A DNA stretch of 64,000 nt, from positions 864,001-928,000 of the forward strand of contig CBDBHR010000030.1 of assembly GCA_965205865.1 (NCBI GenBank), written 5' to 3'. Positions within the stretch are counted from its first letter, which is position 1. Each line of letters begins with the position of its first letter. Source of the DNA: a bacterium. Its GTDB lineage: Bacteria; SAR324; NAC60-12. Position numbers and translations under genes: made by a program. Below the pieces are notes generated by a model. The model was not told the origin of the DNA. It saw only the letters and a program-made list of their open reading frames with translations, and ran no database searches. Shown here in pieces: positions 1-64,000 of the stretch.

Positions 1-205
1 GGTAATAGGTATCAGTATGCTCCGGGGTGTTATCCGCGGGCCAGGTTATTGACCCGCCGTACTCAGGTGCTGTCACGACCTTACCAGTGGTAGGATCCGT
101 CACATACTTCTGGGCGGCAGCCGGACTGACCCAAAAGGCTGTCACCATCAGGGTGAGGGACAGCAGGATTGCACTGAAGGTTGATTTGCTTTTTTGATTT
201 TCCAT
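1..205 (-). CDS. ABC peptide/nickel-family substrate-binding protein, 5' part (runs off window start)
   Basis: Manual translation MENQKSKSTFSAILLSLTLMVTAFWVSPAAAQKYVTDPTTGKVVTAPEYGGSITW matches the N-terminus of the other SBP paralogs; signal peptide. Confidence 0.85.
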   Translation of the reverse strand, partial: MENQKSKSTFSAILLSLTLMVTAFWVSPAAAQKYVTDPTTGKVVTAPEYGGSITWPADNTPEHTDTYY

Positions 206-592
206 CTTTTTCCTTTCTTTTTTTTGATTAAAAACAAGATTTAGGAATGATTTAAAACCTGCTTTCGTTCCCGAAAGCACGTTCTCGACGATGCTTCTAC
301 TTTTTTGACGGTTCAGCCCGAACCTTTTTTTCATTTTTATCTTTTTCATGATAATTTCCTTTCCAAATACGATTGAATTAAACAGGGATTTCGAAAGGGA
401 TTTCGTCCCCCTACCCTGGCTTCTCTTATTTTTGGTCATCTCCATAATTTTTCCTTTCTTGTTATTTAGGTTGTGAGAATGATTCACCCACCAGGGAGCG
501 AATCGGAGTTTCGCGGCGGGCACGGCGCCTGCCACGGGGAACTCTCTGCAGAGGGCGAAAAGTTTCTTCGCGAGCATCTTCATCCGGACTAT

Positions 593-830
593 TTTTTGGA
601 TCAGAATGGGTCTTTTTTGAGGAAAATGAGCGTTTGGAAACCGAGCCCTCCTATTTATATAACACACCCAGAGCCAAAATATCACCAAAAAAATCAAATT
701 TTCTCAAAAATCTCCTGAAATCGCTCTCTGGCTTGGAAACCGAGCCCTTCTATTTACATAACGTACCAAGAGCCAGAATCTGACAAAAAAAATCAAATTT
801 TCTCAAAAATTCCCCGAAATCGCTCTCTGG
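593..830 (-). repeat. Sigma-3'-end/promoter repeat, 1 full + 1 partial copy
   Basis: Same ~137-bp unit as 9430-9720 and 38296-38709. Confidence 0.9.
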
Positions 831-1397
831 CGCGGTGCAACTGTTGGGCGATCATATCCTTTTCGGTCTTGGTCAGTTCCTTTCTAGGAAGCGCCAACTT
901 CTCGGCGGCAAGGGCTTCAAGGGACAGCCCGTCCCAATAGCAGCGGCGCAGCAGCCGAGCGGTCTGGGGATGCTCGTCTTCCAGTTGTCTCAGGGCCCCT
1001 CTGCCCGCTCAATCTTCTCTTCCTGCAATTCCGCCGACTGGGCCTGCCACCAGGCCTGCATAGAGCGCAGGTCATCCACCTCTTCCGGGGCAGCGAGTTC
1101 CGGCTGCCGTTTGTCACGTCTGATTTGGTCCAGCAGATGATTCTGAACGACTCTGTACAGCCAACCCAGGAAGGCTTTATCGGCCTCGCCTTGGAATTTC
1201 TCCAGCTTGCTCTCCCACAAATCCTTCCAGATTTCCTGAACCACCTCATCCGCCTGATGGAGGCTCCGATACTTGCCAATCAGCGATTGGGCAGTGTGGA
1301 CGATATATGCCCTGTAGTGTTGGTACAACTCCTCAAAAGCGTCTTCCTTCCCTTGAACGGACCCCTCCAGCAGTTCCCGCAATGGTTTCCGGTTCAT
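793..1397 (-). pseudogene. ECF sigma-70 factor, 1-bp deletion near 1000
   Basis: 605 bp vs 606 bp in intact copies; ORF stops at 990, C-terminus continues in another frame to the usual TGA at 793-795. Confidence 0.85.
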
Positions 1398-1418
1398 CGT
1401 TGGACTCGGTTTTGATTT

Positions 1419-1752
1419 TCAGCCAAGAACGCCCAAGAACAGCCTCAATATAGGAAAAGCAAGAGGGAAACGCAAGGTGGAAACGCAAGGTGGGGAAAAC
1501 TGGCCTCGCCATGGAAACCGTTTGCAACTGATTTGGAGTCCTTTTTGTTCTAATTGTTCGGCGACTGTCATAAGAACCTCGTGAGCCTCTTCATAGCTGA
1601 GCAGGTTTTTCACTTGCTGAACCACTTCCTCTTCTTTGAGGTGGGAACTGGCTTTGAATAAATAGTAGAGTACCTCCTCAAGATTCCGCAAACCACTGCC
1701 TTCTTCAAATAGTTTTTCAAACAAAGGCCAGATGACCGTGGCTAATTGAATG
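1419..1752 (-). pseudogene. Rpn/YhgA-family (PD-(D/E)XK) C-terminal fragment
   Basis: LEEVLYYLFKAS...EVLMTVAEQLEQKG resembles Rpn C-termini; near-identical copy at 24489-24783, shorter copies at ~20060-20139 and ~39380-39460. Confidence 0.65.
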
Positions 1753-1807
1753 AAAGGTGGCTACGCGCCATGGGCCTTCACCAGTCCCGTTCTAGAGAAG
1801 CTGGTCA

Positions 1808-1932
1808 TCACCCAAGGAGGGGTTCGCTCCATAAAAATCTTTTCAAGTGACGAGGATCGCAGAGAGTATCTCTCTCTGCTCAACGCGCATGGAGAAAAAG
1901 AAAGATAAAAATTAGTAACTGTCCCCGGATTT
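1808..1932 (+). mobile_element. Right half of 276-bp REP/TIR-bounded RAYT remnant
   Basis: Identical to ~20300-20424, ends in AATTAGTAACTGTCCCCGGATTT. Confidence 0.85.
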
Positions 1933-1956
1933 TTAGTCGTCGGTCTGTCAGCGACT

Positions 1957-2610
1957 ATGCTTATTGTTGTCGTTGCTGTTCTGATAGGCGGCATTTCAGG
2001 GTTCATTGGCGGCAAACCGGACCTGGTGGTGCAGCGCTTTGTCGATGCCTGGATGGCTTTTCCAGGACTGCTGCTCTTGTTAACGATTATGTCCATAGCG
2101 GGGCAAGGTCTGTTACAGATAATACTGGTCCTGGGGATAGCAGGGGGCATCGGCAGCTCAAGAGTAGCCCGAGGCGCCGTGATCGGCATTAAGGAGAATG
2201 ACTATTTTCTGGCAGCTCGGGCCGTGGGTACACCGACCAGCCAAATCCTCAACCACCATGTGCTGCCCAATTTTATGGCACCCGTCATCATTATCTTCTC
2301 CATTAACATCGGGGGGGTGATTATGTCTTTGGCTTCTCTGGGCTTCCTCGGATACGGTCTGCCACCCAGCATTCCTGACTGGGGAGGCATGCTCAGCCGG
2401 GAAGGGCGCCGGTACATGGAGCAGGCTCCCTGGCTGGCGCTCTGGCCGGGGCTTAGCCTGACGATTGTCGTCTACTCCTTCAACATGTTCGGAGATGCCC
2501 TCAGGGACCTGCTCGATCCGCGGCTGCGGGGTGGTGAGGGCAGTTATGGCGCAACGGCGAAACGCAAACGAGGTCTCCTGGCCCGACTGATCAACCCGTT
2601 CAACGAGTAA
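1957..2610 (+). pseudogene. DppC/OppC-type permease, 5'-truncated
   Basis: EAA-type loop (ENDYFLAARAVG), FNMFGDALRDLLDPR; N-terminal ~100 aa replaced by the element end. Confidence 0.85.
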
Positions 2611-2674
2611 GCGCACCAAAAGAACCTGTCCCTGTTACAGACGTGGTTGTCGTGAGAAACCAGAGAAAAAGAGC

Positions 2675-3565
2675 TTAAACATCTGGATCAATTCCTGCTT
2701 TTTTCAAGATTTCTCTGAGATGTTTTTCTTTAGCTTCCGCCTCTTCCTTATCTTGCACCGCCTCTTCCTCTCTCCGCAGGGCTTCTTCCTTAACTTGCAC
2801 CGCCTCTTCCTCCCTCCGCAGAGCCTCTTGTTTATCTCGTAGAGCCTCTTCTTTGTCTTGTAGGGCATCTTCTAAAAGTTGTTGCCTTGTTTGTTCTTCA
2901 CGGATGGCATTTTGACGGGCTTGGTATAAATGATAATTCGCTTCTTTTTCTGAAAATCTCTCCAGGACTGCCATGGCTTGCCTCATTTCAGGGGTGTTGA
3001 TGATTTCAGGTAATTCCTCCCAATGCTCAGCTTCTTTAAAAAAATATAACCATTGATCTTCTGTTTTCAAGGTCTCGGAATACCGCCATTTTTCCAATTC
3101 CAAAACATGGACTGAGCAATGCTCCGATAATCGTTTTTGGTTCTCTTGATCCACCAGTTGGAAGTGATGATGAAATGCCGGACTCTCAGGAATCAGGTTT
3201 TCAGTCAACATCCAAATGGAGATAACCGGACGTAATTCTGAGAATGGCTCCCCGCTTTGTAACTGGGACTGATAGATATCACTCCACGTATAGAGAATCC
3301 TCTCCGGCAAATAGGAAAAAACCGCCAATTGAATTTCTATCTGATAGGCCGTCCCTTTTTCATCTTTGGCTTTCACATCGACAATCGTCAACTTGTCCGA
3401 ATAAAACTCGCGTTCATTGTAGGGGTTGAGGATTTCGACATCCGAGATGGGAAACTGGGCTGCCAGGACACCGTTGAGGAAATCAATCAGTAAGTTCTCA
3501 TTTTCCTCTGCCCCCAAAATGGCCTTGTAGACACAATCGACTGTCGGAGAAATGCGATGTTTCAC
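2675..3565 (-). CDS. Rpn family recombination-promoting nuclease / PD-(D/E)XK protein
   Basis: SPTVDCVYKAILG, VDVKAKD...YQIEIQ motif, C-terminal EEALR heptad repeats; GTG start after GAGGAG. Confidence 0.9.
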   Translation of the reverse strand: MKHRISPTVDCVYKAILGAEENENLLIDFLNGVLAAQFPISDVEILNPYNEREFYSDKLTIVDVKAKDEKGTAYQIEIQLAVFSYLPERILYTWSDIYQSQLQSGEPFSELRPVISIWMLTENLIPESPAFHHHFQLVDQENQKRLSEHCSVHVLELEKWRYSETLKTEDQWLYFFKEAEHWEELPEIINTPEMRQAMAVLERFSEKEANYHLYQARQNAIREEQTRQQLLEDALQDKEEALRDKQEALRREEEAVQVKEEALRREEEAVQDKEEAEAKEKHLREILKKAGIDPDV

Positions 3566-4086
3566 AATGATACTCCTCAAAGAAGGGAACAAGAGAGCAC
3601 TTGTTTTCAATCAGTATATCAAAGCGTTTGGGCATGACAAGCCTCAATATCCTCTACCTTCAAATTCGGAAAATCATCAATGATTTCATCAGCGTTATCG
3701 CCACTGGCTCTCTGAAGGCAACATCTTGGTAGATTTTCCCGCAATCCCTTGAAAAATCAAGGGAGTCTCCGGTCATAAAGGAACCGAACCGACAAACTCC
3801 TCGAGAAAAAGATATTGGCCTTCTTCCAAAAGAGGAAAGTTTTAAGCAGAGCAGAACTGAAAGAGTTTTCCCGGTTATCTCAGCGGACCCTCGAAACGCG
3901 TGCCGAATGGGCATCAGTCCTTGAAATGATTCGCTCTGCATCCCCTGCTTTTCGTTCCGGGAAGGGCAGGATTGCCCCTTATTTTCAAGGACTGACACAG
4001 AGAGCAGCGAGGATCAAGTCCTGGATGAGACAAGCACTCGTCACTGAGAAGTTAAGAGGAGCAAAAAAGCTGTTTTTTCTTCCGCG

Positions 4087-4290
4087 TCAAGTATCGTTTT
4101 TGACTCCAATCCATTCCCTCGCGTTCATCCCACCGCCAGTGACGAGACAATGAATATGAGGATGAAGCTGAAGGGTTTTGGTCCAGGTGTGAAGGGTGGC
4201 GATGATTCCCGGTTTGGCTCCCAGGTACTTGGCATCTTCCAATAGTTCAAAGAGCGTCTCACGAGCACAGTCAAAGAGAATCTTACCCAT
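4087..4290 (-). pseudogene. IS91-family transposase internal fragment
   Basis: GIIATLHTWTKTLQLHPHIHCLVTGGG HUH motif. Confidence 0.8.
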
Positions 4291-4326
4291 GATTTTTTGG
4301 CGCGTCGCGTAATAATAAAAGTAAAT

Positions 4327-4389
4327 TGGTGGAGGTGGCGGGAACGGTCCGCCGCTGCGACGGTCCGTCGTTACGGTCGAACCCGCGTC
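4327..4389 (-). other. tmRNA 3'-end fragment (att-like) with 32-nt insertion in T-loop
   Basis: Minus strand GACGCGGGTTCGA-[32 nt]-TTCCCGCCACCTCCACCA; identical copy 25378-25440. Confidence 0.7.
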
Positions 4390-4483
4390 AATCCCTTGAT
4401 TAACAAGGTTTTGCAGGGGGTTTTAATCATTTGCTAATCCTTGGTTATTGGCTTTGGCGGCCTCATAGATGAGGGAGAGCCTC

Positions 4484-5452
4484 CTAAGAAAAGGGGTTGA
4501 TCAGTCGGGCGAGGAATCCTCGTTTGCGTTTCATCTTCGCAGTGCCGTAACTGCCCTGACCTCCCCGCAGCCTGGGGTCAAGCAGGTCCCTCACCGCATC
4601 GCCGAACATGTTCAGACTGTAAACGGTAATAGTCAGGGCAAGGCCGGGCCAGAGCGCCAGCCAGGGGGCCATCTCCATGAACTCCCGCCCTTCCCGGCTG
4701 AGCATCCCTCCCCAGCTGGGAACCTTGAGGGGCAGCCCGAATCCGAGGAAGCTCAGCGATGCCTCGGCAATGATGACCCCGCCAATGTTGATCGAGAAGA
4801 CGATGATGATCGGCGGCATAATATTGGGCAGGACATGGCGGGTCAGGATATGGCGCGTGGGGGTGCCCACAGCCCTGGTTGCCAGAAAATAGTCATTCTC
4901 TTTAATACCCACCACGGCGCCACGGATGACTCGGGAGCCGCCAATACCTCCGGCGATCCCCAGGACCACGATGATCTGGAGGAGCCCCTGTCCCACGATG
5001 GACATGATGGTTAACAACAGGAGCAGACCCGGAAAAGCCATCCAGGCATCGACAAATCTCTGCACCGCCAGGTCCAATTTGCCACCAATGAATCCTGAAG
5101 TGCCGCCGATCAGGACCGCCACCACCACATTAACAGCGGTCGCTGACAGACCGACGACTATCGAAAGACGAGCCCCGACGATCAGGCGGCTCAGGAGGTC
5201 TCTCCCCAACTGGTCGGTACCCAGGAGATACCGGGCTGAGGAGCCAGTCAGCCGGTCTGCCAGGTGCATTTCCCAATATGGATAAGGAGCCAGAACATTG
5301 GCAAAGATCGCCACCAAAATGAAGAGCAAGACGATGATTCCGCAGAACGTCCCCAGTGGCTTCTCCCTCCACAGCCTGGTAAAGAAATCAGCCAGCCCGG
5401 CACGTCTCTTTGGCTCACTTTCTGCTGATGATATCCCTGTGGCATCACTCAT
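4484..5452 (-). CDS. DppC/OppC-type ABC permease
   Basis: LGTDQLGRDLLSR, EAA loop, GDAVRDLLDPR. Confidence 0.95.
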   Translation of the reverse strand: MSDATGISSAESEPKRRAGLADFFTRLWREKPLGTFCGIIVLLFILVAIFANVLAPYPYWEMHLADRLTGSSARYLLGTDQLGRDLLSRLIVGARLSIVVGLSATAVNVVVAVLIGGTSGFIGGKLDLAVQRFVDAWMAFPGLLLLLTIMSIVGQGLLQIIVVLGIAGGIGGSRVIRGAVVGIKENDYFLATRAVGTPTRHILTRHVLPNIMPPIIIVFSINIGGVIIAEASLSFLGFGLPLKVPSWGGMLSREGREFMEMAPWLALWPGLALTITVYSLNMFGDAVRDLLDPRLRGGQGSYGTAKMKRKRGFLARLINPFS

Positions 5453-5453
5453 A

Positions 5454-5540
5454 GTTTAGGTATTTAGGATGAAGGCTTTTAGGTATAAGGTATTAGGTGT
5501 CAGCTTTGCGCTAATACCTGAAACCTAACACCTAATACCT
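5454..5540. repeat. Short heptamer-like repeats in inverted arrangement (TAGGTAT / ATACCT)
   Basis: Several TTAGGTAT units followed by AATACCT/AACACCT units between permease genes. Confidence 0.6.
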
Positions 5541-5555
5541 TTGTCGCGCCAGCGA

Positions 5556-6521
5556 CTATTTATACCGAACCCTGGGGTCTAAGTACGGATAAATCAGGTC
5601 GATCATAAGATTGATCAGCACCACCCCGGTGGCGAAAAACAGGTTTACTCCGGAGACTACCGGGTAGTCTCTGTCTTTGAGGGCATCCAGCATGAGCTGA
5701 CCGATCCCCGGCAGGTTGAAGATGTTCTCCATGATCACGGCGCCCCCGACCAGCAGAGGCAACTGCAGGCCGATCAGGGACACTACCGGGATGAGGGCGT
5801 TCTTGAGGGTGTGCCGGATCACCACGACCCGCTCCCTGAGCCCCTTGGACCAGGCGGTGCGGATATAGTCCTGCCTGAGCACCTCAAGCATCATGGTACG
5901 CATCATCCGCATGGTGGCGGCAGAGGAGGCTGTTCCCAGGATCAGGCTAGGAATGATGAGAATCCCGAGATTCCCCAGCAGGTCTTCCGTGAAAGGAACC
6001 CACCGCATCGGTGGCGCCCAGCCCCACCAGATGGCCGGATAGATCATGACCATAATTGCCAGCCAGAAGTTGGGCGTTGCCATGCCGATGATGGCAACAG
6101 TGCGCCCCACGTAGTCGGCGGCCGTATCCTGGCGAATCGCCGAGTAGATGCCGACCGGCAGGGCTATCAAGAGCCCGATTACGATTGCCATGACGCCAAG
6201 CTCAATGGTTACTGGCAATCTACCTAATATCTTCTCCTCTACCGTCCAAGCGCCAACCAGCGACTCGCCCAGGGTGCCGTGCAGGAAGATGCCTCCTATC
6301 CAGCGTCCATACTGCACGTAGACAGGCACATCTAATCCCAGCATCCGCTCAAGAGTTTCACGGTCAATCTGACCCGTCGCGGAACCCATACTCGCCATCT
6401 TACCCAGCATGGCGTCGATGACGTCGCCCGGAATGAAGCGGACCGAGAGAAAGACCAGGATGGTTAATATAAACAAGGTGGGGATTATCAGCAATAACCG
6501 CCTGATGATATAGGCTCTCAT
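5556..6521 (-). CDS. DppB/OppB-type ABC permease
   Basis: [36 protein letters not shown]. Confidence 0.95.
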   Translation of the reverse strand: MRAYIIRRLLLIIPTLFILTILVFLSVRFIPGDVIDAMLGKMASMGSATGQIDRETLERMLGLDVPVYVQYGRWIGGIFLHGTLGESLVGAWTVEEKILGRLPVTIELGVMAIVIGLLIALPVGIYSAIRQDTAADYVGRTVAIIGMATPNFWLAIMVMIYPAIWWGWAPPMRWVPFTEDLLGNLGILIIPSLILGTASSAATMRMMRTMMLEVLRQDYIRTAWSKGLRERVVVIRHTLKNALIPVVSLIGLQLPLLVGGAVIMENIFNLPGIGQLMLDALKDRDYPVVSGVNLFFATGVVLINLMIDLIYPYLDPRVRYK

Positions 6522-6544
6522 GTGACACACCTCATTGCGATTTC

Positions 6545-6843
6545 ACCCGTCATTGCCAACCTTCTTTTGTCATTGCGAGCCCTTCCACTGAAGGGCGTGG
6601 CAATCTGGTCGCCCTCTTTCCCCTGTCATTGCGGTGAAAACCGCAATCCACCTTCCACGTCATTGCCACCCCTCTCTCGTCATTCCCATTTCCCCCGTCA
6701 TTGCGGTGAAAAACCTGCCCCGGACTGGATCCGGGGCCGGAATCCACCTTCCACGTCATTCCCACCCCTCTTTCGTCATTCCCATTTCCCCCGTCATTGC
6801 GGTGAAAAACCTGCCCCGGACTGGATCCGGGGCCGCAATCCAC
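6545..6843. repeat. REP-like palindrome cluster (GTCATTGCGGTGAAAACC...AATCCA)
   Basis: Three related units, two near-perfect ~119-bp tandem copies. Confidence 0.8.
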
Positions 6844-7131
6844 TTAGACAATCTCATCATACAAGTCCCGCCATGTCGGATTAACCTTCTCAATCAACTC
6901 AAGCTTCCATTCTCGCTTCCATTCCTTAATCGCCTTCTCGCGTGCGATAGCGCTCTCCATTGATTCATGACCCTCAAACCAGACGAGCGTGTGTACATCG
7001 TAACGCTTTGTGAATCCCTCCACGAAGTCGTTCTTATGCTGCCAGATCCGCTGCACGAGATTCGATGTCACCCCGAGGTACAGCGTGCCATTGCGCTTGC
7101 TCGCAAGAATGTAGACACATGGCAGCTTCAT
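6844..7131 (-). CDS. Small GIY-YIG nuclease
   Basis: CVYILASKRNGTLYLGVTSNLVQRIWQHK...AIAREKAIKEWKREWK. Confidence 0.92.
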   Translation of the reverse strand: MKLPCVYILASKRNGTLYLGVTSNLVQRIWQHKNDFVEGFTKRYDVHTLVWFEGHESMESAIAREKAIKEWKREWKLELIEKVNPTWRDLYDEIV

Positions 7132-7391
7132 CTCTGGTTCTAATCTGCGCAGTACAATTTTCGGGTCTGCATAACCTTAACCCCAATGCAGAGCAGTCGC
7201 CTCACCGAAGGCTTGGGGAGGAAATCCCTCGTTTGGGTGACTTCGCCAACCTTCTGGATTCCGGCTTCCGCCGGAATGACGGGGAAGAAGGACGAGATTG
7301 CTTCGGCACTTTGTGCCTCGCAATGACAGTTAAGGAGGGACTCCTCACAATGACAGTGAGAAAGCGCCCCTCTCATTATTTGAGGAGTATC

Positions 7392-7423
7392 GGGAGCCAG
7401 GAGGTTTGAACCCCCCAGCTCCC
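7392..7423 (-). terminator. Conserved hairpin after SBP stop
   Basis: GGGAGC...GCTCCC stem; homologous at ~27864-27895 and ~36284-36315. Confidence 0.6.
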
Positions 7424-7460
7424 TTCTTCCCTGAGCTAAGCCACAAGAGGTGAAAAACCC

Positions 7461-9287
7461 CTAATAACCCATTGCTTCCTTCAGCTCACTATCAATCCAG
7501 AGCCGTGAGAACATCGCGGTTCTGTCCATGCCTCCCATGCTTAGCTCCCCGTTATAGCCTTTGACCCACGACTGGTGGGCCATAAAGTGCGGGACCCTTC
7601 CGCCCCACAGGATCCAGTGGTTTGCCGCGACATACTGATCTGCCTCTCTGACCCACCGCTTGTATTCATCGAGGGTGGTGGCCTCTTGCGTCGCTGCCCA
7701 CAAACGGTCCATCTCGGGGTCCTGCACGCCGGTGGGGTTAAACGCGTTGGTCGAGACAAACTGCAGCAGCGCGAGGGGGCCGTAGTCGAAGGCTGAGACG
7801 TAGCTGGCAATATGTTCGTACTCGTTCTCACGAATAAGATAATCCACCTGGGCCGTACCCGGAGTGAGGACCGTGACCTCCACGCCAATCTCACCGAAAT
7901 GCTGTGCCGCCAGTTCGAAGAAGTTCAGATCCATCCAATCAGTCACCATGAGGTTGGTTGAGAATCGAATGCCGTCCGCCCCGCGTGGATATCCGGCTTC
8001 ATCGAGCAGGCGCTCGGCCCTCTCTGGATCATAGGTGTAGTATTGCTTCACCTCCTCCGGCCACTCTTCGAATGGCGTGACATAGCCGACCAAATTGGCC
8101 CCGACGAATCCCTGCGGTGTGATGTCCACCCAGCCCTGCCAGACGGTTGCGTTGATCGTCTCCAGGTCGAGCGCCAGCTGCAGCGCATGACGCACCCTGA
8201 TGTCGTTCATCGGTGGCTTTGTCTGATTGAGAGCGAACGACGTCTCCGAACGGTGCGAGTATGGCCATAGCACGATTTCGGGGTTGGTTTGCTGGAGCCT
8301 CTCTGCCTGGTCGATGGTGCGGATCTGCGAGTCGCCAAAAGAGCCGAGGAGGTCGACCTGACCCGAGCGCAGCGCCGCCAGTTGTGTTGCCGAATCGGTG
8401 ATGACCAGAGCCACCACCTTGTCGACATACGGCAAGCGGTTCTGCGGGTATTTTTCGTCGTAGCCCCAGTAGTCGGGATTCTTGCTCCACGTAATAGAGC
8501 TGCCCTCGACCCAGTCGGTCAGCATCAGCGGTCCGGTGCCGACCAGGTTGCGCCAGTCCGTCACGTCGCCGTGAGCCTCGATTACCTCGGGCGGATATAC
8601 GTAGACGGAGTGGTCGGTAAGCATAGTCCTGAGGGCATCGAAGTTCACCTTGCTCAGTCGAAAGACAACGGTTGATCCTTCGGCGGTTACCGATTCGATG
8701 CCAATATCGTCGATGAAACTCCAGGCGGCTCCTTCGGGCTTCTCGGTGAAACCGCTGCCCAGACCCAACATACGGTGAAAGTTGTATTCGACATCCTTGG
8801 CAGTTAGCTTGCGACCGTTCATCGGCGCCTTATTGTGCCAGCGAACACCGTCACGGATGTGGAAGGTATAGGTGAGGCCGTCCGGGGAAATATCCCAGCT
8901 TTCAGCTAGGTGCCCTCTTAGGGCAAATTCAGGCTTCCACGATGTTCTCAAGTCAAATACGTCCCTATCTATTGCCCAGTCCAGGATGCCGAGCTTCTCT
9001 ACCACACCGGAGCTGGCGGCCGCATTGAAGTGTTTTAACCCGGTGTCGGGGTTCGCCGGCTCAACTTGCATCGCGTAGGTGATTGTCCCGCCATACTCTG
9101 GCGCGCTCACTACTTTTCCAGTGGTGGGATCCGTCACATACTTCTTCTCAGCAGCAGCCGCCGGGCTGACCCAGAGGGTCGCGCCCAGAATGAAAGCCAG
9201 CAGCACCGAGAGGAGTTTCATGGCAGACCTGGGGCCTGCCGGGTTCAGCCCCACGAAGGAGGCGACAAGTTTTTTTATAATACTCAT
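7461..9287 (-). CDS. ABC peptide/nickel-family substrate-binding protein
   Basis: LAESWDISPDGLTYTFHIRDGVRWH, GTGP, KNPDYWG; start MSIIKK after AAGAGGT RBS, signal peptide. Confidence 0.95.
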   Translation of the reverse strand: MSIIKKLVASFVGLNPAGPRSAMKLLSVLLAFILGATLWVSPAAAAEKKYVTDPTTGKVVSAPEYGGTITYAMQVEPANPDTGLKHFNAAASSGVVEKLGILDWAIDRDVFDLRTSWKPEFALRGHLAESWDISPDGLTYTFHIRDGVRWHNKAPMNGRKLTAKDVEYNFHRMLGLGSGFTEKPEGAAWSFIDDIGIESVTAEGSTVVFRLSKVNFDALRTMLTDHSVYVYPPEVIEAHGDVTDWRNLVGTGPLMLTDWVEGSSITWSKNPDYWGYDEKYPQNRLPYVDKVVALVITDSATQLAALRSGQVDLLGSFGDSQIRTIDQAERLQQTNPEIVLWPYSHRSETSFALNQTKPPMNDIRVRHALQLALDLETINATVWQGWVDITPQGFVGANLVGYVTPFEEWPEEVKQYYTYDPERAERLLDEAGYPRGADGIRFSTNLMVTDWMDLNFFELAAQHFGEIGVEVTVLTPGTAQVDYLIRENEYEHIASYVSAFDYGPLALLQFVSTNAFNPTGVQDPEMDRLWAATQEATTLDEYKRWVREADQYVAANHWILWGGRVPHFMAHQSWVKGYNGELSMGGMDRTAMFSRLWIDSELKEAMGY

Positions 9288-9313
9288 AATAACCTCTTTT
9301 ATTTGAGGGTTTT

Positions 9314-9430
9314 GAGAATGATTCACCCGCTGTGGAGCGAATCGGAGTTTCGTGGCGGGCACGGCGTCTGCCACAGGGAACTCTCTGCAGAGGGCGAAAA
9401 GTTTCTTCGCGAGCATCTTCATCCGGACTA
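9314..9430 (-). promoter_or_regulatory. Conserved multi-hairpin 5' leader of SBP genes
   Basis: Six copies (~475, 9314, 18778, 23486, 29781, 38180); four hairpins, one compensatory change. Confidence 0.55.
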
Positions 9431-9720
9431 TTTTTTTGACCAGAATGGGTCTTTTTTGAGGAAAATGAGCGTTTGGAAACCGAGCCCTTCTATTTATATA
9501 ACGTACCAAGAGCCAGAATCTGACAAAAAAAATCAAATTTTCTCAAAAATCTCCTGAAATCGCTCTCTGTCATCCGGACTATTTTTTTGACCAGAATGGG
9601 TCTTTTTTGAGGAAAATGAGCGTTTGGAAACCGAGCCCTTCTATTTATATAACGTACCAAGAGCCAGAATCTGACAAAAAAAATCAAATTTTCTCAAAAA
9701 TTCCCCGAAATCGCTCTCTG
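9430..9720 (-). repeat. Sigma-3'-end/promoter repeat x2 (151-bp period)
   Basis: CATCCGGACTA at 9420 and 9571. Confidence 0.9.
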
Positions 9721-10601
9721 GCGCGGTGCAACTGTTGGGAGATCATATCCTTTTCGGTCTTGGTCAGTTCCTTTCTAGGAAGCGCCAACTCCTCGGCGGC
9801 AAGGGCTTGCAGGGACAGCCTGTCCCAATAGCAGCGGCGCAGCAGCCGAGCGGTCTGGGGATGCTCGTCTTCCAGTTGTCTCAGGGCCCCTCCTACCCGC
9901 TCAATCTTCTCTTCCTGCAATTCCGCCGACTGGGCCTCCCACCAGGCCTGCATAGAGCGCAGCTCATCCACCTCTTCCGGGGCAGCGACTTCCGGCTGCC
10001 GTTTGTCACGTCTGATTTGGTCCAGCAGATGATTCTGAACGACTCTGTACAGCCAACCCAGGAAGGCTTTATCGGCCTCGCCTTGGAATTTCTCCAGCTT
10101 GCTCTCCCACAAATCCTTCCAGATTTCCTGAACCACCTCATCCGCCTGATGGAGGCTCCGATACTTGCCAATCAGCGATTGGGCAGTGTGGAAGGTAAAG
10201 GTGAGGCCGTCCGGGGAAATATCCCAGCTTTCCACCAGACCCCCTGTTCTGGCAGAGTCAGGTATGTAAAAGGCTGTAAGGTCATATTCGTCCCTATCTA
10301 CTGCCCAGTTAAGATTGCCTAGCATCTCGCCAACTTGCTCGTTCAACTTCATCGTTGGATGCCCGAACCAGGCGTCAGAACCCGCAGGCTCGTTTCCTAA
10401 GCCCACGGTCAGTGTCCCACCATACTCTGGCGCGCTCACCACCTTACCCGTGGTTGGGTCGGTCACGTACTTCTTCTCCGCAGCGGCTGTCGGGCCGACC
10501 CAGAGGGCGGTCACGCCCAGGGTGAGGGCCAACAGCACCGAGAAGAGTTTCATCGAAGGCCTGGGGCCTGCCGGGTTCAGCCCCACTACAGAGGCAAACA
10601 T
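9684..10601 (-). CDS. In-frame chimera: SBP N-terminus fused to ECF sigma regions 2-4
   Basis: ...SPDGLTFTFH|TAQSLIGKYRSLHQADEVVQE...; junction at 10187-10192. Confidence 0.85.
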   Translation of the reverse strand: MFASVVGLNPAGPRPSMKLFSVLLALTLGVTALWVGPTAAAEKKYVTDPTTGKVVSAPEYGGTLTVGLGNEPAGSDAWFGHPTMKLNEQVGEMLGNLNWAVDRDEYDLTAFYIPDSARTGGLVESWDISPDGLTFTFHTAQSLIGKYRSLHQADEVVQEIWKDLWESKLEKFQGEADKAFLGWLYRVVQNHLLDQIRRDKRQPEVAAPEEVDELRSMQAWWEAQSAELQEEKIERVGGALRQLEDEHPQTARLLRRCYWDRLSLQALAAEELALPRKELTKTEKDMISQQLHRARERFRGIFEKI

Positions 10602-10740
10602 TTACTGGTTTCAGCTTTTAATCTAAGAGTTTGATTAAATTCATGGATTACTCTAAAATTGAAAGGGTAGAGTCGAAAAAATCAGTTCTAGAATCTGTCA
10701 TTCATGCAGAGTCACTCTCCCCCTAATGAAAGGAACCAAG

Positions 10741-10944
10741 ATGCAATATACAGTAGATACTCAAATCAACGAAGGTCATTTAGAATTAAGTAATCTTCCA
10801 TTTGAAGATGGTTCAGCAGTGAAAGTGGTATTAATCCCGAAAGCATCTTTATCGAAGATGTTATTTCAAAAAGCTCAGGAACTCACCAAAAATATTGAAG
10901 GAAATCTTTCAGATGATATCACTGATGAAAGAGCAGAGAAATGA
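10741..10944 (+). CDS. Putative antitoxin
   Basis: Small ORF overlapping the PIN gene start (ATGA). Confidence 0.7.
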   Translation: MQYTVDTQINEGHLELSNLPFEDGSAVKVVLIPKASLSKMLFQKAQELTKNIEGNLSDDITDERAEK

Positions 10945-11417
10945 ATCTATTCTTAGACACTAGTGCCGTTATTAAACTTTATCATAAAGAGAATGGGTCT
11001 GAGGAACTTGTTGATATACTTCTTCAATATGAAGAGGATTTGGTTCTTACGATTTCTGATATATGTAAAATCGAATTTCATTCAGCCTTTTTAAGAAGAG
11101 TCAGAACAAAAGAAATAGATCGGGAAATTATTGAGCAGGTTTTCCAATATTTTGAGCAAGATTTGGCATTTTATCATATTGTGGAAGTCAACGACAAAGT
11201 AAAACAATCTGCGCTCAGCTTACTTGACGAAGTAGCTTGGGAAAAAGGTTTAAGAACATTGGATGCAATTCAATTAGCCTCAGCTCTGACTGCCCAAAAT
11301 TGGTTACCAATAGCCTATTTCATCAGCGCAGATCAAAAACTTCTCAAGATTGCTAAAGAACATTTTACAGTATTCGATCCAGAAACAAGAAAAACAGAAC
11401 AAGACGCTGGAGCTTAG
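10941..11417 (+). CDS. vapC: PIN-domain (VapC) toxin
   Basis: FLDTSAVIKLYHKE...LRTLDAIQLASA...FISADQKL. Confidence 0.9.
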   Translation: MNLFLDTSAVIKLYHKENGSEELVDILLQYEEDLVLTISDICKIEFHSAFLRRVRTKEIDREIIEQVFQYFEQDLAFYHIVEVNDKVKQSALSLLDEVAWEKGLRTLDAIQLASALTAQNWLPIAYFISADQKLLKIAKEHFTVFDPETRKTEQDAGA

Positions 11418-11419
11418 TG

Positions 11420-11945
11420 GGGGGACTGCCCAGGGCTTTTGCCGCCAGAAAGTAATCATTCTCTTTAATGACGATCACGGCGCCCCGGACGACGCGGGAG
11501 CCTTCCACCCCACCAGCGATCCCCAGCACCAGGATGATCTGGAGCAACCCCTGTCCCACAATGGACATGATGGTCAACAACAACAGCAGCCCCGGGAAGG
11601 CCATCCAGGCATCGACAAAGCGTTGCGCAGCCAGGTCCAATTTCTCGCCAAAGTAGCCTGCAGTGCCGCCGATCAGCACAGCGACCAAGACATGGAGCGT
11701 GGTCGCTGCCAGGCCGACAAATATCGAAATTCGAGCCCCATGGATCAGGCGGCTCATGAGGTCCCGCCCCAGATGATCGGTGCCCAGGAGATATCGGCCC
11801 GATGGGCTGGTCAGCCTGTCTGCCAAGTGGATTTCACCCGGCTTATATGGAGCCACCACACCGGCAAAAATGCTGACTAAAACCAGTAACAGGACGACCA
11901 CTCCCCCGAGAGTACCCAGCGGCTGCTCCTTGAGCAGCCTTCGCA
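11420..11945 (-). pseudogene. DppC-type permease fragment
   Basis: LGTDHLGRDLMSR to ENDYFLAAKALG; both ends truncated. Confidence 0.85.
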
Positions 11946-12164
11946 GCAACACGCCCGGGAAGTGGCAACAACAGAAAGCAGATCTGCAGGAACAGATCGA
12001 GCAGTGGGAGAAGGAAGGGTGAAGCCTTCAAAGTGGATATATGATATTGGCCAATTTAAACCTATTTTAGTGCGTCGCTCATCTCTTTGACAGCCTCGTC
12101 GTCAAGTTTGATGTACTCTAAACCCGCTATTACCGGGGTGAGATAACCCTGCTCACTCACCTCA

Positions 12165-12530
12165 TCAACCGCGCCAAGCTGCGATCTCATCGACCGCCTT
12201 TCGCGCTTCACGCTCCAGAAACCATAAATCCATTCCGTAGCCTATCCAACGAATGCCACTCTCCAACAATGATTTGACCGTGCTTGCCGTGGGCGGTATC
12301 GCCCACTGACAGAACGCGATCCCTTTCCTCTGGCACATGGCACGGACGTGGTCTCTGGCTTCAGTTATCTGGGGATGGTCAAACTGGCCGGCGATACCCA
12401 GCAGTTGTGAGAGATCGGCATGGCCTACCCAGACCACGTCTATCCCGGGGATGAGAATCTCCTCCAAGTTCTCGAGTGCCTCCGGAGTCTCAAGAATAAG
12501 GCCGAGCAACGTGTTGGCGTTAGCGTGAGC
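12165..12530 (-). pseudogene. HpcH/HpaI aldolase-family C-terminal half
   Basis: LILETPEALENLEEIL-IPGIDVVWVGHADLSQLLG. Confidence 0.75.
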
Positions 12531-12601
12531 GCACGCTGCGGATAATTAATAATTCCCCGACTCTAACTCCCTTGCGACCCGATTGGAGAGAGTGTTTGCT
12601 G

Positions 12602-13571
12602 CTAAGCGAAGGGGTTGAGCAGTCTGGCGAGGAATCCTCGTTTGCGTTTCACCATCGCAGATGCCGTAACTGCCCTCACCTCCCCGCAGCCGGGGATCCA
12701 GCAGGTCCCTCACCGCGTCGCCGAACATGTTGAGGGAGTAGACGACAATCGTCAGGCAAAGCCCCGGCCAGAGAGCCAGCCATGGCGCCTGCTCCATGTA
12801 TCTGCGCCCTTCCCAGCTGAGCATACCTCCCCACTCAGGAATCGAGGCTGGCAGACCGTATCCGAGGAAGCTCAGAGCGGCCACACTCAGGATCACCCCC
12901 CCGATGTTGATGCTAAATATGATGATTACGACAGGCATAATATTGGGCAGGACGTGCCGGATAAGCGATCTCATTTTGGTACTGCCAATTGCCCGCGCCG
13001 CCAGAAAGTAGTCATTCTCTTTAATGCCGATAACGGCGCCTCTGACTACTCTTGAGCCGCCGATGCCTCCGGCTATCCCCAGGACCAGTATTATCTGTGG
13101 CACACCCCTCCCCGCTATGGACATTATGGTTAACAAAATTAGCAGTCCCGGGAAAGCCATCCAGGCATCGACAAAGCGCTGCACCACCAGGTCCAATTTA
13201 CCACCAAGGAATCCTGAAATGCCGCCTATCAGGACAGCGACGACAACATTGAGAGCGGTCGCGGCTAGACCGACAATTAACGAAATACGAGCCCCGTAGA
13301 TAATGCGGCTCAAGAAGTCTCGCCCAAACTGGTCGGTACCCAGCAGATACTGGGCTGATGCGCCCTGAAACCTGTCTGCCAGGTGCATTTCACGATATCC
13401 ATAAGGGGCCAGAACATCGGCGAAGATAGCGACAAAAATCAATATCAATATAATAATCCCGCTGATAGTACCTAGTGGCTTCTCCCCCCACAGCCTGATA
13501 AAGAAATCAGCCAAGGCGTTGCGTCTCTTCGTTTCCGCTTCTTGTACCGGGATATCTCTAACCTGACTCAT
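12602..13571 (-). CDS. DppC-type permease with frameshift in C-terminal tail
   Basis: Full permease core; 1-bp insertion near 12660 changes the shared KRKRGF tail and extends the ORF to 12546. Confidence 0.85.
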
Positions 13572-13575
13572 CCAA

Positions 13576-13858
13576 CTACCTGTACCGGACCCTGGGGTCA
13601 AAATAGGGATAAATCAGGTCGATAAACAGATTGACCCCCACAACCGCGGTGGCGAAAACCAGGTTTACTCCGGAGACCATCGGGTAGTCTCGTTCCTCGA
13701 GTGCATTCACCATCAAACGACCGAGCCCCGGCAGGTTGAAGACGTTCTCCATGATCACGGAGCCGCCGATCAGGATAGGCAACTGCATGCCGATCAGGGT
13801 AACTACCGGGATGAGGGCATTTTTGATGGCGTGCCGCACGACAACCACCCGCTCCTTC
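13576..13858 (-). pseudogene. DppB-type permease 3' fragment
   Basis: [18 protein letters not shown]...DPRVRY. Confidence 0.85.
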
Positions 13859-13953
13859 ATTTCAATCGAGAAAATAAAAGACAAATTAATATTTGATCGC
13901 GCCAAGGTAAATCCGAAGCGTTGGGATCGGGAGAAATCCCGTGAAATTTGTTA

Positions 13954-16040
13954 GTGTTACCCAGTGGGTGCTCACAGGAACATATGTGAAATTCCCATCA
14001 GACCAAAGTTTAGCCAACAGGTCAGTAGCGAAATCCGCGTGCGTCACAGTAATGTGGGGTATGAAGCCGGATAGAGCAAGAGTGTAGGCCGCGTGATTGA
14101 GCCTCGAAATAGAAATTGTTGTGGTTTGTATAACTCCCTCAGAGGACTATGATGGAGGAAAGCCGACGGCGTTCAAGTGTCGGAAGGCAGCAGTCCGAGT
14201 GTGCATTAGGGCTAGCACGAGGACACCACCGGGGTCGAAGAGCGGGGCATGCGCTTACAGGGGTAGCTCGGGAACTTGGGAGAACCTGTTGTCTCCATGC
14301 CTAAAATCGCCGGAAGCAAGGTGTACCGGCTTACCAAGAGACCTGGCGTTAGGGGGCGGCTTCCAGCCTCCTGACGAGTCCCAGTGGGAAACACAAAGAA
14401 GAGAAAGCGGGCAGGGTATCGGAAAGCAAGTCTAAACAACGAGCGATTTGAGAGGGGCAATGAGGTAGTCTTAGCGGAACATAGTACCGATGATTAGAGC
14501 CTTAAGGCTGTGATTGAGAAAGTGGGGAACGGAGACCCAAGGGACCCATCGTAGGGAAGGTGAAGCCGGGCATAACGTTCAGTCGAACAGAACTATAGGA
14601 GAAACTTTGAGTTCACTAACTATCTCAACAAAACTTCGACAGATTGCAGAGCAAGCCAAAGGCAATCCTGGAATGATTTTTACCAACTTAGCCCACCACA
14701 TGGACGTTGACTTTCTGCGAGAGGCGTATCGCCGGACCCGTAAATCGGGAGCACCGGGGGTGGACAAGGTGACTGCGAAAGACTATGAGCAGAACCTTGA
14801 AGCAAACCTTCTCGACTTGCATGAACGCTTGCGTAGTGGACGGTACGTAGCGCCGCCGGTTAAACGTGAGTGGATTGACAAGGAAGATGGTTCAAAAAGG
14901 CCGTTGGGGTTGCTAACGTTTGAAGACAAAATCGTTCAAAGGGCCGTTCTGATGCTGTTGGAAGCGATCTATGAGCAAGATTTCCATGACGTTTCCTATG
15001 GTTTTCGGATCAAACGTGGACCCCAGAAAGCACTCAAGGAGCTACGGGAAGAGTGCATGAGGGGGAACGTGGGATGGATACTGGATGCCGATATCAGTGG
15101 ATTTTTCGACAATTTGGACAAAGGCCAGTTGCGAGAATTTATCAAGCAACGGGTCAACGACGGCGCGATATTGCGGTTGATAGGAAAATGGTTGAATGCG
15201 GGGGTCCTGGACGGAATCACCCTGACTCATCCCGAGACGGGGACTCCACAAGGGGCGGTCATTTCACCAATCCTGGCCAATATCTACCTGCATTATGTCC
15301 TGGATGAATGGTACCTAAAAGAGGTCAGACCTCGTCTAAGAGGCAGAAGCAACCTGGTTCGTTTTGCTGATGACTTTGTCATCAGTTTTGAACAGGAAGC
15401 CGACGCCCAAAGAGTGATGGCCGTCTTGCCTAAACGATTTGCTCGCTTTGGCTTGATGATACATCCTGAGAAAACGAAGCTGATTGCATTCAGAAAACCG
15501 GTAGCCAATACGATTGCCGGCAAAGGAAAGGGGACCTTCGACTTCTTAGGATTCACCCATTACTGGGCCAGATCACGCTTTAGTTATTGGGTGATCAAGA
15601 GGAAGACAGCTTCCAAACGAATGAGACGAGCAATGAAGCGACACTGGCAATGGTGCCGGGGCAACCGGCATTTGCCACTGGAGGAACAGTACAAAGCTCT
15701 CTGCCAGAAACTACGCGGATACTACCAATATTTTGGGGTTCGTTGCAATATGCAACAGCTCAAGGTGGTGTACAAACATGTGGAAGAGGCATGGAAGTAT
15801 TGGCTGAGCCGACGCAGTCGCAAAGGAACGGTCTCTTATGAAAAGTTGGAAAAGCTGAGACTCATTTTTCCGCTCCCGAAACCCAGGATCGTCCACGACA
15901 TCTAAACAGGCTTGCAGGGTAGTAAAGTTATGCGTTAGAGGGGTACCAATCCCTCTAATTACCGAGGAACCGTATGAGCGAATTGTTCACGTACGGATCT
16001 GCGGGGGGGCTGGTTGGGTAACCACTGGCTCTACCCGGAC
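13954..16040 (+). mobile_element. Group II intron
   Basis: RT ORF; domain V GAGGAACCGTATG...CGTACGGATCTG and domain VI ending CTACCCGGAC; 5' end GTGTTACCC approximate. Confidence 0.9.
14514..15905 (+). CDS. ltrA: Group II intron reverse transcriptase/maturase (no En domain)
   Basis: APGVD, KRPLG, SYGFR, DADISGFFD, GTPQGAVISPILAN, RFADD, FDFLGF; start codon uncertain. Confidence 0.95.
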   Translation: MRKWGTETQGTHRREGEAGHNVQSNRTIGETLSSLTISTKLRQIAEQAKGNPGMIFTNLAHHMDVDFLREAYRRTRKSGAPGVDKVTAKDYEQNLEANLLDLHERLRSGRYVAPPVKREWIDKEDGSKRPLGLLTFEDKIVQRAVLMLLEAIYEQDFHDVSYGFRIKRGPQKALKELREECMRGNVGWILDADISGFFDNLDKGQLREFIKQRVNDGAILRLIGKWLNAGVLDGITLTHPETGTPQGAVISPILANIYLHYVLDEWYLKEVRPRLRGRSNLVRFADDFVISFEQEADAQRVMAVLPKRFARFGLMIHPEKTKLIAFRKPVANTIAGKGKGTFDFLGFTHYWARSRFSYWVIKRKTASKRMRRAMKRHWQWCRGNRHLPLEEQYKALCQKLRGYYQYFGVRCNMQQLKVVYKHVEEAWKYWLSRRSRKGTVSYEKLEKLRLIFPLPKPRIVHDI

Positions 16041-16063
16041 CCCTTTCTTAATATTTGATCCCT

Positions 16064-16155
16064 TTCCATTTCTTTCTTCAGCTCCTGGTCAAACCATAGG
16101 CGGGCGAAGATGAGCAAGCGGTCCTGCATTGAAAGCCAGACTTCCCCGTTATTCG
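16064..16155 (-). pseudogene. SBP 3'-end fragment
   Basis: NGEVWLSMQDRLLIFARLWFDQELKKEM. Confidence 0.8.
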
Positions 16156-16158
16156 AAA

Positions 16159-16404
16159 TTATTTCTTTTTAAGAGCCTCTTCAATCTCGTGATCCGTGAA
16201 CCCGAATTGTCGAAAGATACGTAAGACATAGACCGATGAGAACTCATGTAATCCCGTATCAATGGGAACCACTTTTTTATTTTTGTTCCATTTTCTCACG
16301 TATAAAGTATGATCTCCTTTGCCTTGTCTATAAAACTCAATCCCAGCAGTCTGCAGTAGTTTGATCAGTTGTCGTGGCTTCAGGGAGGGGATATTGCTAG
16401 GCAT
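16159..16404 (-). CDS. hicA: HicA-family toxin
   Basis: LKPRQLIKLL..G..FYRQGKGDH. Confidence 0.85.
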   Translation of the reverse strand: MPSNIPSLKPRQLIKLLQTAGIEFYRQGKGDHTLYVRKWNKNKKVVPIDTGLHEFSSVYVLRIFRQFGFTDHEIEEALKKK

Positions 16405-16660
16405 GAACAGCGTGTAATTCTAAAACCTCTGTCAGGGATTCGTTGCCAGCGGTTATAAACTCATGGAGTTCATCGATAGAAATGGGAGATGTGCCAATTT
16501 CGGGATCGTCAGCGATGGCTTCCTTTAAGCTTGTCAGGGCATCATTCAATTTTTCAAGCGCTTCTTCTTTGGTGATCCCTTGGGCGGTCACACCATTTTC
16601 AAGGCAAAGCGCCAGGACATATTTACCAATTCTCCGTGTGGTGTATGTGTAAAAATCCAT
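16397..16660 (-). CDS. hicB: HicB-family antitoxin
   Basis: ALCLENGVTAQGITKEEALEKL; overlaps hicA. Confidence 0.85.
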   Translation of the reverse strand: MDFYTYTTRRIGKYVLALCLENGVTAQGITKEEALEKLNDALTSLKEAIADDPEIGTSPISIDELHEFITAGNESLTEVLELHAVHA

Positions 16661-16933
16661 ACCATTTCCTGAAAGAGATACACCTGCTATTTTAAGAATT
16701 TATTCAATTGATTAAGACTATCTTACAAAAGAAGGAGTGAGTCAATCTCTTTTTTAATAGTCTCCTGGGCAACCTTCTACTTATTTGGCGAATCTTCATC
16801 AAGGGAGTAGAGGAAAATATTCGAATCGACTCAGAATACTAAAGGGTTGAGCTGCAATTTTTCTTTTCGAGTTGGAAGAAACCCTCCTCTCCGACGGAGG
16901 GGAGGGTTCGAATGCGGATAGTTGGATTCTTAC

Positions 16934-18751
16934 CTAAAACCCCATTTCTTTCTTCAGCTCCTGGTCAATCCAGAGGCGGGAGAAGATGACCAGACGATCC
17001 ATACTGCCCAGCTGGACTTCCCCGTTATACCCTTTGACCCACGGCTGGTTCGAGTTGAACTTGGCAGGGTGAGGCCCCCAGACATACCCCTGCTGCTCGA
17101 TCAGGACCATATCTGCCTGCCTGGCGTGCCTGATCTGCTCCTCAATGGTGGTCGCGGCTTCGACCGCTTCAATGATGGCGTCCAACTCAGGGTCCTTGAT
17201 TCCGGAGACGTTCCACACGGAGGTCGAGTGACCCCGCCAGCGTACCAAAAAAGCAGCATCCATATTCCAGCCACCAATCGTACCGAACAGACCTTCCCAA
17301 GTCCGTTCGTTTACCAGAGGCATCATAGTAGCTCGGTCGAAGGGTTTAATCTCTGCATCAACGCCAATGGCCTTCCAGTATTCGACCGCTAATTCGGTAT
17401 AGTTTAAATCAAACTCAGCGAAGTGGTTCACCACAGTCTTGAAACCATTGGGATAGCCCGCTTCCTTCAAAAGCTTTTTGGCCTCTTCCGGGTCATACCG
17501 ATAGCCTTTCTTGACCGCTTCAGGCCACTGCTCAAATGGGATGTAATACCCGCTGATTTGATCCCCGACCATCCCCTGAGGTGTCGCATTGGCAGTCCCC
17601 TTAAAGTAGGTATTGTTGATGGTCTCCAGGTCCAGTGCCATCTGCATTGCCTGGCGCACCCGGATGTCGTCAAAGGGCGGCTTGGTCGCGTCCAGGGCAA
17701 AAACCGTCTCCGCACGATCCCACCATGGGTTCAACACGATTTCGGGGTTGGTCCGCCGGAAGCTCTCTATCTGGTCAAGAGACGTTATATGAGAGTCGCC
17801 GGCAGGGAAACCCAGGTAATCAATCTTACCCGAGCGCATTCCCGCCAGGCGTGTCGCTTCCTCTTTAATAATCTGGCCCTTCAACTCGTCCACATAGGGC
17901 AAGCGGTTCTGGGGGTATTTTTCGTCGGTGTCCCAGTAGTCCGGATTCTTCGTCCAGGTCATCGAGCTGCCGTCGACCCAGTCGGTCAGCCTATAGGGCC
18001 CGGTGCCGACGAATCTCCGCCAGTCCTTCGCGTCGCCGTATTGCTGGATCACCTCGGGGGGTAACATAAAAGTAGCGGCGTCCAGGATTAACTTCAGCGC
18101 CTTGAGGTTTGGCTCCTTCAGCCTCATCACAACCGTCGCATCGTCAGTGGCCGTTATCGATTCCCATGGCAAAGGCTTGATAAATGATGCGGAACCACCG
18201 GGGCTCACTTCGGTGAAGCCGCTGCCCAGAGCCAAATACCGGTGATAGTTATATTCGATATCCTTGGCCGTCAATGCTCTCCCATTCATCGGCGCCTTGT
18301 CGTGCCAGTGAACGCCCTGGCGGATTTTGAAGACATAAGTCAGCGGGTCAGGTTGCTCCCAGCTTTCCGCCAGTGCCCCTGTAAAGGCAGAGAGAGCAAT
18401 GTACTGACTTGAGAAGCTAAATTCGTCCCGATCGATTCCCCAGTTTCCGATGCCCAGCTTCTCTGCAACGCCACTGATGGCTGCTCCCGGCGAGTGCGTG
18501 AACCAGGGGTCCGTGTGCGGAGGTTCGAGTTTCATGGCAAAGGTCAATCTCCCGCCGTACGATGGTGCAGTCACGACCTTACCTGTGCTGGGATCCGTCA
18601 CATACTTCTTCTCCGCAGCGGCTGTCGGGCCGACCCAGAGGGTTGCGCCCAGAATGAAAGCCAGCAGCACCGAGAGGAGTTTCATGGCAGACCTGGGGCC
18701 TGCCGGGTTCAGCCCCACGAAGGAGGCGACAAGTTTTTTTATAATACTCAT
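16934..18751 (-). CDS. ABC peptide/nickel-family substrate-binding protein
   Basis: Family-5 SBP motifs; shared MSIIKK leader. Confidence 0.95.
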   Translation of the reverse strand: MSIIKKLVASFVGLNPAGPRSAMKLLSVLLAFILGATLWVGPTAAAEKKYVTDPSTGKVVTAPSYGGRLTFAMKLEPPHTDPWFTHSPGAAISGVAEKLGIGNWGIDRDEFSFSSQYIALSAFTGALAESWEQPDPLTYVFKIRQGVHWHDKAPMNGRALTAKDIEYNYHRYLALGSGFTEVSPGGSASFIKPLPWESITATDDATVVMRLKEPNLKALKLILDAATFMLPPEVIQQYGDAKDWRRFVGTGPYRLTDWVDGSSMTWTKNPDYWDTDEKYPQNRLPYVDELKGQIIKEEATRLAGMRSGKIDYLGFPAGDSHITSLDQIESFRRTNPEIVLNPWWDRAETVFALDATKPPFDDIRVRQAMQMALDLETINNTYFKGTANATPQGMVGDQISGYYIPFEQWPEAVKKGYRYDPEEAKKLLKEAGYPNGFKTVVNHFAEFDLNYTELAVEYWKAIGVDAEIKPFDRATMMPLVNERTWEGLFGTIGGWNMDAAFLVRWRGHSTSVWNVSGIKDPELDAIIEAVEAATTIEEQIRHARQADMVLIEQQGYVWGPHPAKFNSNQPWVKGYNGEVQLGSMDRLVIFSRLWIDQELKKEMGF

Positions 18752-18894
18752 AATAACCTCTTTTATTTGAGGGTTTTGAGAATGATTCACCCGCTGTGGG
18801 GCGAATCGGAGTTTCGCGGCGGACACGACGTCTGCCACAGGGAACTCTCTGCAGAGGGCGAAAAGTTTCTTCGCGAGCATCTTCATCCGGACTA

Positions 18895-19388
18895 TTTTTT
18901 TGACCAGAATGGGTCTTTTTTGAGGAAAATGAGCGTTTGGAAACCGAGCCCTTCTATTTATATAACAGAAAAATACTCAAATTGCTGATATTAAATGACA
19001 TTTCTTCAATTTCACAGGATGAAATTTGTTTGATACAGTGTTCAGATGGCCAAAATCAGCAAAAAATATTTTTGATGAGTTTTCCCAAAATATTCGTTTC
19101 TTGAAAATAGGTGAATACCATTAAATATCATGTGGTTATCTAATTTTCGGCCAAGCACTATTTATATAACGTACCAAGAGCCAGAATCTGACAAAAAAAA
19201 TCAAATTTTCTCAAAAATCTCCTGAAATCGCTCTCTGTCATCCGGACTATTTTTTTGACCAGAATGGGTCTTTTTTGAGGAAAATGAGCGTTTGGAAACC
19301 GAGCCCTTCTATTTATATAACGTACCAAGAGCCAGAATCTGACAAAAAAAATCAAATTTTCTCAAAAATTCCCCGAAATCGCTCTCTG
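18895..19388 (-). repeat. Sigma-3'-end/promoter repeat x2, first copy interrupted
   Basis: Units split by 191-bp insert 18967-19157. Confidence 0.9.
18967..19157. mobile_element. AT-rich MITE-like insertion
   Basis: Flanked by 13-bp direct repeat CTATTTATATAAC; subterminal imperfect inverted repeat TGATATTAAATG/CATTAAATATCA. Confidence 0.6.
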
Positions 19389-19957
19389 GCGCGGTGCAAC
19401 TGTTGGGCGATCCGGTGCTTTTCCGTTTGGCTCAGTTCCTCTCTAGGAAGCTCCAACTCCTCGGCGGCAAGGGCTTCAAGGGACAGCCCGTCCCAATAGC
19501 AGCGGCGCAGCAGCCGAGCGGTCTGGGGATGCTCGTCTTCCAGTTGTGTCAGGGCCCCTCCTACCCGGTCAATCTTCTCTTCCTGCAATTCCGCCGACTG
19601 GGCCTCCCACCAGGCCTGCATAGAGCGCAGCTCATCCACCTCTTCCGGGGCAGCGACTTCCGGCTGCCGTTTGTCACGTCTGATTTGGTCCAGCAGATGA
19701 TTCTGAACGACTCTGTACAGCCAACCCAGGAAGGCTTTATCGGCCTCGCCTTGGAATTTCTCCAGCTTGCTCTCCCACAAATCCTTCCAGATTTCCTGAA
19801 CCACCTCATCCGCCTGATGGAGGCTCCGATACTTGCCAATCAGCGATTGGGCAGTGTGGACGATATATGCCCTGTAGTGTTGGTACAACTCCTCAAAAGC
19901 GTCTTCCTTCCCTTGAACGGACCCCTCCAGCAGTTCCCGCAATGTTTTCCGGTTCAT
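19352..19957 (-). CDS. ECF sigma-70 factor
   Basis: Region 2 ADEVVQEIW...FLGWLYRVVQNHLLDQIRR; region 4 HTH LSLEALAAE...QQLHRARERF; 201 aa. Confidence 0.92.
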   Translation of the reverse strand: MNRKTLRELLEGSVQGKEDAFEELYQHYRAYIVHTAQSLIGKYRSLHQADEVVQEIWKDLWESKLEKFQGEADKAFLGWLYRVVQNHLLDQIRRDKRQPEVAAPEEVDELRSMQAWWEAQSAELQEEKIDRVGGALTQLEDEHPQTARLLRRCYWDGLSLEALAAEELELPREELSQTEKHRIAQQLHRARERFRGIFEKI

Positions 19958-20006
19958 CGTTGGACTCGGTTTTGATTTTCAGCCAAGAACGCCCAAGAAC
20001 AGCCTC

Positions 20007-20035
20007 AATATAGGAAAAGCAAGAGGGAAACGCAA
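20007..20035 (-). promoter_or_regulatory. Putative sigma70 promoter of ECF gene
   Basis: TTGCGT-N17-TATATT; present upstream of sigma copies at 1397, 19957, 24441, 39278; absent at 30890. Confidence 0.55.
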
Positions 20036-20148
20036 GGTGGGGAAAACCGGCCTTGCCATGGAAACCGTTTGCAACTGATTTGGAGTCCTTTTTGTTCTAA
20101 TTGTTCGGCGACTGTCATAAGAACCTCGTGAGCCTCTTCTATCATCGT

Positions 20149-20424
20149 AAATCCGGGGACAGTTACTAATTAATTGCAATGGATTCCTTCATTTGATAAT
20201 GGTTGTAAATAATTATCGAGCATTGAATTTTCACTTCAGCAATGGGAGGTAAGCTAGCCAGGTTAGCGAGAGTGGTACTTCCAGGGGTCCCCCATCATGT
20301 CACCCAAGGAGGGGTTCGCTCCATAAAAATCTTTTCAAGTGACGAGGATCGCAGAGAGTATCTCTCTCTGCTCAACGCGCATGGAGAAAAAGAAAGATAA
20401 AAATTAGTAACTGTCCCCGGATTT
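20149..20424 (+). mobile_element. 276-bp TIR/REP-bounded RAYT (IS200-like) remnant
   Basis: 23-bp perfect TIR AAATCCGGGGACAGTTACTAATT; internal ARLARVVLPGVPHHVTQGGVRSIKIFSSDEDRREYL. Confidence 0.85.
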
Positions 20425-20497
20425 TTCTAAACAAAATAGAACCTCTGGGCGGCACTCCCCCTCCTCCAAAAAGACCCATTACGAGGTCTTTGAGTTC

Positions 20498-20926
20498 ATG
20501 GCTCTTTTGGCAGGGCATATTCCTTCCCCATACGAAACCATCACTTATTATTATGGAATCTACAGTAGTTCGTACCGAGGGAAGGAAAGAAAAGAAAAAG
20601 AGGGGGCGGCGTGCAACGAGAGCCCGATGGAAATGGAAAAGATTAAAGGGAAGGCTAAAACCAGCGTAAGTTGGGCACGCCTGATCCATAAAATCTTCGA
20701 AGTGGATCCTCTCTTGTGTCCCAATTGTGGCAAAGCAATGAAAATCATCGCTTTTATTACCAATCATCAAGAAGTCAAAAAAATTTTAAAGCACATCGAA
20801 GAAGAAACCGAAAGAGCCCCTCCCCTCCTTCCCTCTATCACGAGCTATCAGTCGGAAGATTCCTATGACTGGGGAGACTTCCCACCGGATGAAGCTTATT
20901 TTTGTGATGCGAAATGGGGCCTTTAA
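20498..20926 (+). pseudogene. IS91-family transposase C-terminal fragment
   Basis: HIP...YYGIYS...WARLIHKIFEVDPLLCPNCGKAMKIIAFI. Confidence 0.8.
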
Positions 20927-21109
20927 ACCTCAGGGATCACCTTGTCTCAAATCCGGCATTTTCCGACCAGCACAGAAGAAAAACGCTAAAAAAAATTCAA
21001 TAGCTCCCTCCCCTCAAGAAACCTGCCAAAAAATCAACAAAATCCTTCCTAAATTTCCCTTTACACACCTATTTACAGATGCTATCGTTTTGTGAAATTT
21101 TGATTTTCC

Positions 21110-21354
21110 TATTTGGCATTGCACTCGCCCTCGAACATCACCCTCAATTGGTTTTAATGGAGGAACTGAAAGGCCGAAATGTTGCCCGCTCTTTAAATAT
21201 TAATATCTCAGGATCAGTGGGAATTCTGATTCAAGCGAAACAACAAAATAAGATTGCTGCTGTTCGTCCGTTTTTAGAACAAATGCTTCCACAGGGAGTC
21301 TATTATAGTTCTACGTTTGTACGAGCAGTACTGGAACAAATGGGGGAAGAGTGA
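21110..21354 (+). pseudogene. DUF3368-like (PIN) C-terminal fragment
   Basis: IALALE...LMEELKGRNVARSLNINISGSVGILIQAK. Confidence 0.7.
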
Positions 21355-21616
21355 TTTGAAGGCTTGAACACTAGCCTGGGGAGTTTCTGAGTTCCCACTC
21401 AATCTGTGTGCCTTGGCAGGTCGCACTAATTTGCCTGTCCCCTTTTGTCCCCTTTTCTGAGCATCCCTCCCCAGCTGGGAACCTTGGGGGGCAGACCGAA
21501 GCCGAGAAAGCTCAGCGAAGCACTCCGCCGCCGTACGTCGTTCGGCTGCCAAGAAAAACCCTCCCGTCCGCGATGCGGATGGGAGGGTCCGAAAACGGTT
21601 AGCTGCTTCTTGGCTA

Positions 21617-23458
21617 CTAAAACCCCATTTCCTTCTTCAGCTCCTGGTCAATCCAGAGGCGGGCGAAAACGATCATGCGGTTAGCACCATCCAGAGTGGT
21701 TTCACCGTTATAACCTTTGACCCACGGCCAAGACGCATTGAACTCCGGTACTTTCGTACCCCACAGCAGCAAGTGGTTCTCTACAATGTACATATTTGCC
21801 TCTTTAACCGCCCGCTGCTGCTCCTCAATAGTCTGCGCCGCTACGACGGCTTCATACAAGGCCTCATACGCCGGGTTCATGCCTCCGGGCAAGTTCATCC
21901 CTTGTACCGAAAAGGGCCGTATTGACCCGAGCACATTAGGATAATCTAAGCCCGAAACCGTCCAGGCCAGACCTTTAAAATCATGTCCTGAGGAAACACG
22001 AGCGGCATAAGTAGGGGCGTCCACGACATCAATCGCTACCTCAACGCCAATCTTCGCCCAGTAGGCGACCACTAATTCGGTATAGTCCACGTTCTGGTGG
22101 ACAACGCTGTGGACGACATCGGTCTTGAACCTCACGCCGTCCGGGCCACGTGGATATCCAGCCTCATCCAGGAGCTCCTCGGCCCTTTTCGGGTTATAGG
22201 TATATTCTTGCTGAAGCGCTTCGGGCCACTCTTCAAAGGGGGTGTTGTACCCAACGACGCCATCCCCAATGCGGCCCTGAGGTTTCCACAATCCGTAGCC
22301 GTTATAGAAGGTGTTGTTAATGGTCTCGTGGTCCAGCGCCATCTGCATGGCCTTGCGAACCCTGATGTCGCTAAATGGTGACTTGGTCGTTTCCACAGCA
22401 TAAGCCGTATTAGACCGGTAGGCAAACGGCCAAAGCTCGATTTCGGGGTTGGTCCGGTGGAGGCTCTCTACCTGGTCGGTAGACTGGATAACAGTACCGC
22501 CGGGGTAACCTATGATATCAACCCTACCCGAGCGGAGTGCCGCAATATATGTTGCCTCTTCTTTCATAATCAGCGTACTTATCTCGTCAATATAGGGCAA
22601 GCGGTTCTGGGGGTATTTTTCGTCGGTGCCCCAGTAGTCAGGATTCTTGGTCCAGGTCATCGAGCTGCCCTCGAGATAGTCCGTCAGCTCATAGGGACCG
22701 GTGCCGACTACGTTCCGCCAATCCTTCATGTCACCGTATTGCTCGATGACCTCGGGGGGCAGTACATATTGAGTAAAGTGGTCTAGGAACTGCAACAGCA
22801 GACCGAGTCTTGGTTCTTTCAGTTTGATCACAACCGTCCATTTGTCGGTGGCCGTTATCGATTCGACCGGTTCGCCAGCCCACGGCCAATAGAGTACCGG
22901 TGGCTTGTTTTCCGCTGTGAAACCGCTGCCCAGACCGAATGCTCGGTGCAAGTTGTATTCGACATCCTTGGCAGTCAGCTCCCGACCGTTCATCGGTGCC
23001 TTGTTATGCCAGTGAACGCCCTGGCGGATGTTGAGGATGATAGTTAGTGGGTCGGGTTGCGACCAGCTTTCCGCCAACTGCCCTTTCATGGCAAACAGAG
23101 GACGAAACACGGGTGATCTAATGTCAAGTTCGTTCCGATCAATTCCCCAGTTCACGATGGCGAGCGTCTCTACCACACCACCGATGCCAAACATCGCCCA
23201 AGGATGGAACAAGGAGTCAAAATTCGGAGGCGGGATCTTCGAAGCATAGGTCAATCTCCCGCCATACTCTGGCGCGGTCACCACCTTGCCGGTGGAGGGG
23301 TCGGTCACGTACTTCTTCTCCGCAGCGGCTGTCGGGCCGACCCAGAGGGTTGCGCCCAGAATGAAAGCCAGCAGCACCGAGAGGAGTTTCATGGCAGACC
23401 TGGGGCCTGCCGGGTTCAGCCCCACGAAGGAGGCGACAAGTTTTTTTATAATACTCAT
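21617..23458 (-). CDS. ABC peptide/nickel-family substrate-binding protein
   Basis: Family-5 SBP motifs; shared leader. Confidence 0.95.
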   Translation of the reverse strand: MSIIKKLVASFVGLNPAGPRSAMKLLSVLLAFILGATLWVGPTAAAEKKYVTDPSTGKVVTAPEYGGRLTYASKIPPPNFDSLFHPWAMFGIGGVVETLAIVNWGIDRNELDIRSPVFRPLFAMKGQLAESWSQPDPLTIILNIRQGVHWHNKAPMNGRELTAKDVEYNLHRAFGLGSGFTAENKPPVLYWPWAGEPVESITATDKWTVVIKLKEPRLGLLLQFLDHFTQYVLPPEVIEQYGDMKDWRNVVGTGPYELTDYLEGSSMTWTKNPDYWGTDEKYPQNRLPYIDEISTLIMKEEATYIAALRSGRVDIIGYPGGTVIQSTDQVESLHRTNPEIELWPFAYRSNTAYAVETTKSPFSDIRVRKAMQMALDHETINNTFYNGYGLWKPQGRIGDGVVGYNTPFEEWPEALQQEYTYNPKRAEELLDEAGYPRGPDGVRFKTDVVHSVVHQNVDYTELVVAYWAKIGVEVAIDVVDAPTYAARVSSGHDFKGLAWTVSGLDYPNVLGSIRPFSVQGMNLPGGMNPAYEALYEAVVAAQTIEEQQRAVKEANMYIVENHLLLWGTKVPEFNASWPWVKGYNGETTLDGANRMIVFARLWIDQELKKEMGF

Positions 23459-23599
23459 AATAACCTCTTTTATTTGAGGGTTTTGAGAATGATTCACCCG
23501 CTGTGGGGCGAATCGGAGTTTCGCGGCGGACACGACGTCTGCCACAGGAAGCTCTCCAAGAGGGCGAAAAGTTTCTTCGCGAGCATCTTCATCCGGACT

Positions 23600-23872
23600 A
23601 TTTTTTTGACCAGAATGGGTCTTTTTTGAGGAAAATGAGCGTTTGGAAACCGAGCCCTTCTATTTAACGTACCAAGAGCCAGAATCTGACAAAAAAAATC
23701 AAATTTTCTCAAAAATTTCCTGAAATTGCTTTCTTTTTTTGATCAGAATGGGTCTTTTTTGAGGAAAATGAGCGTTTGAAAACCGAGCCCTCCTATTTAT
23801 ATAACGTACCAAGAGCCAGAATATCACCAAAAAAATCAAATTTTCTCAAAAATTCCCCGAAATCGCTCTCTG
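23600..23872 (-). repeat. Sigma-3'-end/promoter repeat x2
   Basis: First copy has a 4-bp deletion at the -10 region. Confidence 0.9.
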
Positions 23873-24441
23873 GCGCGGTACAACTGTTGGGCGATCCGGT
23901 GCTTTTCCGTTTGGCTCAGTTCCTCTATGGGAAGCGCCAACTCCTCGGCGGCAAGGGCTTGCAGGGACAGCCTGTCCCAATAGCAGCGGCGCAGCAGCCG
24001 AGCGGTCTGGGGATGCTCGTCTTCCAGTTGTCTCAGGGCCCCTCCTACCCGGTCAATCTTCTCTTCCTGCAATTCCGCCGACTGGGCCTCCCACCAGGCC
24101 TGCATAGAGCGCAGCTCATCCACCTCTTCCGGGGCAGCGACTTCCGGCTGCCGTTTGGCACGTCTGATTTGGTCCAGCAGATGATTCTGAACGACTCTGT
24201 ACAGCCAACCCTGGAAGGCTTTATCGGCCTCGCCTTGGAATTTCTCCAGCTTGCTCTCCCACAAATTCTTCCAGATTTCCTGAACCACCTCATCCGTCTG
24301 ATGGAGGCTCCGATACTTGCCAATCAGCGATTGGGCAGTGTGGACGATATATGCCCTGTAGTGTTGGTACAACTCCTCAAAAGCGTCTTCCTTCCCTTGA
24401 ACGGACCCCTCCAGCAGTTCCCGCAATGTTTTCCGGTTCAT
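23836..24441 (-). CDS. ECF sigma-70 factor
   Basis: 201 aa, near-identical to 19352-19957. Confidence 0.92.
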   Translation of the reverse strand: MNRKTLRELLEGSVQGKEDAFEELYQHYRAYIVHTAQSLIGKYRSLHQTDEVVQEIWKNLWESKLEKFQGEADKAFQGWLYRVVQNHLLDQIRRAKRQPEVAAPEEVDELRSMQAWWEAQSAELQEEKIDRVGGALRQLEDEHPQTARLLRRCYWDRLSLQALAAEELALPIEELSQTEKHRIAQQLYRARERFRGIFEKI

Positions 24442-24488
24442 CGTTGGACTCGGTTTTGAGTTTCAGCCAAGAACGCACAAGAACAGCC

Positions 24489-24783
24489 TCAATATAGGAA
24501 AAGCAAGAGGGAAACGCAAGGTGGGGAAAACCGGCCTTGCCGTGGAAACCGTTTGCAACTGATTTGGAGTCCTTTTTGTTCTAATTGTTCGGCGACTGTC
24601 ATAAGAACCTCGTGAGCCTCTTCATAGCTGAGCAGGTTTTTCACTTGCTGAACCACTTCCTCTTCTTTGAGGTGGGAACTGGCTTTGAATAAATAGTAGA
24701 GTACCTCCTCAAGATACCGCAAACCACTGCCTTCTTCAAATAGTTTTTCAAACAAAGGCCAGATGACCGTGGCTAATTGAATG
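24489..24783 (-). pseudogene. Rpn-family C-terminal fragment
   Basis: Copy of 1419-1752. Confidence 0.65.
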
Positions 24784-24786
24784 AAA

Positions 24787-25062
24787 GGTGGCTACGCGCC
24801 ATGGGCCTTCACCAGTCCCGTTCTTGAGAAGCTGGTCATCGGGAACTGGGCAATAGATAGAGAAGAACATGGCTGGAATACAACGTACGTACCTCTCTCC
24901 ACCCTAAAAGGGGCACTGGCTGAAAGCTGGGAAATGCCCGACGCCACAACGATAGTCTACCACATCCGCCAGGGCGTTCACTGGCACAATAAGCCCCCAA
25001 TGTCCAGTCGGGAGCTAACTGCCGATGATATCGTATTTAACTATCATCGTTATTTTGGTCTG
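24787..25062 (+). pseudogene. Inverted internal SBP fragment
   Basis: VLEKLVIGNWAIDR...LAESWEMPD...RQGVHWHNKPP. Confidence 0.85.
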
Positions 25063-25338
25063 AAATCCGGGGACAGTTACTAATTAATTGCAATGGATTC
25101 CTTCATTTGATAATGGTTGTAAATAATTATCGAGCATTGAATTTTCACTTCAGCAATGGGAGGTAAGCTAGCCAGGTTAGCGAGAGTGGTACTTCCAGGG
25201 GTCCCCCATCATGTCACCCAAGGAGGGGTTCGCTCCATAAAAATCTTTTCAAGTGACGAGGATCGCAGAGAGTATCTCTCTCTGCTCAACGCGCATGGAG
25301 AAAAAGAAAGATAAAAATTAGTAACTGTCCCCGGATTT
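25063..25338 (+). mobile_element. 276-bp TIR/REP-bounded RAYT remnant
   Basis: Identical to 20149-20424. Confidence 0.85.
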
Positions 25339-25377
25339 TTTGATTTTTTGGCGCGTCGCGTAATAATAAAAGTAAAT

Positions 25378-25440
25378 TGGTGGAGGTGGCGGGAACGGTC
25401 CGCCGCTGCGACGGTCCGTCGTTACGGTCGAACCCGCGTC
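25378..25440 (-). other. tmRNA 3'-end fragment (att-like) with T-loop insertion
   Basis: Identical to 4327-4389. Confidence 0.7.
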
Positions 25441-25536
25441 AATCCCTTGATTAACAAGGTTTTGCAGGGGGTTTGCTAATCATTTGCTAATCCTTGGTTA
25501 TTGGCTTTGTCGGCCTCATAGATGAGGGGGAGCCTC

Positions 25537-26505
25537 CTAAGAGAAAGGGTTGATCAGTCTGGAGAGGAATCCTCGTTTGCGTTTCATCTTCACAGTGCCG
25601 TAACTGCCCTCACCTCCCCGCAGCCTGGGGTCGAGGAGGTCCCTGAGGGCGTCGCCGAACATATTGAGACTGAAAACGACCAGCGTCAGGCACAGCCCCG
25701 GCCAGAGCGCCAGCCGGGGCGCCTGCTCCATGTAGCGACGCCCTTCACTGCTGAGCATAGCCCCCCAGCTGGGAACCTTGGGCGGCAGACCGAATCCGAG
25801 AAAGCTCAGTGACGCTTCGGCAATGATGACCCCGCCGATGTTGATGCTGAAGATGATGATGAGGGGCGCAATGATATTGGGCAGGACATGGCGGATCAGG
25901 ATTTGGCGCGTGGGGATGCCCACGGCCCTGGCTGCCAGAAAGTAATCATTCTCTTTAATACCGATCACGGCACCTCTTACTGTTCTTGAGCCGACGATGC
26001 CTCCGGTGATCCCCAGGACCACGATGATCTGGGGCAAACCCCGCCCCACGAGGGACATGATGGTCAACAAAAGCAGCAGCCCCGGGAAGGCCATCCAGGC
26101 ATCAACAAATCTTTGCACCACCAGGTCCACTTTCCCTCCCAGGAATCCGGAGAGACTGCCGATCAGGACCGCGATGATCACATTGAGCGCCGTCGCGGAC
26201 AGTCCAACGGTTAAGGAGATTTGAGCCCCAAAGAGCAGGCGGCTCAGCAAATCCCGCCCCAACTGGTCGGTTCCCAGCAGGTACTGCTCGGAGGGCTGCT
26301 GCATTCTGTCAAGAATGTTGACTTCATCATGGGGAAAAGGCGCCAGCACCTCGGCAAAGACCGCCACCAAAATGAAGAGCAGGACGATGATTCCGCAGAA
26401 CGTCCCCAGCGGTTTCTCCTTGAGAAGCCTGACGAAGAAATCCACCAGCCCGGCACGCCGATTGGGCGCACTGACGGCGGAGGGTGCCTCTGTGGCATTG
26501 CTCAT
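25537..26505 (-). CDS. DppC/OppC-type ABC permease
   Basis: Full-length, canonical motifs. Confidence 0.95.
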   Translation of the reverse strand: MSNATEAPSAVSAPNRRAGLVDFFVRLLKEKPLGTFCGIIVLLFILVAVFAEVLAPFPHDEVNILDRMQQPSEQYLLGTDQLGRDLLSRLLFGAQISLTVGLSATALNVIIAVLIGSLSGFLGGKVDLVVQRFVDAWMAFPGLLLLLTIMSLVGRGLPQIIVVLGITGGIVGSRTVRGAVIGIKENDYFLAARAVGIPTRQILIRHVLPNIIAPLIIIFSINIGGVIIAEASLSFLGFGLPPKVPSWGAMLSSEGRRYMEQAPRLALWPGLCLTLVVFSLNMFGDALRDLLDPRLRGGEGSYGTVKMKRKRGFLSRLINPFS

Positions 26506-26528
26506 ATTAAGGCTTTTCGCGCCAGCGA

Positions 26529-27488
26529 CTATTCATAGCGCACCCGCGGGTCCAAGAAGGCATAGAACAGGTCGATAAATAGATTGATCCCCACCACGCC
26601 CGTGGCGAAGAACAGGTTGATTCCGGAAACCATCGGGTAGTCTCGGTCATTGAGGGCATTCAGCAAGAGACGCCCGAGCCCCGGCAGGTTGAAGATGTTC
26701 TCCATGATCACGGAGCCCCCCACCAGAATCGGCAACTGCAAGCCGATCAGGGTGATAACCGGGATGAGGGCATTCTTGAGGGCGTGTCTGATCACCACAA
26801 CCCGCTCCCTAAGCCCCTTGGACCAGGCGGTGCGGATATAGTCCTGCCTCAGCACCTCCAGCATCATCGTGCGCATCATCCGCATGGTCGCAGCCGCCGA
26901 GGCCGTTCCCAGAATCAGGCTGGGGATGAAGAACCCCCAGAGATTCCCCAGCGGGTCCTCTGTGAAAGGAATCAGCTCCAGCGGCGGCGACCAGCCCCAC
27001 CAGATGGCCGGGTAGATCATCACCATAATGCCCAGCCAGAAGTTCGGCGTAGCCAAGCCGATGATGGCGGCAGAGCGCCCCAGGTAGTCGGCGGCCGTAT
27101 CCTGGCGCATCGCCGAGTAGATGCCCACCGGCAGCGCGATCACGAGCCCGATGAGGATGGCCAGGACACCCAGCTCAAGGGTGACCGGCAGTCTCTCTAA
27201 GATTGCCTCCTCTACCGCATAACTGGTCAGCAGGGACTCGCCTAGAGAGCCGTTCAGGAGAATATCGCCGATCCAGCGTCCATACTGCACCCAGGCAGGC
27301 ACATCCAATCCCAGCCGACGCTCCAACGCTTCCCGGTCAATCCCCCCCGATTCTGCGTATTGCATTCTCCCTTCCAAGACGTCGATGACATCGCCGGGGA
27401 TGAAGCGGACCGAGAGAAAGACCAGGATGGTCAATATAAACAGGGTGGGGATTATGAGCAATAACCGCCTGATGATATAAGCTCTCAT
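26529..27488 (-). CDS. DppB/OppB-type ABC permease
   Basis: Full-length, canonical motifs. Confidence 0.95.
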   Translation of the reverse strand: MRAYIIRRLLLIIPTLFILTILVFLSVRFIPGDVIDVLEGRMQYAESGGIDREALERRLGLDVPAWVQYGRWIGDILLNGSLGESLLTSYAVEEAILERLPVTLELGVLAILIGLVIALPVGIYSAMRQDTAADYLGRSAAIIGLATPNFWLGIMVMIYPAIWWGWSPPLELIPFTEDPLGNLWGFFIPSLILGTASAAATMRMMRTMMLEVLRQDYIRTAWSKGLRERVVVIRHALKNALIPVITLIGLQLPILVGGSVIMENIFNLPGLGRLLLNALNDRDYPMVSGINLFFATGVVGINLFIDLFYAFLDPRVRYE

Positions 27489-27514
27489 GTGACACTCCTC
27501 ATCGCGATTTCCCT

Positions 27515-27830
27515 GTCATTGCCAACCCTCTTTTGTCATTGCGAGCCCCGATTCTATTGTCCCGACTCGGAAGTTCGTTGCATAAATCGCATCGTGTTCT
27601 GGAGGGGGCCTGTGGTTCGACAGGCTCACCACGAACGGGAAAATCCAACACCCCGTGAACGGGAAAATCCAACACTCCGTTCGCCCTGAGCCCGTCGAAG
27701 GGCAGCCGAAGGCTTTCTCTTTGTTAAGCGCACTTCTGAGACAGTAGACTATCGGGGCTTCGTCAAGTTCCTTCACTGCCTCTTCGCTGCACTCAGAGCT
27801 TCGGTTCAGGACAAGCCTCGCAATGACAGT
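27515..27830. repeat. REP-like palindromes between SBP and permease
   Basis: GTCATTGCGAG...CTCGCAATGAC, GTTCGACAGGCTCACCACGAACGG, 22-bp direct repeat GAACGGGAAAATCCAACAC. Confidence 0.65.
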
Positions 27831-27933
27831 AAGAAAGGCCCCCTCTCATTATTCAATGAGTAAGGGAGCTGGGAAGCCTGAGCCTCCCAGCTCCCTTTTG
27901 CCCTATGGTCAGCAGCCACAAGGGGTGAAACCC

Positions 27934-29754
27934 CTAATGACCCATTGCTTCCTTTAGCTCACTATCAATCCAGAGGCGGGAGAAGATGGTGGTATATTGA
28001 CCGGCTGCCAACCTCTTTTCACCGTTATAACCTATGACCCACGGCTGCACCGCAGCATACTGTGGGGCCATAGGACCCCATATCGTCCAGAACTTCTCTA
28101 TCCCATACTGATCCAGCTCTTTAACTATCCTGTTCTGCTCCTCGAGGGTGGTAGCGGCTGCGGCGGCCTTATGCATGGCGTCATAATCCGGGTCTTGTGG
28201 GTTGGAGGTGTTCCATGATAGGCCCATCGTATATTTCATCTGCACTACCAATGGGAACCACGTATTGGCCGCTTCCGCACTAATCATTTCGAAATCCCTC
28301 TCAGTTCTTCTAGAGGCAAAGACAGCTGATGGCACTACATCAATCTCCACATCAACGCCAATCTTATTCCAGTATGAAGCGACTAATTCTACATAGTTCA
28401 AATCGTACCGCTCGAGGTGCATCAACCCGGTCTTAAATCTAATGCCGTCGGCGCCGCGAGGATACCCGGCCTCATCAAGCAACGCTTCGGCACCTTCCGG
28501 GTCGTAGTCAAAGACCTTCTTGACATCTTCGGGCCAATCTTCAAATTGGGTGACAACCGCTGAAAAAGAACGGTTTTGCTGCCCCTGAGGTATTATATCT
28601 GCATAACCCTTATAGTAGGCGTTGTTGATTGTCTCGAGGTCAATTGCCATCTGCATTGCCTTGCGCACCCTGATGTCGTCAAAGGGCGGCAACTGAACGT
28701 TCATGCCAAAAGAATTTTCCGACCGTTCTGACGACGTGTGGATTACGAGTTCGGGGTTGGTCCGCTGGAGGCTCTCTAGCTGGTCGAGACTCCTCATTTG
28801 AGCCGCCCCGATCACACCTATGTAATCAACCTTACCCGTGCGCAGTGCCGCCATATATGTTGCCACTTCGGGCATAATCAGGGCCCTTAACCGGTCAATA
28901 TAGGGCAAGCGGTTCTCCGGGTACTTTTCGTCGTAGCCCCAGTAGTCAGGATTCTTGTCCCAGGTGACAGAGCTGCCCTTGACCCAGTCAGTCAGCATAA
29001 AGGGACCGGTGCCGACCAGGTTCCTCCAATCCGTAACGTCCCCGTGTTCCTTGATTACCTCGGGGGGATATATCCAGGCAAGCCTGCCGTCGAGGATATG
29101 AGTCAGCGCACCGAGGTTTAGCTCCTTCAGCTTAAAAACAACCGTCCATTTGTCGGTGGCCGTTATCGATTCCACTTGCACACCCTTCCACTCAGCATGT
29201 TCGCTACCTTCGGTGAAACCGCTGCCGAGTCCCAAGATACGGTGATAGTTGTACTCGATATCGTCGGCAGTCAGCTCCCTACCGTTCATCGGTGGCTTAT
29301 CGTGCCAGTGAACGCCCTGGCGGATGTGGATGGTATAGGTGAGGCCGTCCTCGGAAATATCCCAGCTTTCCGCCAGAGACCCTATCGTGTTAGTTGGAAC
29401 GTTGAGAAACATGAAATCATATTTGTCCCTGGGCGTTGCCCAGTCCCCAATGGCCAGCTTCTCTAAAACGCCAGAGACGTAGGCCATCGCCCACATACCA
29501 CTGACCACGGTGTCAGGACCTGCCGCCTCTTCTTTTCGGGCGAAGGTCAATGTCCCGCCATACTCAGGTGCGGTCACGACCTTACCTGTGCTGGGGTCCG
29601 TCACATACTTCTTCTCCGCAGCGGCTGTCGGGTCGACCCAGAGGGTTGCGCCCAGAATGAAAGCCAGCAGCACCGAGAGGAGTTTCATGGCAGACCTGGG
29701 GCCTGCCGGGTTCAGCCCCGCGGTGGAGGCGACAAGTTTTTTTATAATACTCAT
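27934..29754 (-). CDS. ABC peptide/nickel-family substrate-binding protein
   Basis: Family-5 SBP motifs; shared leader. Confidence 0.95.
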   Translation of the reverse strand: MSIIKKLVASTAGLNPAGPRSAMKLLSVLLAFILGATLWVDPTAAAEKKYVTDPSTGKVVTAPEYGGTLTFARKEEAAGPDTVVSGMWAMAYVSGVLEKLAIGDWATPRDKYDFMFLNVPTNTIGSLAESWDISEDGLTYTIHIRQGVHWHDKPPMNGRELTADDIEYNYHRILGLGSGFTEGSEHAEWKGVQVESITATDKWTVVFKLKELNLGALTHILDGRLAWIYPPEVIKEHGDVTDWRNLVGTGPFMLTDWVKGSSVTWDKNPDYWGYDEKYPENRLPYIDRLRALIMPEVATYMAALRTGKVDYIGVIGAAQMRSLDQLESLQRTNPELVIHTSSERSENSFGMNVQLPPFDDIRVRKAMQMAIDLETINNAYYKGYADIIPQGQQNRSFSAVVTQFEDWPEDVKKVFDYDPEGAEALLDEAGYPRGADGIRFKTGLMHLERYDLNYVELVASYWNKIGVDVEIDVVPSAVFASRRTERDFEMISAEAANTWFPLVVQMKYTMGLSWNTSNPQDPDYDAMHKAAAAATTLEEQNRIVKELDQYGIEKFWTIWGPMAPQYAAVQPWVIGYNGEKRLAAGQYTTIFSRLWIDSELKEAMGH

Positions 29755-29895
29755 AATAACCTCTTTTATTTGAGGGTTTTGAGAATGATTCACCCGCTGT
29801 GGGGCGAATCGGAGTTTCGCGGCGGGCACGGCGCCTGCCACGGGGAACTCTCTGCAGAGGGCGAAAAGTTTCTTCGCGAGCATCTTCATCCGGAC

Positions 29896-30321
29896 TATTT
29901 TTTTGACCAGAATGGGTCTTTTTTGAGGAAAATGAGCGTTTGGAAACCGAGCCCTTCTTTATATAACGTACCAAGAGCCAGAATATCACCAAAAAAATCA
30001 AATTTTCTCAAAAATTTCCTGAAATTGCTCTCTGTCATCCGGACTATTTTTTTGACCAGAATGGGTCTTTTTTGAGGAAAATGAGCGTTTGGAAACCGAG
30101 CCCTTCTATTTATATAACGTACCAAGAGCCAGAATATCACCAAAAAAATCAAATTTTCTCAAAAATTTCCTGAAATTGCTTTCTTTTTTTGACCAGAATG
30201 GGTCTTTTTTGAGGAAAATGAGCGTTTGGAAACCGAGCCCTCCTATTTACATAACGTACCAAGAGCCAGAATATGACAAAAAAATCAAATTTTCTCAAAA
30301 ATTCCCCGAAATCGCTCTCTG
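29896..30321 (-). repeat. Sigma-3'-end/promoter repeat x3
   Basis: GACCAGAATGGG at 29906, 30054, 30191. Confidence 0.9.
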
Positions 30322-30890
30322 GCGCGGTGCAACTGTTGGGCGATCCGGTGCTTTTCCGTTTGGCTCAGTTCCTCTATGGGAAGCGCCAACTTCTCGGCGG
30401 CAAGGGCTTCAAGGGACAGCCCGTCCCAATAGCAGCGGCGCAGCAGCCGAGCGGTCTGGGGATGCTCGTCTTCCAGTTGTGTCATAGCCTCTCCTGCCCG
30501 CTCAATCTTCTCTTCCTGCAATTCCGCCGACTGGGCCTGCCACCAGGCCTGCATAGAGCGCAGGTCATCCACCTCTTCCGGGGCAGCGAGTTCCGGCTGC
30601 CGTTTGTCACGTCTGATTTGGTCCAGCAGATGATTCTGAACGACTCTGTACAGCCAACCCAGGAAGGCTTTATCGGCCTCGCCTTGGAATTTCTCCAGCT
30701 TGCTCTCCCACAAATCCTTCCAGATTTCCTGAACCACCTCATCCGCCTGATGGAGGCTCCGATAATTGCCAATCAGCGATTGGGCAGTGTAGACGATATA
30801 TTCCCTGTAGTGTTGGTACAACTCCTCAAAAGCGTCTTCCTTCCCTTGAACGGACGCCTCCAGCAGTACCCGCAATGGTTTCCGGTTCAT
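30285..30890 (-). CDS. ECF sigma-70 factor
   Basis: 201 aa paralog; upstream flank diverges at ~30936. Confidence 0.92.
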   Translation of the reverse strand: MNRKPLRVLLEASVQGKEDAFEELYQHYREYIVYTAQSLIGNYRSLHQADEVVQEIWKDLWESKLEKFQGEADKAFLGWLYRVVQNHLLDQIRRDKRQPELAAPEEVDDLRSMQAWWQAQSAELQEEKIERAGEAMTQLEDEHPQTARLLRRCYWDGLSLEALAAEKLALPIEELSQTEKHRIAQQLHRARERFRGIFEKI

Positions 30891-31191
30891 CGTTGGACTC
30901 GGTTTTGATTTTCAGCCAAGAACGCACAAGAACAGCGCTTGCTAGCTCTAAAACCGACTCTGCGATTATGAGAAAAATGCGAAATAGACTGAGACTGGAT
31001 AACTGGGGAAAAAACCAACTGACTCGCTACGCTCGCAGGTGAACTTTATCTCGTTAGCTTTCTAAAATCCGCAAAATAAAGATGGTTCATCTTCATCAAA
31101 AGTAAAAGTAAGAGAGAATCATTGACAAATGTCCATATTTTGTACATACTTTTTATGTAATATTGATGAACTATTGAGACAAAGAGGAGAT

Positions 31192-31413
31192 ATGACAGTT
31201 AAAGTAACGATGAACTTGACAGAACGCGATGTTGAAAATACGGAAAAATTGACAACTCTCCTTCATTCTCGCAGTAAAGCCGCCACCGTCAGTACGGCCT
31301 TATCGGTTACAGCAACCATTGCCGATATTATCGAGAAGGGGGGATCTGTGATGATACGCAATAAAGATGGAAGTATGGATCGTCTCATCATCACAGGACT
31401 CGCCCATGAATAA
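31192..31413 (+). CDS. Small hypothetical protein, possible ribbon-helix-helix
   Basis: GAGGAG RBS, TTGACA-N17-CATACT promoter at ~31122; MTVKVTMNL beta-strand then helices. Confidence 0.6.
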   Translation: MTVKVTMNLTERDVENTEKLTTLLHSRSKAATVSTALSVTATIADIIEKGGSVMIRNKDGSMDRLIITGLAHE

Positions 31414-31456
31414 TCAGAAAAAATGGCACCGTTCATTTTCCAGTTTACAGTTCCTC

Positions 31457-31526
31457 TGTCATCCTCGCGAAGGCGGGGATCCATCTTCGCGACTACCACT
31501 GGATTCCTGCCTGCGCAGGAATGACA
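31457..31526. repeat. REP-like doublet
   Basis: TGTCATCCTCGCGAAGGCGGGGATCCA...TGGATTCCTGCCTGCGCAGGAATGACA. Confidence 0.7.
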
Positions 31527-31699
31527 ACAAAGGCGGCAAACTGTAAACTACTTTTTACTATTTTTGTAGGGTCCCGAAAAAATCCGTGGATGTTCAAGAT
31601 TGAGCAGATGATTCCCAAAAAGTCGAAACAAGACCGGCTTATGAATCCGATGTTCATTTTTATCGGGTCGTTGTCTGGGCATTGAGTATCGTTGTCATT

Positions 31700-31925
31700 T
31701 TATCCATAAATCGCTGCACCGCCAGGTCCACTTTCTCTCCCATGAATCCGCACGTGCCGCCGACCAGAATCGGCAACTGCAGGCCGATCAGGGAGACGAC
31801 CGGGATGAGGGCATTTTTGATGGTGTGTCTCAAGACAACCACCCGCTCCTTGAGTCCCTTGGACCAGGCGGTGCGGATATAGTCCTGCCTTAAGACCTCC
31901 AGCATCATGGTGCGTGTCATCCGCT
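31700..31925 (-). pseudogene. DppB::DppC deletion chimera fragment
   Basis: ...[26 protein letters not shown]. Confidence 0.8.
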
Positions 31926-32164
31926 GCGGCACGGATGCACTCCTTGAGATTAACCGTCGTGCGCCGCTCTTCGTCCATGATGCCGATTTTATGGGAAGGA
32001 GTCCCATGATTTAGAAAGATTTCGAGCGCATTTTCGGACGAGTCGCCCCTGAGGAGATGACCGTTTTTTAAAAAAGGCGGAAGCCATGACCAAACGAGAA
32101 TGGAGTCCCAAGAAACCAGGGAGACCTAAAAAAGATAAAAATTAGTAACTGTCCCCGGATTTGA

Positions 32165-32254
32165 GGAGGGTTGCTCGTGAGAGGAACAAAAGATTCAAAG
32201 CAAAATGCCGGAAAAAACGCGGGGGTGGGCGTCCGATGCAACGGCTTGTTGTGC
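32165..32254 (-). other. Truncated attC-like site (left half)
   Basis: GCACAAC-AAGCC-GTTGCATC; cut by RAYT-element TIR at 32140-32162. Confidence 0.55.
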
Positions 32255-32485
32255 CGGATTTGACCGGGCCCGTTGTTGTCACCAAAGGCCTTGGCATGAA
32301 AACGGTAGCACTGGTGGTACGGCATTCCGACTCCGCTCCAGTGACACCCTGCTGAGAGCTCCTTTTCACCGGAATGGAATCCGGTGCCACCATTCCCTCT
32401 CAAGACCCCCAAGACCCTGTTTATAGACACCCGCGATTTACGCCCCTCCCAAAATTCGTCCCGCCTGAGTCCCGTCACGGAACGA

Positions 32486-32612
32486 GAGGCACGTTAAGTT
32501 CAGCGGTGGCGGGCTCACGCTACTGAAGGTTGTAAAAGCAAGAAATGACGCCTGAGAACAAACCTTTGAACATGCGCCAAATCCCGCCATCCGTTGCAAC
32601 ACTTTGTTGAAA
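32486..32612 (-). other. attC-like site
   Basis: TTTCAAC-N5-GTTGCAAC-GGATGGCGGG...CCCGCCACC-GCTGAAC-N5-GTGCCTC (R' degenerate). Confidence 0.6.
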
Positions 32613-32629
32613 GCATTGTTGTGCAATTT

Positions 32630-32866
32630 TTATAGTCGATCATACTCTTCCGGTGCTCCATCTGGCACTTTAGATAAGGCATTTTCAAACTTGTGACGGT
32701 CTCCTCTTTGCGCTCTTTCTTCCAGGTAATCTACTGTCATCAAAGCCGACATTTTCTCTGCTAGAGCAGTAGTAATGAATTGGTTTATCGAAACTCCATC
32801 TTGCTTGGCTAATTCCTTTACTTTTTTGTGGATAGACTCAGGAAGTCTCAGACTAATTGCTCCCAT
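32630..32866 (-). CDS. RHH antitoxin (HicB-like)
   Basis: ISLRLPESIHKKVKELAKQDGVSINQFITTALAEK. Confidence 0.85.
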   Translation of the reverse strand: MGAISLRLPESIHKKVKELAKQDGVSINQFITTALAEKMSALMTVDYLEERAQRGDRHKFENALSKVPDGAPEEYDRL

Positions 32867-32868
32867 TA

Positions 32869-33340
32869 TCACTCTCCTATATGTTCTAAAAATTCTTTCG
32901 GCGTTATGGCTTGGATTCCAAATTGATCGATTCCATTAAAATCTTTAAGGTTGTAGGTAAGAATAAACTTCCCCCTTGCCTTAACCGCTAACTCAAGCAC
33001 AAGATCATTTTTTGGGTCTTTAAGAAATGGTCGCCATAGAAAAAAGATGTCATGTCGGTTAGCTACCTGACATAAATAGTCAAGAATATCGTCAATATAT
33101 TTTTCAGAACTTGATCAATCTGAGCGAGAGCCGGAGATAGACAAAATTGAGGATTTGATCTATAGAGAGTTGAAGTTCACTGCGTTTTGCTACATCTTCA
33201 TACTCAAGCACAAGAGGAACAGAAAGATTAATTTCAAAGCTACCTCCTCCAATAAGGGACAACAGCTTAAATGAAGCTCCTTTTTTTGATTTCAGTGCTG
33301 ATATGAAAACATTTGTATCAATCACAATTTGAGTAGCCAT
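32869..33340 (-). pseudogene. PIN-family toxin disrupted by ~50-bp insert
   Basis: IVIDTNVFISAL...; resumes IDDILDYLC...WRPFLKDPKNDLVLELAV after break at ~33100-33155. Confidence 0.8.
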
Positions 33341-33418
33341 ATTGATGGTATCGCATTTAATACCAAATATGTCAATGTTTTATTTGAGATATTAGAGAAA
33401 TGCTTTAGGATTTGAAGC

Positions 33419-33536
33419 TTCCAACCATTTAGATAAGCGGATTTCCACACACTTCATTAATGGCAAGGAATGATCGTATTGGCAAGGATTTTTGAAACGG
33501 CGAGGATGGAAATTCCGCTTCATCTTTTTGTTGGAC
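33419..33536 (-). other. attC site
   Basis: GTCCAAC-N5-GATGAAGC...GCTTATC-N6-GTTGGAA; extrahelical base in L box. Confidence 0.75.
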
Positions 33537-33737
33537 AGAGCCGCGGATTCATGGCAACTACTTTTCTCATGCCTCTGCCCCTATGGAGAACCAATCTTCT
33601 TCTTTGGGCGAAAAGTGAAGGCAAGAGCTCCATTTTTCTTTCTTTACCCACATCTTCTTCTACCCACATTGAAAATCACCTCCCGTGCTAATCCTTGGTT
33701 ATTGGCTTTGGCGGCCTCATAGATGAGGGAGAGCCTC

Positions 33738-34696
33738 CTAAGCGAAGGGGTTGAGCAGTCTGGAGAAGAATCCTCGTTTGCGTTTCACCATCGCGGTGCC
33801 GTAACTGCCCTCTCCGCCCCTGAGCCTGGGATCGAGCAGATCGCGCATGGCATCGCCGAACATGTTGAAGGAGTAGACGACAATCGTCAGGCAAAGCCCC
33901 GGCCACAGGGCTAGATGGGGCACTATCTCCATGTACTGACGTCCTTCCCGGCTGAGCAGACCGCCCCAACTGGGAACCTTGAGGGGCAGACCGAATCCCA
34001 GGAAGCTCAAAGAAGCCTCAGAGATAATCACCCCGCCGATGTTGATGCTGAAGATGATGATGAGGGGGGCCACAATATTGGGCAGGACATGCTGGATAAA
34101 TATTCTCCCCTGGGTGCAGCCAATCGCCTTGGCTGCCTGAAAATACACATTCTCTTTGATACCAATCACAGCGCTGCGGACAATTCTTGAGGCGCTGATG
34201 CCCCCGACGACCCCCAGGACCACGATGATCTGCAGAACCCCCCGTCCCACGATGGACATGATGGTCAACAGCAAGAGCAGTCCCGGAAAAGACATCCAGG
34301 CGTCGACAAAGCGCTGCACCGCCAGGTCCAGTTTGCCGCCAAGGAATCCGGAAATGCCGCCGATCAGGACAGCGACGACAATATTAAGAGTGGTCGCTGC
34401 CAGACCGACCGTTAACGAAAGACGAGCCCCGTGGATCAGGCGGCTGAAGAGGTCTCGCCCTATATGGTCGGTCCCCAGAAAATACTGGGCTGACGGGCCC
34501 TGCAGCATGTCTGACATGTGTATTTCCATATAACCTAAGGGGCCAAAACATCGGCAAAGAGCGCCACCACCATAAAGAGCAAGACGATCATCCCACAGAA
34601 CGTCCCCAGCGGCTTCTCCTTGAGAAGCCTGCTGAAGAAATCCACAAACCGGCCCCGTCGCTTGGGCTCACGGATGGGGAAGGATTTCTCACTCAT
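33738..34696 (-). pseudogene. DppC-type permease, frameshift near 34535
   Basis: 5' part MSEKSFPIREPKRRG...LAP hits a stop; remainder open 33738-34529. Confidence 0.85.
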
Positions 34697-35651
34697 ACCG
34701 CACCCTCGGGTCCAGATAGGGATAAATCAGGTCGATCATTAGATTGACCCCTACAACCAAAGTGGCGAAAACCAGGTTGACTCCGGAGACCACCGGGTAG
34801 TCTCGGTCATTGAGGGCATTTACCAAGAGACGCCCGATCCCTGGCAGGTTGAAGATGTTCTCCATGATCACCGCGCCGCCGACCAGGATCGGCAACTGCA
34901 GGCCGATCAGGGTGATAACCGGGATGAGGGCATTTTTGATGGTGTGCCGGATAATCACGACCCGCTCCCTGAGCCCCTTGGACCAGGCGGTGCGGATATA
35001 GTCCTGCCGGAGCACCTCGAGCATCATGGTACGCATCATGCGCATGGTGGCGGCCGCTGAAGCCGTTCCCAGGATCAGGCTAGGAATAAAGAACCCCCAG
35101 AGATTCCCTAGCGGGTCCTCTGTGAAAGAAACAAGTTCCAGCGGCGGCGCCCAGCCCCACCAGATTGCTGGGAAAATCATGACCATAATTCCCAGCCAGA
35201 AGTTAGGGGTTGCCAGGCCGATGATGGCGATGCTACGCCCTACGTAGTCGGCGGCCGTATCCTGGCGAATCGCCGAGTAGATGCCGACGGGCAGCGCTAT
35301 CAAGATTCCGATTACGATTGCCATGACGCCGAGCTCAATGGTTACCGGCAGTCTATCTATTATCTTCTCCTCCACCGCCCCACGGCCCATCAGTGATTCG
35401 CCAAGGGTGCCGTGCAGGAAAATACCTCCTATCCAGCGTGCATACTGCACGTAGACAGGCACGTCTAATCCCAGCCGACGCTCAAGAGCTTCACGGTCAA
35501 TTTCCCCAAAGCCACCCGCGTAATCCATCCTACCCACTATTACGTCTATTACATCGCCCGGGATGAAGCGGACGGAGAGAAAGACCAGGATGGTCAATAT
35601 AAACAAGGTGGGGATTATCAGCAATAACCTCCTGATTATATAGGCTCTCAT
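34689..35651 (-). CDS. DppB/OppB-type ABC permease
   Basis: Full-length, canonical motifs. Confidence 0.95.
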   Translation of the reverse strand: MRAYIIRRLLLIIPTLFILTILVFLSVRFIPGDVIDVIVGRMDYAGGFGEIDREALERRLGLDVPVYVQYARWIGGIFLHGTLGESLMGRGAVEEKIIDRLPVTIELGVMAIVIGILIALPVGIYSAIRQDTAADYVGRSIAIIGLATPNFWLGIMVMIFPAIWWGWAPPLELVSFTEDPLGNLWGFFIPSLILGTASAAATMRMMRTMMLEVLRQDYIRTAWSKGLRERVVIIRHTIKNALIPVITLIGLQLPILVGGAVIMENIFNLPGIGRLLVNALNDRDYPVVSGVNLVFATLVVGVNLMIDLIYPYLDPRVRYE

Positions 35652-35674
35652 GTCACACACCTCATTACGATTTC

Positions 35675-36265
35675 CCCCGTCATTCCCGCGAAAAGCCTGC
35701 CCCGGACTGGATCCGGGGCCGGAATCCACCTTCCACGTCTTTCCGGCCCCTTCCACTGAAGGGCGCGGCACTCTCTAAGGTGCGAATGACCCCTGCCAAG
35801 AAACTGGCCTCTCACCGTTTTGGGGAGTCCAGAGGGGTGAAACCCCTTTGAAACGGGGGTTCAAGGGGGTGTCCCCCTTGATTCCCCCCATCATTCCGCC
35901 GAAAGGCGGAATCCACCTCCCCCGTCATTGCGGTGAAAACCGCAATCCACTTAGACGATCCCCTTGCCCGGCTCACACGGCACTCCCTAAGGTGCGCATG
36001 ACCCTTGCCAAAAAAACCTGGCCTCTCACCGTTTTGGGGAGTCCAGAGGGGTGAAACCCCTTTGGAACGGGGGTTCAAGGGGGTGTCCCCCTTGATTCTC
36101 CCCGTCATTCCGCCGAAAGGCGGAATCCAGAGTAATTTCAAATGGTTGCGTTTTCTGGATTCCGGGTCTCCGCCCGGAATGACAGTGAGAAAGCGCTGCT
36201 CGCAATGACATTCCACTCAACCCCGTCATTGCGAGCCCCGATTTATCGGGGCGTGGCAATCTCGT
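35675..36265. repeat. REP cluster with ~150-bp direct repeat
   Basis: ~35767-35915 repeated at ~35979-36130; ATTCCGCCGAAAGGCGGAATCCA palindromes. Confidence 0.8.
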
Positions 36266-36353
36266 CGCCCTCTCCAGGGGTATGGGAGCTGGGAAGCCTG
36301 AACCTCCCAGCTCCCTTTTTCCCTAAGGTCACAAGCCACAAGGGGTGAAACCC

Positions 36354-38153
36354 CTAATGACCCATTGCTTTCTTCAGCTCACTATCAATCCAGAGGCGGG
36401 CGTAGACGGTGTTATACTGACCGCTTCCCAGGAAGTATTCATTGTTGTAGCCTATGACCCACGGCTGGACTGGCAAGAAAATTGGGGGCATAGGACCAAA
36501 TATCGCCCAGAACTTCTCTATCGCATACTGGTGCATCTCTCCAAGAATCCTGTTCTGCTCCTCGATGGTGGTAGCGGCTCCGGCGTCTTCAAACTTGGCG
36601 TTATACCACGAGTCGTTGACATTGGAGGTGTTCCATGGTGCGTCCTTCTGATAGCGCTGTAGGATTACCGATAGGATCCACCTCCCGGCCGCTTCCGCAC
36701 TGATCATTTCGAAATCGTCCTCACTTCTTCTAGCGACAAAGTCCGCTGTTGTCACTACCTGAATCTCGACATCAACGCCAATCTTATTCCAGTATGAAGC
36801 GACTAATTCTACATAGTTCAAATCATAGACATCGCGGTGGTAATGGGTGACCTTGAATCGAACGCCGTCCGCGCCGCGCTTGTATCCGGCCTCATCAAGC
36901 AACGCTTCGGCACCTTCCGGGTCGTAGTCAAAGACCTTCTTGACATCTTCGGGCCACTCTTCAAAATTCGGGATAGCCTCTGTCATATTACGGTTTACCA
37001 GCCCCTGGGGTGTCACATCTGCATAACCCTTATAGTAGGCGTTGTTAATTGTCTCGAGGTCAATGGCCATCTGCATTGCCTTGCGCACCCTGATGTCGTC
37101 AAAGGGCGGCAACTTAACGTTCATACCAAAACCATTCACCGAGTCTCGAGAATACGAATCTATCACGAGTTCGGGGTTAGTCCGCTGCAGGCTCTCTACC
37201 TGGTCGAGAGTCCTGAATGTGTATCCAATATCAACCTTACCTGTGCGCAGTGCCGCCAGTTGTGTTGCCACTTCTGGCATAAACAGGGCCCTTAACTGGT
37301 CAATATACGGCAGGCGGTACTCCGGGTATTTTTCGTCGTAGCCCCAGTAGTCAGGATTCTTGTCCCAGGTGACAGAACTGCCCTCGACATACTCGGTCAG
37401 CATCATGGGTCCGGTGCCGACCAGGTTCCTCCAGTCCGTAACGTCCCCGTGTTCCTTGATGACCTCGGGGGGGTATATCCAAGCAGCGTTCTCGTCGAGG
37501 ATAGCAGCCAGCGCTTGGAGGTTTAGCTGCTTCAGCTTAAAAACAACCGTCCACTTGTCGGTGGCTTCTATCGATTCAAATTCCATACCGGCAAAGCCTA
37601 CAGCATGTTCGCTACGTTCGGTGAAACCGCTGCCCATACCCAACAGACGGTGATAGTTGTATTCGACGTCGTATGCATCTAGCTCCCGACCGTTCATCGG
37701 TGGTTTATCATGCCAGTGAACGCCCTGTCGGACTTTGATGACATACGTCAGTGGGTCGGGCTGCGACCAGCTTTCCGCCAGTTGACCTCTCGTGTTAGTT
37801 GGAACGTTGTGATACTGGAAGTCTTCTATGTCCCTGGGCGTTGCCCAGTCCATCATGACCAGTTTCTCGTTGACGCCACCGCAGTAGCTTTGTGACCATA
37901 CACCAGAGATCACGGCGTCAGGACCCGCCGGCTCATCTGCTAGGGCGAAGGTGAATGTCCCGCCGTATTCAGGAGCAGTCACGACCTTACCTGTGCTGGG
38001 GTCGGTGACATACTTCTTCTCAGCCGCGGCTGTCGGGCCGACCCAGAGGGTTGCGCCCAGAATGAAAGCCAGCAGCACCGAGAGGAGTTTCATGGCAGAC
38101 CTGGGGCCTGCCGGGTTCAGCCCCACGAAGGAGGCGACAAGTTTTTTACTCAT
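36354..38153 (-). CDS. ABC peptide/nickel-family substrate-binding protein
   Basis: Family-5 SBP motifs; closest to 27934-29754. Confidence 0.95.
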   Translation of the reverse strand: MSKKLVASFVGLNPAGPRSAMKLLSVLLAFILGATLWVGPTAAAEKKYVTDPSTGKVVTAPEYGGTFTFALADEPAGPDAVISGVWSQSYCGGVNEKLVMMDWATPRDIEDFQYHNVPTNTRGQLAESWSQPDPLTYVIKVRQGVHWHDKPPMNGRELDAYDVEYNYHRLLGMGSGFTERSEHAVGFAGMEFESIEATDKWTVVFKLKQLNLQALAAILDENAAWIYPPEVIKEHGDVTDWRNLVGTGPMMLTEYVEGSSVTWDKNPDYWGYDEKYPEYRLPYIDQLRALFMPEVATQLAALRTGKVDIGYTFRTLDQVESLQRTNPELVIDSYSRDSVNGFGMNVKLPPFDDIRVRKAMQMAIDLETINNAYYKGYADVTPQGLVNRNMTEAIPNFEEWPEDVKKVFDYDPEGAEALLDEAGYKRGADGVRFKVTHYHRDVYDLNYVELVASYWNKIGVDVEIQVVTTADFVARRSEDDFEMISAEAAGRWILSVILQRYQKDAPWNTSNVNDSWYNAKFEDAGAATTIEEQNRILGEMHQYAIEKFWAIFGPMPPIFLPVQPWVIGYNNEYFLGSGQYNTVYARLWIDSELKKAMGH

Positions 38154-38295
38154 AATAACCTCTTTTATTTGAGGGTTTTGAGAATGATTCACCCGCTGTG
38201 GGGCGAATCGGAGTTTCGCGGCGGGCACGGCGCCTGCCACGGGGAACTCTCTGCAGAGGGCGAAAAGTTTCTTCGCGAGCATCTTCATCCGGACT

Positions 38296-38709
38296 ATTTT
38301 TTTGACCAGAATGGGTCTTTTTTGAGGAAAATGAGCGTTTGGAAACCGAGCCCTTCTATTTATATAACGTACCAAGAGCCAGAATATCACCAAAAAAATC
38401 AAATTTTCTCAAAAATTTCCTGAAATTGCTTTCTTTTTTTGACCAGAATGGGTCTTTTTTGAGGAAAATGAGCGTTTGGAAACCGAGCCCTTCTATTTAT
38501 AGAACGTACCAAGAGCCAGAATATCACCAAAAAAATCAAATTTTCTCAAAAATTTCCTGAAATTGCTTTCTTTTTTTGACCAGAATGGGTCTTTTTTGAG
38601 GAAAATGAGCGTTTGGAAACCGAGCCCTTCTATTTATAGAACGTACCAAGAGCCAGAATATCACCAAAAAAATCAAATTTTCTCAAAAATTTCCTGAAAT
38701 TGCTTTCTG
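38296..38709 (-). repeat. Sigma-3'-end/promoter repeat x3 (137-bp period)
   Basis: GACCAGAATG at 38304, 38441, 38578. Confidence 0.95.
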
Positions 38710-39278
38710 GCGCGGTACAACTGTTGGGCGATCCGGTGCTTTTCCGTTTGGCTCAGTTCCTTTCTAGGAAGCGCCAACTCCTCGGCGGCAAGGGCTTCCA
38801 GGGACAGCCCGTCCCAATAGCAGCGGCGCAGCAGCCGAGCGGTCTGGGGATGCTCGTCTTCCAGTTGTGTCATAGCCTCTCCTGCCCGCTCAATCTTCTC
38901 TTCCTGCAATTCCGCCGACTGGGCCTGCCACCAGGCCTGCATAGAGCGCAGGTCATCCACCTCTTCCGGGGCAGCGAGTTCCGGCTGCCGTTTGTCACGT
39001 CTGATTTGGTCCAGCAGATGATTCTGAACGACTCTGTACAGCCAACCCAGGAAGGCTTTATCGGCCTCGCCTTGGAATTTCTCCAGCTTGCTCTCCCACA
39101 AATCCTTCCAGATTTCCTGAACCACCTCATCGGCCTGATGGAGGCTCCGAAACTTGCCAATCAGCGATTGGGCAGTGTGGAGGATATATGCCCTGTAGTG
39201 TTGGTACAACTCCTCAAAAGCCTCTTCCTTCCCTTGAACGGACCCCTCCAGCAGTACCCGCAATGGTTTCCGGTTCAT
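38673..39278 (-). CDS. ECF sigma-70 factor
   Basis: 201 aa, C-terminus RARKQFQEIFEKI. Confidence 0.92.
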   Translation of the reverse strand: MNRKPLRVLLEGSVQGKEEAFEELYQHYRAYILHTAQSLIGKFRSLHQADEVVQEIWKDLWESKLEKFQGEADKAFLGWLYRVVQNHLLDQIRRDKRQPELAAPEEVDDLRSMQAWWQAQSAELQEEKIERAGEAMTQLEDEHPQTARLLRRCYWDGLSLEALAAEELALPRKELSQTEKHRIAQQLYRARKQFQEIFEKI

Positions 39279-39469
39279 CGTTGGACTCGGTTTTGATTTT
39301 CAGCCAAGAACGCCCAAGAACAGCCTCAATATAGGAAAAGCAAGAGGGAAACGCAAGGTGGGGAAAACCGGCCTTGCCATGGAAACCGTTTGCAACTGAT
39401 TTGGAGTCCTTTTTGTTCTAATTGTTCGGCGACTGTCATAAGAACCTCGTGAGCCTCTTCTATCATCGT

Positions 39470-39745
39470 AAATCCGGGGACAGTTACTAATTAATTGCAA
39501 TGGATTCCTTCATTTGATAATGGTTGTAAATAATTATCGAGCATTGAATTTTCACTTCAGCAATGGGAGGTAAGCTAGCCAGGTTAGCGAGAGTGGTACT
39601 TCCAGGGGTCCCCCATCATGTCACCCAAGGAGGGGTTCGCTCCATAAAAATCTTTTCAAGTGACGAGGATCGCAGAGAGTATCTCTCTCTGCTCAACGCG
39701 CATGGAGAAAAAGAAAGATAAAAATTAGTAACTGTCCCCGGATTT
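39470..39745 (+). mobile_element. 276-bp TIR/REP-bounded RAYT remnant
   Basis: Identical to 20149-20424. Confidence 0.85.
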
Positions 39746-39764
39746 TCGAGACTAAATACTCTAA

Positions 39765-39860
39765 GATTTCTCCGGCGATGGCTGAAGGACTGGCTCAGAA
39801 AATCTACTCCATAGAAGAATTATTGATGATCAGAAGACCATCATAACTTTGTCATACAGT
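39765..39860 (+). pseudogene. IS1-like transposase C-terminal remnant
   Basis: SPAMAEGLAQKIYSIEELL resembles TPAMAAGL...WSIEELL. Confidence 0.55.
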
Positions 39861-39990
39861 ACCCAGACGGCAATATGCTCGTCCTGTTTCCCTCTTTCGT
39901 GTATGAGAATTACAAGAAATTTAACGAAGAATCGAAGTAGGATTCGACCCGTCGCTCATTAGCCGAGGGGTCATAGCCGCTCATTCTAAT

Positions 39991-41160
39991 CTATCTCAAT
40001 TCCTGTTCAACGAGCCTGGACCAATAGCTCACGCCAAGCGGCAGGATCTCGTCGTTGAAATCGTAGTTTGGATTGTGGACATAACAGCCGCCTGGACCCC
40101 CTTCAACCCCGTTTCCGATAAAAATATAACAACCGGGACGCTGGTTCAGCATCCAGGAAAAATCTTCGGCTCCCATCGTGGGCGGTTCATCACGAAGAAT
40201 GTTTTCAGCCCCAACGATTGCGGCTGCCGCTGCGGCCGCCTTTTCTGTTTCAATCTCTGTATTGATCGTCGGCAGATAACGCCGATCGTAGCTGAATTCG
40301 ATTCCTACCCCATAGGTGACCCCAACGCCTTCAGCGATTTGCCGTAATTCACGCTCGATCATGTCCTGAGTTTTGGGTTTCAACGCGCGAGTGGTGCCTG
40401 ACAGGACAGCCTCTTCCGCAATCACATTCGAAGTATGCCCCGCATGAACCTGGGTAATACTGACGACGGTGGAATCCAGGGGATTGGTCCGGCGAGCCGC
40501 AACTGTCTGGAAAGCATTGATAATCGCCCCAGCGGCAACCACCGGGTCGTTTCCGTGATGGGGGAAGGCGCCGTGGGCGCCAACACCGGTGATCTTGACC
40601 TCAAAGAAATCGGCCGAAGCCATCACCGGACCAGGTTTGACTGCAAACTTGCTAACGGGCAGCCCTGGCGCGTTGTGCATGCCATAGACAGCCTTGCAGG
40701 GGAATTTGTCGAAAAGCCCATCATCCACCATCACCCGCCCGCCGGCGAGGTTTTCCTCTGCTGGCTGAAAAATAAAATGGACGGTGCCATCGAAATGCTT
40801 CGTTTCTGCTAAATAACGTGCCGCACCCAACAACATCGTGGTGTGGCCGTCATGCCCACAACCATGCATTTTGCCCTCGTGGACAGATTTGTGATCGAAC
40901 TCGTTTAGTTCATGAATGTCGAGAGCGTCCATGTCGGCGCGTAAGCCGATCGACTTCGTGCCATTCCCGACTTTCAACGTCCCGACCACACCGGTTTTGG
41001 CAAGACCTCGATGGACTTCGATGCGATAGGATTCAAGCAATTTCGCAACAATTCCCGCAGTACGCTCTTCCTCGAAGGCGGTTTCGGGATGAGCGTGGAT
41101 GTCTCTGCGGATGCGGGTGAGTTCGTCGTGTGATGCTGCAATGCGGTTGTCAATAATCAT
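39991..41160 (-). CDS. M20D amidohydrolase (hippurate hydrolase-like)
   Basis: RRDIHAHPE, LRADMDAL, MHGCGHDGH, FQPAEE, MGAEDF. Confidence 0.95.
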   Translation of the reverse strand: MIIDNRIAASHDELTRIRRDIHAHPETAFEEERTAGIVAKLLESYRIEVHRGLAKTGVVGTLKVGNGTKSIGLRADMDALDIHELNEFDHKSVHEGKMHGCGHDGHTTMLLGAARYLAETKHFDGTVHFIFQPAEENLAGGRVMVDDGLFDKFPCKAVYGMHNAPGLPVSKFAVKPGPVMASADFFEVKITGVGAHGAFPHHGNDPVVAAGAIINAFQTVAARRTNPLDSTVVSITQVHAGHTSNVIAEEAVLSGTTRALKPKTQDMIERELRQIAEGVGVTYGVGIEFSYDRRYLPTINTEIETEKAAAAAAAIVGAENILRDEPPTMGAEDFSWMLNQRPGCYIFIGNGVEGGPGGCYVHNPNYDFNDEILPLGVSYWSRLVEQELR

Positions 41161-41313
41161 GTATGTCTCCTCTTTTGATTTAAGTCCCAATGGTACGTCG
41201 TTAGTTTCCGGGCTTATGAAATTATTAGCGCAAATTTTTATTCTCTTTCCAAAAAAAAGTCAATGCGATCCAGCAGTGACTCGCCGGTCGGGAGTTCTAC
41301 TAAATAACACTGA

Positions 41314-42333
41314 TTAACTCGGATGGGTCGGCGCATGCTCGTCCCAAATGCGCCACCAGAGCAAACGCAGTTGTTTGGCTTGGTTTCCGGTTTCTTGTGG
41401 TAGTTGTTCCGCATTGATCGGTTGCACCCCATCGTTATTGATTATGCCCACGGCAAATCGGAATGCATAGTAAGGGACGATTCCCATCCGCAAATCCGTG
41501 ATGACGACCTTATCTTCTTCTTTGCTGACCCTGTAAAACCCTTTACTGAACCATGTTAGTCGCTGCACGGCCCATTGGTTAGAAATTGGTTGCAACAAGG
41601 CAGGTTGGCTTTCAAATCGTCTCCATTGCACTTTTGTTGATTGGTCTAATAATGAATATAATCCATCATAGTAACCATTGTTCTCCATCACAATGATTCG
41701 CCACAAAAGTGAATTGAAAGGAGTCGGAGTGGAGAGAAGACGTTCATAGGAGATGTTTTGCCGTCGCAACGATTTTTCCGCCAAATCATCAATGTAAAAT
41801 TTCGCTCCGACGGTCCAGGTCAAGTAAATACAAGCAAAGGCCAAACCAATCGAATTTAAATGATTTCCGAGGGACGAGGAACGCCGCATCCACAAGGCAC
41901 ACAACAAACCGGTCAATAAGGGTATGGTAATTGCGGGGTCAATGATAAACACGGTGGACCAAGTGACCGGATGACTGGAAAAGGGTAACCAGATTTGCGT
42001 ACCATACACAGTGAAGCAATCCAACAAGGTATGAGTGTAGAAAGCTAAAATGACTAATAAACCCCAGGTCACACGATGGGAGCGAGTGTTTGGATGAATG
42101 CGAAGGATGAACCATACCAGCAATGGCATGGCAAGCGTCATGAAAAAGAAAGAGTGGCTCACACCACGGTGGTAAGTGAAATCGCTCACCGGATCTCCCA
42201 TTGAGAAGAAAACGTCCAGATCGGGAAGCGTACCACACAGCGCACCCCAAAAGGCCGCGCGTCGACCCACTTTCCGCCCTAATACTGCTTCTCCAACAGC
42301 AGCTCCGAGGGTCAATTGCGTGAATGAATCCAT
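41314..42333 (-). CDS. Membrane-bound metal-dependent hydrolase (YdjM-like)
   Basis: MDSFTQ...TLPDLD...HRGVSHS...THTLLD..T.YG. Confidence 0.9.
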   Translation of the reverse strand: MDSFTQLTLGAAVGEAVLGRKVGRRAAFWGALCGTLPDLDVFFSMGDPVSDFTYHRGVSHSFFFMTLAMPLLVWFILRIHPNTRSHRVTWGLLVILAFYTHTLLDCFTVYGTQIWLPFSSHPVTWSTVFIIDPAITIPLLTGLLCALWMRRSSSLGNHLNSIGLAFACIYLTWTVGAKFYIDDLAEKSLRRQNISYERLLSTPTPFNSLLWRIIVMENNGYYDGLYSLLDQSTKVQWRRFESQPALLQPISNQWAVQRLTWFSKGFYRVSKEEDKVVITDLRMGIVPYYAFRFAVGIINNDGVQPINAEQLPQETGNQAKQLRLLWWRIWDEHAPTHPS

Positions 42334-42721
42334 AGCGCATGAATTTTTGTTGTTTCTTTTTTGGATAAAAACCTGTTTCGTCCTATTGCAAAAAAGAACT
42401 TTGCCCAACCTCGAGTTTCAGGTGGGAACATCCTGCCAATACTGCCGTGAAGTTGAAAAGTGATGCAAAAGGTAGATTTGCGAATTCCCAAGTAAAAAAT
42501 GGAAACGGTTTATGAATCCCGCTAATTTTTAGGTAACCTATTGAATTTATTGCAATAGATGTGTGAAAGTTTTGTTGACAAAGGGGATGGAACTACTATA
42601 AATTCAATTGGCGGTAGGTGAAGTACTCCAAATATTTAATTGATAGAGGAACCGTTTCAGCCCACCATTTGTGAAGCAGTGTTCCCTTTAATTGGTAAAA
42701 AATTTAAAATCTCATACTAAC

Positions 42722-44078
42722 ATGCTTGCCATTCCCAACCAAGCGTTGATCCTCCATAGCATCTACTTAGGCGTGATTGTCGCCCTGATGCTCTCCAACA
42801 GCATGTTCGCATTCACTCTGAGAGAGACGAGCTACTGTTATTATGTAGGATTTATCGCATTTTTAGGAGGGGCGCAGACGCTGGAAAATAAGTTTTTTTA
42901 TGAGTTTTTTGGGCCAATATTATCCCCGTGGAGCCTGAAAGCCTGGCCCATCTTGATGGGTATCAGTCTCTCTTTCGCATATTTGTTTGTGCGTCGTTTT
43001 TTACGCACAAAAGAAAACCTGCCAATTTTCAATTCCTTGCTTGTCGTCCTTTTGGTGATCAGCCTGTTGACCTCTGTGATTGCTGCCATTTTTCCCCAAT
43101 GGTTCTTGTTACAGTTGATGAAAATTTTACTTCTCGTTTGGGCAGTCTTGGCAATTTATGCAGGTGTTCGACGATGGCGGCAAAACTTTCGACCTGCTCG
43201 ATTTTACCTTTTAGCCTGGATTTGCCTGGCAGTCGCGAGCTTTGAGGGATTGTCTTCAGACTCAACGGAAGCGCTAAACGTGGAAGGGATCACATGGAGC
43301 ATTTATTTGAGTTCTTTATTGGCCGTAGTTCTCTTAGCTCTTGCGTTGATAGACTGTCTCAATGCGTCCCGTCAAAAAAGCGAATCCACCTTGAGAGAAA
43401 GATTGGCTGAAGCTGAAAAAGTAATGCGTTTGACCGATATATTCAATCGTTTTGTGCCACATTCAATGATCCAATGTTTACCAAAAAAGCACATCATCGA
43501 TGTTCAGACTGGGAGACTACGTTCAGCAAGAAATGAGTGTGCTGTCAATGGAAATTCAAAATTATCCGGTGCTATCCGCAGGACTATCGCCCCCCGACAA
43601 CCTTGATTTTGTCAACCAGTTTTTAAATGAAATGGGGCCCGTTGTGCGAAACCACAATGGTTTCGTGGGGAAATATAAGGCGACTGGGATAACAGCATTT
43701 TTCCCCGATAAACCTGAAGACGCTGTTGCTGCCGGAAGGAAAATGCTGAAAAGAGTGAAACAACTCAATCAGGATAAAAAAGCAAATGATACGACTATCG
43801 AAATCGGAATCGGCGTTAATTGTGAAGTCCTCCTTCTGGGAATTGTTGGAGAAGTGGGACGCATGGAAGGGGCTGTCATCTCCGATGCGGAAATTGTAGC
43901 GGTCCATTTGCAAGCGCTGACGAAATCGTATCAACGGCCCTTTCTGATTACTGAATACACTCTTGCGGCACTGGTGGAGTCAAACAATCCGTTAATCGAA
44001 TTTGTCGACCGTGTCCGGGTGCCGGGAAAATCGAATTTGATTGATATTTTTGAAGTAAAAAAGAAACCATGGGATTAG
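42722..44078 (+). pseudogene. 7TM-DISM sensor + adenylate/guanylate cyclase-like domain, frameshifted
   Basis: Hydrophobic 7TM ORF (PARFYLLAW, FNRFVP) then LGDYVQQEMSVL...GIVGEVGRMEGAVISD in another frame; shift at ~43510. Confidence 0.8.
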
Positions 44079-44098
44079 ACTCTGGTACTTCGTTAGAA

Positions 44099-44815
44099 TC
44101 ACACTCCTAAATAACGGTGCCGAGCATCCAAATCTTCTGCGAGCAATGCCGAATCTCCCGACCATACGATGCGACCCCTCTCTAAAATATAATGATGATC
44201 GGCAAAGCGAAGGAGGGATTCGATGTGTTTGTCGATGACAAGGATTGATTGTCCGGTCTTCTTCAAGACTTCAAGACAGCGCCAGATTTCCTTGCGAATC
44301 AGAGGGGCTAAGCCTTCTGTCGCTTCGTCAAGAATGAGTAAACGGGGATTGGTCATCAAGGCGCGACCGATGGAGAGCATTTGCTGCTCCCCTCCGGAAA
44401 GTTGGTTCCCGCGATATTTTTGGCGCTGTGCCAGGATGGGAAAAATTTGCAAGACCCGTTCGAGGGTCCAGGGAGCAAGGGATCTTGTTTGAACGGAATC
44501 TCAGCGGATTCCTTGCTGTTGCCAGTAGATTTTCCTTGACTGACAAATTGGGGAAAATCTGACGTCCTTCCGGCACCAATCCCACGCCAAGTCGGGCAAT
44601 CCGGTAGGAGGGAAGGTGCTGGATTTCTCTCCCTTCCAGCAGAATTTTTCCTCGATGCGTCGGTGTCAATCCGATGATGGAGCGCACGGTTGTGGTTTTT
44701 CCCATGCCATTGCGTCCCAAAAGAGTGACAGCTTGCCCTTCTTAATTTTGAGATCGATGCCAAATAAAACCTGGCTGCTGCCATAAAACGTTTCGATTTT
44801 TTGCACTTCCAACAT
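44099..44815 (-). pseudogene. livF: Branched-chain amino acid ABC ATPase, two frameshifts
   Basis: MLEVQKIETFYG, GRNGMGKTT, LSGGEQQML, LDE in three frames. Confidence 0.8.
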
Positions 44816-45567
44816 CAGAGGACCTCATCGCCCAGATACGCGGTTCGCACGTTTTCGTTGTTACGGATTATTTCCGGGAGTCCGCTGGCAATTACTTTAC
44901 CGTAGACCAGCACGGTCAGACGGTCGGAAAGGGTAAAGACCGCATCCATATCATGCTCGACCAGCAAAATGGTATAGTCGTTTTTCAATGTCCGTAATAG
45001 TTGGATCATCCGGAGCGATTCTTCGGCTCCCATTCCGGCCAAAGGTTCATCCAGGAGCAATAAAACCGGCTCAGAGGCGAGGGTCATGGCGATTTCCAGT
45101 TGACGTTTTTCGCCATGCGCCAGATGACCTGCCAAGGTAGGCGCACGATCGGCCAATCCCACCTGATCGAGAATACGCAAAGCCGGTTCTCGCAGAGTGC
45201 GGTCCGTTTTTGCGGATTTCCAGAAATGAAAGCTGTGCCCTTGTCGAGCCTGCACTGCCAATGCCACATTGTCTTCTGCAGTCAGCGCTTCAAAAATAGA
45301 CGTGATTTGATAAGAACGAGAAATTCCCTGGCGCACCCTTTTGTGGATAGGCCAGTGGGTGATTGACTCTCCTTGAAACAACAGGCTCCCTCCATCGGGG
45401 ATCAATTCACCGGAGAGTTGGGCAATTAAAGTAGTTTTTCCGGCGCCATTGGGACCAATCACGGCGTGCAGTTTGCCTTTCTCCAGTTCCAGGGAAAGCC
45501 CGTCAATTGCTTTGAGCGCGCCAAAATTTTTACGCAACTGGCGGATTTCCAAAATGTTGTCAGCCAT
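44815..45567 (-). CDS. livG: Branched-chain amino acid ABC ATPase
   Basis: GPNGAGKTT, LLLDEP, VEHDM, YLG. Confidence 0.9.
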   Translation of the reverse strand: MADNILEIRQLRKNFGALKAIDGLSLELEKGKLHAVIGPNGAGKTTLIAQLSGELIPDGGSLLFQGESITHWPIHKRVRQGISRSYQITSIFEALTAEDNVALAVQARQGHSFHFWKSAKTDRTLREPALRILDQVGLADRAPTLAGHLAHGEKRQLEIAMTLASEPVLLLLDEPLAGMGAEESLRMIQLLRTLKNDYTILLVEHDMDAVFTLSDRLTVLVYGKVIASGLPEIIRNNENVRTAYLGDEVL

Positions 45568-46561
45568 GCTCCCTTTCCTCTTCTCCGATAAATAAGCCAT
45601 AAAGGCCGCGCTTACTGAACAAGACCACAAGGATCAGAAATGGTCCGAAATACAACATCCAATGTTCGGTATAAGCGGATAGGATTTCTTCTATGGACAA
45701 AAACGCAATTGCTCCAAACACGGCTCCAAACAGGGTGCCCATTCCCCCCAAAACAACCATGATCAATATTTCTCCGGATTGTGTCCAATGCAGGAGGTCC
45801 GGGCTGACGTATTCCAAATGGTTACTCATCAGGATCCCTGCTAAACCGGCGCCGGCCCCCGAGATTGTGAATGCCGTCAGTTTATATATGTAGGTGGGAA
45901 ACCCCAGGGTTTTCATACGCTGCTCGTTTTGTTCGCACCCTTGGAGCACCATGCCAAAGCGCGCATGAATCAATCGATGGGAGAAGAGGACAAATAGCAA
46001 CAAGAAGGCAAAGCAAATATAGTAGAAGGTCGTGTCGTTGTTGAGGTCCAAGTCGAAAAGCGTGTTACGTTCGTACATGCTCATACCATCATCGCCTCCG
46101 TAAGTTTCCAAAGAAATGAAGAAAAAGAAGAGCATTTGGGCAAAGGCCAGCGTAATCATCAAAAAGTAGACCCCGCTGGTGCGCAGGCTTAAGGCGCCAA
46201 TCACCAAGGCGAACAAAGCGGTCACCACTATGCTGACAGGCCAAGCCAGCAGCGCATCATTGCTACCTGGGATTTCGACAGGCCAACTGAGGAAGGGCGT
46301 TCCCTCCGCATAATGAAAAGCCAGAATGCCCACGCCATAAGTCCCCATTCCGAAAAAAGCAGCATGTCCCAAACTGACCATCCCTCCATATCCCAGAATC
46401 AAGTCGAGACTGACCGCGGCAATTCCATAAATAAGACAACGTCTGAAAAAGGGAATCAGATAGTTTTGATCCAGGATTTCTGCAAGCGGTGGTAAGCAGA
46501 AGAGAAAGGCGAATAAAAAGAAAAGAACAAATTTTTTACGGGTCAGTTTAAGCATTGGCAT
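45560..46561 (-). CDS. livM: Branched-chain amino acid ABC permease
   Basis: GYGGMVSLGHAAFFG, YFLMITLAFAQM. Confidence 0.9.
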   Translation of the reverse strand: MPMLKLTRKKFVLFFLFAFLFCLPPLAEILDQNYLIPFFRRCLIYGIAAVSLDLILGYGGMVSLGHAAFFGMGTYGVGILAFHYAEGTPFLSWPVEIPGSNDALLAWPVSIVVTALFALVIGALSLRTSGVYFLMITLAFAQMLFFFFISLETYGGDDGMSMYERNTLFDLDLNNDTTFYYICFAFLLLFVLFSHRLIHARFGMVLQGCEQNEQRMKTLGFPTYIYKLTAFTISGAGAGLAGILMSNHLEYVSPDLLHWTQSGEILIMVVLGGMGTLFGAVFGAIAFLSIEEILSAYTEHWMLYFGPFLILVVLFSKRGLYGLFIGEEEREHG

Positions 46562-47462
46562 GAAACAATCCGGTGGGACGCCACATCAGGACTATGGCCA
46601 TGAGAAGGTAAATAGAAACGGAAGCCAGAGCGCTACCCACGCCGTCTGCATAAGCATTGGACATGAAGAGGCGAAAGAAGGCAGGAAGAAAGGCCCGTCC
46701 CAAGGTATCCACAACTCCCACAATGAGGGCGCCCACAAAAGCGCCGCGAATCGAGCCAATACCGCCAATGACGACAACCACAAAAACCGGAATAAGGATA
46801 TTTTCTCCCATGCCTGCTTCCACCGACATGATTGGTCCGGCCATCACGCCTGCCAATCCTGCCAACATGGCACCCAAGCCAAAAACCAGAGTGTAAAGCA
46901 ATTTGATGTCGACCCCCAGGGCGCCAATCATTTCACGGTTGCTTGCGCCGGCCCGAATCAGCATTCCTGAACGAGTATGGTTGATCAAAATATAGAGAAA
47001 AACAGCCACTGCAATGCCCACTGCAATGATCGCCAAACGATAGGAAGGATAAGGCGCATCCGGCAGGAACTCGATTGCCTGAGAAAAGAGGGGGGGCGCA
47101 TCAAAGAACAAAGCGCTCCGCCCCCAAATCACCTGGACCGCCTCGTTGAAGAAGAAAATCAATCCAAACGTCACCAGCACCTGATCCAGGTGATTGCGTT
47201 CATAGAGCGCACGCGAAGTGAGGATTTCCACCAGTATGCCAACCAGGCCTGTTGCCAGTAGGGCCGCCAGTAAACCCAGCAGGAAATTACCGCTGAGATT
47301 GCTCACCGTAGCGGCTACAAAAGCCCCAATCATATAAAAAGAACCATGAGCCAGATTGATCAGATTCATGATTCCAAAAACCAGGGTTAAGCCGGCAGCC
47401 ATTAAAAACAGCATCACTCCCAGTTGCGCGCCGTTCAGAATTTGTTCAAGCAACAACCACAT
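46548..47462 (-). CDS. livH: Branched-chain amino acid ABC permease
   Basis: GLTLVFGIMNLINLAHG, VVIGGIGSI. Confidence 0.9.
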   Translation of the reverse strand: MWLLLEQILNGAQLGVMLFLMAAGLTLVFGIMNLINLAHGSFYMIGAFVAATVSNLSGNFLLGLLAALLATGLVGILVEILTSRALYERNHLDQVLVTFGLIFFFNEAVQVIWGRSALFFDAPPLFSQAIEFLPDAPYPSYRLAIIAVGIAVAVFLYILINHTRSGMLIRAGASNREMIGALGVDIKLLYTLVFGLGAMLAGLAGVMAGPIMSVEAGMGENILIPVFVVVVIGGIGSIRGAFVGALIVGVVDTLGRAFLPAFFRLFMSNAYADGVGSALASVSIYLLMAIVLMWRPTGLFHANA

Positions 47463-47467
47463 GTGAA

Positions 47468-48646
47468 TTATAACTCACAATCTCTGGCATAGGCATCCAC
47501 ATGGTTGGTAAAAACTTTTTCAATCGTTTTGTTTGTCAGGCTACCGTCCGCTTTTTTGAAAACTTGACGGAGGTAGAAATCCTGGACAGGATGCTGATTT
47601 TTGCCAAACATGAAATTGCCGCGAACTGATTCGAAATCCGCATTTCTCAGTGCTTCCCGCAGACTGTCCGTGTCCGATACATCGCCATTGAGCGCTTTGA
47701 GAGCGCTGGCGATCAGCAGAGCCGCGTCGTAACCCTGGCTGGCATAGACGGTCGGATACTTGCCGTGTTTTTTACGATAGGCATGCACGAATTGGCGACT
47801 GCTGGGGTTATCAAAGTCGTGATTCCAATGAGTCGTATTATAGAATCCTACCGTCACTTCTCCAATCGCTTTGAGGATGCGTTCATCAAACGACCAGGCG
47901 GGACCGTAGACATTTATTTCTTTATGCAATCCTGCTTGTATGAATTGCTTCATGAAGTTGATACCCATGCCGCCAGGCAGAAAGAAAAAAATGCCTTTGG
48001 GCTTCGCGGCGCGCAAGTTGGAGATTTCTGCGGCATAATCGGATTGTCCCAATTTGACATAGACCTCTCCGCTAACCGACCCTTTGTAAAAACGCTTGAA
48101 TCCGGCAATCATATCCTTTCCTGCCTGGTAATTGACCGAAAGCAGGTAGGTGTCTTCTTTGCCCTTCGTCGTTAAATAATTCCCCATCGCCTCAGGTATG
48201 CCATCGTTCTGCCAGGAGACGTTGAAATAATTTTTATCACAACCTTTGCCGGCAAACTTGGAAGAGCCTGCATTGGGGCTGATAAAGATTTTTCCCTTGC
48301 GGGTTACTTTTGGAACTACGGCATTGAGGACGTTGCTGAAAATGATGCCCGTAACGATATCGACTTTATCACGATTTATGAAGCGCTCGGCAATTTCGAT
48401 GCCTTTTTGCGGTTTTCGGTTGTCATCCTCCACCAATAGTTTGATTTCGATGCCACCGAGGGCGCCTCCTTCTTTCTCCATCGCCAGTATGAAGCCATCT
48501 CGCACTTCCTCGCCCAAATATCCGGATCCCGTGGAGAGCGTTGTGATCATTCCGATTTTAACGGGGGCGGCCGTCAACAGGCTGGAACTGAAAAAGATTC
48601 CACAGACTGCAACCATAAATGATAAATAAATTTTTATTTTTTTCAT
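47468..48646 (-). CDS. Liv-type (PBP1) ABC substrate-binding protein
   Basis: Signal peptide, VKIGMITTLS, EDD, QGYDAA. Confidence 0.9.
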   Translation of the reverse strand: MKKIKIYLSFMVAVCGIFFSSSLLTAAPVKIGMITTLSTGSGYLGEEVRDGFILAMEKEGGALGGIEIKLLVEDDNRKPQKGIEIAERFINRDKVDIVTGIIFSNVLNAVVPKVTRKGKIFISPNAGSSKFAGKGCDKNYFNVSWQNDGIPEAMGNYLTTKGKEDTYLLSVNYQAGKDMIAGFKRFYKGSVSGEVYVKLGQSDYAAEISNLRAAKPKGIFFFLPGGMGINFMKQFIQAGLHKEINVYGPAWSFDERILKAIGEVTVGFYNTTHWNHDFDNPSSRQFVHAYRKKHGKYPTVYASQGYDAALLIASALKALNGDVSDTDSLREALRNADFESVRGNFMFGKNQHPVQDFYLRQVFKKADGSLTNKTIEKVFTNHVDAYARDCEL

Positions 48647-49224
48647 GAAAACTCCCGGGAAAATGTCTCCGCGGCAACCCTTTGCAACCGCAACTGCGTG
48701 GTCGGATAAAATAATTTTCCCTGTCCTTCCTATACCAGGGTCGCAAGTTTCGAAACAACGAGGCCACGTAAATTTCATGATATTGGTTTCTGTGGTTGAG
48801 AAACAAGCTTTTTTTCTCGTAGCTGGCCGGTGATATTTTCAGCCTCATCGGAGAGGAGGAAGGCCAACATTTTGTTCCGACGCAGGATTGGGGACTGCCA
48901 CGTCTGCAGACGTACATTTCCGCGGCAATTGCTGTATCACTCTTGTCGCCACCCTCAGTCACTCGGATCCTGCAGGTATTGTCCTCAGTTGGATGCAAGA
49001 AAATATTCCATGTTGCTGCAGCCAGCTTTGAAAAATATCGCTACGTAATCTGAGTTCGATATAAATCTTCAATAATATGAGTATCCTAGCGTATATTTCA
49101 TCCTCAGATCGATGAACAACTCTTGCGCTTAAAACAATTTCTTATTACCAATACGCAAGTCCGACCCCATTTCTATAAATCTTTTGTTTTGAATAAAAAA
49201 TATTTGAAAATTTTTGTAATTTGC

Positions 49225-49252
49225 TTGCTTTTATAAATATATACTTTATGAT
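49225..49252 (+). promoter_or_regulatory. Putative sigma70 promoter
   Basis: TTGCTT-N16-TATGAT with AT-rich upstream, directly before the structured element. Confidence 0.45.
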
Positions 49253-49256
49253 GTAG

Positions 49257-49550
49257 GTGCTCTAATCAAAATAGAGCAAGAGGCCAGGACGGGAATCAAA
49301 CCCGTATGTCAGATATTGCTAGTATCTGATCCTACCTTTGGATACCTGGCCATGTAGAAGTGTTTTGGCGCTGTTACTCTCACGGCCTCTAGAGTCAAGC
49401 TAGAGAAGGCAAACGGAATTGGGACTCCGTCTTGTCTGCCAATTATTTCACTTCTACGGCAGTTTGTCTCTGAGCGTATGCTTATTTCGCCACAGAGACA
49501 ATTAGTATAGAGCGGAGTAAGGGATAAAATTCTATCCCTCTCCGCCTATC
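49257..49550 (+). ncRNA. Unannotated multi-domain structured RNA candidate
   Basis: Five consecutive helical domains, no ORF; G-U pairs favour + strand. Confidence 0.55.
49281..49351 (-). tRNA. tRNA-like cloverleaf (anticodon AGC, U discriminator, TTTGATT T-loop); probably not a canonical tRNA
   Basis: GGCCAGG/CCTGGCC, ATCC/GGAT, AGATA-CTAGCAA-TATCT, ACGGG-TTTGATT-CCCGT; no CCA. Confidence 0.5.
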
Positions 49551-50154
49551 TCATTTTAATCTAATTGGTTTGGGGTCACTCATTAGAGGAATAGCCAAGA
49601 AAAAAAACACTTTTCCGTCCATAAATCAGGGTGACCGATTTGCGTGTAGTCCTCAGCATTTGGCACTACAATTTTTGATAAACGCACCATTTATTTCAAG
49701 AGTTTGAGTCATTCCTTCAAAATGGATCAAAGGAACGCTCCAGTCACTCATCAGGATCAAGGAGTGGGCCGATCTTCAGGTCCGACTCCCCTGGCAAAAT
49801 AATTTGCCCTGGAAAAACATATGTACCTTGTTGTGTCCAATGGTTTGTACAGGCTTTTGGCTCACGGTTCCGTCCGCGTCCATCCCCTTGATGGCTCACC
49901 GCAAGGGCGTTCGAAAATTGTATTGCTTTCATCTGAGGGGTTGGAGACCGCTTTCCAATCAGGCTAATGGCTCGTTGGAAGGTGGTCAGGCCTTTAATTA
50001 AATAAAAAGGAAGCAAAAAAACAAGACTCGTTCCTAATCAAATAATCAAAGGCCTGACCCCCTCTTAAGAACACATTAGAGGATTCCTCCATTTGTCAAG
50101 GGACCGTATTTGAACCGATACTTGCACTGGGGAGCACAACTCGTTTTGATACAA

Positions 50155-52413
50155 ATGGCAAAAAAATCGAAGCAACACAAGAACGTCCATTATCTGGCAC
50201 ATGTTCGTCAAGAGGATGACCACTTCATTCCACACGACCTGGACGAACACTTACGTGGAGTAAGTAAACGAGCAGAAGAGTACGCTCGTGTCTTTGGCAG
50301 CGGAGATTGGGCACAGGTAGCAGGATTGTGGCATGACCTGGGAAAATACAGTGCGGAATTTCAGCAGCGTATCAAGTCAGTGTCTGGTTATGAACCCGAA
50401 GCACATCTTGAAGGTCAGAGTGGTCGAGTTGATCATTCGACCGCTGGGGCACAGTACGCGATTGCGCAATTCGGGTTGCATGGACGGATCTTGGCTTACC
50501 TCATTGCTGGTCATCATACGGGATTGCCGGATTGGCAGTCCAGCGATACTGCCGGTGCGGCGTTAAAAGCAAGACTAGATGATGGCAGACACTTAGAACG
50601 AGCACTAAATCAACCGATTCCTCCTGAGATTCTTTTGCAGCCTAAACCTGATAGCATCCTGCTGGGCAAAGCCAAAGGCTTCACCTTGTGGATACGCATG
50701 TTGTTTTCATGTTTAGTTGACGCAGATTTTTTAGATACCAAAGCGTTCATGGACGCGGACAAGACTGCGCAACGTATAGATACTCTGAGGGTCCAAGAGT
50801 TGTTATCATGTTTCAATACCTACATGGAGAGAAATTTTTCAGAGGTTCCGCAGACGTGCGTGAACTGTACCCGCACCAACGTGCTTCGTCAGTGTCGGGA
50901 CAAATCGCACGAATCACCAGGACTGTTTTCGTTGACAGTTCCTACTGGTGGTGGCAAAACGTTGTCGAGTCTCGCCTTTGCTTTAGAGCATGCTAAACAC
51001 CATGGTAAACGGCGGGTGATTTATGCCATTCCGTATACCAGCATTATCGAACAGACTGCAAACTTTTTCCGCGAAATATTTTCTAATGCTGTCGTTGAAC
51101 ACCATAGTAACCTCGATCCCGAAAAGGAAATGGTGAAAAGCCGCTTGGCAGCAGAGAATTGGGATGCGCCATTGATCGTCACCACCAACGTTCAGTTCTT
51201 CGAGTCGCTTTTTGCCTCTAAAACCAGCCGTTGCCGCAAGTTGCATAACATCGCTGATAGTGTGGTGGTCCTGGACGAGGCTCAACTTCTACCGCCTGAG
51301 TTTTTACAGCCAATTCTCGACGTGATGAATCTACTAGTGCACTATTACGGTGTTACCTTTGTATTATCAACTGCAACCCAACCTGCGTTGAGCACGCTTC
51401 AAACTTTCCAACGTACACTTCGAGGTCTTGAGCAAGTGCGCGAAATCATTGACAACCTGGATACTCTGGATCATGACCTGGAACGCGTTACCGTTTCAAT
51501 GCCGAAAAACTTCCGAAAAACGCAGGAGTGGAACGATATTGCACAGCAGATTCAGCAGCACCCTTCTGTATTGGCAGTGGTTAACTCTCGTTCCGATGCA
51601 CGTGAATTGCACCGGCGGATGCCTGAGGATACGGTGCACTTGTCAGCCCTCATGTGTGGAGAGCATCGCTCACGCATTATCGCCGATGTGAAACAGAGGT
51701 TGTGTGTAGGAAAGGTGCGTGTGGTTAGTACGCAATTGGTAGAAGCCGGCGTGGACTTGGATTTTCCCGTGGTATACCGAGCCCTTGCCGGCCTGGACTC
51801 AATTGCCCAAGCGGCTGGAAGGTGTAATCGCGAAGGTAATCTGAAAGATCGCGAAGGTAATCTGAAAAGGGGTCAAGTTTTTGTATTTATACCGCCTAAA
51901 CCCCCCCCACCCGGAATTTTTCGGCATGCGGCAGACACGACCGTTTCGTTGTTGACAATGAATCCCGACAATCCACTAGAACGGGGTTTATTTCGAAGTT
52001 ACTTCCAGCATTTCTACAAGGGTACTGCATCTCTCGATAAACATGATATAACCAGATTGCTGACACCACAGGGAGACAACGACGATCCATTGAAAGTCCA
52101 GTTTCGCACTGCTGCTTATCGTTTTCAATTAATCGACGACTCGGGCTATCGCAGTATAATTGTGCAATATGGCAGCAGTCCTGCATTAATCTGTCGCTTG
52201 CAGAAAGAAGGTCCGGAACGTTGGCTCATGCGCAAGCTCCAGCGCTACACCGTATCGCTGCCAGAATATCAGTTTCGGAAATTGCTGAGCAACAGCGATG
52301 TGGATGAAATCTATCCCGGCATGTTCGCACAAACTTCGGATGTTCTGTATCACCCAGTAATAGGGGTTTTGGTCGATGACACGAACCTTGATCCAAACGT
52401 TTTGATCAGTTAG
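50155..52413 (+). CDS. cas3: Cas3 HD nuclease/helicase
   Basis: HDLGK, VPTGGGKT, LDEAQ, STATQP, STQLVEAGVD, QAAGRCNR. Confidence 0.97.
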   Translation: MAKKSKQHKNVHYLAHVRQEDDHFIPHDLDEHLRGVSKRAEEYARVFGSGDWAQVAGLWHDLGKYSAEFQQRIKSVSGYEPEAHLEGQSGRVDHSTAGAQYAIAQFGLHGRILAYLIAGHHTGLPDWQSSDTAGAALKARLDDGRHLERALNQPIPPEILLQPKPDSILLGKAKGFTLWIRMLFSCLVDADFLDTKAFMDADKTAQRIDTLRVQELLSCFNTYMERNFSEVPQTCVNCTRTNVLRQCRDKSHESPGLFSLTVPTGGGKTLSSLAFALEHAKHHGKRRVIYAIPYTSIIEQTANFFREIFSNAVVEHHSNLDPEKEMVKSRLAAENWDAPLIVTTNVQFFESLFASKTSRCRKLHNIADSVVVLDEAQLLPPEFLQPILDVMNLLVHYYGVTFVLSTATQPALSTLQTFQRTLRGLEQVREIIDNLDTLDHDLERVTVSMPKNFRKTQEWNDIAQQIQQHPSVLAVVNSRSDARELHRRMPEDTVHLSALMCGEHRSRIIADVKQRLCVGKVRVVSTQLVEAGVDLDFPVVYRALAGLDSIAQAAGRCNREGNLKDREGNLKRGQVFVFIPPKPPPPGIFRHAADTTVSLLTMNPDNPLERGLFRSYFQHFYKGTASLDKHDITRLLTPQGDNDDPLKVQFRTAAYRFQLIDDSGYRSIIVQYGSSPALICRLQKEGPERWLMRKLQRYTVSLPEYQFRKLLSNSDVDEIYPGMFAQTSDVLYHPVIGVLVDDTNLDPNVLIS

Positions 52414-52422
52414 GAAAGGGTA

Positions 52423-53154
52423 ATGAAAATCTACTATCTTGAAGTCAGTGGCGACTTTGCTTGTTTCACGCGACCGGAGATGAAGGTCGAGCGTGTCAGT
52501 TATGACGTGATAACGCCTTCGGCTGCGCGTGCCATATTTGAAGCAATTCTTTGGGAACCGGCTATACGCTGGCAGGTGAGAAAGATTGAAGTACTTAAAC
52601 CTATCAAGTGGATCAATCTGCGTCGTAACGAAGTCGGCAGCATTGCTTCGACACACAATATCGAAAGCACGATGAAATCCGGAACCGGTCAGTTAGGGAT
52701 ATATATTGAAGATGAACGCCAACAGCGTGCAGGCTTGTTCCTTCGTGACGTCCAATACCTCATTCATGCGTCGTTCAAGATGCGTGATCCCAGTTCGCAC
52801 AAGCCGAACTTTCCACAGCTGAGTATACGAACGGCGAATGGAGGCGAGTTTGATATGTACAACGAACCGAACCAAGCGGTGAAATTTATGACGATGTTCG
52901 AACGTCGCGCTGCCAAGGGGCAGTGTATTAATCAACCCTATCTAGGCTGTCGTGAATTCGCAGCAGAATTCCGGTTAGTGGAGCCAGGGGACTCACGATC
53001 ACAACCGATTGCTGAGACGCGTGAGTTGGGCTACATGCTGTACGATCTGGACTATCGTAATCTCGCCGATCCCAAGCCACTTTTTTTTCAAGCAAACTTG
53101 GTGAACGGCGTGGTGGACGTTCCAGACTGGGACAGCGAGGAGGTGCGAGGATGA
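52423..53154 (+). CDS. cas5: Type I-C Cas5
   Basis: ACFTRPEMKVERVSYDVITPSAAR, PYLGCREF. Confidence 0.97.
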   Translation: MKIYYLEVSGDFACFTRPEMKVERVSYDVITPSAARAIFEAILWEPAIRWQVRKIEVLKPIKWINLRRNEVGSIASTHNIESTMKSGTGQLGIYIEDERQQRAGLFLRDVQYLIHASFKMRDPSSHKPNFPQLSIRTANGGEFDMYNEPNQAVKFMTMFERRAAKGQCINQPYLGCREFAAEFRLVEPGDSRSQPIAETRELGYMLYDLDYRNLADPKPLFFQANLVNGVVDVPDWDSEEVRG

Positions 53155-54953
53155 TTCTGCAAGCGCTCCACGGCTATTACGAAAGGAAAACCAAATCGGT
53201 AGACAACTCAATACCTCCGGAAGGATGGACTCGGCGAGAAATCGACTACGTTTTAGTTCTCAACAATTCGGGTGAATGCGTTAACATTGAAACGGTTTTT
53301 ACAAAGCAAAAAACAAAGATCATAGGCCGGAACGTAATGCTCCCGGCTATAGGTAAACAAGCCCTAAAACATACAAATAGCGGGAAAGATGCAAACCTTC
53401 TCTGGGACAACACGAGTTTTGTTTTTGGAAGGGGAAACAAAGGCAGCTTAAAAATTAAAAGCTTTATATCAACGATTGATGAATGGTTACAGGATTGTCA
53501 CGATGATGAGGGAATCAACTCTGTAAAAATATTCTGTGGAAGGCTAGCAAACAAGCCGGACTGCACTGACCGTCTTTTAGCTAAATTTGATTTGACTGAA
53601 GACTTTGAGAGACGTGATCCTATTGTTGTATTTCGCTTGGTTAGCGATGGTCCGATTTACATACCGGATCGTTCTGCGGTTAGAGCAGCATACGACAAAG
53701 CGCGATTGTTATCTGCTTCTACCAATAAACATGGAACTTGTTTAGTCACTGGTGGAGAGAAAGAGCCAATTACAAGAAACGAAATGGTCATAAAAGGAGT
53801 TTGGGGTGCCCAGACGTCGGGAGCAAACGTCGTTTCATTCAACGAGCGTGCTTTTGAGTCGTACGGAAAGCGAAAACGTCAAGGAGAAAATGCCCCAATC
53901 AGTCAGTCCGTATCTTTCGCTTACACCACGGCGCTCAACCACTTGCTTCACAGAGATTCGCCGCAGCGTCTCCAAATCGGAGATGCGAGTTCGGTGTTCT
54001 GGGCCGACAAACCTACAGAATTGGAAATGGGAATAGTGGACATATTTAGCGAGCCGCCTCAGGATGATCCGGACCGCAACATTAATGCGGTAAGAAGTCT
54101 CTACACTGCCATCGATTCAGGCTTGTTGGAGAAAGACCAAGGCAAAGCAAAATTCTTTGTTCTGGGTCTTGCTCCCAATGCAGCACGTATCGCCATCCGT
54201 TTTTGGTACCACGGCACGGTAGCAGAAATAGCTGGACGGATTAAACAGCACTTCGATGATATGGCTATTGAGCGCTCACCCCGTGATCCGCTCTATCTTT
54301 CGTTGTTTCGCTTGCTGGTATCAGTGGCAACGCAAGGCAAAGCGGACAATATTCCACCGAATCTTGGTGGTGAGTTGATGCGAAGCATTCTCGTAGGTCT
54401 GCCCTATCCATACACACTGCTCTCGGCTGCCGTGCGCCGGATTCGTGCCGAGCAATCGAAAAAACACCCTAAGGGCCGATTTGTTCAGAATGTTACATAT
54501 TCCCGTGCTGCGTTAATCAAAGCTTGCATCAATCGTGCAACCCGTTATTCAAACCCTGTTATGAAGGAGGAACTAAGCATGTCTCTAGACGAATCCAATA
54601 CAAACGTTGGCTACCGGCTGGGTCGACTGTTTGCGGTGTTGGAGAAGATCCAGGAAGAAGCCAATCCTGGAATCAATGCTACCATACGCGATCGTTACTA
54701 CGGTGCAGCGTCGAGTACGCCGGTGATTGTATTCTCGATTCTGCTGAAGCTTAAAAACCATCATCTTTCTAAATTGGAGAAACCCGGCCGTGTAGTGAAT
54801 ATGGAAAAGCGCATCGGTGAAATCATGGAGAATCTCAGCGATTTCCCAGCGCGATTGTCCTTGGAAGACCAGGGTCGCTTCGCTATCGGCTATTATCACC
54901 AACGGCAGAATTTTTTCAAGAAAACTAAATCAACCTTAATGGAAGGAGACTAA
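53151..54953 (+). CDS. cas8c: Type I-C Cas8c/Csd1 (probable internal Cas11 start MSLDESN)
   Basis: [48 protein letters not shown] before ATG TCT CTA. Confidence 0.97.
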
Positions 54954-54955
54954 AC

Positions 54956-55840
54956 ATGGCAATCGAGAACCGCTACGACTTTGTTTTATTATTTGACGTG
55001 AAAGACGGCAACCCTAATGGTGATCCGGACGCGGGTAATTTGCCACGTGTTGATGCTGAGACCGGGCGTGGGCTTGTGACTGACGTGAGTTTGAAACGCA
55101 AGGTCCGTAACTACGTTGGTATTGTGAAAGAAGAAAAGCCGCCATTTGAAATTTACGTAAAGGAAAAAGCAATCCTCAATAAGCAGCACGAACGCGCCTA
55201 TGAAGCCATTGGCGCTGGTGAATCTCTCAAGGGAGAAGATAAGAAGCGTAAAGGTGGGGACAAAGTAGACGAGGCGCGTGCTTGGATGTGCAAAAATTTT
55301 TATGACGTGCGTACTTTCGGCGCAGTAATGTCTACTGGTGTGAACTGCGGTCAGGTGCGAGGTCCCGTACAACTCACTTTCGCACGTTCGGTGGATCCTA
55401 TCGTTGCCCAGGAACATTCAATTACTCGTATGGCGGTGGCGACGGTGGCGGAATCCGCTAAACAAGAAGGTGACAATCGAACTATGGGCCGCAAACACAC
55501 TGTGCCTTATGGCCTTTACGTAGCGCATGGTTTTGTCTCGGCGCATCTCGCAGATCAAACAAAATTTTCCGATGACGACCTCAATTTATTGTGGAATTCG
55601 CTCGCCGACATGTTTGAACATGATCGTTCAGCCGCACGCGGAGAGATGACAACTCGTGGACTGTATATATTCAAGCACAATTCGCGGCTGGGAAATGCAC
55701 ACGCGCATCGTCTTTTCACATGTATTCAACCCAAGCGGAAAGAAAGTGTCATCGTACCACGAGATTTTGAAGATTATAATATCTCGATTAATAAAAAGAA
55801 CCTGCCCAGTGATGTGAATTTGATTCCTCAAGTAGGTTGA
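54956..55840 (+). CDS. cas7: Type I-C Cas7/Csd2
   Basis: [36 protein letters not shown]. Confidence 0.97.
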
Positions 55841-55844
55841 AGGT

Positions 55845-56180
55845 ATGGGTATTCCAACCTTAACTGCATGGTCCGATGATGATCCCATCATGATCTCCGC
55901 CCTGGAGCATTTCAGCTATTGTCCGCGCCAGTGTGCATTGATTCACCAGGAACAGACGTTTGATGAAAATCTGTACACTCTGCGAGGGCGAGCAGTTCAC
56001 GAGCAGGTTGATGAAAAGGAAGTGATTGTTGTTTACCAGAAACGTAAACAGGAAGAAATCCAGCATCCCATCATCGAACGAAAAGTTCCTATTGGACTGA
56101 TTCCTCATGTCCAAGCCCGTTTACTGGCTCGGGTGTTGCGGGGGGATATGGAAGACTATCTGCCCTTTTTGTATCGCTAA
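55845..56180 (+). pseudogene. In-frame cas4'::'cas1 deletion remnant
   Basis: ISALEHFSYCPRQCALIH (Cas4 N-term) joined to YQKRKQEEIQHP...QARLLARVLRGD..Y.PF (Cas1 C-term). Confidence 0.9.
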
Positions 56181-56212
56181 AAGGTTAGACGGAGGTTGAA
56201 ACAAACAACATA

Positions 56213-56503
56213 ATGCAAGTCTTGATTACGTATGATGTAGCTACAGAACAGAAAGTCGGAAAACGGCGGCTGCGGAGAGTTGCTCAACTGTGCAAGAACT
56301 TCGGCCAGCGGGTGCAAAAGTCTGTCTTCGAGTGTTTGGTCGATCAAGCGCAGTACGAGCAACTGGTTCGATCTCTTGTCAAATGTATTGACGAGAAGGA
56401 GGACAATTTGAGGATTTATCGTTTAAGAGAGCCCAAAGAGCAGTATTGTCAGCACTTTGGAGTAGCTCCTTCGATTAACTTTGATGACCCGCTTTTAGTC
56501 TAA
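56213..56503 (+). CDS. cas2: Cas2
   Basis: VLITYDV...RRLRRVAQLCKNFGQRVQKSVFEC. Confidence 0.97.
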   Translation: MQVLITYDVATEQKVGKRRLRRVAQLCKNFGQRVQKSVFECLVDQAQYEQLVRSLVKCIDEKEDNLRIYRLREPKEQYCQHFGVAPSINFDDPLLV

Positions 56504-56537
56504 TTAAATGTATCTAAGCTTCGGATCTTGTGAAAAG

Positions 56538-56714
56538 AGCGAACCTGAAGCGAGGGCATAGAAACGGGCAGGATCGCGATGGCTGTAAGTCCCGGAATTT
56601 TATAGATTTTCTCGTTCCCTGCGTTGTTTCGTTATCAGACTTTCAGGACAGTTCAAGGAGGATCGCGGAAACGAGGGGAAAATCCTAAGCAAATCAACTG
56701 CTTGGGAGGTTAAA
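56538..56714 (+). promoter_or_regulatory. CRISPR leader
   Basis: Non-coding gap cas2-array with GCGAACC...GATCGCG motifs typical of I-C leaders. Confidence 0.7.
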
Positions 56715-57027
56715 GTAGCGCTCAACCTCCGGGTTGGGTGAGGATTGAAACTAGCATAATAATATTGAGTTTTTTCATCAAAAAAAGCGTAGCACTCAAC
56801 CTCCGGGTTGGGTGAGGATTGAAACTAGTGTAAGAGGATTGAAACTTGATGAAGTGAGATCAATGAGAGGAGTTCCGAAGTAGCACTCAACCTCCGGGTT
56901 GGGTGAGGATTGAAACATATTCAGATGGTGGATTTGGATGAAAAAATACAGTAGCACTCAACCTCCGGGTTGGGTGAGGATTGAAACTAGTGTAAGAGGA
57001 TTGAAACTTGATGAAGTGAGATCAATG
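56715..57027 (+). CRISPR. CRISPR array, 4 full 37-bp repeats plus 2 partial
   Basis: GTAGCACTCAACCTCCGGGTTGGGTGAGGATTGAAAC at 56715, 56789, 56880, 56951; spacers 37, 54, 34 nt and a truncated copy of spacer 2. Confidence 0.95.
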
Positions 57028-57032
57028 TGTAT

Positions 57033-57091
57033 TGGGGTCAGGCTTGCATACTTGTATTTCTTCTGAATACAAGTATGCAAGCCTGACCCCA
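57033..57091. repeat. Perfect 26-bp-arm palindrome (REP-like)
   Basis: TGGGGTCAGGCTTGCATACTTGTATT-N7-AATACAAGTATGCAAGCCTGACCCCA. Confidence 0.9.
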
Positions 57092-57094
57092 TCT

Positions 57095-57500
57095 CAACAC
57101 TCTACGGTCGAATCCGCCATCAACGCTCTGGATGCGCACAGACTCGACCGATGTCCGGATCATGGAATCAAGGGGTTCGAACGTTATGTCGCTCTGGCTG
57201 TGCTTGCAAAAAACATCCACCGTCTCGGCACCGTCCTGCGTGAACAACAAAAAGAACGGCAGCGTCGTAAACGAGGACCCTACAAATAAGCGGCCTGAAC
57301 CCAAGAGTGACTCCCCATTCTGAAACAAGAGGGGAGGCCGGGAGGGGGGGCGAGTGTCCAAAAATAGGGAGGTAACAAAAAATTAGGGATCCCAAAGAAA
57401 AACAGCTTCAATTCTCTAAAATATGGCTTGTTCAAAAACAGATGTTCTCGCGGGTTCTACACCTCCTATTAGTAAAATTGTATTTTTCTGTCAGGCACTA
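57095..57500 (+). mobile_element. ISNCY-like transposase 3' fragment and right end
   Basis: HSTVESAINAL...LDRCPDHG..GFERYVALAVLAKNIHRLG; terminal TTTTCTGTCAGGCACTA. Confidence 0.7.
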
Positions 57501-57508
57501 AATAAGGA

Positions 57509-57796
57509 ATGATGATGAACCCAAGAGTTAAAGACGTATCAGCAAATCCAGATTTCACGATCAATCTTACATTTGATAATGGCGAAAAGAAGGTTTTTGA
57601 TATACGACCTTATTTGGATAAAGGAATTTTTAAAGACCTTAAAGATCTTAAGAAATTCAATTCAGTAAAACCTTTTTTGGGAAGTATTCAATGGGATGGT
57701 GGACAAGATTTTTGTCCAGATACCCTGTATTTAGAGAGCTTTGCCCAACAAGACGGTCAAGCCGACGCCCACCACGCCCCTTCGGTCGAAATTTAG
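57509..57796 (+). CDS. DUF2442-family protein (gene cassette)
   Basis: LTFDNGEKKVFDIRPYL.KGIF..L...IQWDGGQDFCPDTLY. Confidence 0.85.
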   Translation: MMMNPRVKDVSANPDFTINLTFDNGEKKVFDIRPYLDKGIFKDLKDLKKFNSVKPFLGSIQWDGGQDFCPDTLYLESFAQQDGQADAHHAPSVEI

Positions 57797-57860
57797 AGTA
57801 AATTTTTAAAATTTACCTCAAGAGCAACCCAAATGGGCGCTGCTCACCTCAGCGTTCCAC
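57743..57860 (+). other. attC-like site
   Basis: GCCCAAC-N5-GGTCAAGC...GCTCACC-N5-GTT. Confidence 0.65.
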
Positions 57861-58139
57861 CTAACTCGCTACGCTCGCACGTGAACCTTATCGTTCGCTA
57901 GTACAAAATTGGCAGTTGCATTGCTTTTCTTCAGTAGAATACGTTTCTGATTAATCAAATGTTTTTCAAAATTGAAAAATAAATAAAGCGCCGATTTTGT
58001 TAGTTCTGGAAGCACTTTTTCATTGCAACCACTTTCCAGCGCCAGCCGGTGGTTGACCTCGTATTCGTCAAAGGTACCCTCGGCAATGCCCAGCAGCGAT
58101 GGCAACGTCCCCAACCTGTACAGCAGCTTGGGTGCGCAT

Positions 58140-58420
58140 TGACCAAACATTGGAGTTGGAAGAAATTATTCAGGCAGTTTGTCAATTGTATCGCATCACT
58201 GAAAAACAACTCATTGCCAAGGGGAAAGAAAGGAAACTCTCTGAAGCAAGGTCGGTTATTGCCTGGATAGTGCGAGGATCAGAAAATCCAACATTGGAAG
58301 TCTGGGAAGAGCGTTGTGGTCGAGATGGCGTCACCTTAAGCAATGCCATTCGAATTTTGCCAGAACGCGCCAAAACAGGCAAAGATTTGCTAAACAAGAT
58401 GAAAGAGATTGAGGAAAAAC
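58140..58420 (+). pseudogene. Probable RAYT/transposase C-terminal DnaA-like HTH fragment
   Basis: LEEIIQAVCQLYRI...L..KGK.RKLSEARSVIAW. Confidence 0.45.
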
Positions 58421-58544
58421 GATTAATCTCGTTCGGGTCAATTCCCCGCAACCGCTCGGCGTACCGTTGCTGCGTTGAAAAAAAGATAATCCGACAAAAT
58501 ACTCCGCTTGAGCGAAGCGAAAGTCGAACCTCAACGAGAGAGCT

Positions 58545-58695
58545 TGATCCGGTCCAAGATAATGTTTTATTCAAGACGGTCTATGTCGATCACAGAGGAT
58601 ATGGAATTATCTGGAATGATGATCTTGATCTAGCAGAATCAGAACTTTGGATTAATGGCGAAACAGCCGAACAAGTTGATGGAGCAGACTTGTGA
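58545..58695 (+). pseudogene. DUF2442 C-terminal fragment
   Basis: LFKTVYVDHRGYGIIWNDDLDLAESELWING. Confidence 0.7.
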
Positions 58696-58792
58696 CCCTG
58701 CGTTTTTTTCGAGGGATCGTGCCTGTTTTCTACATTATCGTTTTTCCAAAATTCAGTGATAGGCCACAAGAATGCTCATCATAACGTTGAGA
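58666..58792 (+). other. attC site
   Basis: GCCGAAC-N5-GATGGAGC...GCTCATC-N5-GTTGAGA. Confidence 0.7.
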
Positions 58793-58980
58793 CACGGACT
58801 AGCATGGGGCGAAGGTGAATAGACGGGAGAATGGATGAGAGAAGCACAAAAGATTGATAGCATCACACATGAAGCGTCCTGTAAGGATGACATAGGACTT
58901 GACATCTTCCGGGGGAGGCGATAGAGATGGTGGACTTTCTTTAGAAGCATCGGTTTAAAAGAATGTGAAAAGGGGACCTA

Positions 58981-60012
58981 ATGGCAAATATCAGCATGGA
59001 AAAAGAAGGATGGATCGAAGGCATGCCTCGGGATGAGCGGGGATACTGGCACCCTGAAAAAGGGACAGGCCCCCCCAGTCCTTTGTTTGCCTGGCCACCC
59101 AAGCCCCTCGCGGCTTTCAAATACCTGTTTGGCTTCCCGGGTTACCTGTATCCGTGGAATATGATCTATTTTGGCATCGCCATAGTCACGTGGCTCTACT
59201 TCCAGCCGGCCTTGTCTCGCTGTGTCACTTTCCAACTCGACTGGATCCTGGAGATGTTTGTCCGCAACCTCGTGCTGCTGGTCGTCATCTATAGTGCCTG
59301 GCACTACTGGCTCTGGACGCGCAAGTCCCAGGGGTTGCAGTACAAATACAACGCCGAGTGGATGGCAACGGGAAAGCGGAGATTTCTCTGGGGGGACCAA
59401 CTGCGCGACAACATCTTCTGGTGTTGTTTTAGCGCCGTTCCGATCTGGACGGCGTATGAAGCGCTGATGATGTGGGCCTACGCCAACGAGCTGCTGCCCT
59501 ACATCGATCCGCGAGAACAGCCGATCTACTTTATCGTGCTGCTGATCTGCATGCCCATGATTCGGATCTTCCACTTATATTGGGTCCATCGTCTCATGCA
59601 CTGGCCTCCGCTCTTCAAGCGGGTGCACTACCTCCATCACAAAAACATCAATATCGGGCCCTGGTCCGGTGTGGCCATGCATCCGATTGAGCACCTGATT
59701 GTTTTCAGCAGTGTACTGATTCACTGGATCTTGCCCTCGCATCCCATCCACATGCTGATGAACACCCAACACAATGCGCTCCCGCCGGCTCAGGGGCATT
59801 CCGGGTTCCAGCAGTTGGTTCTCAAGGGGAACCTCCAGGTTCCCATCAATAACGGTTTCCATCATCTGCATCACCGTCACTTTGAGTGCAACTACGGAGA
59901 ACCCTATATGCCTTTGGATTATTGGTTCGGCACCTATCACGATGGCTCTCCCGAGGCCCAGGAAGCGATCCTGAAGAAGCAAGCCCGGAAAAACATGAGG
60001 TACAGCGCCTAG
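58981..60012 (+). CDS. Sterol desaturase / fatty acid hydroxylase family protein
   Basis: His boxes HRLMH, HYLHH, HHLHH; D.WFGT. Confidence 0.92.
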   Translation: MANISMEKEGWIEGMPRDERGYWHPEKGTGPPSPLFAWPPKPLAAFKYLFGFPGYLYPWNMIYFGIAIVTWLYFQPALSRCVTFQLDWILEMFVRNLVLLVVIYSAWHYWLWTRKSQGLQYKYNAEWMATGKRRFLWGDQLRDNIFWCCFSAVPIWTAYEALMMWAYANELLPYIDPREQPIYFIVLLICMPMIRIFHLYWVHRLMHWPPLFKRVHYLHHKNINIGPWSGVAMHPIEHLIVFSSVLIHWILPSHPIHMLMNTQHNALPPAQGHSGFQQLVLKGNLQVPINNGFHHLHHRHFECNYGEPYMPLDYWFGTYHDGSPEAQEAILKKQARKNMRYSA

Positions 60013-60064
60013 AATGCAATAGCTGACTGAAATGGATGTTTGACTACGGGCTCCTTTGGTGCGC

Positions 60065-61003
60065 TTACCAGTTGAAAGGGGAGAGGAGCCGGGCCAGGAA
60101 GCCGCGTTTGCGTTTTCCTGCAGCACCGTAACTGCCCTGCCCGCCCCGCAGCCGCGGATCGAGCAGGTCCCTGAGGGCATCTCCGAACATGTTGAAGGAG
60201 TAGACGACAATCGTCAAGAAAAGCCCCGGCCAGAGCGCCAGCCAGGGGGCCTGCTCCATGTACTTGCGCCCTTCCCGGCTGAGCAGACCTCCCCAGCTGG
60301 GAACGTCCGGTGGCAGACCGAATCCGAGAAAGCTCAGCGACGCTTCAGACAGGATGACCGCCCCGATGTTGATCGAGAAGATGATGATGACAGGCGCCAT
60401 GATATTGGGCAGCACATGGCGGATCAGGATTTGGCTCGTGGGGGTGCCCACGGCCCGGGCTGCCAGAAAATAATCATTCTCTTTGATGCCGATCACGGCA
60501 CTCCGGACGACTCTTGAGCTACCGATGCCCCCTGTTACCCCCAGGACCACGATGATCTGAGGCAGACCCCGCCCCACGATAGACATGATGGTCAGCAGGA
60601 GCAGCAGTCCCGGGAAGGCCATCCAGGCATCAACAAAGCGCTGCGCAGCCAAGTCCAATTTACCACCAAGGAATCCTGAAATGCCGCCGATCAGCACAGC
60701 GACGACAACATTTAGAGCGGTCGCCGCCAGACCGACCACTATGGAAATACGAGCCCCGATGATCAGGCGGCTGAGTAAGTCTCGTCCCATCTGGTCGGTC
60801 CCCAGCAGATACCGGACGGATGAGCCCGTCATCCGGTCTCTCAGGTGCATTTCCTTAAAGGGATAAGGCGCCAGCGCATCGGCAAAGAGCGCCACCAGAA
60901 TCAAGAGCAAGACGATCATCCCGCAGGCCGTCCCCAGGGGCTGCTCCTTGAGCAGCCTGATCAAGAATGCAGCCAGCCGGCCCCGTCGCTTGGGTTCATT
61001 CAT
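60065..61003 (-). CDS. DppC/OppC-type ABC permease
   Basis: Canonical motifs. Confidence 0.95.
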   Translation of the reverse strand: MNEPKRRGRLAAFLIRLLKEQPLGTACGMIVLLLILVALFADALAPYPFKEMHLRDRMTGSSVRYLLGTDQMGRDLLSRLIIGARISIVVGLAATALNVVVAVLIGGISGFLGGKLDLAAQRFVDAWMAFPGLLLLLTIMSIVGRGLPQIIVVLGVTGGIGSSRVVRSAVIGIKENDYFLAARAVGTPTSQILIRHVLPNIMAPVIIIFSINIGAVILSEASLSFLGFGLPPDVPSWGGLLSREGRKYMEQAPWLALWPGLFLTIVVYSFNMFGDALRDLLDPRLRGGQGSYGAAGKRKRGFLARLLSPFNW

Positions 61004-62006
61004 ACCGCACCCTCGGGTCCAGGAAAGCATATAACAGGTCGATGATGAGATTGATCACCAAAACCGCAGTAGCAAAAATCAGGTTTATTGCGGAGACTAC
61101 CGGATAGTCTCTGCTTTCGAGGGCATCCACCATGAGACGCCCGAGCCCCGGCAGGTTAAAGATGTTCTCCATGATCACGGCGCCCCCGATCAGGAGGGGG
61201 AGCTGCAGGCCGATCAAGGTCACGACTGGGATGAGCGCATTCTTGACGGTGTGCCGCACGACAACCACCCGCTCCCTGAGACCCTTCGACCACGCCGTCC
61301 TGATGTAGTCCTGCCGGAGCACCTCCAGCATCATGGTGCGCGTCATCCGCATGGTAGCGGCAGACATGGCTGTCCCCAGAATCACGGCCGGAATGAGGAA
61401 CATCCCAAGATTCCCCAGCGGGTCTTCCTTGAAGGGAATCAGCTCCATCGATGGCGACCAGCCCCACCAGATTGCCGGGTAGAGCATGACCATAAGTGCC
61501 AGCCAGAAGTTGGGCGCTGCCAGGCCGATGACGGCGACGGTGCGTCCCACATAGTCGGTGGCGGTATTGCGGCGAATCGCCGAGTAGATGCCGACGGGCA
61601 GGGCTATCAAGAACCCGATTACGATCGCCAGGAAACCAAGCTCAATGGTTATTGGCAATCTACCTATTATCATCTCGTCTATCGTAGAAAAACCGCCAAT
61701 CAGTGGTTTGCCAAGGGTGCCCTGGAGGAGACCTTTAAAGTGGGACTCACCGGTAATCCAGTCAGGGGTAGGCAACACTCCTATCCAGCGTCCATACTGC
61801 ACGTAGACCGGCACGTCCAGTCCCAGCATACGCTCGAGCCTTTCGCGGTTTATACCCTCACCCACGGCATGCCATGCTGACATCTCAACCATCAATACGT
61901 CTATGACATCGCCCGGGATGAAGCGTACCGAGAGAAAGACGATGATGGTCAATAGTAAGAGGGTGGGGATGATCAGCAATAACCGCCTGATGAGATAGGC
62001 TCTCAT
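60996..62006 (-). CDS. DppB/OppB-type ABC permease
   Basis: Canonical motifs. Confidence 0.95.
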   Translation of the reverse strand: MRAYLIRRLLLIIPTLLLLTIIVFLSVRFIPGDVIDVLMVEMSAWHAVGEGINRERLERMLGLDVPVYVQYGRWIGVLPTPDWITGESHFKGLLQGTLGKPLIGGFSTIDEMIIGRLPITIELGFLAIVIGFLIALPVGIYSAIRRNTATDYVGRTVAVIGLAAPNFWLALMVMLYPAIWWGWSPSMELIPFKEDPLGNLGMFLIPAVILGTAMSAATMRMTRTMMLEVLRQDYIRTAWSKGLRERVVVVRHTVKNALIPVVTLIGLQLPLLIGGAVIMENIFNLPGLGRLMVDALESRDYPVVSAINLIFATAVLVINLIIDLLYAFLDPRVRYE

Positions 62007-62056
62007 CTCACACTCCTTATCAGTCGCAAGTTTAGCCCTATTCTCGTGTGTTCCCG

Positions 62057-62245
62057 CTTCCCGAATGCGGAACACGCGGACGGCCCCTTTCGCAAAGGGA
62101 GGCCACGGGGGATTTCAAAGGCTGTAAAATCCCCCCTTCCCGAATGCGGATCACGCGGACGGCCCCTTTCGCAAAGGGAGGCCACGGGGGATTTCAAAGG
62201 CTGTAAAATCCCCCCTTCCCGAATGCGGATCACGCGGACGACCCT
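62057..62245. repeat. 79-bp tandem repeat x2.4 with internal hairpins
   Basis: CCGAATGCGG at 62061, 62140, 62219. Confidence 0.9.
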
Positions 62246-62272
62246 TTTTCCAAGGGTGATGCCCGTCAAGCA

Positions 62273-64000
62273 CTAATGCCCCATTGATTTCTTCAACTCC
62301 TGATCAATCCAGAGGCGGGCAAAGTGTGTATTACGTTCAGAGTATCCCAGACTCCATTCACCGGCATAACCCTCGACCCACGGCTGGCTCACGCTAAAAT
62401 GAGGGGATTGGGCTCTAACCAGGCCCCAGTGCTCCCTTACAGTTTTCTCATCGACCTGTCGATGATAGCTCATCCACTCCTCCGCTGTGGTAGCATTCGC
62501 CATGCCGGCCATCAGGGCGTCCATTTCCGGGTCTTTCGCTTTGCTCCAGCTCCAATTATACTTGGAGGGGGTAAGTACTATCGCATATACATACGTGCCG
62601 GGGACAGCTAGCGGATATGCCGCCCAATTACTCGTCACGAACTCCATCGTCTCCGCCTCGACGATAGGTAGCAACTCAGGGTCAGTAATCACAACCATCT
62701 CGCTATTAATGCCAATGGCGTCGAAGTACGCCAAGATGATTTCTGAATAGTCCTCGTCGTACCTCGCGAAATGGCCAAACTTGACCGTCATTCTATAGCC
62801 GTCGGCGCCACGTGGATATCCAGCCGCATCAAGGAGTTCCTCGGCCCTTTCCGGATTATAGGTATATTCTGCCTTAATCTCGTCGGGCCAGTCTTCATAT
62901 GGCCAGGCAAACCCTGTAGAAGATTGAGCTAAAAACCCATGAGGGCCTGCAATTCCCCAACCCTTAAAGAAGGTATCGGCAATTGTCTCGTGGTCCAGTG
63001 ACATCTGCAGTGCCTTGCGCACATTGACGTCGTCAAAGGGCGGCAGAGACTGGTTAAAAACATCACCTCCAAATGCACGATAAATGGGCCAGAACTCGAT
63101 TTCAGGGTTGGTCTTCTGGAGGCTGGTTATATGGTCGATATTGGATATTTGAGCGTCGCCGGTATTACTTATCATATCAATCCTACCCGTGCGCATTGCC
63201 GCCAGACGTGCTGAATCGTCTGGTATAAGGAGGGACCTTAACACGTCAATATAGGGCAGGCGGTTCTCCGGGAATTTTTCGTCGTAACCCCAGTAGTTGG
63301 GATTCTTCTCCCAGGTTGCCGAGCTGCCCTCGACGTGATCAGTCAGTCGATAGGGCCCGGTGCCGACCACGTTTCGCCAATCCGCATAGTCTCCGTATTT
63401 CTCGATTACCTCGGGGGCTAATATGTAATTAGCGTTGTGGGTCATAGCAAACAACAAATCGGGTTTAGGCTTCGCCAGCTTAAACTCAACCGTCCATTCG
63501 TCGGTGGCCGTTACCGATGATTCCTCTAGACCCTGAGTCATATATCCCAGGGGGCTGGGTCCGTCTTCGGTGAAATCGCCCTGACCCAAATAACGGTGAT
63601 AGTTAAATACCACATCATCGGCAGTCAGCTCCCGACCGTTCATCGGCGCCTTATCATGCCAGTAAACGCCCTGGCGGATGTGGAAGATGAACGTTGTGGC
63701 GTCGGGCATTTCCCAGCTTTCAGCCAGAGCCCCTCTGTACATCTCCGGGCCCGTATAAGTCCAGGCCAGGTCAACCACCTTTTCCCTGGATACTGCCCAG
63801 TCGCCGAAGGCTAGCTTCTCATTAACGCCACTGATGAAGTGAGGCCCCCAGCCACCAACCGAATACGGGTCAGTACTCTTAGGGAACTGCTTATGGGCCC
63901 AGGTGAGTGTCCCGCCATACTGTGGCGCAGTCCATGTCATGCCGGTGGCGGGGTCCGTCACATACTCCTGGGCTGCGGCCGGACTGACCCAAAAGGCGGC
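62273..64000 (-). CDS. ABC peptide/nickel-family substrate-binding protein (5' end outside window)
   Basis: Family-5 SBP motifs. Confidence 0.95.
   Translation of the reverse strand, partial: AAFWVSPAAAQEYVTDPATGMTWTAPQYGGTLTWAHKQFPKSTDPYSVGGWGPHFISGVNEKLAFGDWAVSREKVVDLAWTYTGPEMYRGALAESWEMPDATTFIFHIRQGVYWHDKAPMNGRELTADDVVFNYHRYLGQGDFTEDGPSPLGYMTQGLEESSVTATDEWTVEFKLAKPKPDLLFAMTHNANYILAPEVIEKYGDYADWRNVVGTGPYRLTDHVEGSSATWEKNPNYWGYDEKFPENRLPYIDVLRSLLIPDDSARLAAMRTGRIDMISNTGDAQISNIDHITSLQKTNPEIEFWPIYRAFGGDVFNQSLPPFDDVNVRKALQMSLDHETIADTFFKGWGIAGPHGFLAQSSTGFAWPYEDWPDEIKAEYTYNPERAEELLDAAGYPRGADGYRMTVKFGHFARYDEDYSEIILAYFDAIGINSEMVVITDPELLPIVEAETMEFVTSNWAAYPLAVPGTYVYAIVLTPSKYNWSWSKAKDPEMDALMAGMANATTAEEWMSYHRQVDEKTVREHWGLVRAQSPHFSVSQPWVEGYAGEWSLGYSERNTHFARLWIDQELKKSMGH

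Follow-up and report, generated by a model that had tools for sequence, protein, structure and literature searches.

The window, by which we mean the whole stretch of 64,000 nucleotides analysed, appears to hold most of a clustered array of paralogous ABC importer operons of the peptide/opine type without ATPase genes. Six modules headed by a sigma gene lie in the window, nine in the genome (G000, including M0, M1 to M6 in the window, M7 and M8) and five or six in the closed sister genome G001 (including Ga, Gb, Gc and Gd), an independent assembly of a single 4.26-Mb contig. The G000 modules form one array at 853-904 kb of contig C30, seven of them sitting within this 1.38-Mb contig, plus a contig of 15.8 kb that carries two modules and ends in repeats. 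Each module consists, in this order, of an ECF-type sigma gene, one to four tandem repeats of 99, 137 or 151 nt, a structured leader, a signal peptide and the body of a substrate-binding protein (SBP) of the SBP_bac_5 type. The part from the sigma gene to the signal peptide, the head, is 1.1-1.7 kb long; in all six window modules, which are adjacent and co-oriented, it lies on the minus strand. Six sigma starts or remnants had been proposed in the earlier note, and a copy or remnant was indeed found at each (four intact, M1 frameshifted, M2 5'-truncated). Common to all 14 modules are nt 274-606 of sigma, the leader and one or more B blocks. The features are as follows.

2..697, minus strand: M1 SBP gene, 5' part, exiting the window; alternative N-terminus MEMTKNK...; identity to the rest ends earlier, just downstream of leader hairpin 3
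793..1397, minus strand: M1 sigma pseudogene, frameshifted; ORF 990-1397 gives amino acids 1-135, the C-terminal part lies in another frame at 793-999 (tblastn, two pieces); one TGA inside; Sigma70_r2 match
4484..6530, minus strand: M2 permeases, OppB-like 5556-6530 and OppC-like 4484-5452; no ATPase gene after them
7461..9536, minus strand: M2 SBP_bac_5 gene (longest ORF); leader unit 9288-9408 and half unit 9212-9275 inside the 5' end of the ORF; start codon uncertain
9419..9720, minus strand: M2 tandem repeat, 151 nt x 2, with sigma 3' end, promoter-like block B and block C
9684..10601, minus strand: M2 fused ORF, a deletion scar; N-terminal fragment of another SBP (signal peptide and KKYVTDP..YGG, about 10193-10601) joined to sigma 5'-truncated from nt 98 (9684-10192)
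13989..16040, plus strand: group II intron with reverse transcriptase ORF (14514-15905), antisense insertion in the M3 OppB gene; C-terminal OppB fragment at 13576-13905
16934..18886, minus strand: M3 SBP_bac_5 gene; G001 orthologue 98.2% identical (nt), without sigma
18534..18644, minus strand: M3 identity-break zone, signal-peptide end followed by KKYVTDP..YGG; breakpoints at module positions 1714-1824
18676..18872, minus strand: M3 structured leader, full unit of three hairpins (18752-18872) and half unit (18676-18739), directly before the signal-peptide ATG
18887..19351, minus strand: M3 repeat region, two A-B(-C) units, the second split by a MITE-like insertion of ~200 nt (about 18966-19164) flanked by TTATATAAATAG
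19352..19957, minus strand: M3 sigma gene, intact, 201 aa; matches to PF04542, PF07638 and TIGR02937; alignment to RpoE (PDB 2q1z)
21617..23835, minus strand: M4 repeats 23546-23835 (two B blocks), leader 23383-23578, SBP_bac_5 gene 21617-23545; no permease genes downstream
23836..24441, minus strand: M4 sigma gene, intact, 201 aa (Pfam match, tblastn)
25537..29889, minus strand: M5 SBP_bac_5 gene 27934-29889, OppB-like 26529-27488, OppC-like 25537-26505; body 97.5% identical to Ga
29886..30321, minus strand: M5 tandem repeat, 137 nt x 3; one unit in the G001 orthologue Ga
30285..30890, minus strand: M5 sigma gene, intact, 201 aa; only 46 nt upstream common to other modules
33738..38402, minus strand: M6 SBP_bac_5 gene 36354-38402, OppB-like 34689-35771, short OppC-like 33738-34529 (263 aa); body 98.9% identical to Gc
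38297..38708, minus strand: M6 tandem repeat, 137 nt x 3; one unit in the G001 orthologue Gc
38673..39278, minus strand: M6 sigma gene, intact, 201 aa (Pfam match, tblastn)

All four intact sigma copies of the window carry a sigma-2 domain (regions 2.1-2.4; PF04542, E 2.7e-10 to 4.1e-10, 40 bits against a cutoff of 24). Sigma-4 is present as well and regions 1.1 and 3 are absent from the protein of about 200 amino acids, as indicated by TIGR02937 (63 bits against a cutoff of 42.9, residues 19-183); Pfam's own models of sigma region 4 gave no match. In phmmer, residues 17-190 aligned to residues 25-179 of the ECF factor SigE (RpoE, PDB 2q1z), with a short insertion in region 4. By these matches the predicted product is a genuine ECF-type sigma factor. 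Outside the genus, searches returned generic ECF matches of only ~30% identity; the gene is genus-specific. Database relatives with 49-83% identity, which looked like distant homologues, were rejected as such, being frameshifted copies.

A cognate anti-sigma factor is typically, not universally, co-encoded with members of the ECF group (group 4) of the sigma-70 family. The absence of an adjacent anti-sigma gene, already remarked upon in the earlier note, was borne out by a Pfam scan of 51 neighbouring ORFs, which covered very small ORFs incompletely and detected no anti-sigma domain; the gap downstream of sigma is occupied by repeats. Four of the nine sigma copies in G000 are disrupted. In G001, three of six copies or fragments are full-length, one of these lacking an ATG start, and frameshifted versions are present in other assemblies too. 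In view of these disrupted copies, sigma could be a decaying hitch-hiker in a conversion tract. Its dN/dS is 0.90 overall, ~2 in the N-terminus and linker and 0.37 in the sigma-2 core. The sigma remnant of Gb was also considered as an old escaped copy, a reading ruled out by its 93-99% identity over the homologous 333 nt.

Each tandem unit starts with the last ~36 nt of sigma, followed by an invariant promoter-like core (CTCTTGGTACGTTATATAAATAG) and a 71-nt spacer, and is present in one to four copies per module. ECF sigma factors typically recognize a promoter of their own ECF type and are often autoregulated. Block B contains a candidate ECF-like promoter, TTGTCA-N17-CGTTAT, the '-35' part of which occurs as two alleles; a scan of 18500-20400 for sigma-70 promoters and terminators gave nothing above shuffle expectation on the coding strand. 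Genome-wide, 19 copies of the core were found, and 19 of 19 lie, like all nine sigma copies, inside the array.

The leader is predicted to form an mRNA element of three hairpins with a strong Shine-Dalgarno sequence, followed by a Sec signal peptide. Over the hairpins, 93.1% of 888 cells were paired, against 35-47% in slid controls, and eight pairs showed compensatory change, compared to 4.0 in shuffles (0 of 500 shuffles reached eight). The many G-U pairs point to RNA of the sense strand. Leader and signal peptide had been counted among the parts of a cassette in the earlier note. This did not hold: both also occur, with 75-87% nucleotide identity, at some 35-40 SBP loci that lack sigma, and they are ancestral to about 40 paralogues rather than cassette-specific. 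No Rfam family was found for the head, the leader or 'cassette II' (head and leader at E<=1, the window at gathering score), a match of E 0.2 to SorX being sub-threshold and disregarded, and under stricter filters a covariance model of the leader had no match among 39 further genomes from the family and order. Two genus-restricted leader elements, the three-hairpin unit and 'cassette II', are candidates for new cis-regulatory RNAs, which would serve nutrient uptake in sponge symbionts.

Every full SBP belongs to family 5 (cluster C; PF00496, E 1e-64 to 1e-75), and the best NCBIfam matches (NikA, DppA, Opp4A, CntA) were all far below their cutoffs. The OppB/OppC-type permease pair is complete in M2, M5 and M6, disrupted in M3 and missing in M4. 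No ORF with an ABC_tran domain, as expected for an OppD/F ATPase, was found in any module; the sole one in the window (44815-45630) belongs to a Liv-type system. In a tree of the SBP bodies with 107 tips, the eight sigma-linked tips require eight changes, which is the maximum and was obtained in 83% of 2000 label shuffles. The tree shows the sigma-linked bodies to be scattered rather than a clade; they are long-standing members of a family with over 100 genes.

Head and body differ sharply in their divergence. Mean sliding-window identity over the nine genomic modules (36 pairs) was 0.92-0.99 from within sigma to the signal peptide and 0.45-0.82 in the SBP body, the kind of profile described in the earlier note. 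By segment, copies were 94-99% identical in sigma, 92-100% in the leader and 59-71% in the body, with the exception of the M5 and M6 bodies (80%). Synonymous divergence agreed with the earlier suggestion that the constant block is younger or more homogenized than the bodies: dS was 0.00-0.088 in sigma (mean 0.044; 36 pairs, nine full-length copies) and 0.29-1.35 in the bodies (28 paralogue pairs). This bears on the idea that whole operons were simply duplicated in tandem and that strong purifying selection then kept the heads alike while the bodies diverged. The adjacent and co-oriented modules would fit such a history, for which equal synonymous divergence in head and body had been put forward as a signature; the divergence of sigma is, however, 10-30 times lower than that of the bodies. 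Furthermore, the non-coding repeats and the leader are likewise 92-100% identical, sigma is weakly constrained, as its dN/dS reflects, and the module bodies are not each other's closest relatives, so we regard this explanation as highly improbable.

Between G000 and G001, orthologous bodies had a dS of 0.02-0.045 and a dN/dS of 0.14-0.43. Set against the dS of sigma, this suggests that the common ancestry of the heads reaches back to roughly the time at which the two genomes separated. In the comparison of copies within one genome with positional orthologues, M5 was 98% identical to Ga and 97% to M6, and each of the three sigma subtypes spans both genomes.

The heads are mosaics. The four-gamete test failed for 490 of the 857 informative site pairs of sigma and for 690 of the 1778 pairs of the leader, and variant blocks occur in different combinations across both genomes. 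M2 and M8, for instance, are 100% identical over the 433-nt leader and only 95% in sigma. The recombination or gene conversion suspected earlier is pervasive: members of the array evidently often exchange sequence non-reciprocally by homologous recombination (gene conversion, unequal crossing-over), and this keeps their heads near-identical.

The edges of the shared block are less uniform than first described. M2 to M6 do share an identical signal peptide followed by KKYVTDP..YGG, M1 breaking earlier, and the identity break does lie in this conserved N-terminal zone. A single junction does not exist, however: across the leader, signal peptide and KKYVTDP..YGG zone at least four classes of 3' edges were distinguished, with maximum-likelihood breakpoints at module positions ~1550 (M1), ~1578 (M7), 1672 (Gd) and 1714-1824 (others) and identities of 92-100% to their left and 57-69% to their right. 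The 5' edges are ragged, lying 11, 46, 88, 182 or 340-535 nt upstream of the ATG or at sigma nt 37, 43, 98 or 274, which points to deletion or illegitimate joining; M0 looks as if ~1 kb had been deleted from an M8-like arrangement.

Ragged 5' ends with a constant 3' part recall 5'-truncated copies, as would be left by a transposon-like or retro-copied sigma and promoter cassette inserting, autonomously or mobilized, before SBP genes. The reverse transcriptase of the group II intron within the array would suit this explanation, as would the three types of tandem-unit junctions, which all restart within 5 nt of one point in the sigma 3' end. We nevertheless consider it very unlikely. The block contains no transposase or integrase ORF, its 3' edge falls at variable positions within coding sequence and the internal mosaic fits homologous exchange. 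A relic ORF upstream of sigma (...EEAHEVLMTVAEQLEQKG...), tried as a PDDEXK_2/Rpn C-terminus, was rejected, since the local PDDEXK_2 transposase protein gave no tblastn match. The confinement of all sigma copies and B cores to one array likewise contradicts the portability originally attributed to the block.

Comparison with the sister genome provided the different pairings for which a strain comparison had been recommended. The orthologous pairs M5/Ga and M6/Gc both retain sigma, and their junctions are continuous, with 88-100% identity in every 60-nt window across the junction. The M3 and M8 SBPs have G001 orthologues (98.2% and 98.3% identical) that are headed by a different promoter-leader element of ~240 nt. 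With another upstream block in front of these two SBPs in G001, the pairings of heads and bodies have evidently changed, through gain or loss in either genome, since the sister genomes split. Part of block B, together with block C, was left behind at the M3 orthologue. The M8 SBP and its orthologue are only 68-83% identical over their first ~180 nt and 92-100% identical thereafter; the operon is conserved over 3983 nt (95.9% identical) and the head alone differs.

These pairs also speak to a model of fixed, sigma-headed expression sites, into which SBP bodies, together with permeases, would be imported from dispersed paralogues by double recombination over the leader/signal peptide and permease arms. 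That the array is one locus is in line with such sites, the nearest relatives of module bodies are mostly dispersed paralogues without sigma, and the permease genes, 77-92% identical across different modules, could form the second homology arm. Yet M8 and its orthologue share the whole operon, and the head remnant under the replacing element at the M3 orthologue indicates replacement of the head, not import of a body. The nearest dispersed relatives are, moreover, distant (tree distances 0.33-1.2), so that recent body import is not visible, and fixed expression sites appear distinctly unlikely to us.

Collapsed or chimeric repeats in the assembly could in principle have produced false junctions between heads and bodies. 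Two modules do lie on the small contig ending in repeats. Of the 24 public runs listed, 20 contain part of the stretch, including six RNA libraries; for M4, two RNA and two other runs gave short contigs only, too fragmented to bridge the head-body junction. The contigs from RNA libraries cover parts of M4 sigma, 313 nt upstream and the SBP, with DNA carry-over being possible. An artefact has, however, hardly any likelihood, as the independent single-contig assembly of G001 has the same architecture with continuous M5/Ga and M6/Gc junctions, seven modules sit inside C30, and the head copies, 1-8% apart, can be told apart.

Gene conversion and recombinational swapping of heads within one clustered array, rather than a transposing cassette, is the best explanation of these data, and we consider it probable. 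Whole heads have evidently been exchanged or lost before particular SBP genes after the sister genomes diverged, with the 3' end of each exchange lying where homology runs out in the leader, signal peptide and KKYVTDP..YGG zone. The sigma protein may read the repeated promoter-like core; if it does, the near-identical copies would act in trans on all heads and form one small closed regulon. Such redundancy would relax selection on each single copy and allow pseudogenes, while the promoter-leader part is retained in every module. Counting against this explanation are the high overall dN/dS of sigma, its disrupted copies, the two alleles of the '-35' part, the lack of a sigma-70 promoter match on the coding strand and the degenerate state of several modules, the OppB gene of M3 being split by the antisense intron, M4 having no permeases and the OppC of M6 being short. 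A bolder extension, which we think unlikely, would make the head a self-contained expression amplifier, consisting of an ECF sigma free of anti-sigma and its only genomic promoters. It would capture SBPs of the family of more than 100 genes successively by homology-anchored recombination, thereby building a private, trans-complementing regulon, and promoter dose would be tuned by fast changes in the number of tandem units (one versus three between orthologues).

The literature searched contained nothing relevant on a sigma-headed SBP array, which is not proof of absence in print. Several known systems share features with it. In FecI-type iron uptake and in the ECF-sigma/anti-sigma pairs linked to Bacteroides PULs, an ECF sigma factor is encoded directly upstream of the nutrient-uptake operon, as here, and is presumed to be its dedicated activator. 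In the known cases each locus has a distinct sigma of its own, paired with a cognate anti-sigma or transducer, whereas here nine near-identical copies, many of them broken, occur without anti-sigma. Homology-facilitated illegitimate recombination, described for natural transformation, combines one homologous anchor with one illegitimate end. The edges of the heads are similar, one anchored in homology (leader, signal peptide, motif) and the other ragged, but the ragged 5' edges may be later deletions, e.g. in M0. The multicopy genes of cp32 prophage-plasmids reportedly encode surface lipoproteins, in which a conserved upstream region and leader peptide are joined to unrelated or diverged mature parts, as attributed to recombination. 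The likeness to the array lies in this conserved upstream part on diverged mature proteins; unlike the sigma heads, the cp32 block is not known to include a regulator gene or a tandem promoter-like array.

Another related case is the concerted evolution of paralogous operons by partial gene conversion, where non-reciprocal recombination holds one segment near-identical, the ligand-binding part diverges and mosaic variants arise. Here, the homogenized part is the head with its regulator gene, promoter-like repeats, leader and signal peptide instead of membrane subunits, the linked bodies are phylogenetically scattered and not recent duplicates, and heads were exchanged for a second kind between sister genomes. 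Putative mobile promoters (Nijveen, Matus-Garcia and van Passel 2012, PMC3575422) are highly similar upstream regions before different coding sequences in one genome; how they spread is unknown, and they may carry RNA motifs with them. That screen excluded paralogous downstream genes and promoters reaching into coding sequences. The heads described here resemble them in being near-identical before different coding sequences; they differ in reaching into the coding sequence, exceeding 1 kb, containing a sigma gene and occupying one locus only.

The array illustrates clearly, in a natural setting, that the regulatory heads of transport operons can evolve as modules separable from the ligand-binding bodies, with regulator gene, promoter-like repeats, RNA leader and export signal copied as one piece across old paralogues. 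If the link between sigma and promoter is true, a symbiont could wire several uptake specificities to one signal in a short evolutionary time, and a compact orthogonal sigma/promoter pair would be on offer.

Genome-wide, nine sigma loci were found in the genome under study (G000). The earlier note had placed six of them in the window, and these proved to be four intact ORFs, a frameshifted copy and a truncated remnant, each followed by an SBP_bac_5 gene. The window spans C30:864001-928000; module M0 lies just left of it, and M7 and M8 lie on the 15.8-kb contig C15. All modules are oriented on the minus strand (window coordinates unless a contig is named):

793-1397, minus strand: frameshifted sigma copy, module M1
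9684-10601, minus strand: ORF of M2, in which the N-terminal fragment of an SBP is joined to a 5'-truncated sigma remnant
19352-19957, minus strand: intact sigma ORF of M3, 201 aa, Pfam Sigma70_r2 / Sigma70_ECF
23836-24441, minus strand: intact sigma ORF of M4, 201 aa, Pfam Sigma70_r2 / Sigma70_ECF
30285-30890, minus strand: intact sigma ORF of M5, 201 aa, Pfam Sigma70_r2 / Sigma70_ECF
38673-39278, minus strand: intact sigma ORF of M6, 201 aa, Pfam Sigma70_r2 / Sigma70_ECF
C30:856086-856649: sigma of M0, without its first 14 codons

Five of the nine loci are intact; besides the damage in M0 and M1, the initial 32 codons are missing from M2, and an in-frame TAG interrupts M7. An SBP_bac_5 gene lies 3' of every sigma copy, in M2, M5 and M6 followed by two Opp-type permease genes, and no module has an ATPase gene downstream. 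The protein is a real ECF-type sigma factor, since it passes the cutoff of NCBIfam TIGR02937 (63 bits, cutoff 42.9) and its residues 17-190 align with the ECF SigE structure 2q1z. The family comprises 40 clusters in a collection of 5.8 billion proteins, all of them frameshifted versions of the query or no less than 78% identical to it, and at least eight further large contigs in the protein database carry this sigma; outside the genus, only generic ECF matches of ~30% were obtained and nothing closer. The locus is present in RNA libraries labelled 'sponge metagenome'.

Identity in sliding windows across the nine modules bore out the abrupt break described earlier, with values of 0.92-0.99 from inside sigma to the signal peptide (the head) and a sharp fall to 0.45-0.82 in the mature SBP part (the body). 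When the five modules of the closed sister genome G001 were included, identity was 94-99% for sigma, 92-100% for leader plus signal peptide in most pairs and 59-71% for the bodies; the bodies of M5 and M6 were 80% alike. Plain duplication would have left head and body with the same synonymous divergence. The two were clearly unequal: dS was 0.00-0.088 for sigma (mean 0.044; 36 pairwise comparisons among 9 full-length copies of the two genomes; dN/dS 0.90 overall) and 0.29-1.35 for the bodies (28 paralogue pairs). For four orthologous pairs of bodies between G000 and G001, dS was 0.02-0.045 and dN/dS 0.14-0.43. Coalescence of the heads dates to about the split of the two genomes. Within sigma, dN/dS varied by region, all values coming from small counts: 0.37 for the sigma-2 core, 0.73 for sigma-4 and ~2 for N-terminus and linker.

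Our comparison showed that the heads were homogenised and exchanged via homologous recombination inside one array (C30:853-904 kb plus contig C15). Informative sites form blocks that are differently combined among copies from both genomes, and many site pairs failed the four-gamete test (sigma, 490 of 857; leader, 690 of 1778). M2 and M8, for example, are identical across 433 nt of leader, their sigma genes being 95% alike. The 3' edge of identity, taken as the maximum-likelihood breakpoint of the identity drop, fell into at least four classes (module positions ~1550 in M1, ~1578 in M7, 1672 in the G001 module Gd and 1714-1824 in the rest), with 92-100% identity to the left of the breakpoint and 57-69% to the right. 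In M3 the last class corresponds to window 18534-18644, a stretch that takes in the signal-peptide end and KKYVTDP..YGG. On the 5' side the edges are ragged: common sequence reaches 11 nt 5' of the ATG in Gd, 46 nt in M5, 88 nt in Ge, 182 nt in M3 and M6, and 340-535 nt in M1, M4, M7, M8 and Ga; in the remaining copies the block begins within sigma, at nt 37, 43, 98 or 274. The 3' endpoints of exchange lie where ancestral homology ends, and the ragged 5' endpoints point to deletion or illegitimate joining. M0 resembles an M8-like arrangement from which ~1 kb was deleted.

The tandem repeats of the heads have periods of 99, 137 and 151 nt. Each unit combines the 3'-terminal ~36 nt of sigma with an invariant core CTCTTGGTACGTTATATAAATAG, in front of which stands one of two alleles (TTGTCAGA or GGTGATA), and with a 71-nt spacer; the promoter-like part is referred to as block B and the spacer as block C. 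Modules hold one to four units, joined by three types of junction, each restarting no more than 5 nt from one and the same point in the sigma 3' end. Unit number differs between orthologues, M5 and M6 having three, and their G001 counterparts Ga and Gc one. In M3, a MITE-like repeat of ~200 nt (window ~18966-19164; ~45 copies genome-wide, 91-97% identity) lies between blocks B and C with TTATATAAATAG on both sides. Several modules also have G/C-rich tandem repeats between SBP and permease genes (6641-6843, 35885-35950 and 62053-62248; periods 96, 34 and 79 nt).

Strains were compared between G000 and G001 (OZ242383.1, a closed chromosome of 4.26 Mb), which has six sigma copies or fragments in 65 kb. 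An assembly artefact as the source of the head-body architecture is argued against by the equal architecture in this independent closed assembly. M5/Ga and M6/Gc are orthologous modules with bodies 97.5% and 98.9% identical and continuous junctions, in inverted order. Different pairings of head and body, expected from the proposed grafting, were indeed observed: the SBPs of M3 and M8 have G001 orthologues (98.2% and 98.3%) that carry, instead of the sigma head, a ~240-nt element that we call cassette II. In front of the M3 orthologue, this element adjoins a block B remnant, followed by block C and the leader, which marks the replacement of a sigma head. The M8 SBP is only 68-83% like its orthologue over its first ~180 nt and 92-100% beyond, so that the exchange ended at the motif. 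In Gd, cassette II adjoins sigma 11 nt 5' of its ATG. The bodies of Gb, Gd and Ge have no orthologue among the G000 modules; the best match of Ge, 90.5% identical, is headless and lies 335 kb away.

The SBP family gave 162 tblastn HSPs and 107 near-full-length paralogues in the 4.7-Mb G000. In a FastTree tree of the mature parts (frameshifted M7 excluded), the module bodies are not a clade: the eight sigma-linked tips are scattered and need eight parsimony changes, the maximum, a value equalled in 83% of 2000 label shuffles. Most module bodies have their closest relative among the dispersed paralogues that lack sigma. The earlier note had suggested a portable cassette; the head is not dispersed, all nine sigma copies and all 19 B-core occurrences (up to four substitutions tolerated) lying inside the array and none outside it. 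Nor are leader and signal peptide specific cassette parts, the 135-nt leader occurring at ~35 other SBP loci with 75-87% identity.

We propose that sigma would read the B core, which is confined to the heads, and that the near-identical copies would act in trans on all modules. Sigma could also be a mere passenger in the conversion tract. Action in trans would account for the retention of sigma nt 274-606, one or more B blocks and the leader in all modules, where the sigma 5' part is often lost, and for the low constraint on single sigma copies. Among known systems, the closest are paralogous operons under partial gene conversion, Borrelia genes of the upstream-homology-box / OspE/F-like leader-peptide kind, and putative mobile promoters (PMC3575422), the screen for which would have excluded such a sigma-headed case. 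Our literature search turned up no published account of a multicopy array of sigma-headed SBP genes.

Leader units or half units numbered 96 in G000 by nhmmer. An alignment of 37 units (seven with insertions and seven of the nine near-identical module copies dropped) supports three hairpins, with 93.1% of 888 cells paired vs 35-47% in slid controls, and compensatory change in 8 pairs vs 4.0 ± 1.2 in shuffles (0 of 500 reached 8). Many G-U pairs place the structure in the sense-strand RNA, and the units stand at distances not divisible by three, so they are no translated repeat. The three-hairpin unit occurs at window 18676-18872 and at ~95 further places in G000; each copy has its own strong RBS and ATG, which makes the true SBP start codon uncertain. 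Before SBP genes the units are often in tandem (1-3), and a half unit adjoins the signal-peptide ATG. The covariance model matched 77 times in G000 and 49 times in G001. With stricter filters, it had no match in a further 39 genomes from the family and order; across these 41 genomes the unit is genus-restricted.

In cassette II, a promoter resembling TTGACA...TAGAAT is accompanied by conserved hairpins and by a stem with a U-run behind it; the end of the element is always sharp, at ...CAGAGACCTGAATAGTTAC. In G000, 150 blastn HSPs and 40 near-full copies (~80% identity) were obtained genome-wide, none inside the window, most of them immediately 5' of an SBP_bac_5 gene and some accompanied by partial tandem copies. 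Examples are:

C30:836307-836536: cassette II, flank of the G000 array
C30:935130-935348: cassette II, flank of the G000 array
C1:3316534-3316890: cassette II, G001
C1:3327400-3327754: cassette II, G001
C1:3353191-3353541: cassette II, G001

RNAalifold returned a conserved multi-stem fold and Rfam no match; cassette II may represent a promoter-plus-attenuator or sRNA-like leader family.

Other features were observed in and near the window. A candidate HicA/HicB-like small gene pair, assigned by eye, lies outside it, 5' of the M8 head (C15:8769-10268); the truncated M0 sigma is adjoined by the same 287 nt (C30 upstream of M0, likewise outside). A group II intron (window 13989-16040, plus strand; Rfam RF02005 and RF00029; RT ORF 14514-15905) is antisense within the M3 OppB gene and therefore cannot be spliced from that mRNA; an additional OppC fragment lies at 11365-11952. 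At 50110-57027, a Type I-C-like CRISPR-Cas locus holds cas3 (HD plus helicase), cas5d, csd1/cas8c and cas7, a short cas4-like ORF of 111 aa and then a small repeat array (56713-57027), with no cas1 or cas2 among the ORFs scanned. Between M2 and M1, a PD-(D/E)XK 'transposase' gene (PDDEXK_2, Rpn/YhgA-like; window 2675-3610, minus strand) has a Glu/Ala-rich repeat tail and gave 22 tblastn HSPs genome-wide and two in the array region of G001.

Follow-up and report, generated by a model that had tools for sequence, protein, structure and literature searches.

The question raised by this locus is whether a short tandem array lying between a sigma factor gene and a transporter gene is a stack of promoters, the number of which might set expression of the downstream gene, or a by-product of repeated duplication without effect. 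We examined it in a window of 64,000 nt (G000:C30:864001-928000), taken from a 4.74-Mb bacterial assembly in 30 contigs (G000). All genes in the region lie on the minus strand, and the cassette concerned, M6, runs from a 201-aa sigma gene through three 137-bp units and a 143-nt leader to an SBP_bac_5 gene, followed by two permease genes. Tandem Repeats Finder placed the array at 38297-38708 (period 137, 3.0 copies, 99% matches), and blastn with a single unit recovered three copies at 99.3–100% identity. Read on the minus strand, each 137-bp unit opens with 32 nt of sigma coding sequence covering the final 10 codons (...KQFQEIFEKI), continues through the TGA and closes with 102 nt of downstream DNA, much as the initial annotation had it (~10 terminal sigma codons, the stop and ~100 bp beyond); the TGA of the sigma gene itself occupies 38673-38675. 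The parts of the cassette are as follows.

39328-39356, minus strand: weak sigma-70-like word TTGCGT-N17-TATATT, ~50 nt upstream of the sigma start; found in 8 of 10 aligned cassettes and below the threshold of the consensus scan
38673-39278, minus strand: M6 sigma gene, 201 aa (ORF list); ECF superfamily, a genus-restricted orphan
38571-38707, minus strand: unit 1, sigma-proximal; its first 35 nt are the genuine sigma end (10 codons and TGA)
38434-38570, minus strand: unit 2, entered through a 137-type junction; the duplicated sigma codons are non-coding here
38297-38433, minus strand: unit 3, leader-proximal; 100% identical to M5 unit 2 at 30047-30183
38154-38296, minus strand: structured leader of 143 nt, from the last unit to the SBP start codon; −51.4 kcal/mol (z −3.94), equalled by none of 200 shuffles
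36354-38153, minus strand: M6 SBP_bac_5 gene, 599 aa from an ATG behind AAGAGG (ORF list; Pfam SBP_bac_5, 4.6e-68), with the frame open upstream to 38402

Related arrays occur in the other cassettes of the window, with units named here by the heptamer that follows the sigma stop.

29898-30319, minus strand: M5 array, three units (TGTCATA, GGTGATA, GGTGATA), with one 137-type and one 151-type junction
23601-23870, minus strand: M4 array, two units of 137 bp, GGTGATA and then TGTCAGA with a 4-nt deletion 3' of CGTT
18895-19386, minus strand: M3 array, two units, the second interrupted at 18967-19158 by a 192-bp MITE-like repeat with duplicated GTTATATAAATAG on its flanks
9431-9718, minus strand: M2 array, two units with a 151-type junction
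592-827, minus strand: M1 array, 1.7 units with a 99-type junction (99-bp period), GGTTTCCAA joined to GCCAGAGAGCG

The copy numbers first given for these modules (~1.7, 2, 2, 2, 3 and 3) were matched by Tandem Repeats Finder and blastn. Both of the periods originally reported, 137 and 151 bp, are present, and a third junction type, of 99 bp, has to be added to them. The MITE-like repeat in M3 sits directly after TATAAATAG in the second unit and has 42 matches in the genome at 84–100% identity (blastn). Beyond the window, at C30:855833-856120, the final unit of cassette M0 carries an internal 14-bp duplication (TTTTTTTTGTCAGA twice), by which the heptamer is doubled.

In the genome as a whole we counted 19 units in nine cassettes, seven of them within 50 kb of contig C30 and two on C15, while the sister species G038 (OZ242383.1) has nine units in five cassettes and one partial unit. 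Among 64 genomes of the same order, G038 was the only other one with both the sigma gene and the units. A 17-mer scan of 185,579 species genomes returned 33 loci, of which only the six of OZ242383.1 were real units, the rest being chance 17-mers in unrelated genomes; JGI metagenome contigs gave 0 matches to the unit. Several sequencing runs that contain the stretch are labelled sponge metagenome, and the presence of the arrays is supported by two independent assemblies. Cassettes hold 2, 1.7, 2, 2, 2, 3, 3, 1 and 2 units in G000 and 1, 1, 1, 2 and 4 in G038, that is, at least two units in 10 of 14 cassettes and a single copy in the other four, which indicates that the single-copy state is real.

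The early claim that repeat number varies was borne out on two levels, among paralogous cassettes (1–4 units) and between orthologous ones: at M6/L022 (98% aa) and M5/L021 (95% aa), orthologous SBP genes are preceded by three units in G000 versus one in G038. The arrays are thus head-to-tail units between genes, with a copy number that differs between close relatives, which is what defines a control-region VNTR, and this natural case belongs to a known class, that of tandemly repeated control regions. In a limited search of the literature on promoter-region tandem duplication beside ECF sigma factors, and on binding proteins of sponge SAR324, we found no prior description.

How the arrays arose can be read in part from their 14 unit-to-unit junctions, which are of three types.

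137-bp type: GGTCAAAAAAA joined to GAAAGCA, 5 of 14 junctions
151-bp type: CCGGATGA joined to CAGAGAGCG, 6 of 14 junctions
99-bp type: GGTTTCC(AA/TC) joined to GCCAGAGAGCG, 3 of 14 junctions

The 137 type could be derived from the 151 type through a 14-nt deletion; the 99 type has two extra sigma nucleotides and must have arisen separately. All left edges cluster within 4 nt, 22–26 nt upstream of TTGAGA, and all right edges lie at least 21 nt past TATAAATAG, with none of the 14 junctions cutting the core that extends from TTGAGA to that point. Two main unit alleles, GAGAGCGATTTCGGGGAA...TGTCAGA and GAAAGCAATTTCAGGAAA...GGTGATA, are accompanied by recombinants between the two. Such chimeric alleles, together with the identical units of M5 and M6 and the three-versus-one orthologues, show that the cassettes have repeatedly undergone unequal recombination and gene conversion with each other. 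The real C-terminus of the sigma factor (RERFRG or RKQFQE) tracks the allele of the first unit; we considered its co-variation with the heptamer as a functional signal and rejected it, since the two sites are 40 nt apart and linkage explains the pattern.

Judged from these sequences, our leading reading, held tentatively and with clearly less than even confidence, is that the arrays may be stacked promoters, most likely of the ECF type, the number of which changes by unequal recombination. The single-copy state consists of the sigma stop, a T-run, a bipartite word and ~75 nt, followed by the structured leader and the SBP gene, and the array is this sigma–SBP intergenic control region duplicated head to tail. 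Duplication occurred at least twice, and probably three times, to give the 99-, 137- and 151-bp junctions, after which the tandem copies expand, contract and homogenise via unequal homologous recombination and gene conversion among sister cassettes. One to four stacked promoters would then feed the SBP leader. In the most likely form of this mechanism, an ECF-type promoter would be read in trans by the intact copies of the cassette sigma, and transcription would scale with copy number; what the sequences show directly is the anatomy of the arrays, their distribution, the junction types, the orthologue differences in copy number and the protein families, whereas promoter activity, dependence on the sigma factor and an effect of dose are inferred.

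The argument for stacked promoters starts from what duplication preserves. Down to the shortest, all units retain a complete promoter-sized module, made up of an A/T-rich block (final sigma codons and T-run), a −35-like heptamer, a −10-like word CGTT and ~20 nt beyond, and this one core is preserved at all 14 junctions. Moreover, cassettes with a decapitated sigma gene (M2 and L025) still carry the sigma 3' end and a unit before an intact SBP gene. The unit itself does not look like a structured RNA: its predicted fold is not more stable than shuffled sequence (z −0.35 on the minus strand, +0.22 on the plus strand) and no Rfam family was matched in the units, the only match in the window being a group II intron at 13989-16040. 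A riboswitch, sRNA or attenuator was rejected on these grounds, which points to a role at the DNA level. Two other candidates were also discarded. For a sigma-54 promoter, TGGC and TTGG are, by eye, 5 nt too close, and two short reading frames within the units (27 codons from the ATG at the 151-type junction, and 30 codons on the plus strand) lack a convincing ribosome site, the plus-strand frame being broken, in addition, by 2- and 4-nt indels among units.

Nearly as likely as stacked promoters, and still tentative, is a neutral by-product, in which one transcript, started at the promoter ahead of the sigma gene or at whatever lies further up, covers both the sigma and SBP genes. The units would then be no more than an intercistronic spacer that was duplicated, with unequal crossing-over changing their number at random and to no effect. 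The conserved core tells against it, as the left edges of all three junction types agree to within 4 nt and none of the junctions cuts that core; so do the cassettes which have lost the 5' half of the sigma gene and its promoter and nevertheless retain a unit and an intact SBP gene, and the prevalence of cassettes with two or more units. In favour of the neutral reading, no strong terminator was found between the sigma and SBP genes (best hairpins −4.9 kcal/mol, all A-U), so read-through from upstream could suffice, and the cassettes are rich in A/T tracts and recombine heavily, as seen in chimeric sigma ends, an SBP–sigma fusion in M2 and the identical M5/M6 unit. Copy-number change is, moreover, the default behaviour of any tandem duplication above 100 bp, which counts against the stacked-promoter reading.

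Sequence divergence also fits drift. Between cassettes, SBP bodies are 44–75% identical versus ~90–97% for sigma, units and leader, with a median pairwise distance of 0.06 for both first unit and leader, and of 0.05 for the last unit. Synonymous divergence of the sigma genes (0.015–0.088) is the same as these unit and leader distances, so the similarity of the units reflects recent spread or concerted evolution rather than constraint and provides no evidence of function.

We then considered the promoter-like words within the units. Two overlapping candidates are present in each M6 unit.

38640-38665, minus strand: ECF-like word GGTGATA-N15-CGTT in unit 1 (regex scan, a pattern match), repeated at 38503-38528 (unit 2) and 38366-38391 (unit 3)
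38657-38686, minus strand: sigma-70-like word TTGAGA-N18-GATATT in unit 1 (9 of 12), its −35 within the last sigma codons, repeated at 38520-38549 and 38383-38412

The bipartite motif does lie where it had been placed, just past the sigma stop on the minus strand, after a run of seven or eight T. Across the 28 units of the two genomes, the heptamer behind this run is TGTCAGA in nine, TGTCATA in three and GGTGATA or a one-base variant of it in 16, and it is followed after N15 by CGTT in 26 units and by TGTT in the remaining two. Its interpretation as an ECF promoter stood in part. The validated promoter signature of ECF41 sigma factors, each with a single neighbouring target promoter, is given by Wecke et al. 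2012 (PMC3426412) as TGTCACA-n16(±1)-CGTC/TGTT. TGTCAGA-N15-CGTT comes near to it, agreeing in spacing, in CGT and in 6 of 7 positions of the −35 heptamer, while the two TGTT variants agree with its alternative −10. Against this, the GGTGATA-like heptamers, which make up the majority, match only 4 of 7 positions (GGTGATA and TGTCAGA differ at 3 of 7), and beyond the units the motif shows no enrichment: genome-wide, GT[CG]A[GT]A-N15-CGTT gave 37 matches, 17 in units and 20 elsewhere, versus 42 in a block-shuffled genome. Nor was a bipartite motif of this kind found upstream of the sigma genes, where an alignment showed only TTGCGT-N17-TATATT, or in a regex scan near any sigma; neither a regulon nor autoregulation is therefore supported. 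The heptamer is, besides, among the most variable parts of the unit: of 137 columns, 42 vary among the 28 units, most of all in the heptamer and in the TATATAAATAG stretch. That the putative promoter words vary most weighs against stacked promoters and is in line with neutral drift.

The second word raises the alternative that the housekeeping sigma factor reads stacked promoters of the form TTGAGA-N17/18-(G/C)A(T/G)ATT, with the heptamer variants acting as −10 variants of different strength. We regard this as unlikely, although it would explain why every duplication carries the last sigma codons, as the −35 lies inside them. The consensus scan flagged TTGAGA-N18-GATATT in all three M6 units, the would-be −10 retains A at position 2 and T at position 6 in all heptamer variants, and TG stands one base before the hexamer in TGTCAGA and TGTCATA units; canonical TTGACA-type promoters are used at other SBP loci of the organism. 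TTTGAGAAAATTTGA is invariant in 28 of 28 units, 13 non-coding copies included, with the reservation that 15 of its 18 nucleotides served as the extraction anchor, yet BLAST and anchor counts agree (19 and 9). On the other side, the nine TGTCAGA-type units were not flagged (CAGATT scores 3 of 6), an 18-nt spacer is suboptimal, and the three sites found by the scan are copies of one unit, so that a single match per unit is compatible with chance (shuffles gave 1.3 ± 1.0). The sigma-70 word thus fits GGTGATA units and the ECF-like word fits TGTCAGA units, each reading suiting one allele well and the other poorly.

What varies least in the units suggests a further alternative. The longest invariant runs among the 28 units, of 27 nt (CATTTTCCTCAAAAAAGACCCATTCTG) and 18 nt (ATTTTTGAGAAAATTTGA), contain the arms, TTTTTGAGAAAAT and ATTTTCCTCAAAAAA, of a 12-nt inverted repeat (92%) with centres 84 bp apart, and these could be operator sites, or merely the places where two ancestral alleles did not differ. 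An array of regulator sites, with operators bracketing the start region and multiplied by duplication, is in our view improbable. That both arms coincide with the two longest invariant blocks favours it, and a run of at least 25 nt has P = 0.0015 by permutation, in a test that ignores shared ancestry. The arms are, however, low-complexity A/T words, the right arm is absent from 99-type units, and no candidate regulator gene is found in the cassettes.

The stacked-promoter reading also depends on the adjacent gene, which had been called a sigma factor, and profile searches agreed. The M6 protein scored 56.5 bits against TIGR02937 (cutoff 42.9, residues 19-181), 3.9e-10 against Pfam Sigma70_r2 (39.8 against a cutoff of 24) and 22.8 bits against Pfam Sigma70_ECF (cutoff 21.1), and its solved relatives are ECF sigma factors only (best RpoE 2q1z, 4.9e-7). 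It is a ~200-aa two-domain protein (regions 2 and 4) above ECF profile cutoffs, as expected of the ECF family (group IV). Relatives are few: matches at E ≤ 1e-10 occur in 2 of 64 genomes of the order and comprise, among 1.84 billion representatives, seven proteins, all from its own cluster or fragments thereof, with the next match outside that cluster at 3.5e-9 and 36% identity. Full-length matches from a word search were all 82–100% identical, and protein records place sigma copies on no fewer than twelve additional contigs. A Pfam search for an anti-sigma factor or other input device in the cassettes found none, the neighbours being a PDDEXK_2 remnant, SBP_bac_5 and permeases. The PDDEXK_2 nuclease/transposase-like gene (311 aa, 4.7e-50) is complete only upstream of the M1 sigma (2675-3610), and a 3' remnant of it lies within 200–400 nt upstream of most other sigma copies; the sigma gene may have travelled with it.

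Five of nine sigma copies in G000 are intact and four are damaged: M1 by a frameshift, M2 by the loss of residues 1-29 and in-frame fusion to an SBP fragment, C15a by a TAG, and M0 in that its match begins only at residue 15. Among the G038 copies, two are truncated and another has its start ATG changed to ATT. The median dN/dS of the sigma gene was 0.84 (range 0.48–3.2; eight full-length copies in 28 non-independent pairs, with few changes per pair and hence noisy), compared with 0.26–0.38 for SBP orthologues. Together, these values and the damaged copies indicate that the sigma copies are at best under relaxed selection, which, with the missing input device, speaks against stacked promoters read by this sigma.

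Some details of individual copies were also noted. The frameshift of the M1 sigma (835-1500) lies near residue 133, and upstream of that gene stand 3.2 copies of the 13-bp word GGAAACGCAAGGT (1453-1493), so that the −35-like word TTGCGT is present several times; L021 of the sister species shows this duplication too. The open frame of M2 (9684-10601, 305 aa) joins an N-terminal SBP fragment in frame to sigma residues 30-201 and, from its sequence, looks like a recombination chimera.

Decay of the sigma gene and the two unit types, three substitutions apart, could be combined in one scheme, to which we give little credence. The cassette (PDDEXK_2 remnant, orphan sigma and unit), having spread to positions before diverged nutrient-binding genes, would be a portable, tunable expression module with two promoter classes, TGTCAGA...CGTT read by its own sigma and TTGAGA...GATATT by the housekeeping sigma. 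Mixed arrays would set both strength and regulatory input, and sigma copies would decay as units switch class.

Downstream of the arrays, the product of the next gene is, as first proposed, a substrate-binding protein of Pfam family SBP_bac_5. Searching G000 with the M6 protein (tblastn) gave 111 matches that span at least 480 of its 599 aa, and in 100 of these identity reaches 40% or more; the expansion of this family in a 4.7-Mb genome is very large. The proposal that every SBP is driven by an adjacent sigma is consequently wrong at the scale of the genome, as ~100 further paralogues have neither sigma gene nor unit. About 30 of these have the leader behind canonical TTGACA promoters; blastn against the genome showed that, from position 24 on, the M6 leader is a module common to ~30 other SBP loci. 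This module, ~125 nt long, comprises three hairpins, a ribosome site and an ATG, and occurs in one to three tandem copies before SBP genes, in frame with them.

The two kinds of upstream region meet in G038, where the SBP gene orthologous to that of M3 (96% aa) no longer has the sigma gene or the 5' part of the unit, and a canonical TTGACA-type promoter element is joined into the unit at TTCTG followed by GCTCTTGG. This fusion implies that the sigma cassette and the ordinary promoter element are interchangeable upstream parts, which favours a cis-acting role for the unit. The canonical element, TTGACA...TAnnAT, was found at 26 loci in G000 (e.g. C30:484594, C30:836356 and C25:258741) with its spacer containing repeated GTT or GTA, (GTT)n or (GTA)n. 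Spacers measured 14 nt (nine copies), 16 nt (eight), 17 nt (three) and 20 nt (six), a workable spacing in some only, and 24 nt, by eye, in L023 of G038.

All 24 sequencing runs for the stretch consist of assembly contigs, and RNA evidence came from four libraries among them (X4, X9, X7 and X14) over 36000-39600, with contigs mostly 100–600 nt long, which show the presence of a sequence and gave no transcript starts or ends. Sigma, unit, leader and SBP sequences were all present. Contigs for the sigma and SBP genes had similar k-mer depth, as co-transcription under the neutral reading would have it, in a measure that cannot rank genes; leader contigs had 4–10 times the depth of sigma contigs, the leader being common to 7–9 cassettes. 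The 151-type junction was seen as the loose end of a contig from an independent library (X14, 38285). Contigs from two studies end at 38314, which we take to be a branch in the graph of 31-letter words (leader path versus 151-junction path) and not a transcript end.

Set beside known systems, the stacked-promoter arrangement resembles ECF41 in outline. Both have a small alternative sigma factor adjoining its presumed only target gene, no membrane anti-sigma, and a bipartite word with a GTCA-containing −35, a 15–17-nt spacer and a CGT/TGTT −10; the target there is a COE gene and here an SBP gene. Unlike ECF41, the present sigma (201 aa) ends ~20 residues past the RAR of region 4, without the ~100-aa C-terminal extension, no motif lies upstream of the sigma gene, and over half of the units are GGTGATA. 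Extended-sigma models (TIGR02960, PRK08241) matched region 2 only, far below cutoffs, and we found no ECF41-specific similarity, so the resemblance is in how the sigma would work and not in family membership.

Engineered tandem core promoters in Escherichia coli, also placed head to tail before one gene, raise transcription with copy number, ~4-fold at five copies according to a summary (Li et al. 2012, summarised in PMC3311589). This lends the stacked-promoter reading some support, but those promoters are synthetic, whereas the arrays described here occur naturally and vary, take in coding sequence from the gene upstream, and have putative activity. Another parallel lies within the same genome, where TTGACA-type elements are likewise portable upstream cassettes before a shared SBP leader, one orthologue having the sigma cassette in one species and the TTGACA type in the other; unlike these elements, the cassette carries a sigma gene and a PDDEXK_2 remnant, and its promoter-like part is tandemly amplified. 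Promoter repeats that alter expression by copy number include TR34/TR46 of Aspergillus fumigatus cyp51A and the short repeats behind phase variation in Haemophilus and Neisseria promoters. As in those cases, control-region copy number varies between close relatives and could set the level of expression; in contrast to them, the units are 99–151 bp long and each encloses an entire promoter-sized module, where those repeats involve an enhancer site or a spacer microsatellite.

If the units are active, they would constitute a natural gene dosage set at the promoter and not at the gene, through a promoter module amplified one- to four-fold and reshuffled among ~14 sister cassettes in a symbiont with ~100 paralogous binding-protein genes. 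Recombination alone would then be enough for such a genome to diversify how its many transporters are expressed, and the units would offer a defined target site for an ECF-like sigma without relatives outside its genus. If they are inert, they would still illustrate cleanly how non-coding DNA undergoes concerted evolution and tandem duplication, a matter of limited general interest.

Two further elements were observed in the window. The group II intron mentioned above (13989-16040; Rfam RF02005, 105.8 bits, and RF00029) has a reverse-transcriptase ORF at 14514-15905 and interrupts the permease region between M2 and M3. At 56713-57027, a repeat with a 162-bp period, in which a 38-nt word with ATTGAAAC at its end occurs twice, looks like a short CRISPR array.

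Follow-up and report, generated by a model that had tools for sequence, protein, structure and literature searches.

We find that the DNA between positions 49258 and 49547 of the window (by which we mean the whole stretch analysed here, 64,000 nucleotides long) is a new RNA family of narrow distribution. According to the explanation that we favour, and to which we give a little better than an even chance, it is a self-contained gene for a structured non-coding RNA of ~290 nt that matches no Rfam model and is limited to one genus of sponge-associated bacteria, and the first of its two four-way junctions would be a co-opted copy of an old tRNA gene, closest to tRNA-Cys and not decodable now. An earlier note on this DNA had described five helical domains in this region, and sequence and folding place all of them, within 49258-49547, where it had located them. 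The features of the locus are as follows.

49225..49252, plus strand: weak candidate promoter TTGCTT-N16-TATGAT, from sequence and alignment
49259..49279, no strand assigned: hairpin a, TGCTCTA-N7-TAGAGCA, marking the left edge of the conserved block (from 49258)
49280..49351, minus strand: tRNA-like cloverleaf (four-way junction 1), called by ARAGORN as tRNA-Ala(agc) and closest to tRNA-Cys(GCA)
49354..49457, plus strand: four-way junction 2, from the fold, with a 9-bp closing stem GTAGAAGTG/CACTTCTAC, the helix TTGGC/GCCAA and three hairpins
49464..49501, plus strand: hairpin d, from the fold, TTGTCTCTG...CAGAGACAA with an inner GCG/CGC helix
49509..49547, plus strand: hairpin e (the hairpin itself 49512-49545), with a G+C-rich base GCGGAG/CTCCGC, at the right edge of the conserved block

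When a 311-nt stretch was folded and compared with dinucleotide shuffles, the plus strand gave -121.8 kcal/mol (z -7.07, with 0 of 100 shuffles as good) and the minus strand -113.0 kcal/mol (z -6.89); the folding energy of hairpin e is -21 to -23.5 kcal/mol on either strand. An Rfam scan of the window at the gathering score assigned no family to the element and returned only two group II intron domains, which lie elsewhere, and the best of the seven matches listed by a permissive scan of 49000-50150 was tRNA-Sec, at 21.9 bits vs a cut-off of 47. The sequences of the two species in which the element occurs share no conserved mini-ORF within it, and in literature searches, which were not exhaustive, we met with no account of an RNA like this. 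The claim that an unannotated structured non-coding RNA is encoded here, with no Rfam family at the gathering score and z about -7, stands.

The element is single-copy in the source genome (G000). A BLAST search over 61 related genomes returned one full-length homologue, in G001, a congener and the sole other genome of the genus (g1) in our comparison. Similarly, a covariance model of the element core (R1, 232 columns), run over 88 genomes of the phylum, gave full-length matches only in these two genomes (286 and 282 bits), both belonging to genus g1. Three other matches scored 32-37 bits (in G039, G016 and G009), each of them the antisense of a tRNA-Cys(GCA) gene adjoining tRNA-Leu(TAA). Two pattern scans of JGI metagenome contigs failed to detect the element, and a pattern scan of genome contigs returned the congener's record only. 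The phage origin entertained in the earlier note finds no backing, since there was no match in viral contigs (a scan with one pattern) or in phage and plasmid collections (blastn).

The two copies occupy different, variable intergenic regions, among dispersed repeats. In the source genome, the element sits in a 1.3-kb gap. On one side is an operon for a branched-chain amino-acid ABC transporter (44815-48778, on the minus strand); on the other is a type I-C cas operon, in which cas3 (at 50110) is followed by cas5, cas8c, cas7 and a truncated cas4, and from which cas1 and cas2 are missing. The distance from the element to cas3, which is downstream of it, is 560 nt, and the two share their orientation if the element is read from the plus strand. 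In the congener, it is found at 868 kb, between a fumarylacetoacetate-hydrolase gene and folK, with ROK, pheT and S1 protein genes nearby. The orthologous hydrolase-folK gap of the source genome is on another contig and has a different sequence inside it, and in place of positions 48818-60050 of the window (which hold the element, the cas operon and the array) the congener has housekeeping genes, which encode a histidine kinase, AdoHcy hydrolase and 5-FTHF cyclo-ligase and include plsX and yceD. Since the flanks differ at both orthologous places, the conserved block, from TGCTCTAAT at 49258 to CTCTCCGCC at 49546, can be equated with the whole element.

Between the two species the element is 85.8% identical, where the corresponding values are 89.0% for 6S RNA, 89.0% for RNase P RNA, 94.2% for tmRNA, and 52-77% at four-fold-type sites of five orthologous genes. 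As a guard against circularity, the structure used to compare paired with unpaired positions was taken from one species only. With the plus-strand structure, differences fall at 15 of 196 paired vs 24 of 96 unpaired positions (p = 9e-5), and with the minus-strand structure at 16 of 186 paired vs 23 of 106 unpaired positions (p = 2e-3). Two pairs have changed on both sides, from C-G to U-A, namely 49369/49438 and one in the inner helix of hairpin d (columns 223/237), this covariation comprising two double changes between two genomes; the former pair is C-G in the source genome, U-A in the congener and U.G in variants from RNA runs. The loops vary, with the exception of AGTCAAG and TTGGGAC (the latter within the third hairpin's loop), and the hairpin CTCTAG-AGTCAAG-CTAGAG of junction 2 is invariant between the species. 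The element is under selection and structured, and is not a decaying pseudogene.

Part of the stretch 49000-49800 is present in 20 of the 23 public runs listed for it. Four of these are RNA runs, all metatranscriptomes, and two of the four are labelled sponge metagenome, labels with which the sponge association of the genus agrees. We compared the RNA contigs of the four runs over 48600-50400; depth is here the mean per contig, and neither strand nor transcript ends are visible in such data. The contigs over the element are these.

X15: a contig of 661 nt, mean depth 581.7
X16: several contigs, depths 584 to 3098, with two alleles (2875 and 1398) over 49339-49398
X19: a contig of 665 nt, mean depth 2416
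X20: a contig of 1210 nt, mean depth 23.6

Neighbouring contigs have depths of 0-19 overall. In X19, the contigs that flank the element have depths of 3.6-18.8 over 49586-50041 and of 7.3 over 48600-48677, the element exceeding them more than 100-fold. The first 275 bases of cas3 have no RNA contig cover. Two stretches, 48722-49026 and 50125-50400, have no RNA contigs, which is to be read as an absence of contigs only. As assembled, the 661-nt contig of X15 runs back into its own start (49149-49645, followed by 49941-50065 and a further 10 nt). Dispersed repeat families lie at its ends, and we read it as an assembly cycle and not as a circular RNA or a tandem array. The element is abundant in RNA libraries, in the sense of a high relative contig depth and not of a defined transcript, and the transcription for which the earlier note had called is seen at high depth in all four RNA runs, as contigs that carry no strand.

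Across the whole window ARAGORN calls a single tRNA, tRNA-Ala(agc), on the minus strand at 49280-49351, in agreement with the cloverleaf with anticodon AGC that had previously been read from the reverse complement. This minus-strand cloverleaf has stems of 7/4/6/5 bp, an acceptor GGCCAGG/CCTGGCC, U8, GG in the D-loop, a T-loop-like loop of 7 nt and U73, and it accounts for about 72 of the roughly 290 nt of the element. Its identity is highest to the tRNA-Cys(GCA) of the source genome (72%), followed by tRNA-Phe (69%), and when R1 was run with filters off on antisense tRNAs (15 tRNA genes, 6 loci searched), tRNA-Cys scored 32.4 bits, Lys 27.9 and Ala 21.9. A tRNA-Ala is recognised by G3:U70 and a tRNA-Cys by its GCA anticodon, and U73 fits tRNA-Cys. 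The cloverleaf cannot be a working tRNA-Ala, because position 3:70 is C:G and the G3:U70 pair is lacking, nor can it be a working tRNA-Cys, because its anticodon is AGC and not GCA, U73 being the only one of these elements that fits. Moreover, it scores below the gathering score of the Rfam RF00005 clan, and ARAGORN finds no tRNA in the congener's copy. In the congener, the anticodon arm differs at 5 of 19 positions and its stem is broken, and the acceptor stem is followed by one additional base; the two species have identical acceptor, D and T stems.

Elsewhere, the source genome carries a normal pair of tRNA-Cys and tRNA-Leu(UAA) genes, which adjoin each other in this phylum. The element resembles tRNA-Cys(GCA) genes in its identity, in having a cloverleaf with U73, and in that the best tRNA match of R1 in the source genome and its three matches outside the genus are tRNA-Cys, yet it departs from them in its anticodon, in being embedded in an RNA of ~290 nt and in being uncut at the 5' edge of the cloverleaf. 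Indeed, full-depth contigs of X16 (depths 2875 and 1398) bridge the boundary at 49351/49352, and the RNA is therefore not cut there, unlike a tRNA precursor. Hairpin d had been likened in the earlier note to the D-arm of a tRNA-Leu, and 22 of 28 bases do agree with the tRNA-Leu(UAA) of the source genome, but an alignment score of 24 is within the range given by shuffled sequences (their best scores averaging 20.3, sd 2.2, with a maximum of 28), and the likeness is eroded in the congener; we do not retain it. We likewise reject pairing of the element with tRNAs: by eye, no stretch of more than 5 nt is common to the plus strand and the complement of tRNA-Cys, and a 10-nt match to tRNA-Leu in the source genome is gone in the congener.

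We think it probable that the RNA is read from the plus strand, and that the tRNA-derived module is thus antisense. The plus-strand fold is the more stable in both species (-119.1 vs -110.9 and -107.8 vs -101.9 kcal/mol, differences of 8.2 and 5.9); base composition is balanced, with A equal to T among unpaired bases. Two internal G-U pairs of junction 2, 49372/49384 and 49409/49435 (columns 120/132 and 157/183), are real and kept in both species, and on the minus strand they would become A.C, just as the earlier note had maintained in describing two pairs that work on the plus strand only. Additionally, all four RNA runs contain an allele 49369 C>T whose partner is unchanged; it would pair as U.G on the plus strand and leave A.C on the minus, and it completes the series C-G, U.G, U-A on the plus strand. 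The RNAalifold consensus energy is near-equal (-94.45 plus vs -95.15 minus). A transcript antisense to the tRNA-like parts, as first proposed, is weakly supported.

Candidate signals occur at the two ends of the element. In each species, weak -35-like and -10-like hexamers spaced 16 nt apart are found 6-8 nt ahead of the conserved block (TTGTTT-N16-TATTAT in the congener). The promoter put forward in the earlier note is present as a sequence, but its TTGCTT hexamer agrees with the -35 consensus at 3 of 6 positions, the promoter scan did not call it, and the likeness of the 40 nt upstream between the two species is not significant, 74 of 1000 shuffles scoring as well. At the other end, hairpin e is a candidate terminator of the plus-strand RNA; the tail 3' of it is T-rich but irregular, with no clean T-tract and a length that differs among strains, and it was not called by the terminator scan.

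A possible, though doubtful, alternative is that the minus strand is the functional one, and that it yields a structured RNA of ~290 nt ending 3' in a tRNA mimic of tRNA-Cys descent, acting as a stabilising 3' cap or as a decoy. Equally tentatively, such a mimic could be recognised by RNase P or Z, the CCA-adding enzyme, EF-Tu, modification enzymes or tRNA-targeting toxins. The cloverleaf called by ARAGORN, with its U8, D-loop GG, T-loop-like loop and U73, exists on this strand only, three of its stems are unchanged between the species, and six pairs that have changed on one side stay paired through G-U on the minus strand, whereas they are A.C on the plus strand, mostly at helix ends. Contig boundaries or loose ends at 49272-49290, just past the tRNA-like 3' end, occur in three of the four RNA runs, and in three of the four the contigs extend past the element's other end; the edges at 49272-49290 fit a minus-strand 3' end at the tRNA-like terminus as well as they fit a plus-strand start. 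In the congener, moreover, the element begins 16 nt after the folK stop codon on that strand. However, the minus-strand fold is less stable by 6-8 kcal/mol in both species, its hairpin at 49370-49386 has an internal C.A mismatch in both, and the common allele at 49369 would leave it with an A.C mismatch. The loop resembling a T-loop is off the usual tRNA consensus at one position per species, and the broken anticodon arm and additional base of the congener speak against a tRNA mimic, as do the high-depth contigs that span the would-be RNase P cut site. There is also no conserved promoter to the right of the element.

That the locus is no more than tRNA pseudogenes in decay (a Cys-like copy clustered with a Leu fragment), without a function of its own, seems very unlikely; the earlier note had itself named a decayed phage tRNA cluster on the minus strand as contrary to its interpretation. 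Such a cluster would accord with a cloverleaf that is tRNA-like but under the Rfam threshold, with the adjacency of tRNA-Cys and tRNA-Leu(UAA) in the phylum and with the partial likeness of hairpin d to a tRNA-Leu D-arm. It is nonetheless disfavoured by an identity between the species that exceeds that at four-fold sites, by differences that avoid paired positions (two of them being compensatory) and by the very high RNA depth. The likeness to tRNA-Leu is, in addition, not significant, the order Leu-then-Cys reverses the native Cys-then-Leu, and the tRNA-like portion makes up only a minor part of the element.

We give similarly little weight to the hypothesis that the element works at the level of DNA (as a recombination or attachment site, an operator cluster or a non-autonomous mobile element) and that its RNA is incidental. 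The consensus folds equally well on both strands, the two copies lie in different variable regions with dispersed repeats around them, and the arms of hairpin a, 7 bp long around a 7-nt spacer, form a perfect palindrome, which also reads TGnTCTAAT and so, from its letters, could be promoter or operator DNA instead of RNA. Against this, the element is single-copy, no integrase or transposase domain was seen in the flanking ORFs scanned, the G-U-specific pairs and the wobble intermediate point to selection on RNA, and the RNA depth in X19 far exceeds that of the flanking contigs.

The least credible of the alternatives is a link to CRISPR, of the kind on which the earlier note had speculated, in which the element would be an RNA module (CreTA-like or regulating cas3) that helps to retain Cascade-Cas3: it draws on the position of the element upstream of cas3, in the plus-strand orientation, beside a I-C locus without cas1/cas2 and with a truncated cas4, but the only cas8c homologue of the congener (34% identity) is at 95 kb, ~770 kb from the element. 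The earlier note had held that homologues without a cas association would tell against this link, and the sole homologue lies between housekeeping genes. A further point against such a link is that the X19 contig departs from the sequence of the source genome after 49578 and the X20 contig after 49515.

CreTA are CRISPR-regulated toxin-antitoxin RNA pairs of type I systems (PMC8501985, PMC9458426, in the passages cited here). According to the same passages of the former paper, degenerate CRISPR repeats are what defines creA, whereas CreT, a short mini-ORF that is translated and contains many rare codons, sequesters tRNA in this way and not by antisense pairing (PMC8501985). In the source genome the element, like CreTA, is small and non-coding and adjoins type I cas genes. 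Compared with CreTA as those passages portray them, however, it is far larger and highly structured, and lacks a repeat-like sequence, a conserved mini-ORF and a conserved cas linkage. With respect to creA, in which one or two degenerate repeats bracket a spacer-like segment, the 37-nt repeat of the locus was aligned with both strands of the intergenic region 48818-50109, and the best local score, 16, compares with a mean of 16.3 and a maximum of 24 over 200 shuffles. With respect to creT, the sole plus-strand mini-ORF is of 7 codons (ATG TCA GAT ATT GCT AGT ATC TGA), has ATA for ATG in the congener, and shows no Shine-Dalgarno sequence. The adjacency to cas genes in the source genome appears to be an accident of a rearranged, repeat-rich region, without a functional link. 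Taken as a whole, the earlier interpretation is partly supported.

Several known classes of RNA invite comparison with the element. In YrlA, the 5' and 3' ends pair into a long stem, out of which the tRNA-like domain opens. Bacterial Y RNAs of this type mimic tRNA, as the parts of the literature cited here describe (PMC4201824, bioRxiv 10.1101/312249). The element shares with them the condition of a non-coding RNA with a tRNA-like module and, on our reading, would share that of a protein scaffold, yet its cloverleaf is closed and internal. The Y RNA family is absent among the seven Rfam matches listed, and a search for the Ro60/Rsr protein (TROVE, PF05731), whose gene is usually close to that of YrlA, found it in neither of the two genomes, the control search being positive in Deinococcus radiodurans and Bacteroides thetaiotaomicron; the absence of a TROVE gene rules out a Y RNA. 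Like tmRNA, the element has a tRNA-like domain within a longer structured RNA, but it is without a tag reading frame, G3:U70 or an encoded CCA, and a canonical tmRNA (178.7 bits, with tag peptide) is encoded elsewhere in the source genome. A misplaced housekeeping RNA can be rejected more generally, as tmRNA, 6S RNA, RNase P RNA and SRP RNA are all found above their cut-offs elsewhere in both genomes, and none of them at the locus. IMES, GOLLD, ROOL and raiA are orphan structured RNAs that emerged from comparative genomics and marine metatranscriptomes. The element resembles them in being multi-junction, abundant in environmental RNA libraries and without coding potential, and differs from them in its much narrower distribution (one genus) and its tRNA-derived module; none of them is among its Rfam matches.

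If the RNA is indeed read from the plus strand, it would most likely start at or just inside hairpin a and end at hairpin e. We further suppose, as the most likely course, that it would work in trans, binding or scaffolding a protein as a folded RNA of some stability, and not as a base-pairing regulator. This scaffold reading is prompted by the conservation of the four-way junctions, which are perfectly stacked, and of their stems, by the variation of most loops and by the lack of any conserved complementarity to tRNAs among the pairings sought; base-pairing regulation may nevertheless proceed through the loops AGTCAAG and TTGGGAC. A bolder reading, which we regard as improbable, is that symbiotic bacteria possess abundant tRNA-derived RNAs of a new class, of which the element would be the founding member and in which the tRNA-Cys copy is a true tRNA mimic mounted on a two-junction scaffold. 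The mimic could then, with as little confidence, be taken to serve an enzyme that binds tRNA, or a toxin that targets it, as a decoy or docking site, and the recurrent position of the element at the edges of variable regions (here at the border of a defence island) might, no less speculatively, reflect conflict with mobile elements.

The significance of the element falls below what was first hoped for, in that the CRISPR-Cas link fails and the family is known from two genomes. Nevertheless, if confirmed, it would constitute a new structured RNA family, conserved within its genus like 6S or RNase P RNA and present at high depth in sponge metatranscriptomes, and an unusually clear case of a bacterial non-coding RNA built from a duplicated tRNA gene.

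Public metatranscriptome runs X15 and X16, whose contigs were compared with positions 48600-50400, depart from the window within the gap separating the structured RNA (49258-49547) from cas3. Contigs of both runs lack the 295 nt at 49646-49940 and jump across them, and this stretch is therefore missing from related strains. A minus-strand ORF that overlaps it (49744-50016, 90 aa) has no match in Pfam, and the stretch at 49576-49973 is 71.5% identical to G000:C29:660597-660981, elsewhere in the same assembly (G000). Between this variable stretch and cas3, 45 nt upstream of the latter, lies a dispersed repeat of ~85 nt (49977-50063), which forms a hairpin and occurs at least 35 times genome-wide. 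Its inverted-repeat arms are as follows:

49964-50012, first arm
50031-50079, second arm

One X15 contig (661 nt, mean depth 582) lies within window positions 49149-50065 and closes on itself, its ends overlapping by 30 nt; it runs from 49149 to 49645, then from 49941 to 50065, followed by 10 nt. Both ends fall on dispersed repeats, and for this reason the closure is likely to be an assembly cycle. Less probably, the X15 strain may carry a tandem or circular form. Repeats are also found to the left of the structured RNA, where one of ~60 nt (49042-49105; at least 70 copies genome-wide, 81-95% identity) is followed by a member of a second family (49100-49172; about six copies in the genome), and contigs of the RNA runs accumulate here, with loose ends.

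Among the 48 tRNA genes detected by ARAGORN in the whole 30-contig assembly, none is a tRNA-Lys; tRNA-Lys(ttt) is present in G001, the other genome of the genus compared, and the missing gene probably reflects an assembly gap. A tRNA-Leu(TAA) gene immediately follows tRNA-Cys(GCA) at G000:C24:76500-76673, and conservation of this pair extends to three further genera within the phylum (loci L030, L031 and L032). Elsewhere in the window, a group II intron (13989-16040) scores 105.8 bits against the Rfam model for domains D1-D4 and 41 bits against that for D5-D6, a 463-aa ORF lying between the two matches, and a G+C-rich tandem repeat at 62053-62248 (79-nt unit, 2.5 copies, 96% matches) is flanked by two ABC-transporter genes.

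The type I-C locus itself (50110-57030) contains cas3, cas5, cas8c and cas7, together with a Cas4 shortened to 111 aa, and lacks cas1 and cas2; Cas1 is found in this genome only on a different contig, outside the locus. Its CRISPR array comprises only four full 37-nt repeats, arranged in a duplicated 162-nt unit, with additional partial repeats (GAGGATTGAAAC) situated 8 nt past two of the four. This could represent a degenerate array or a regulatory mini-array.
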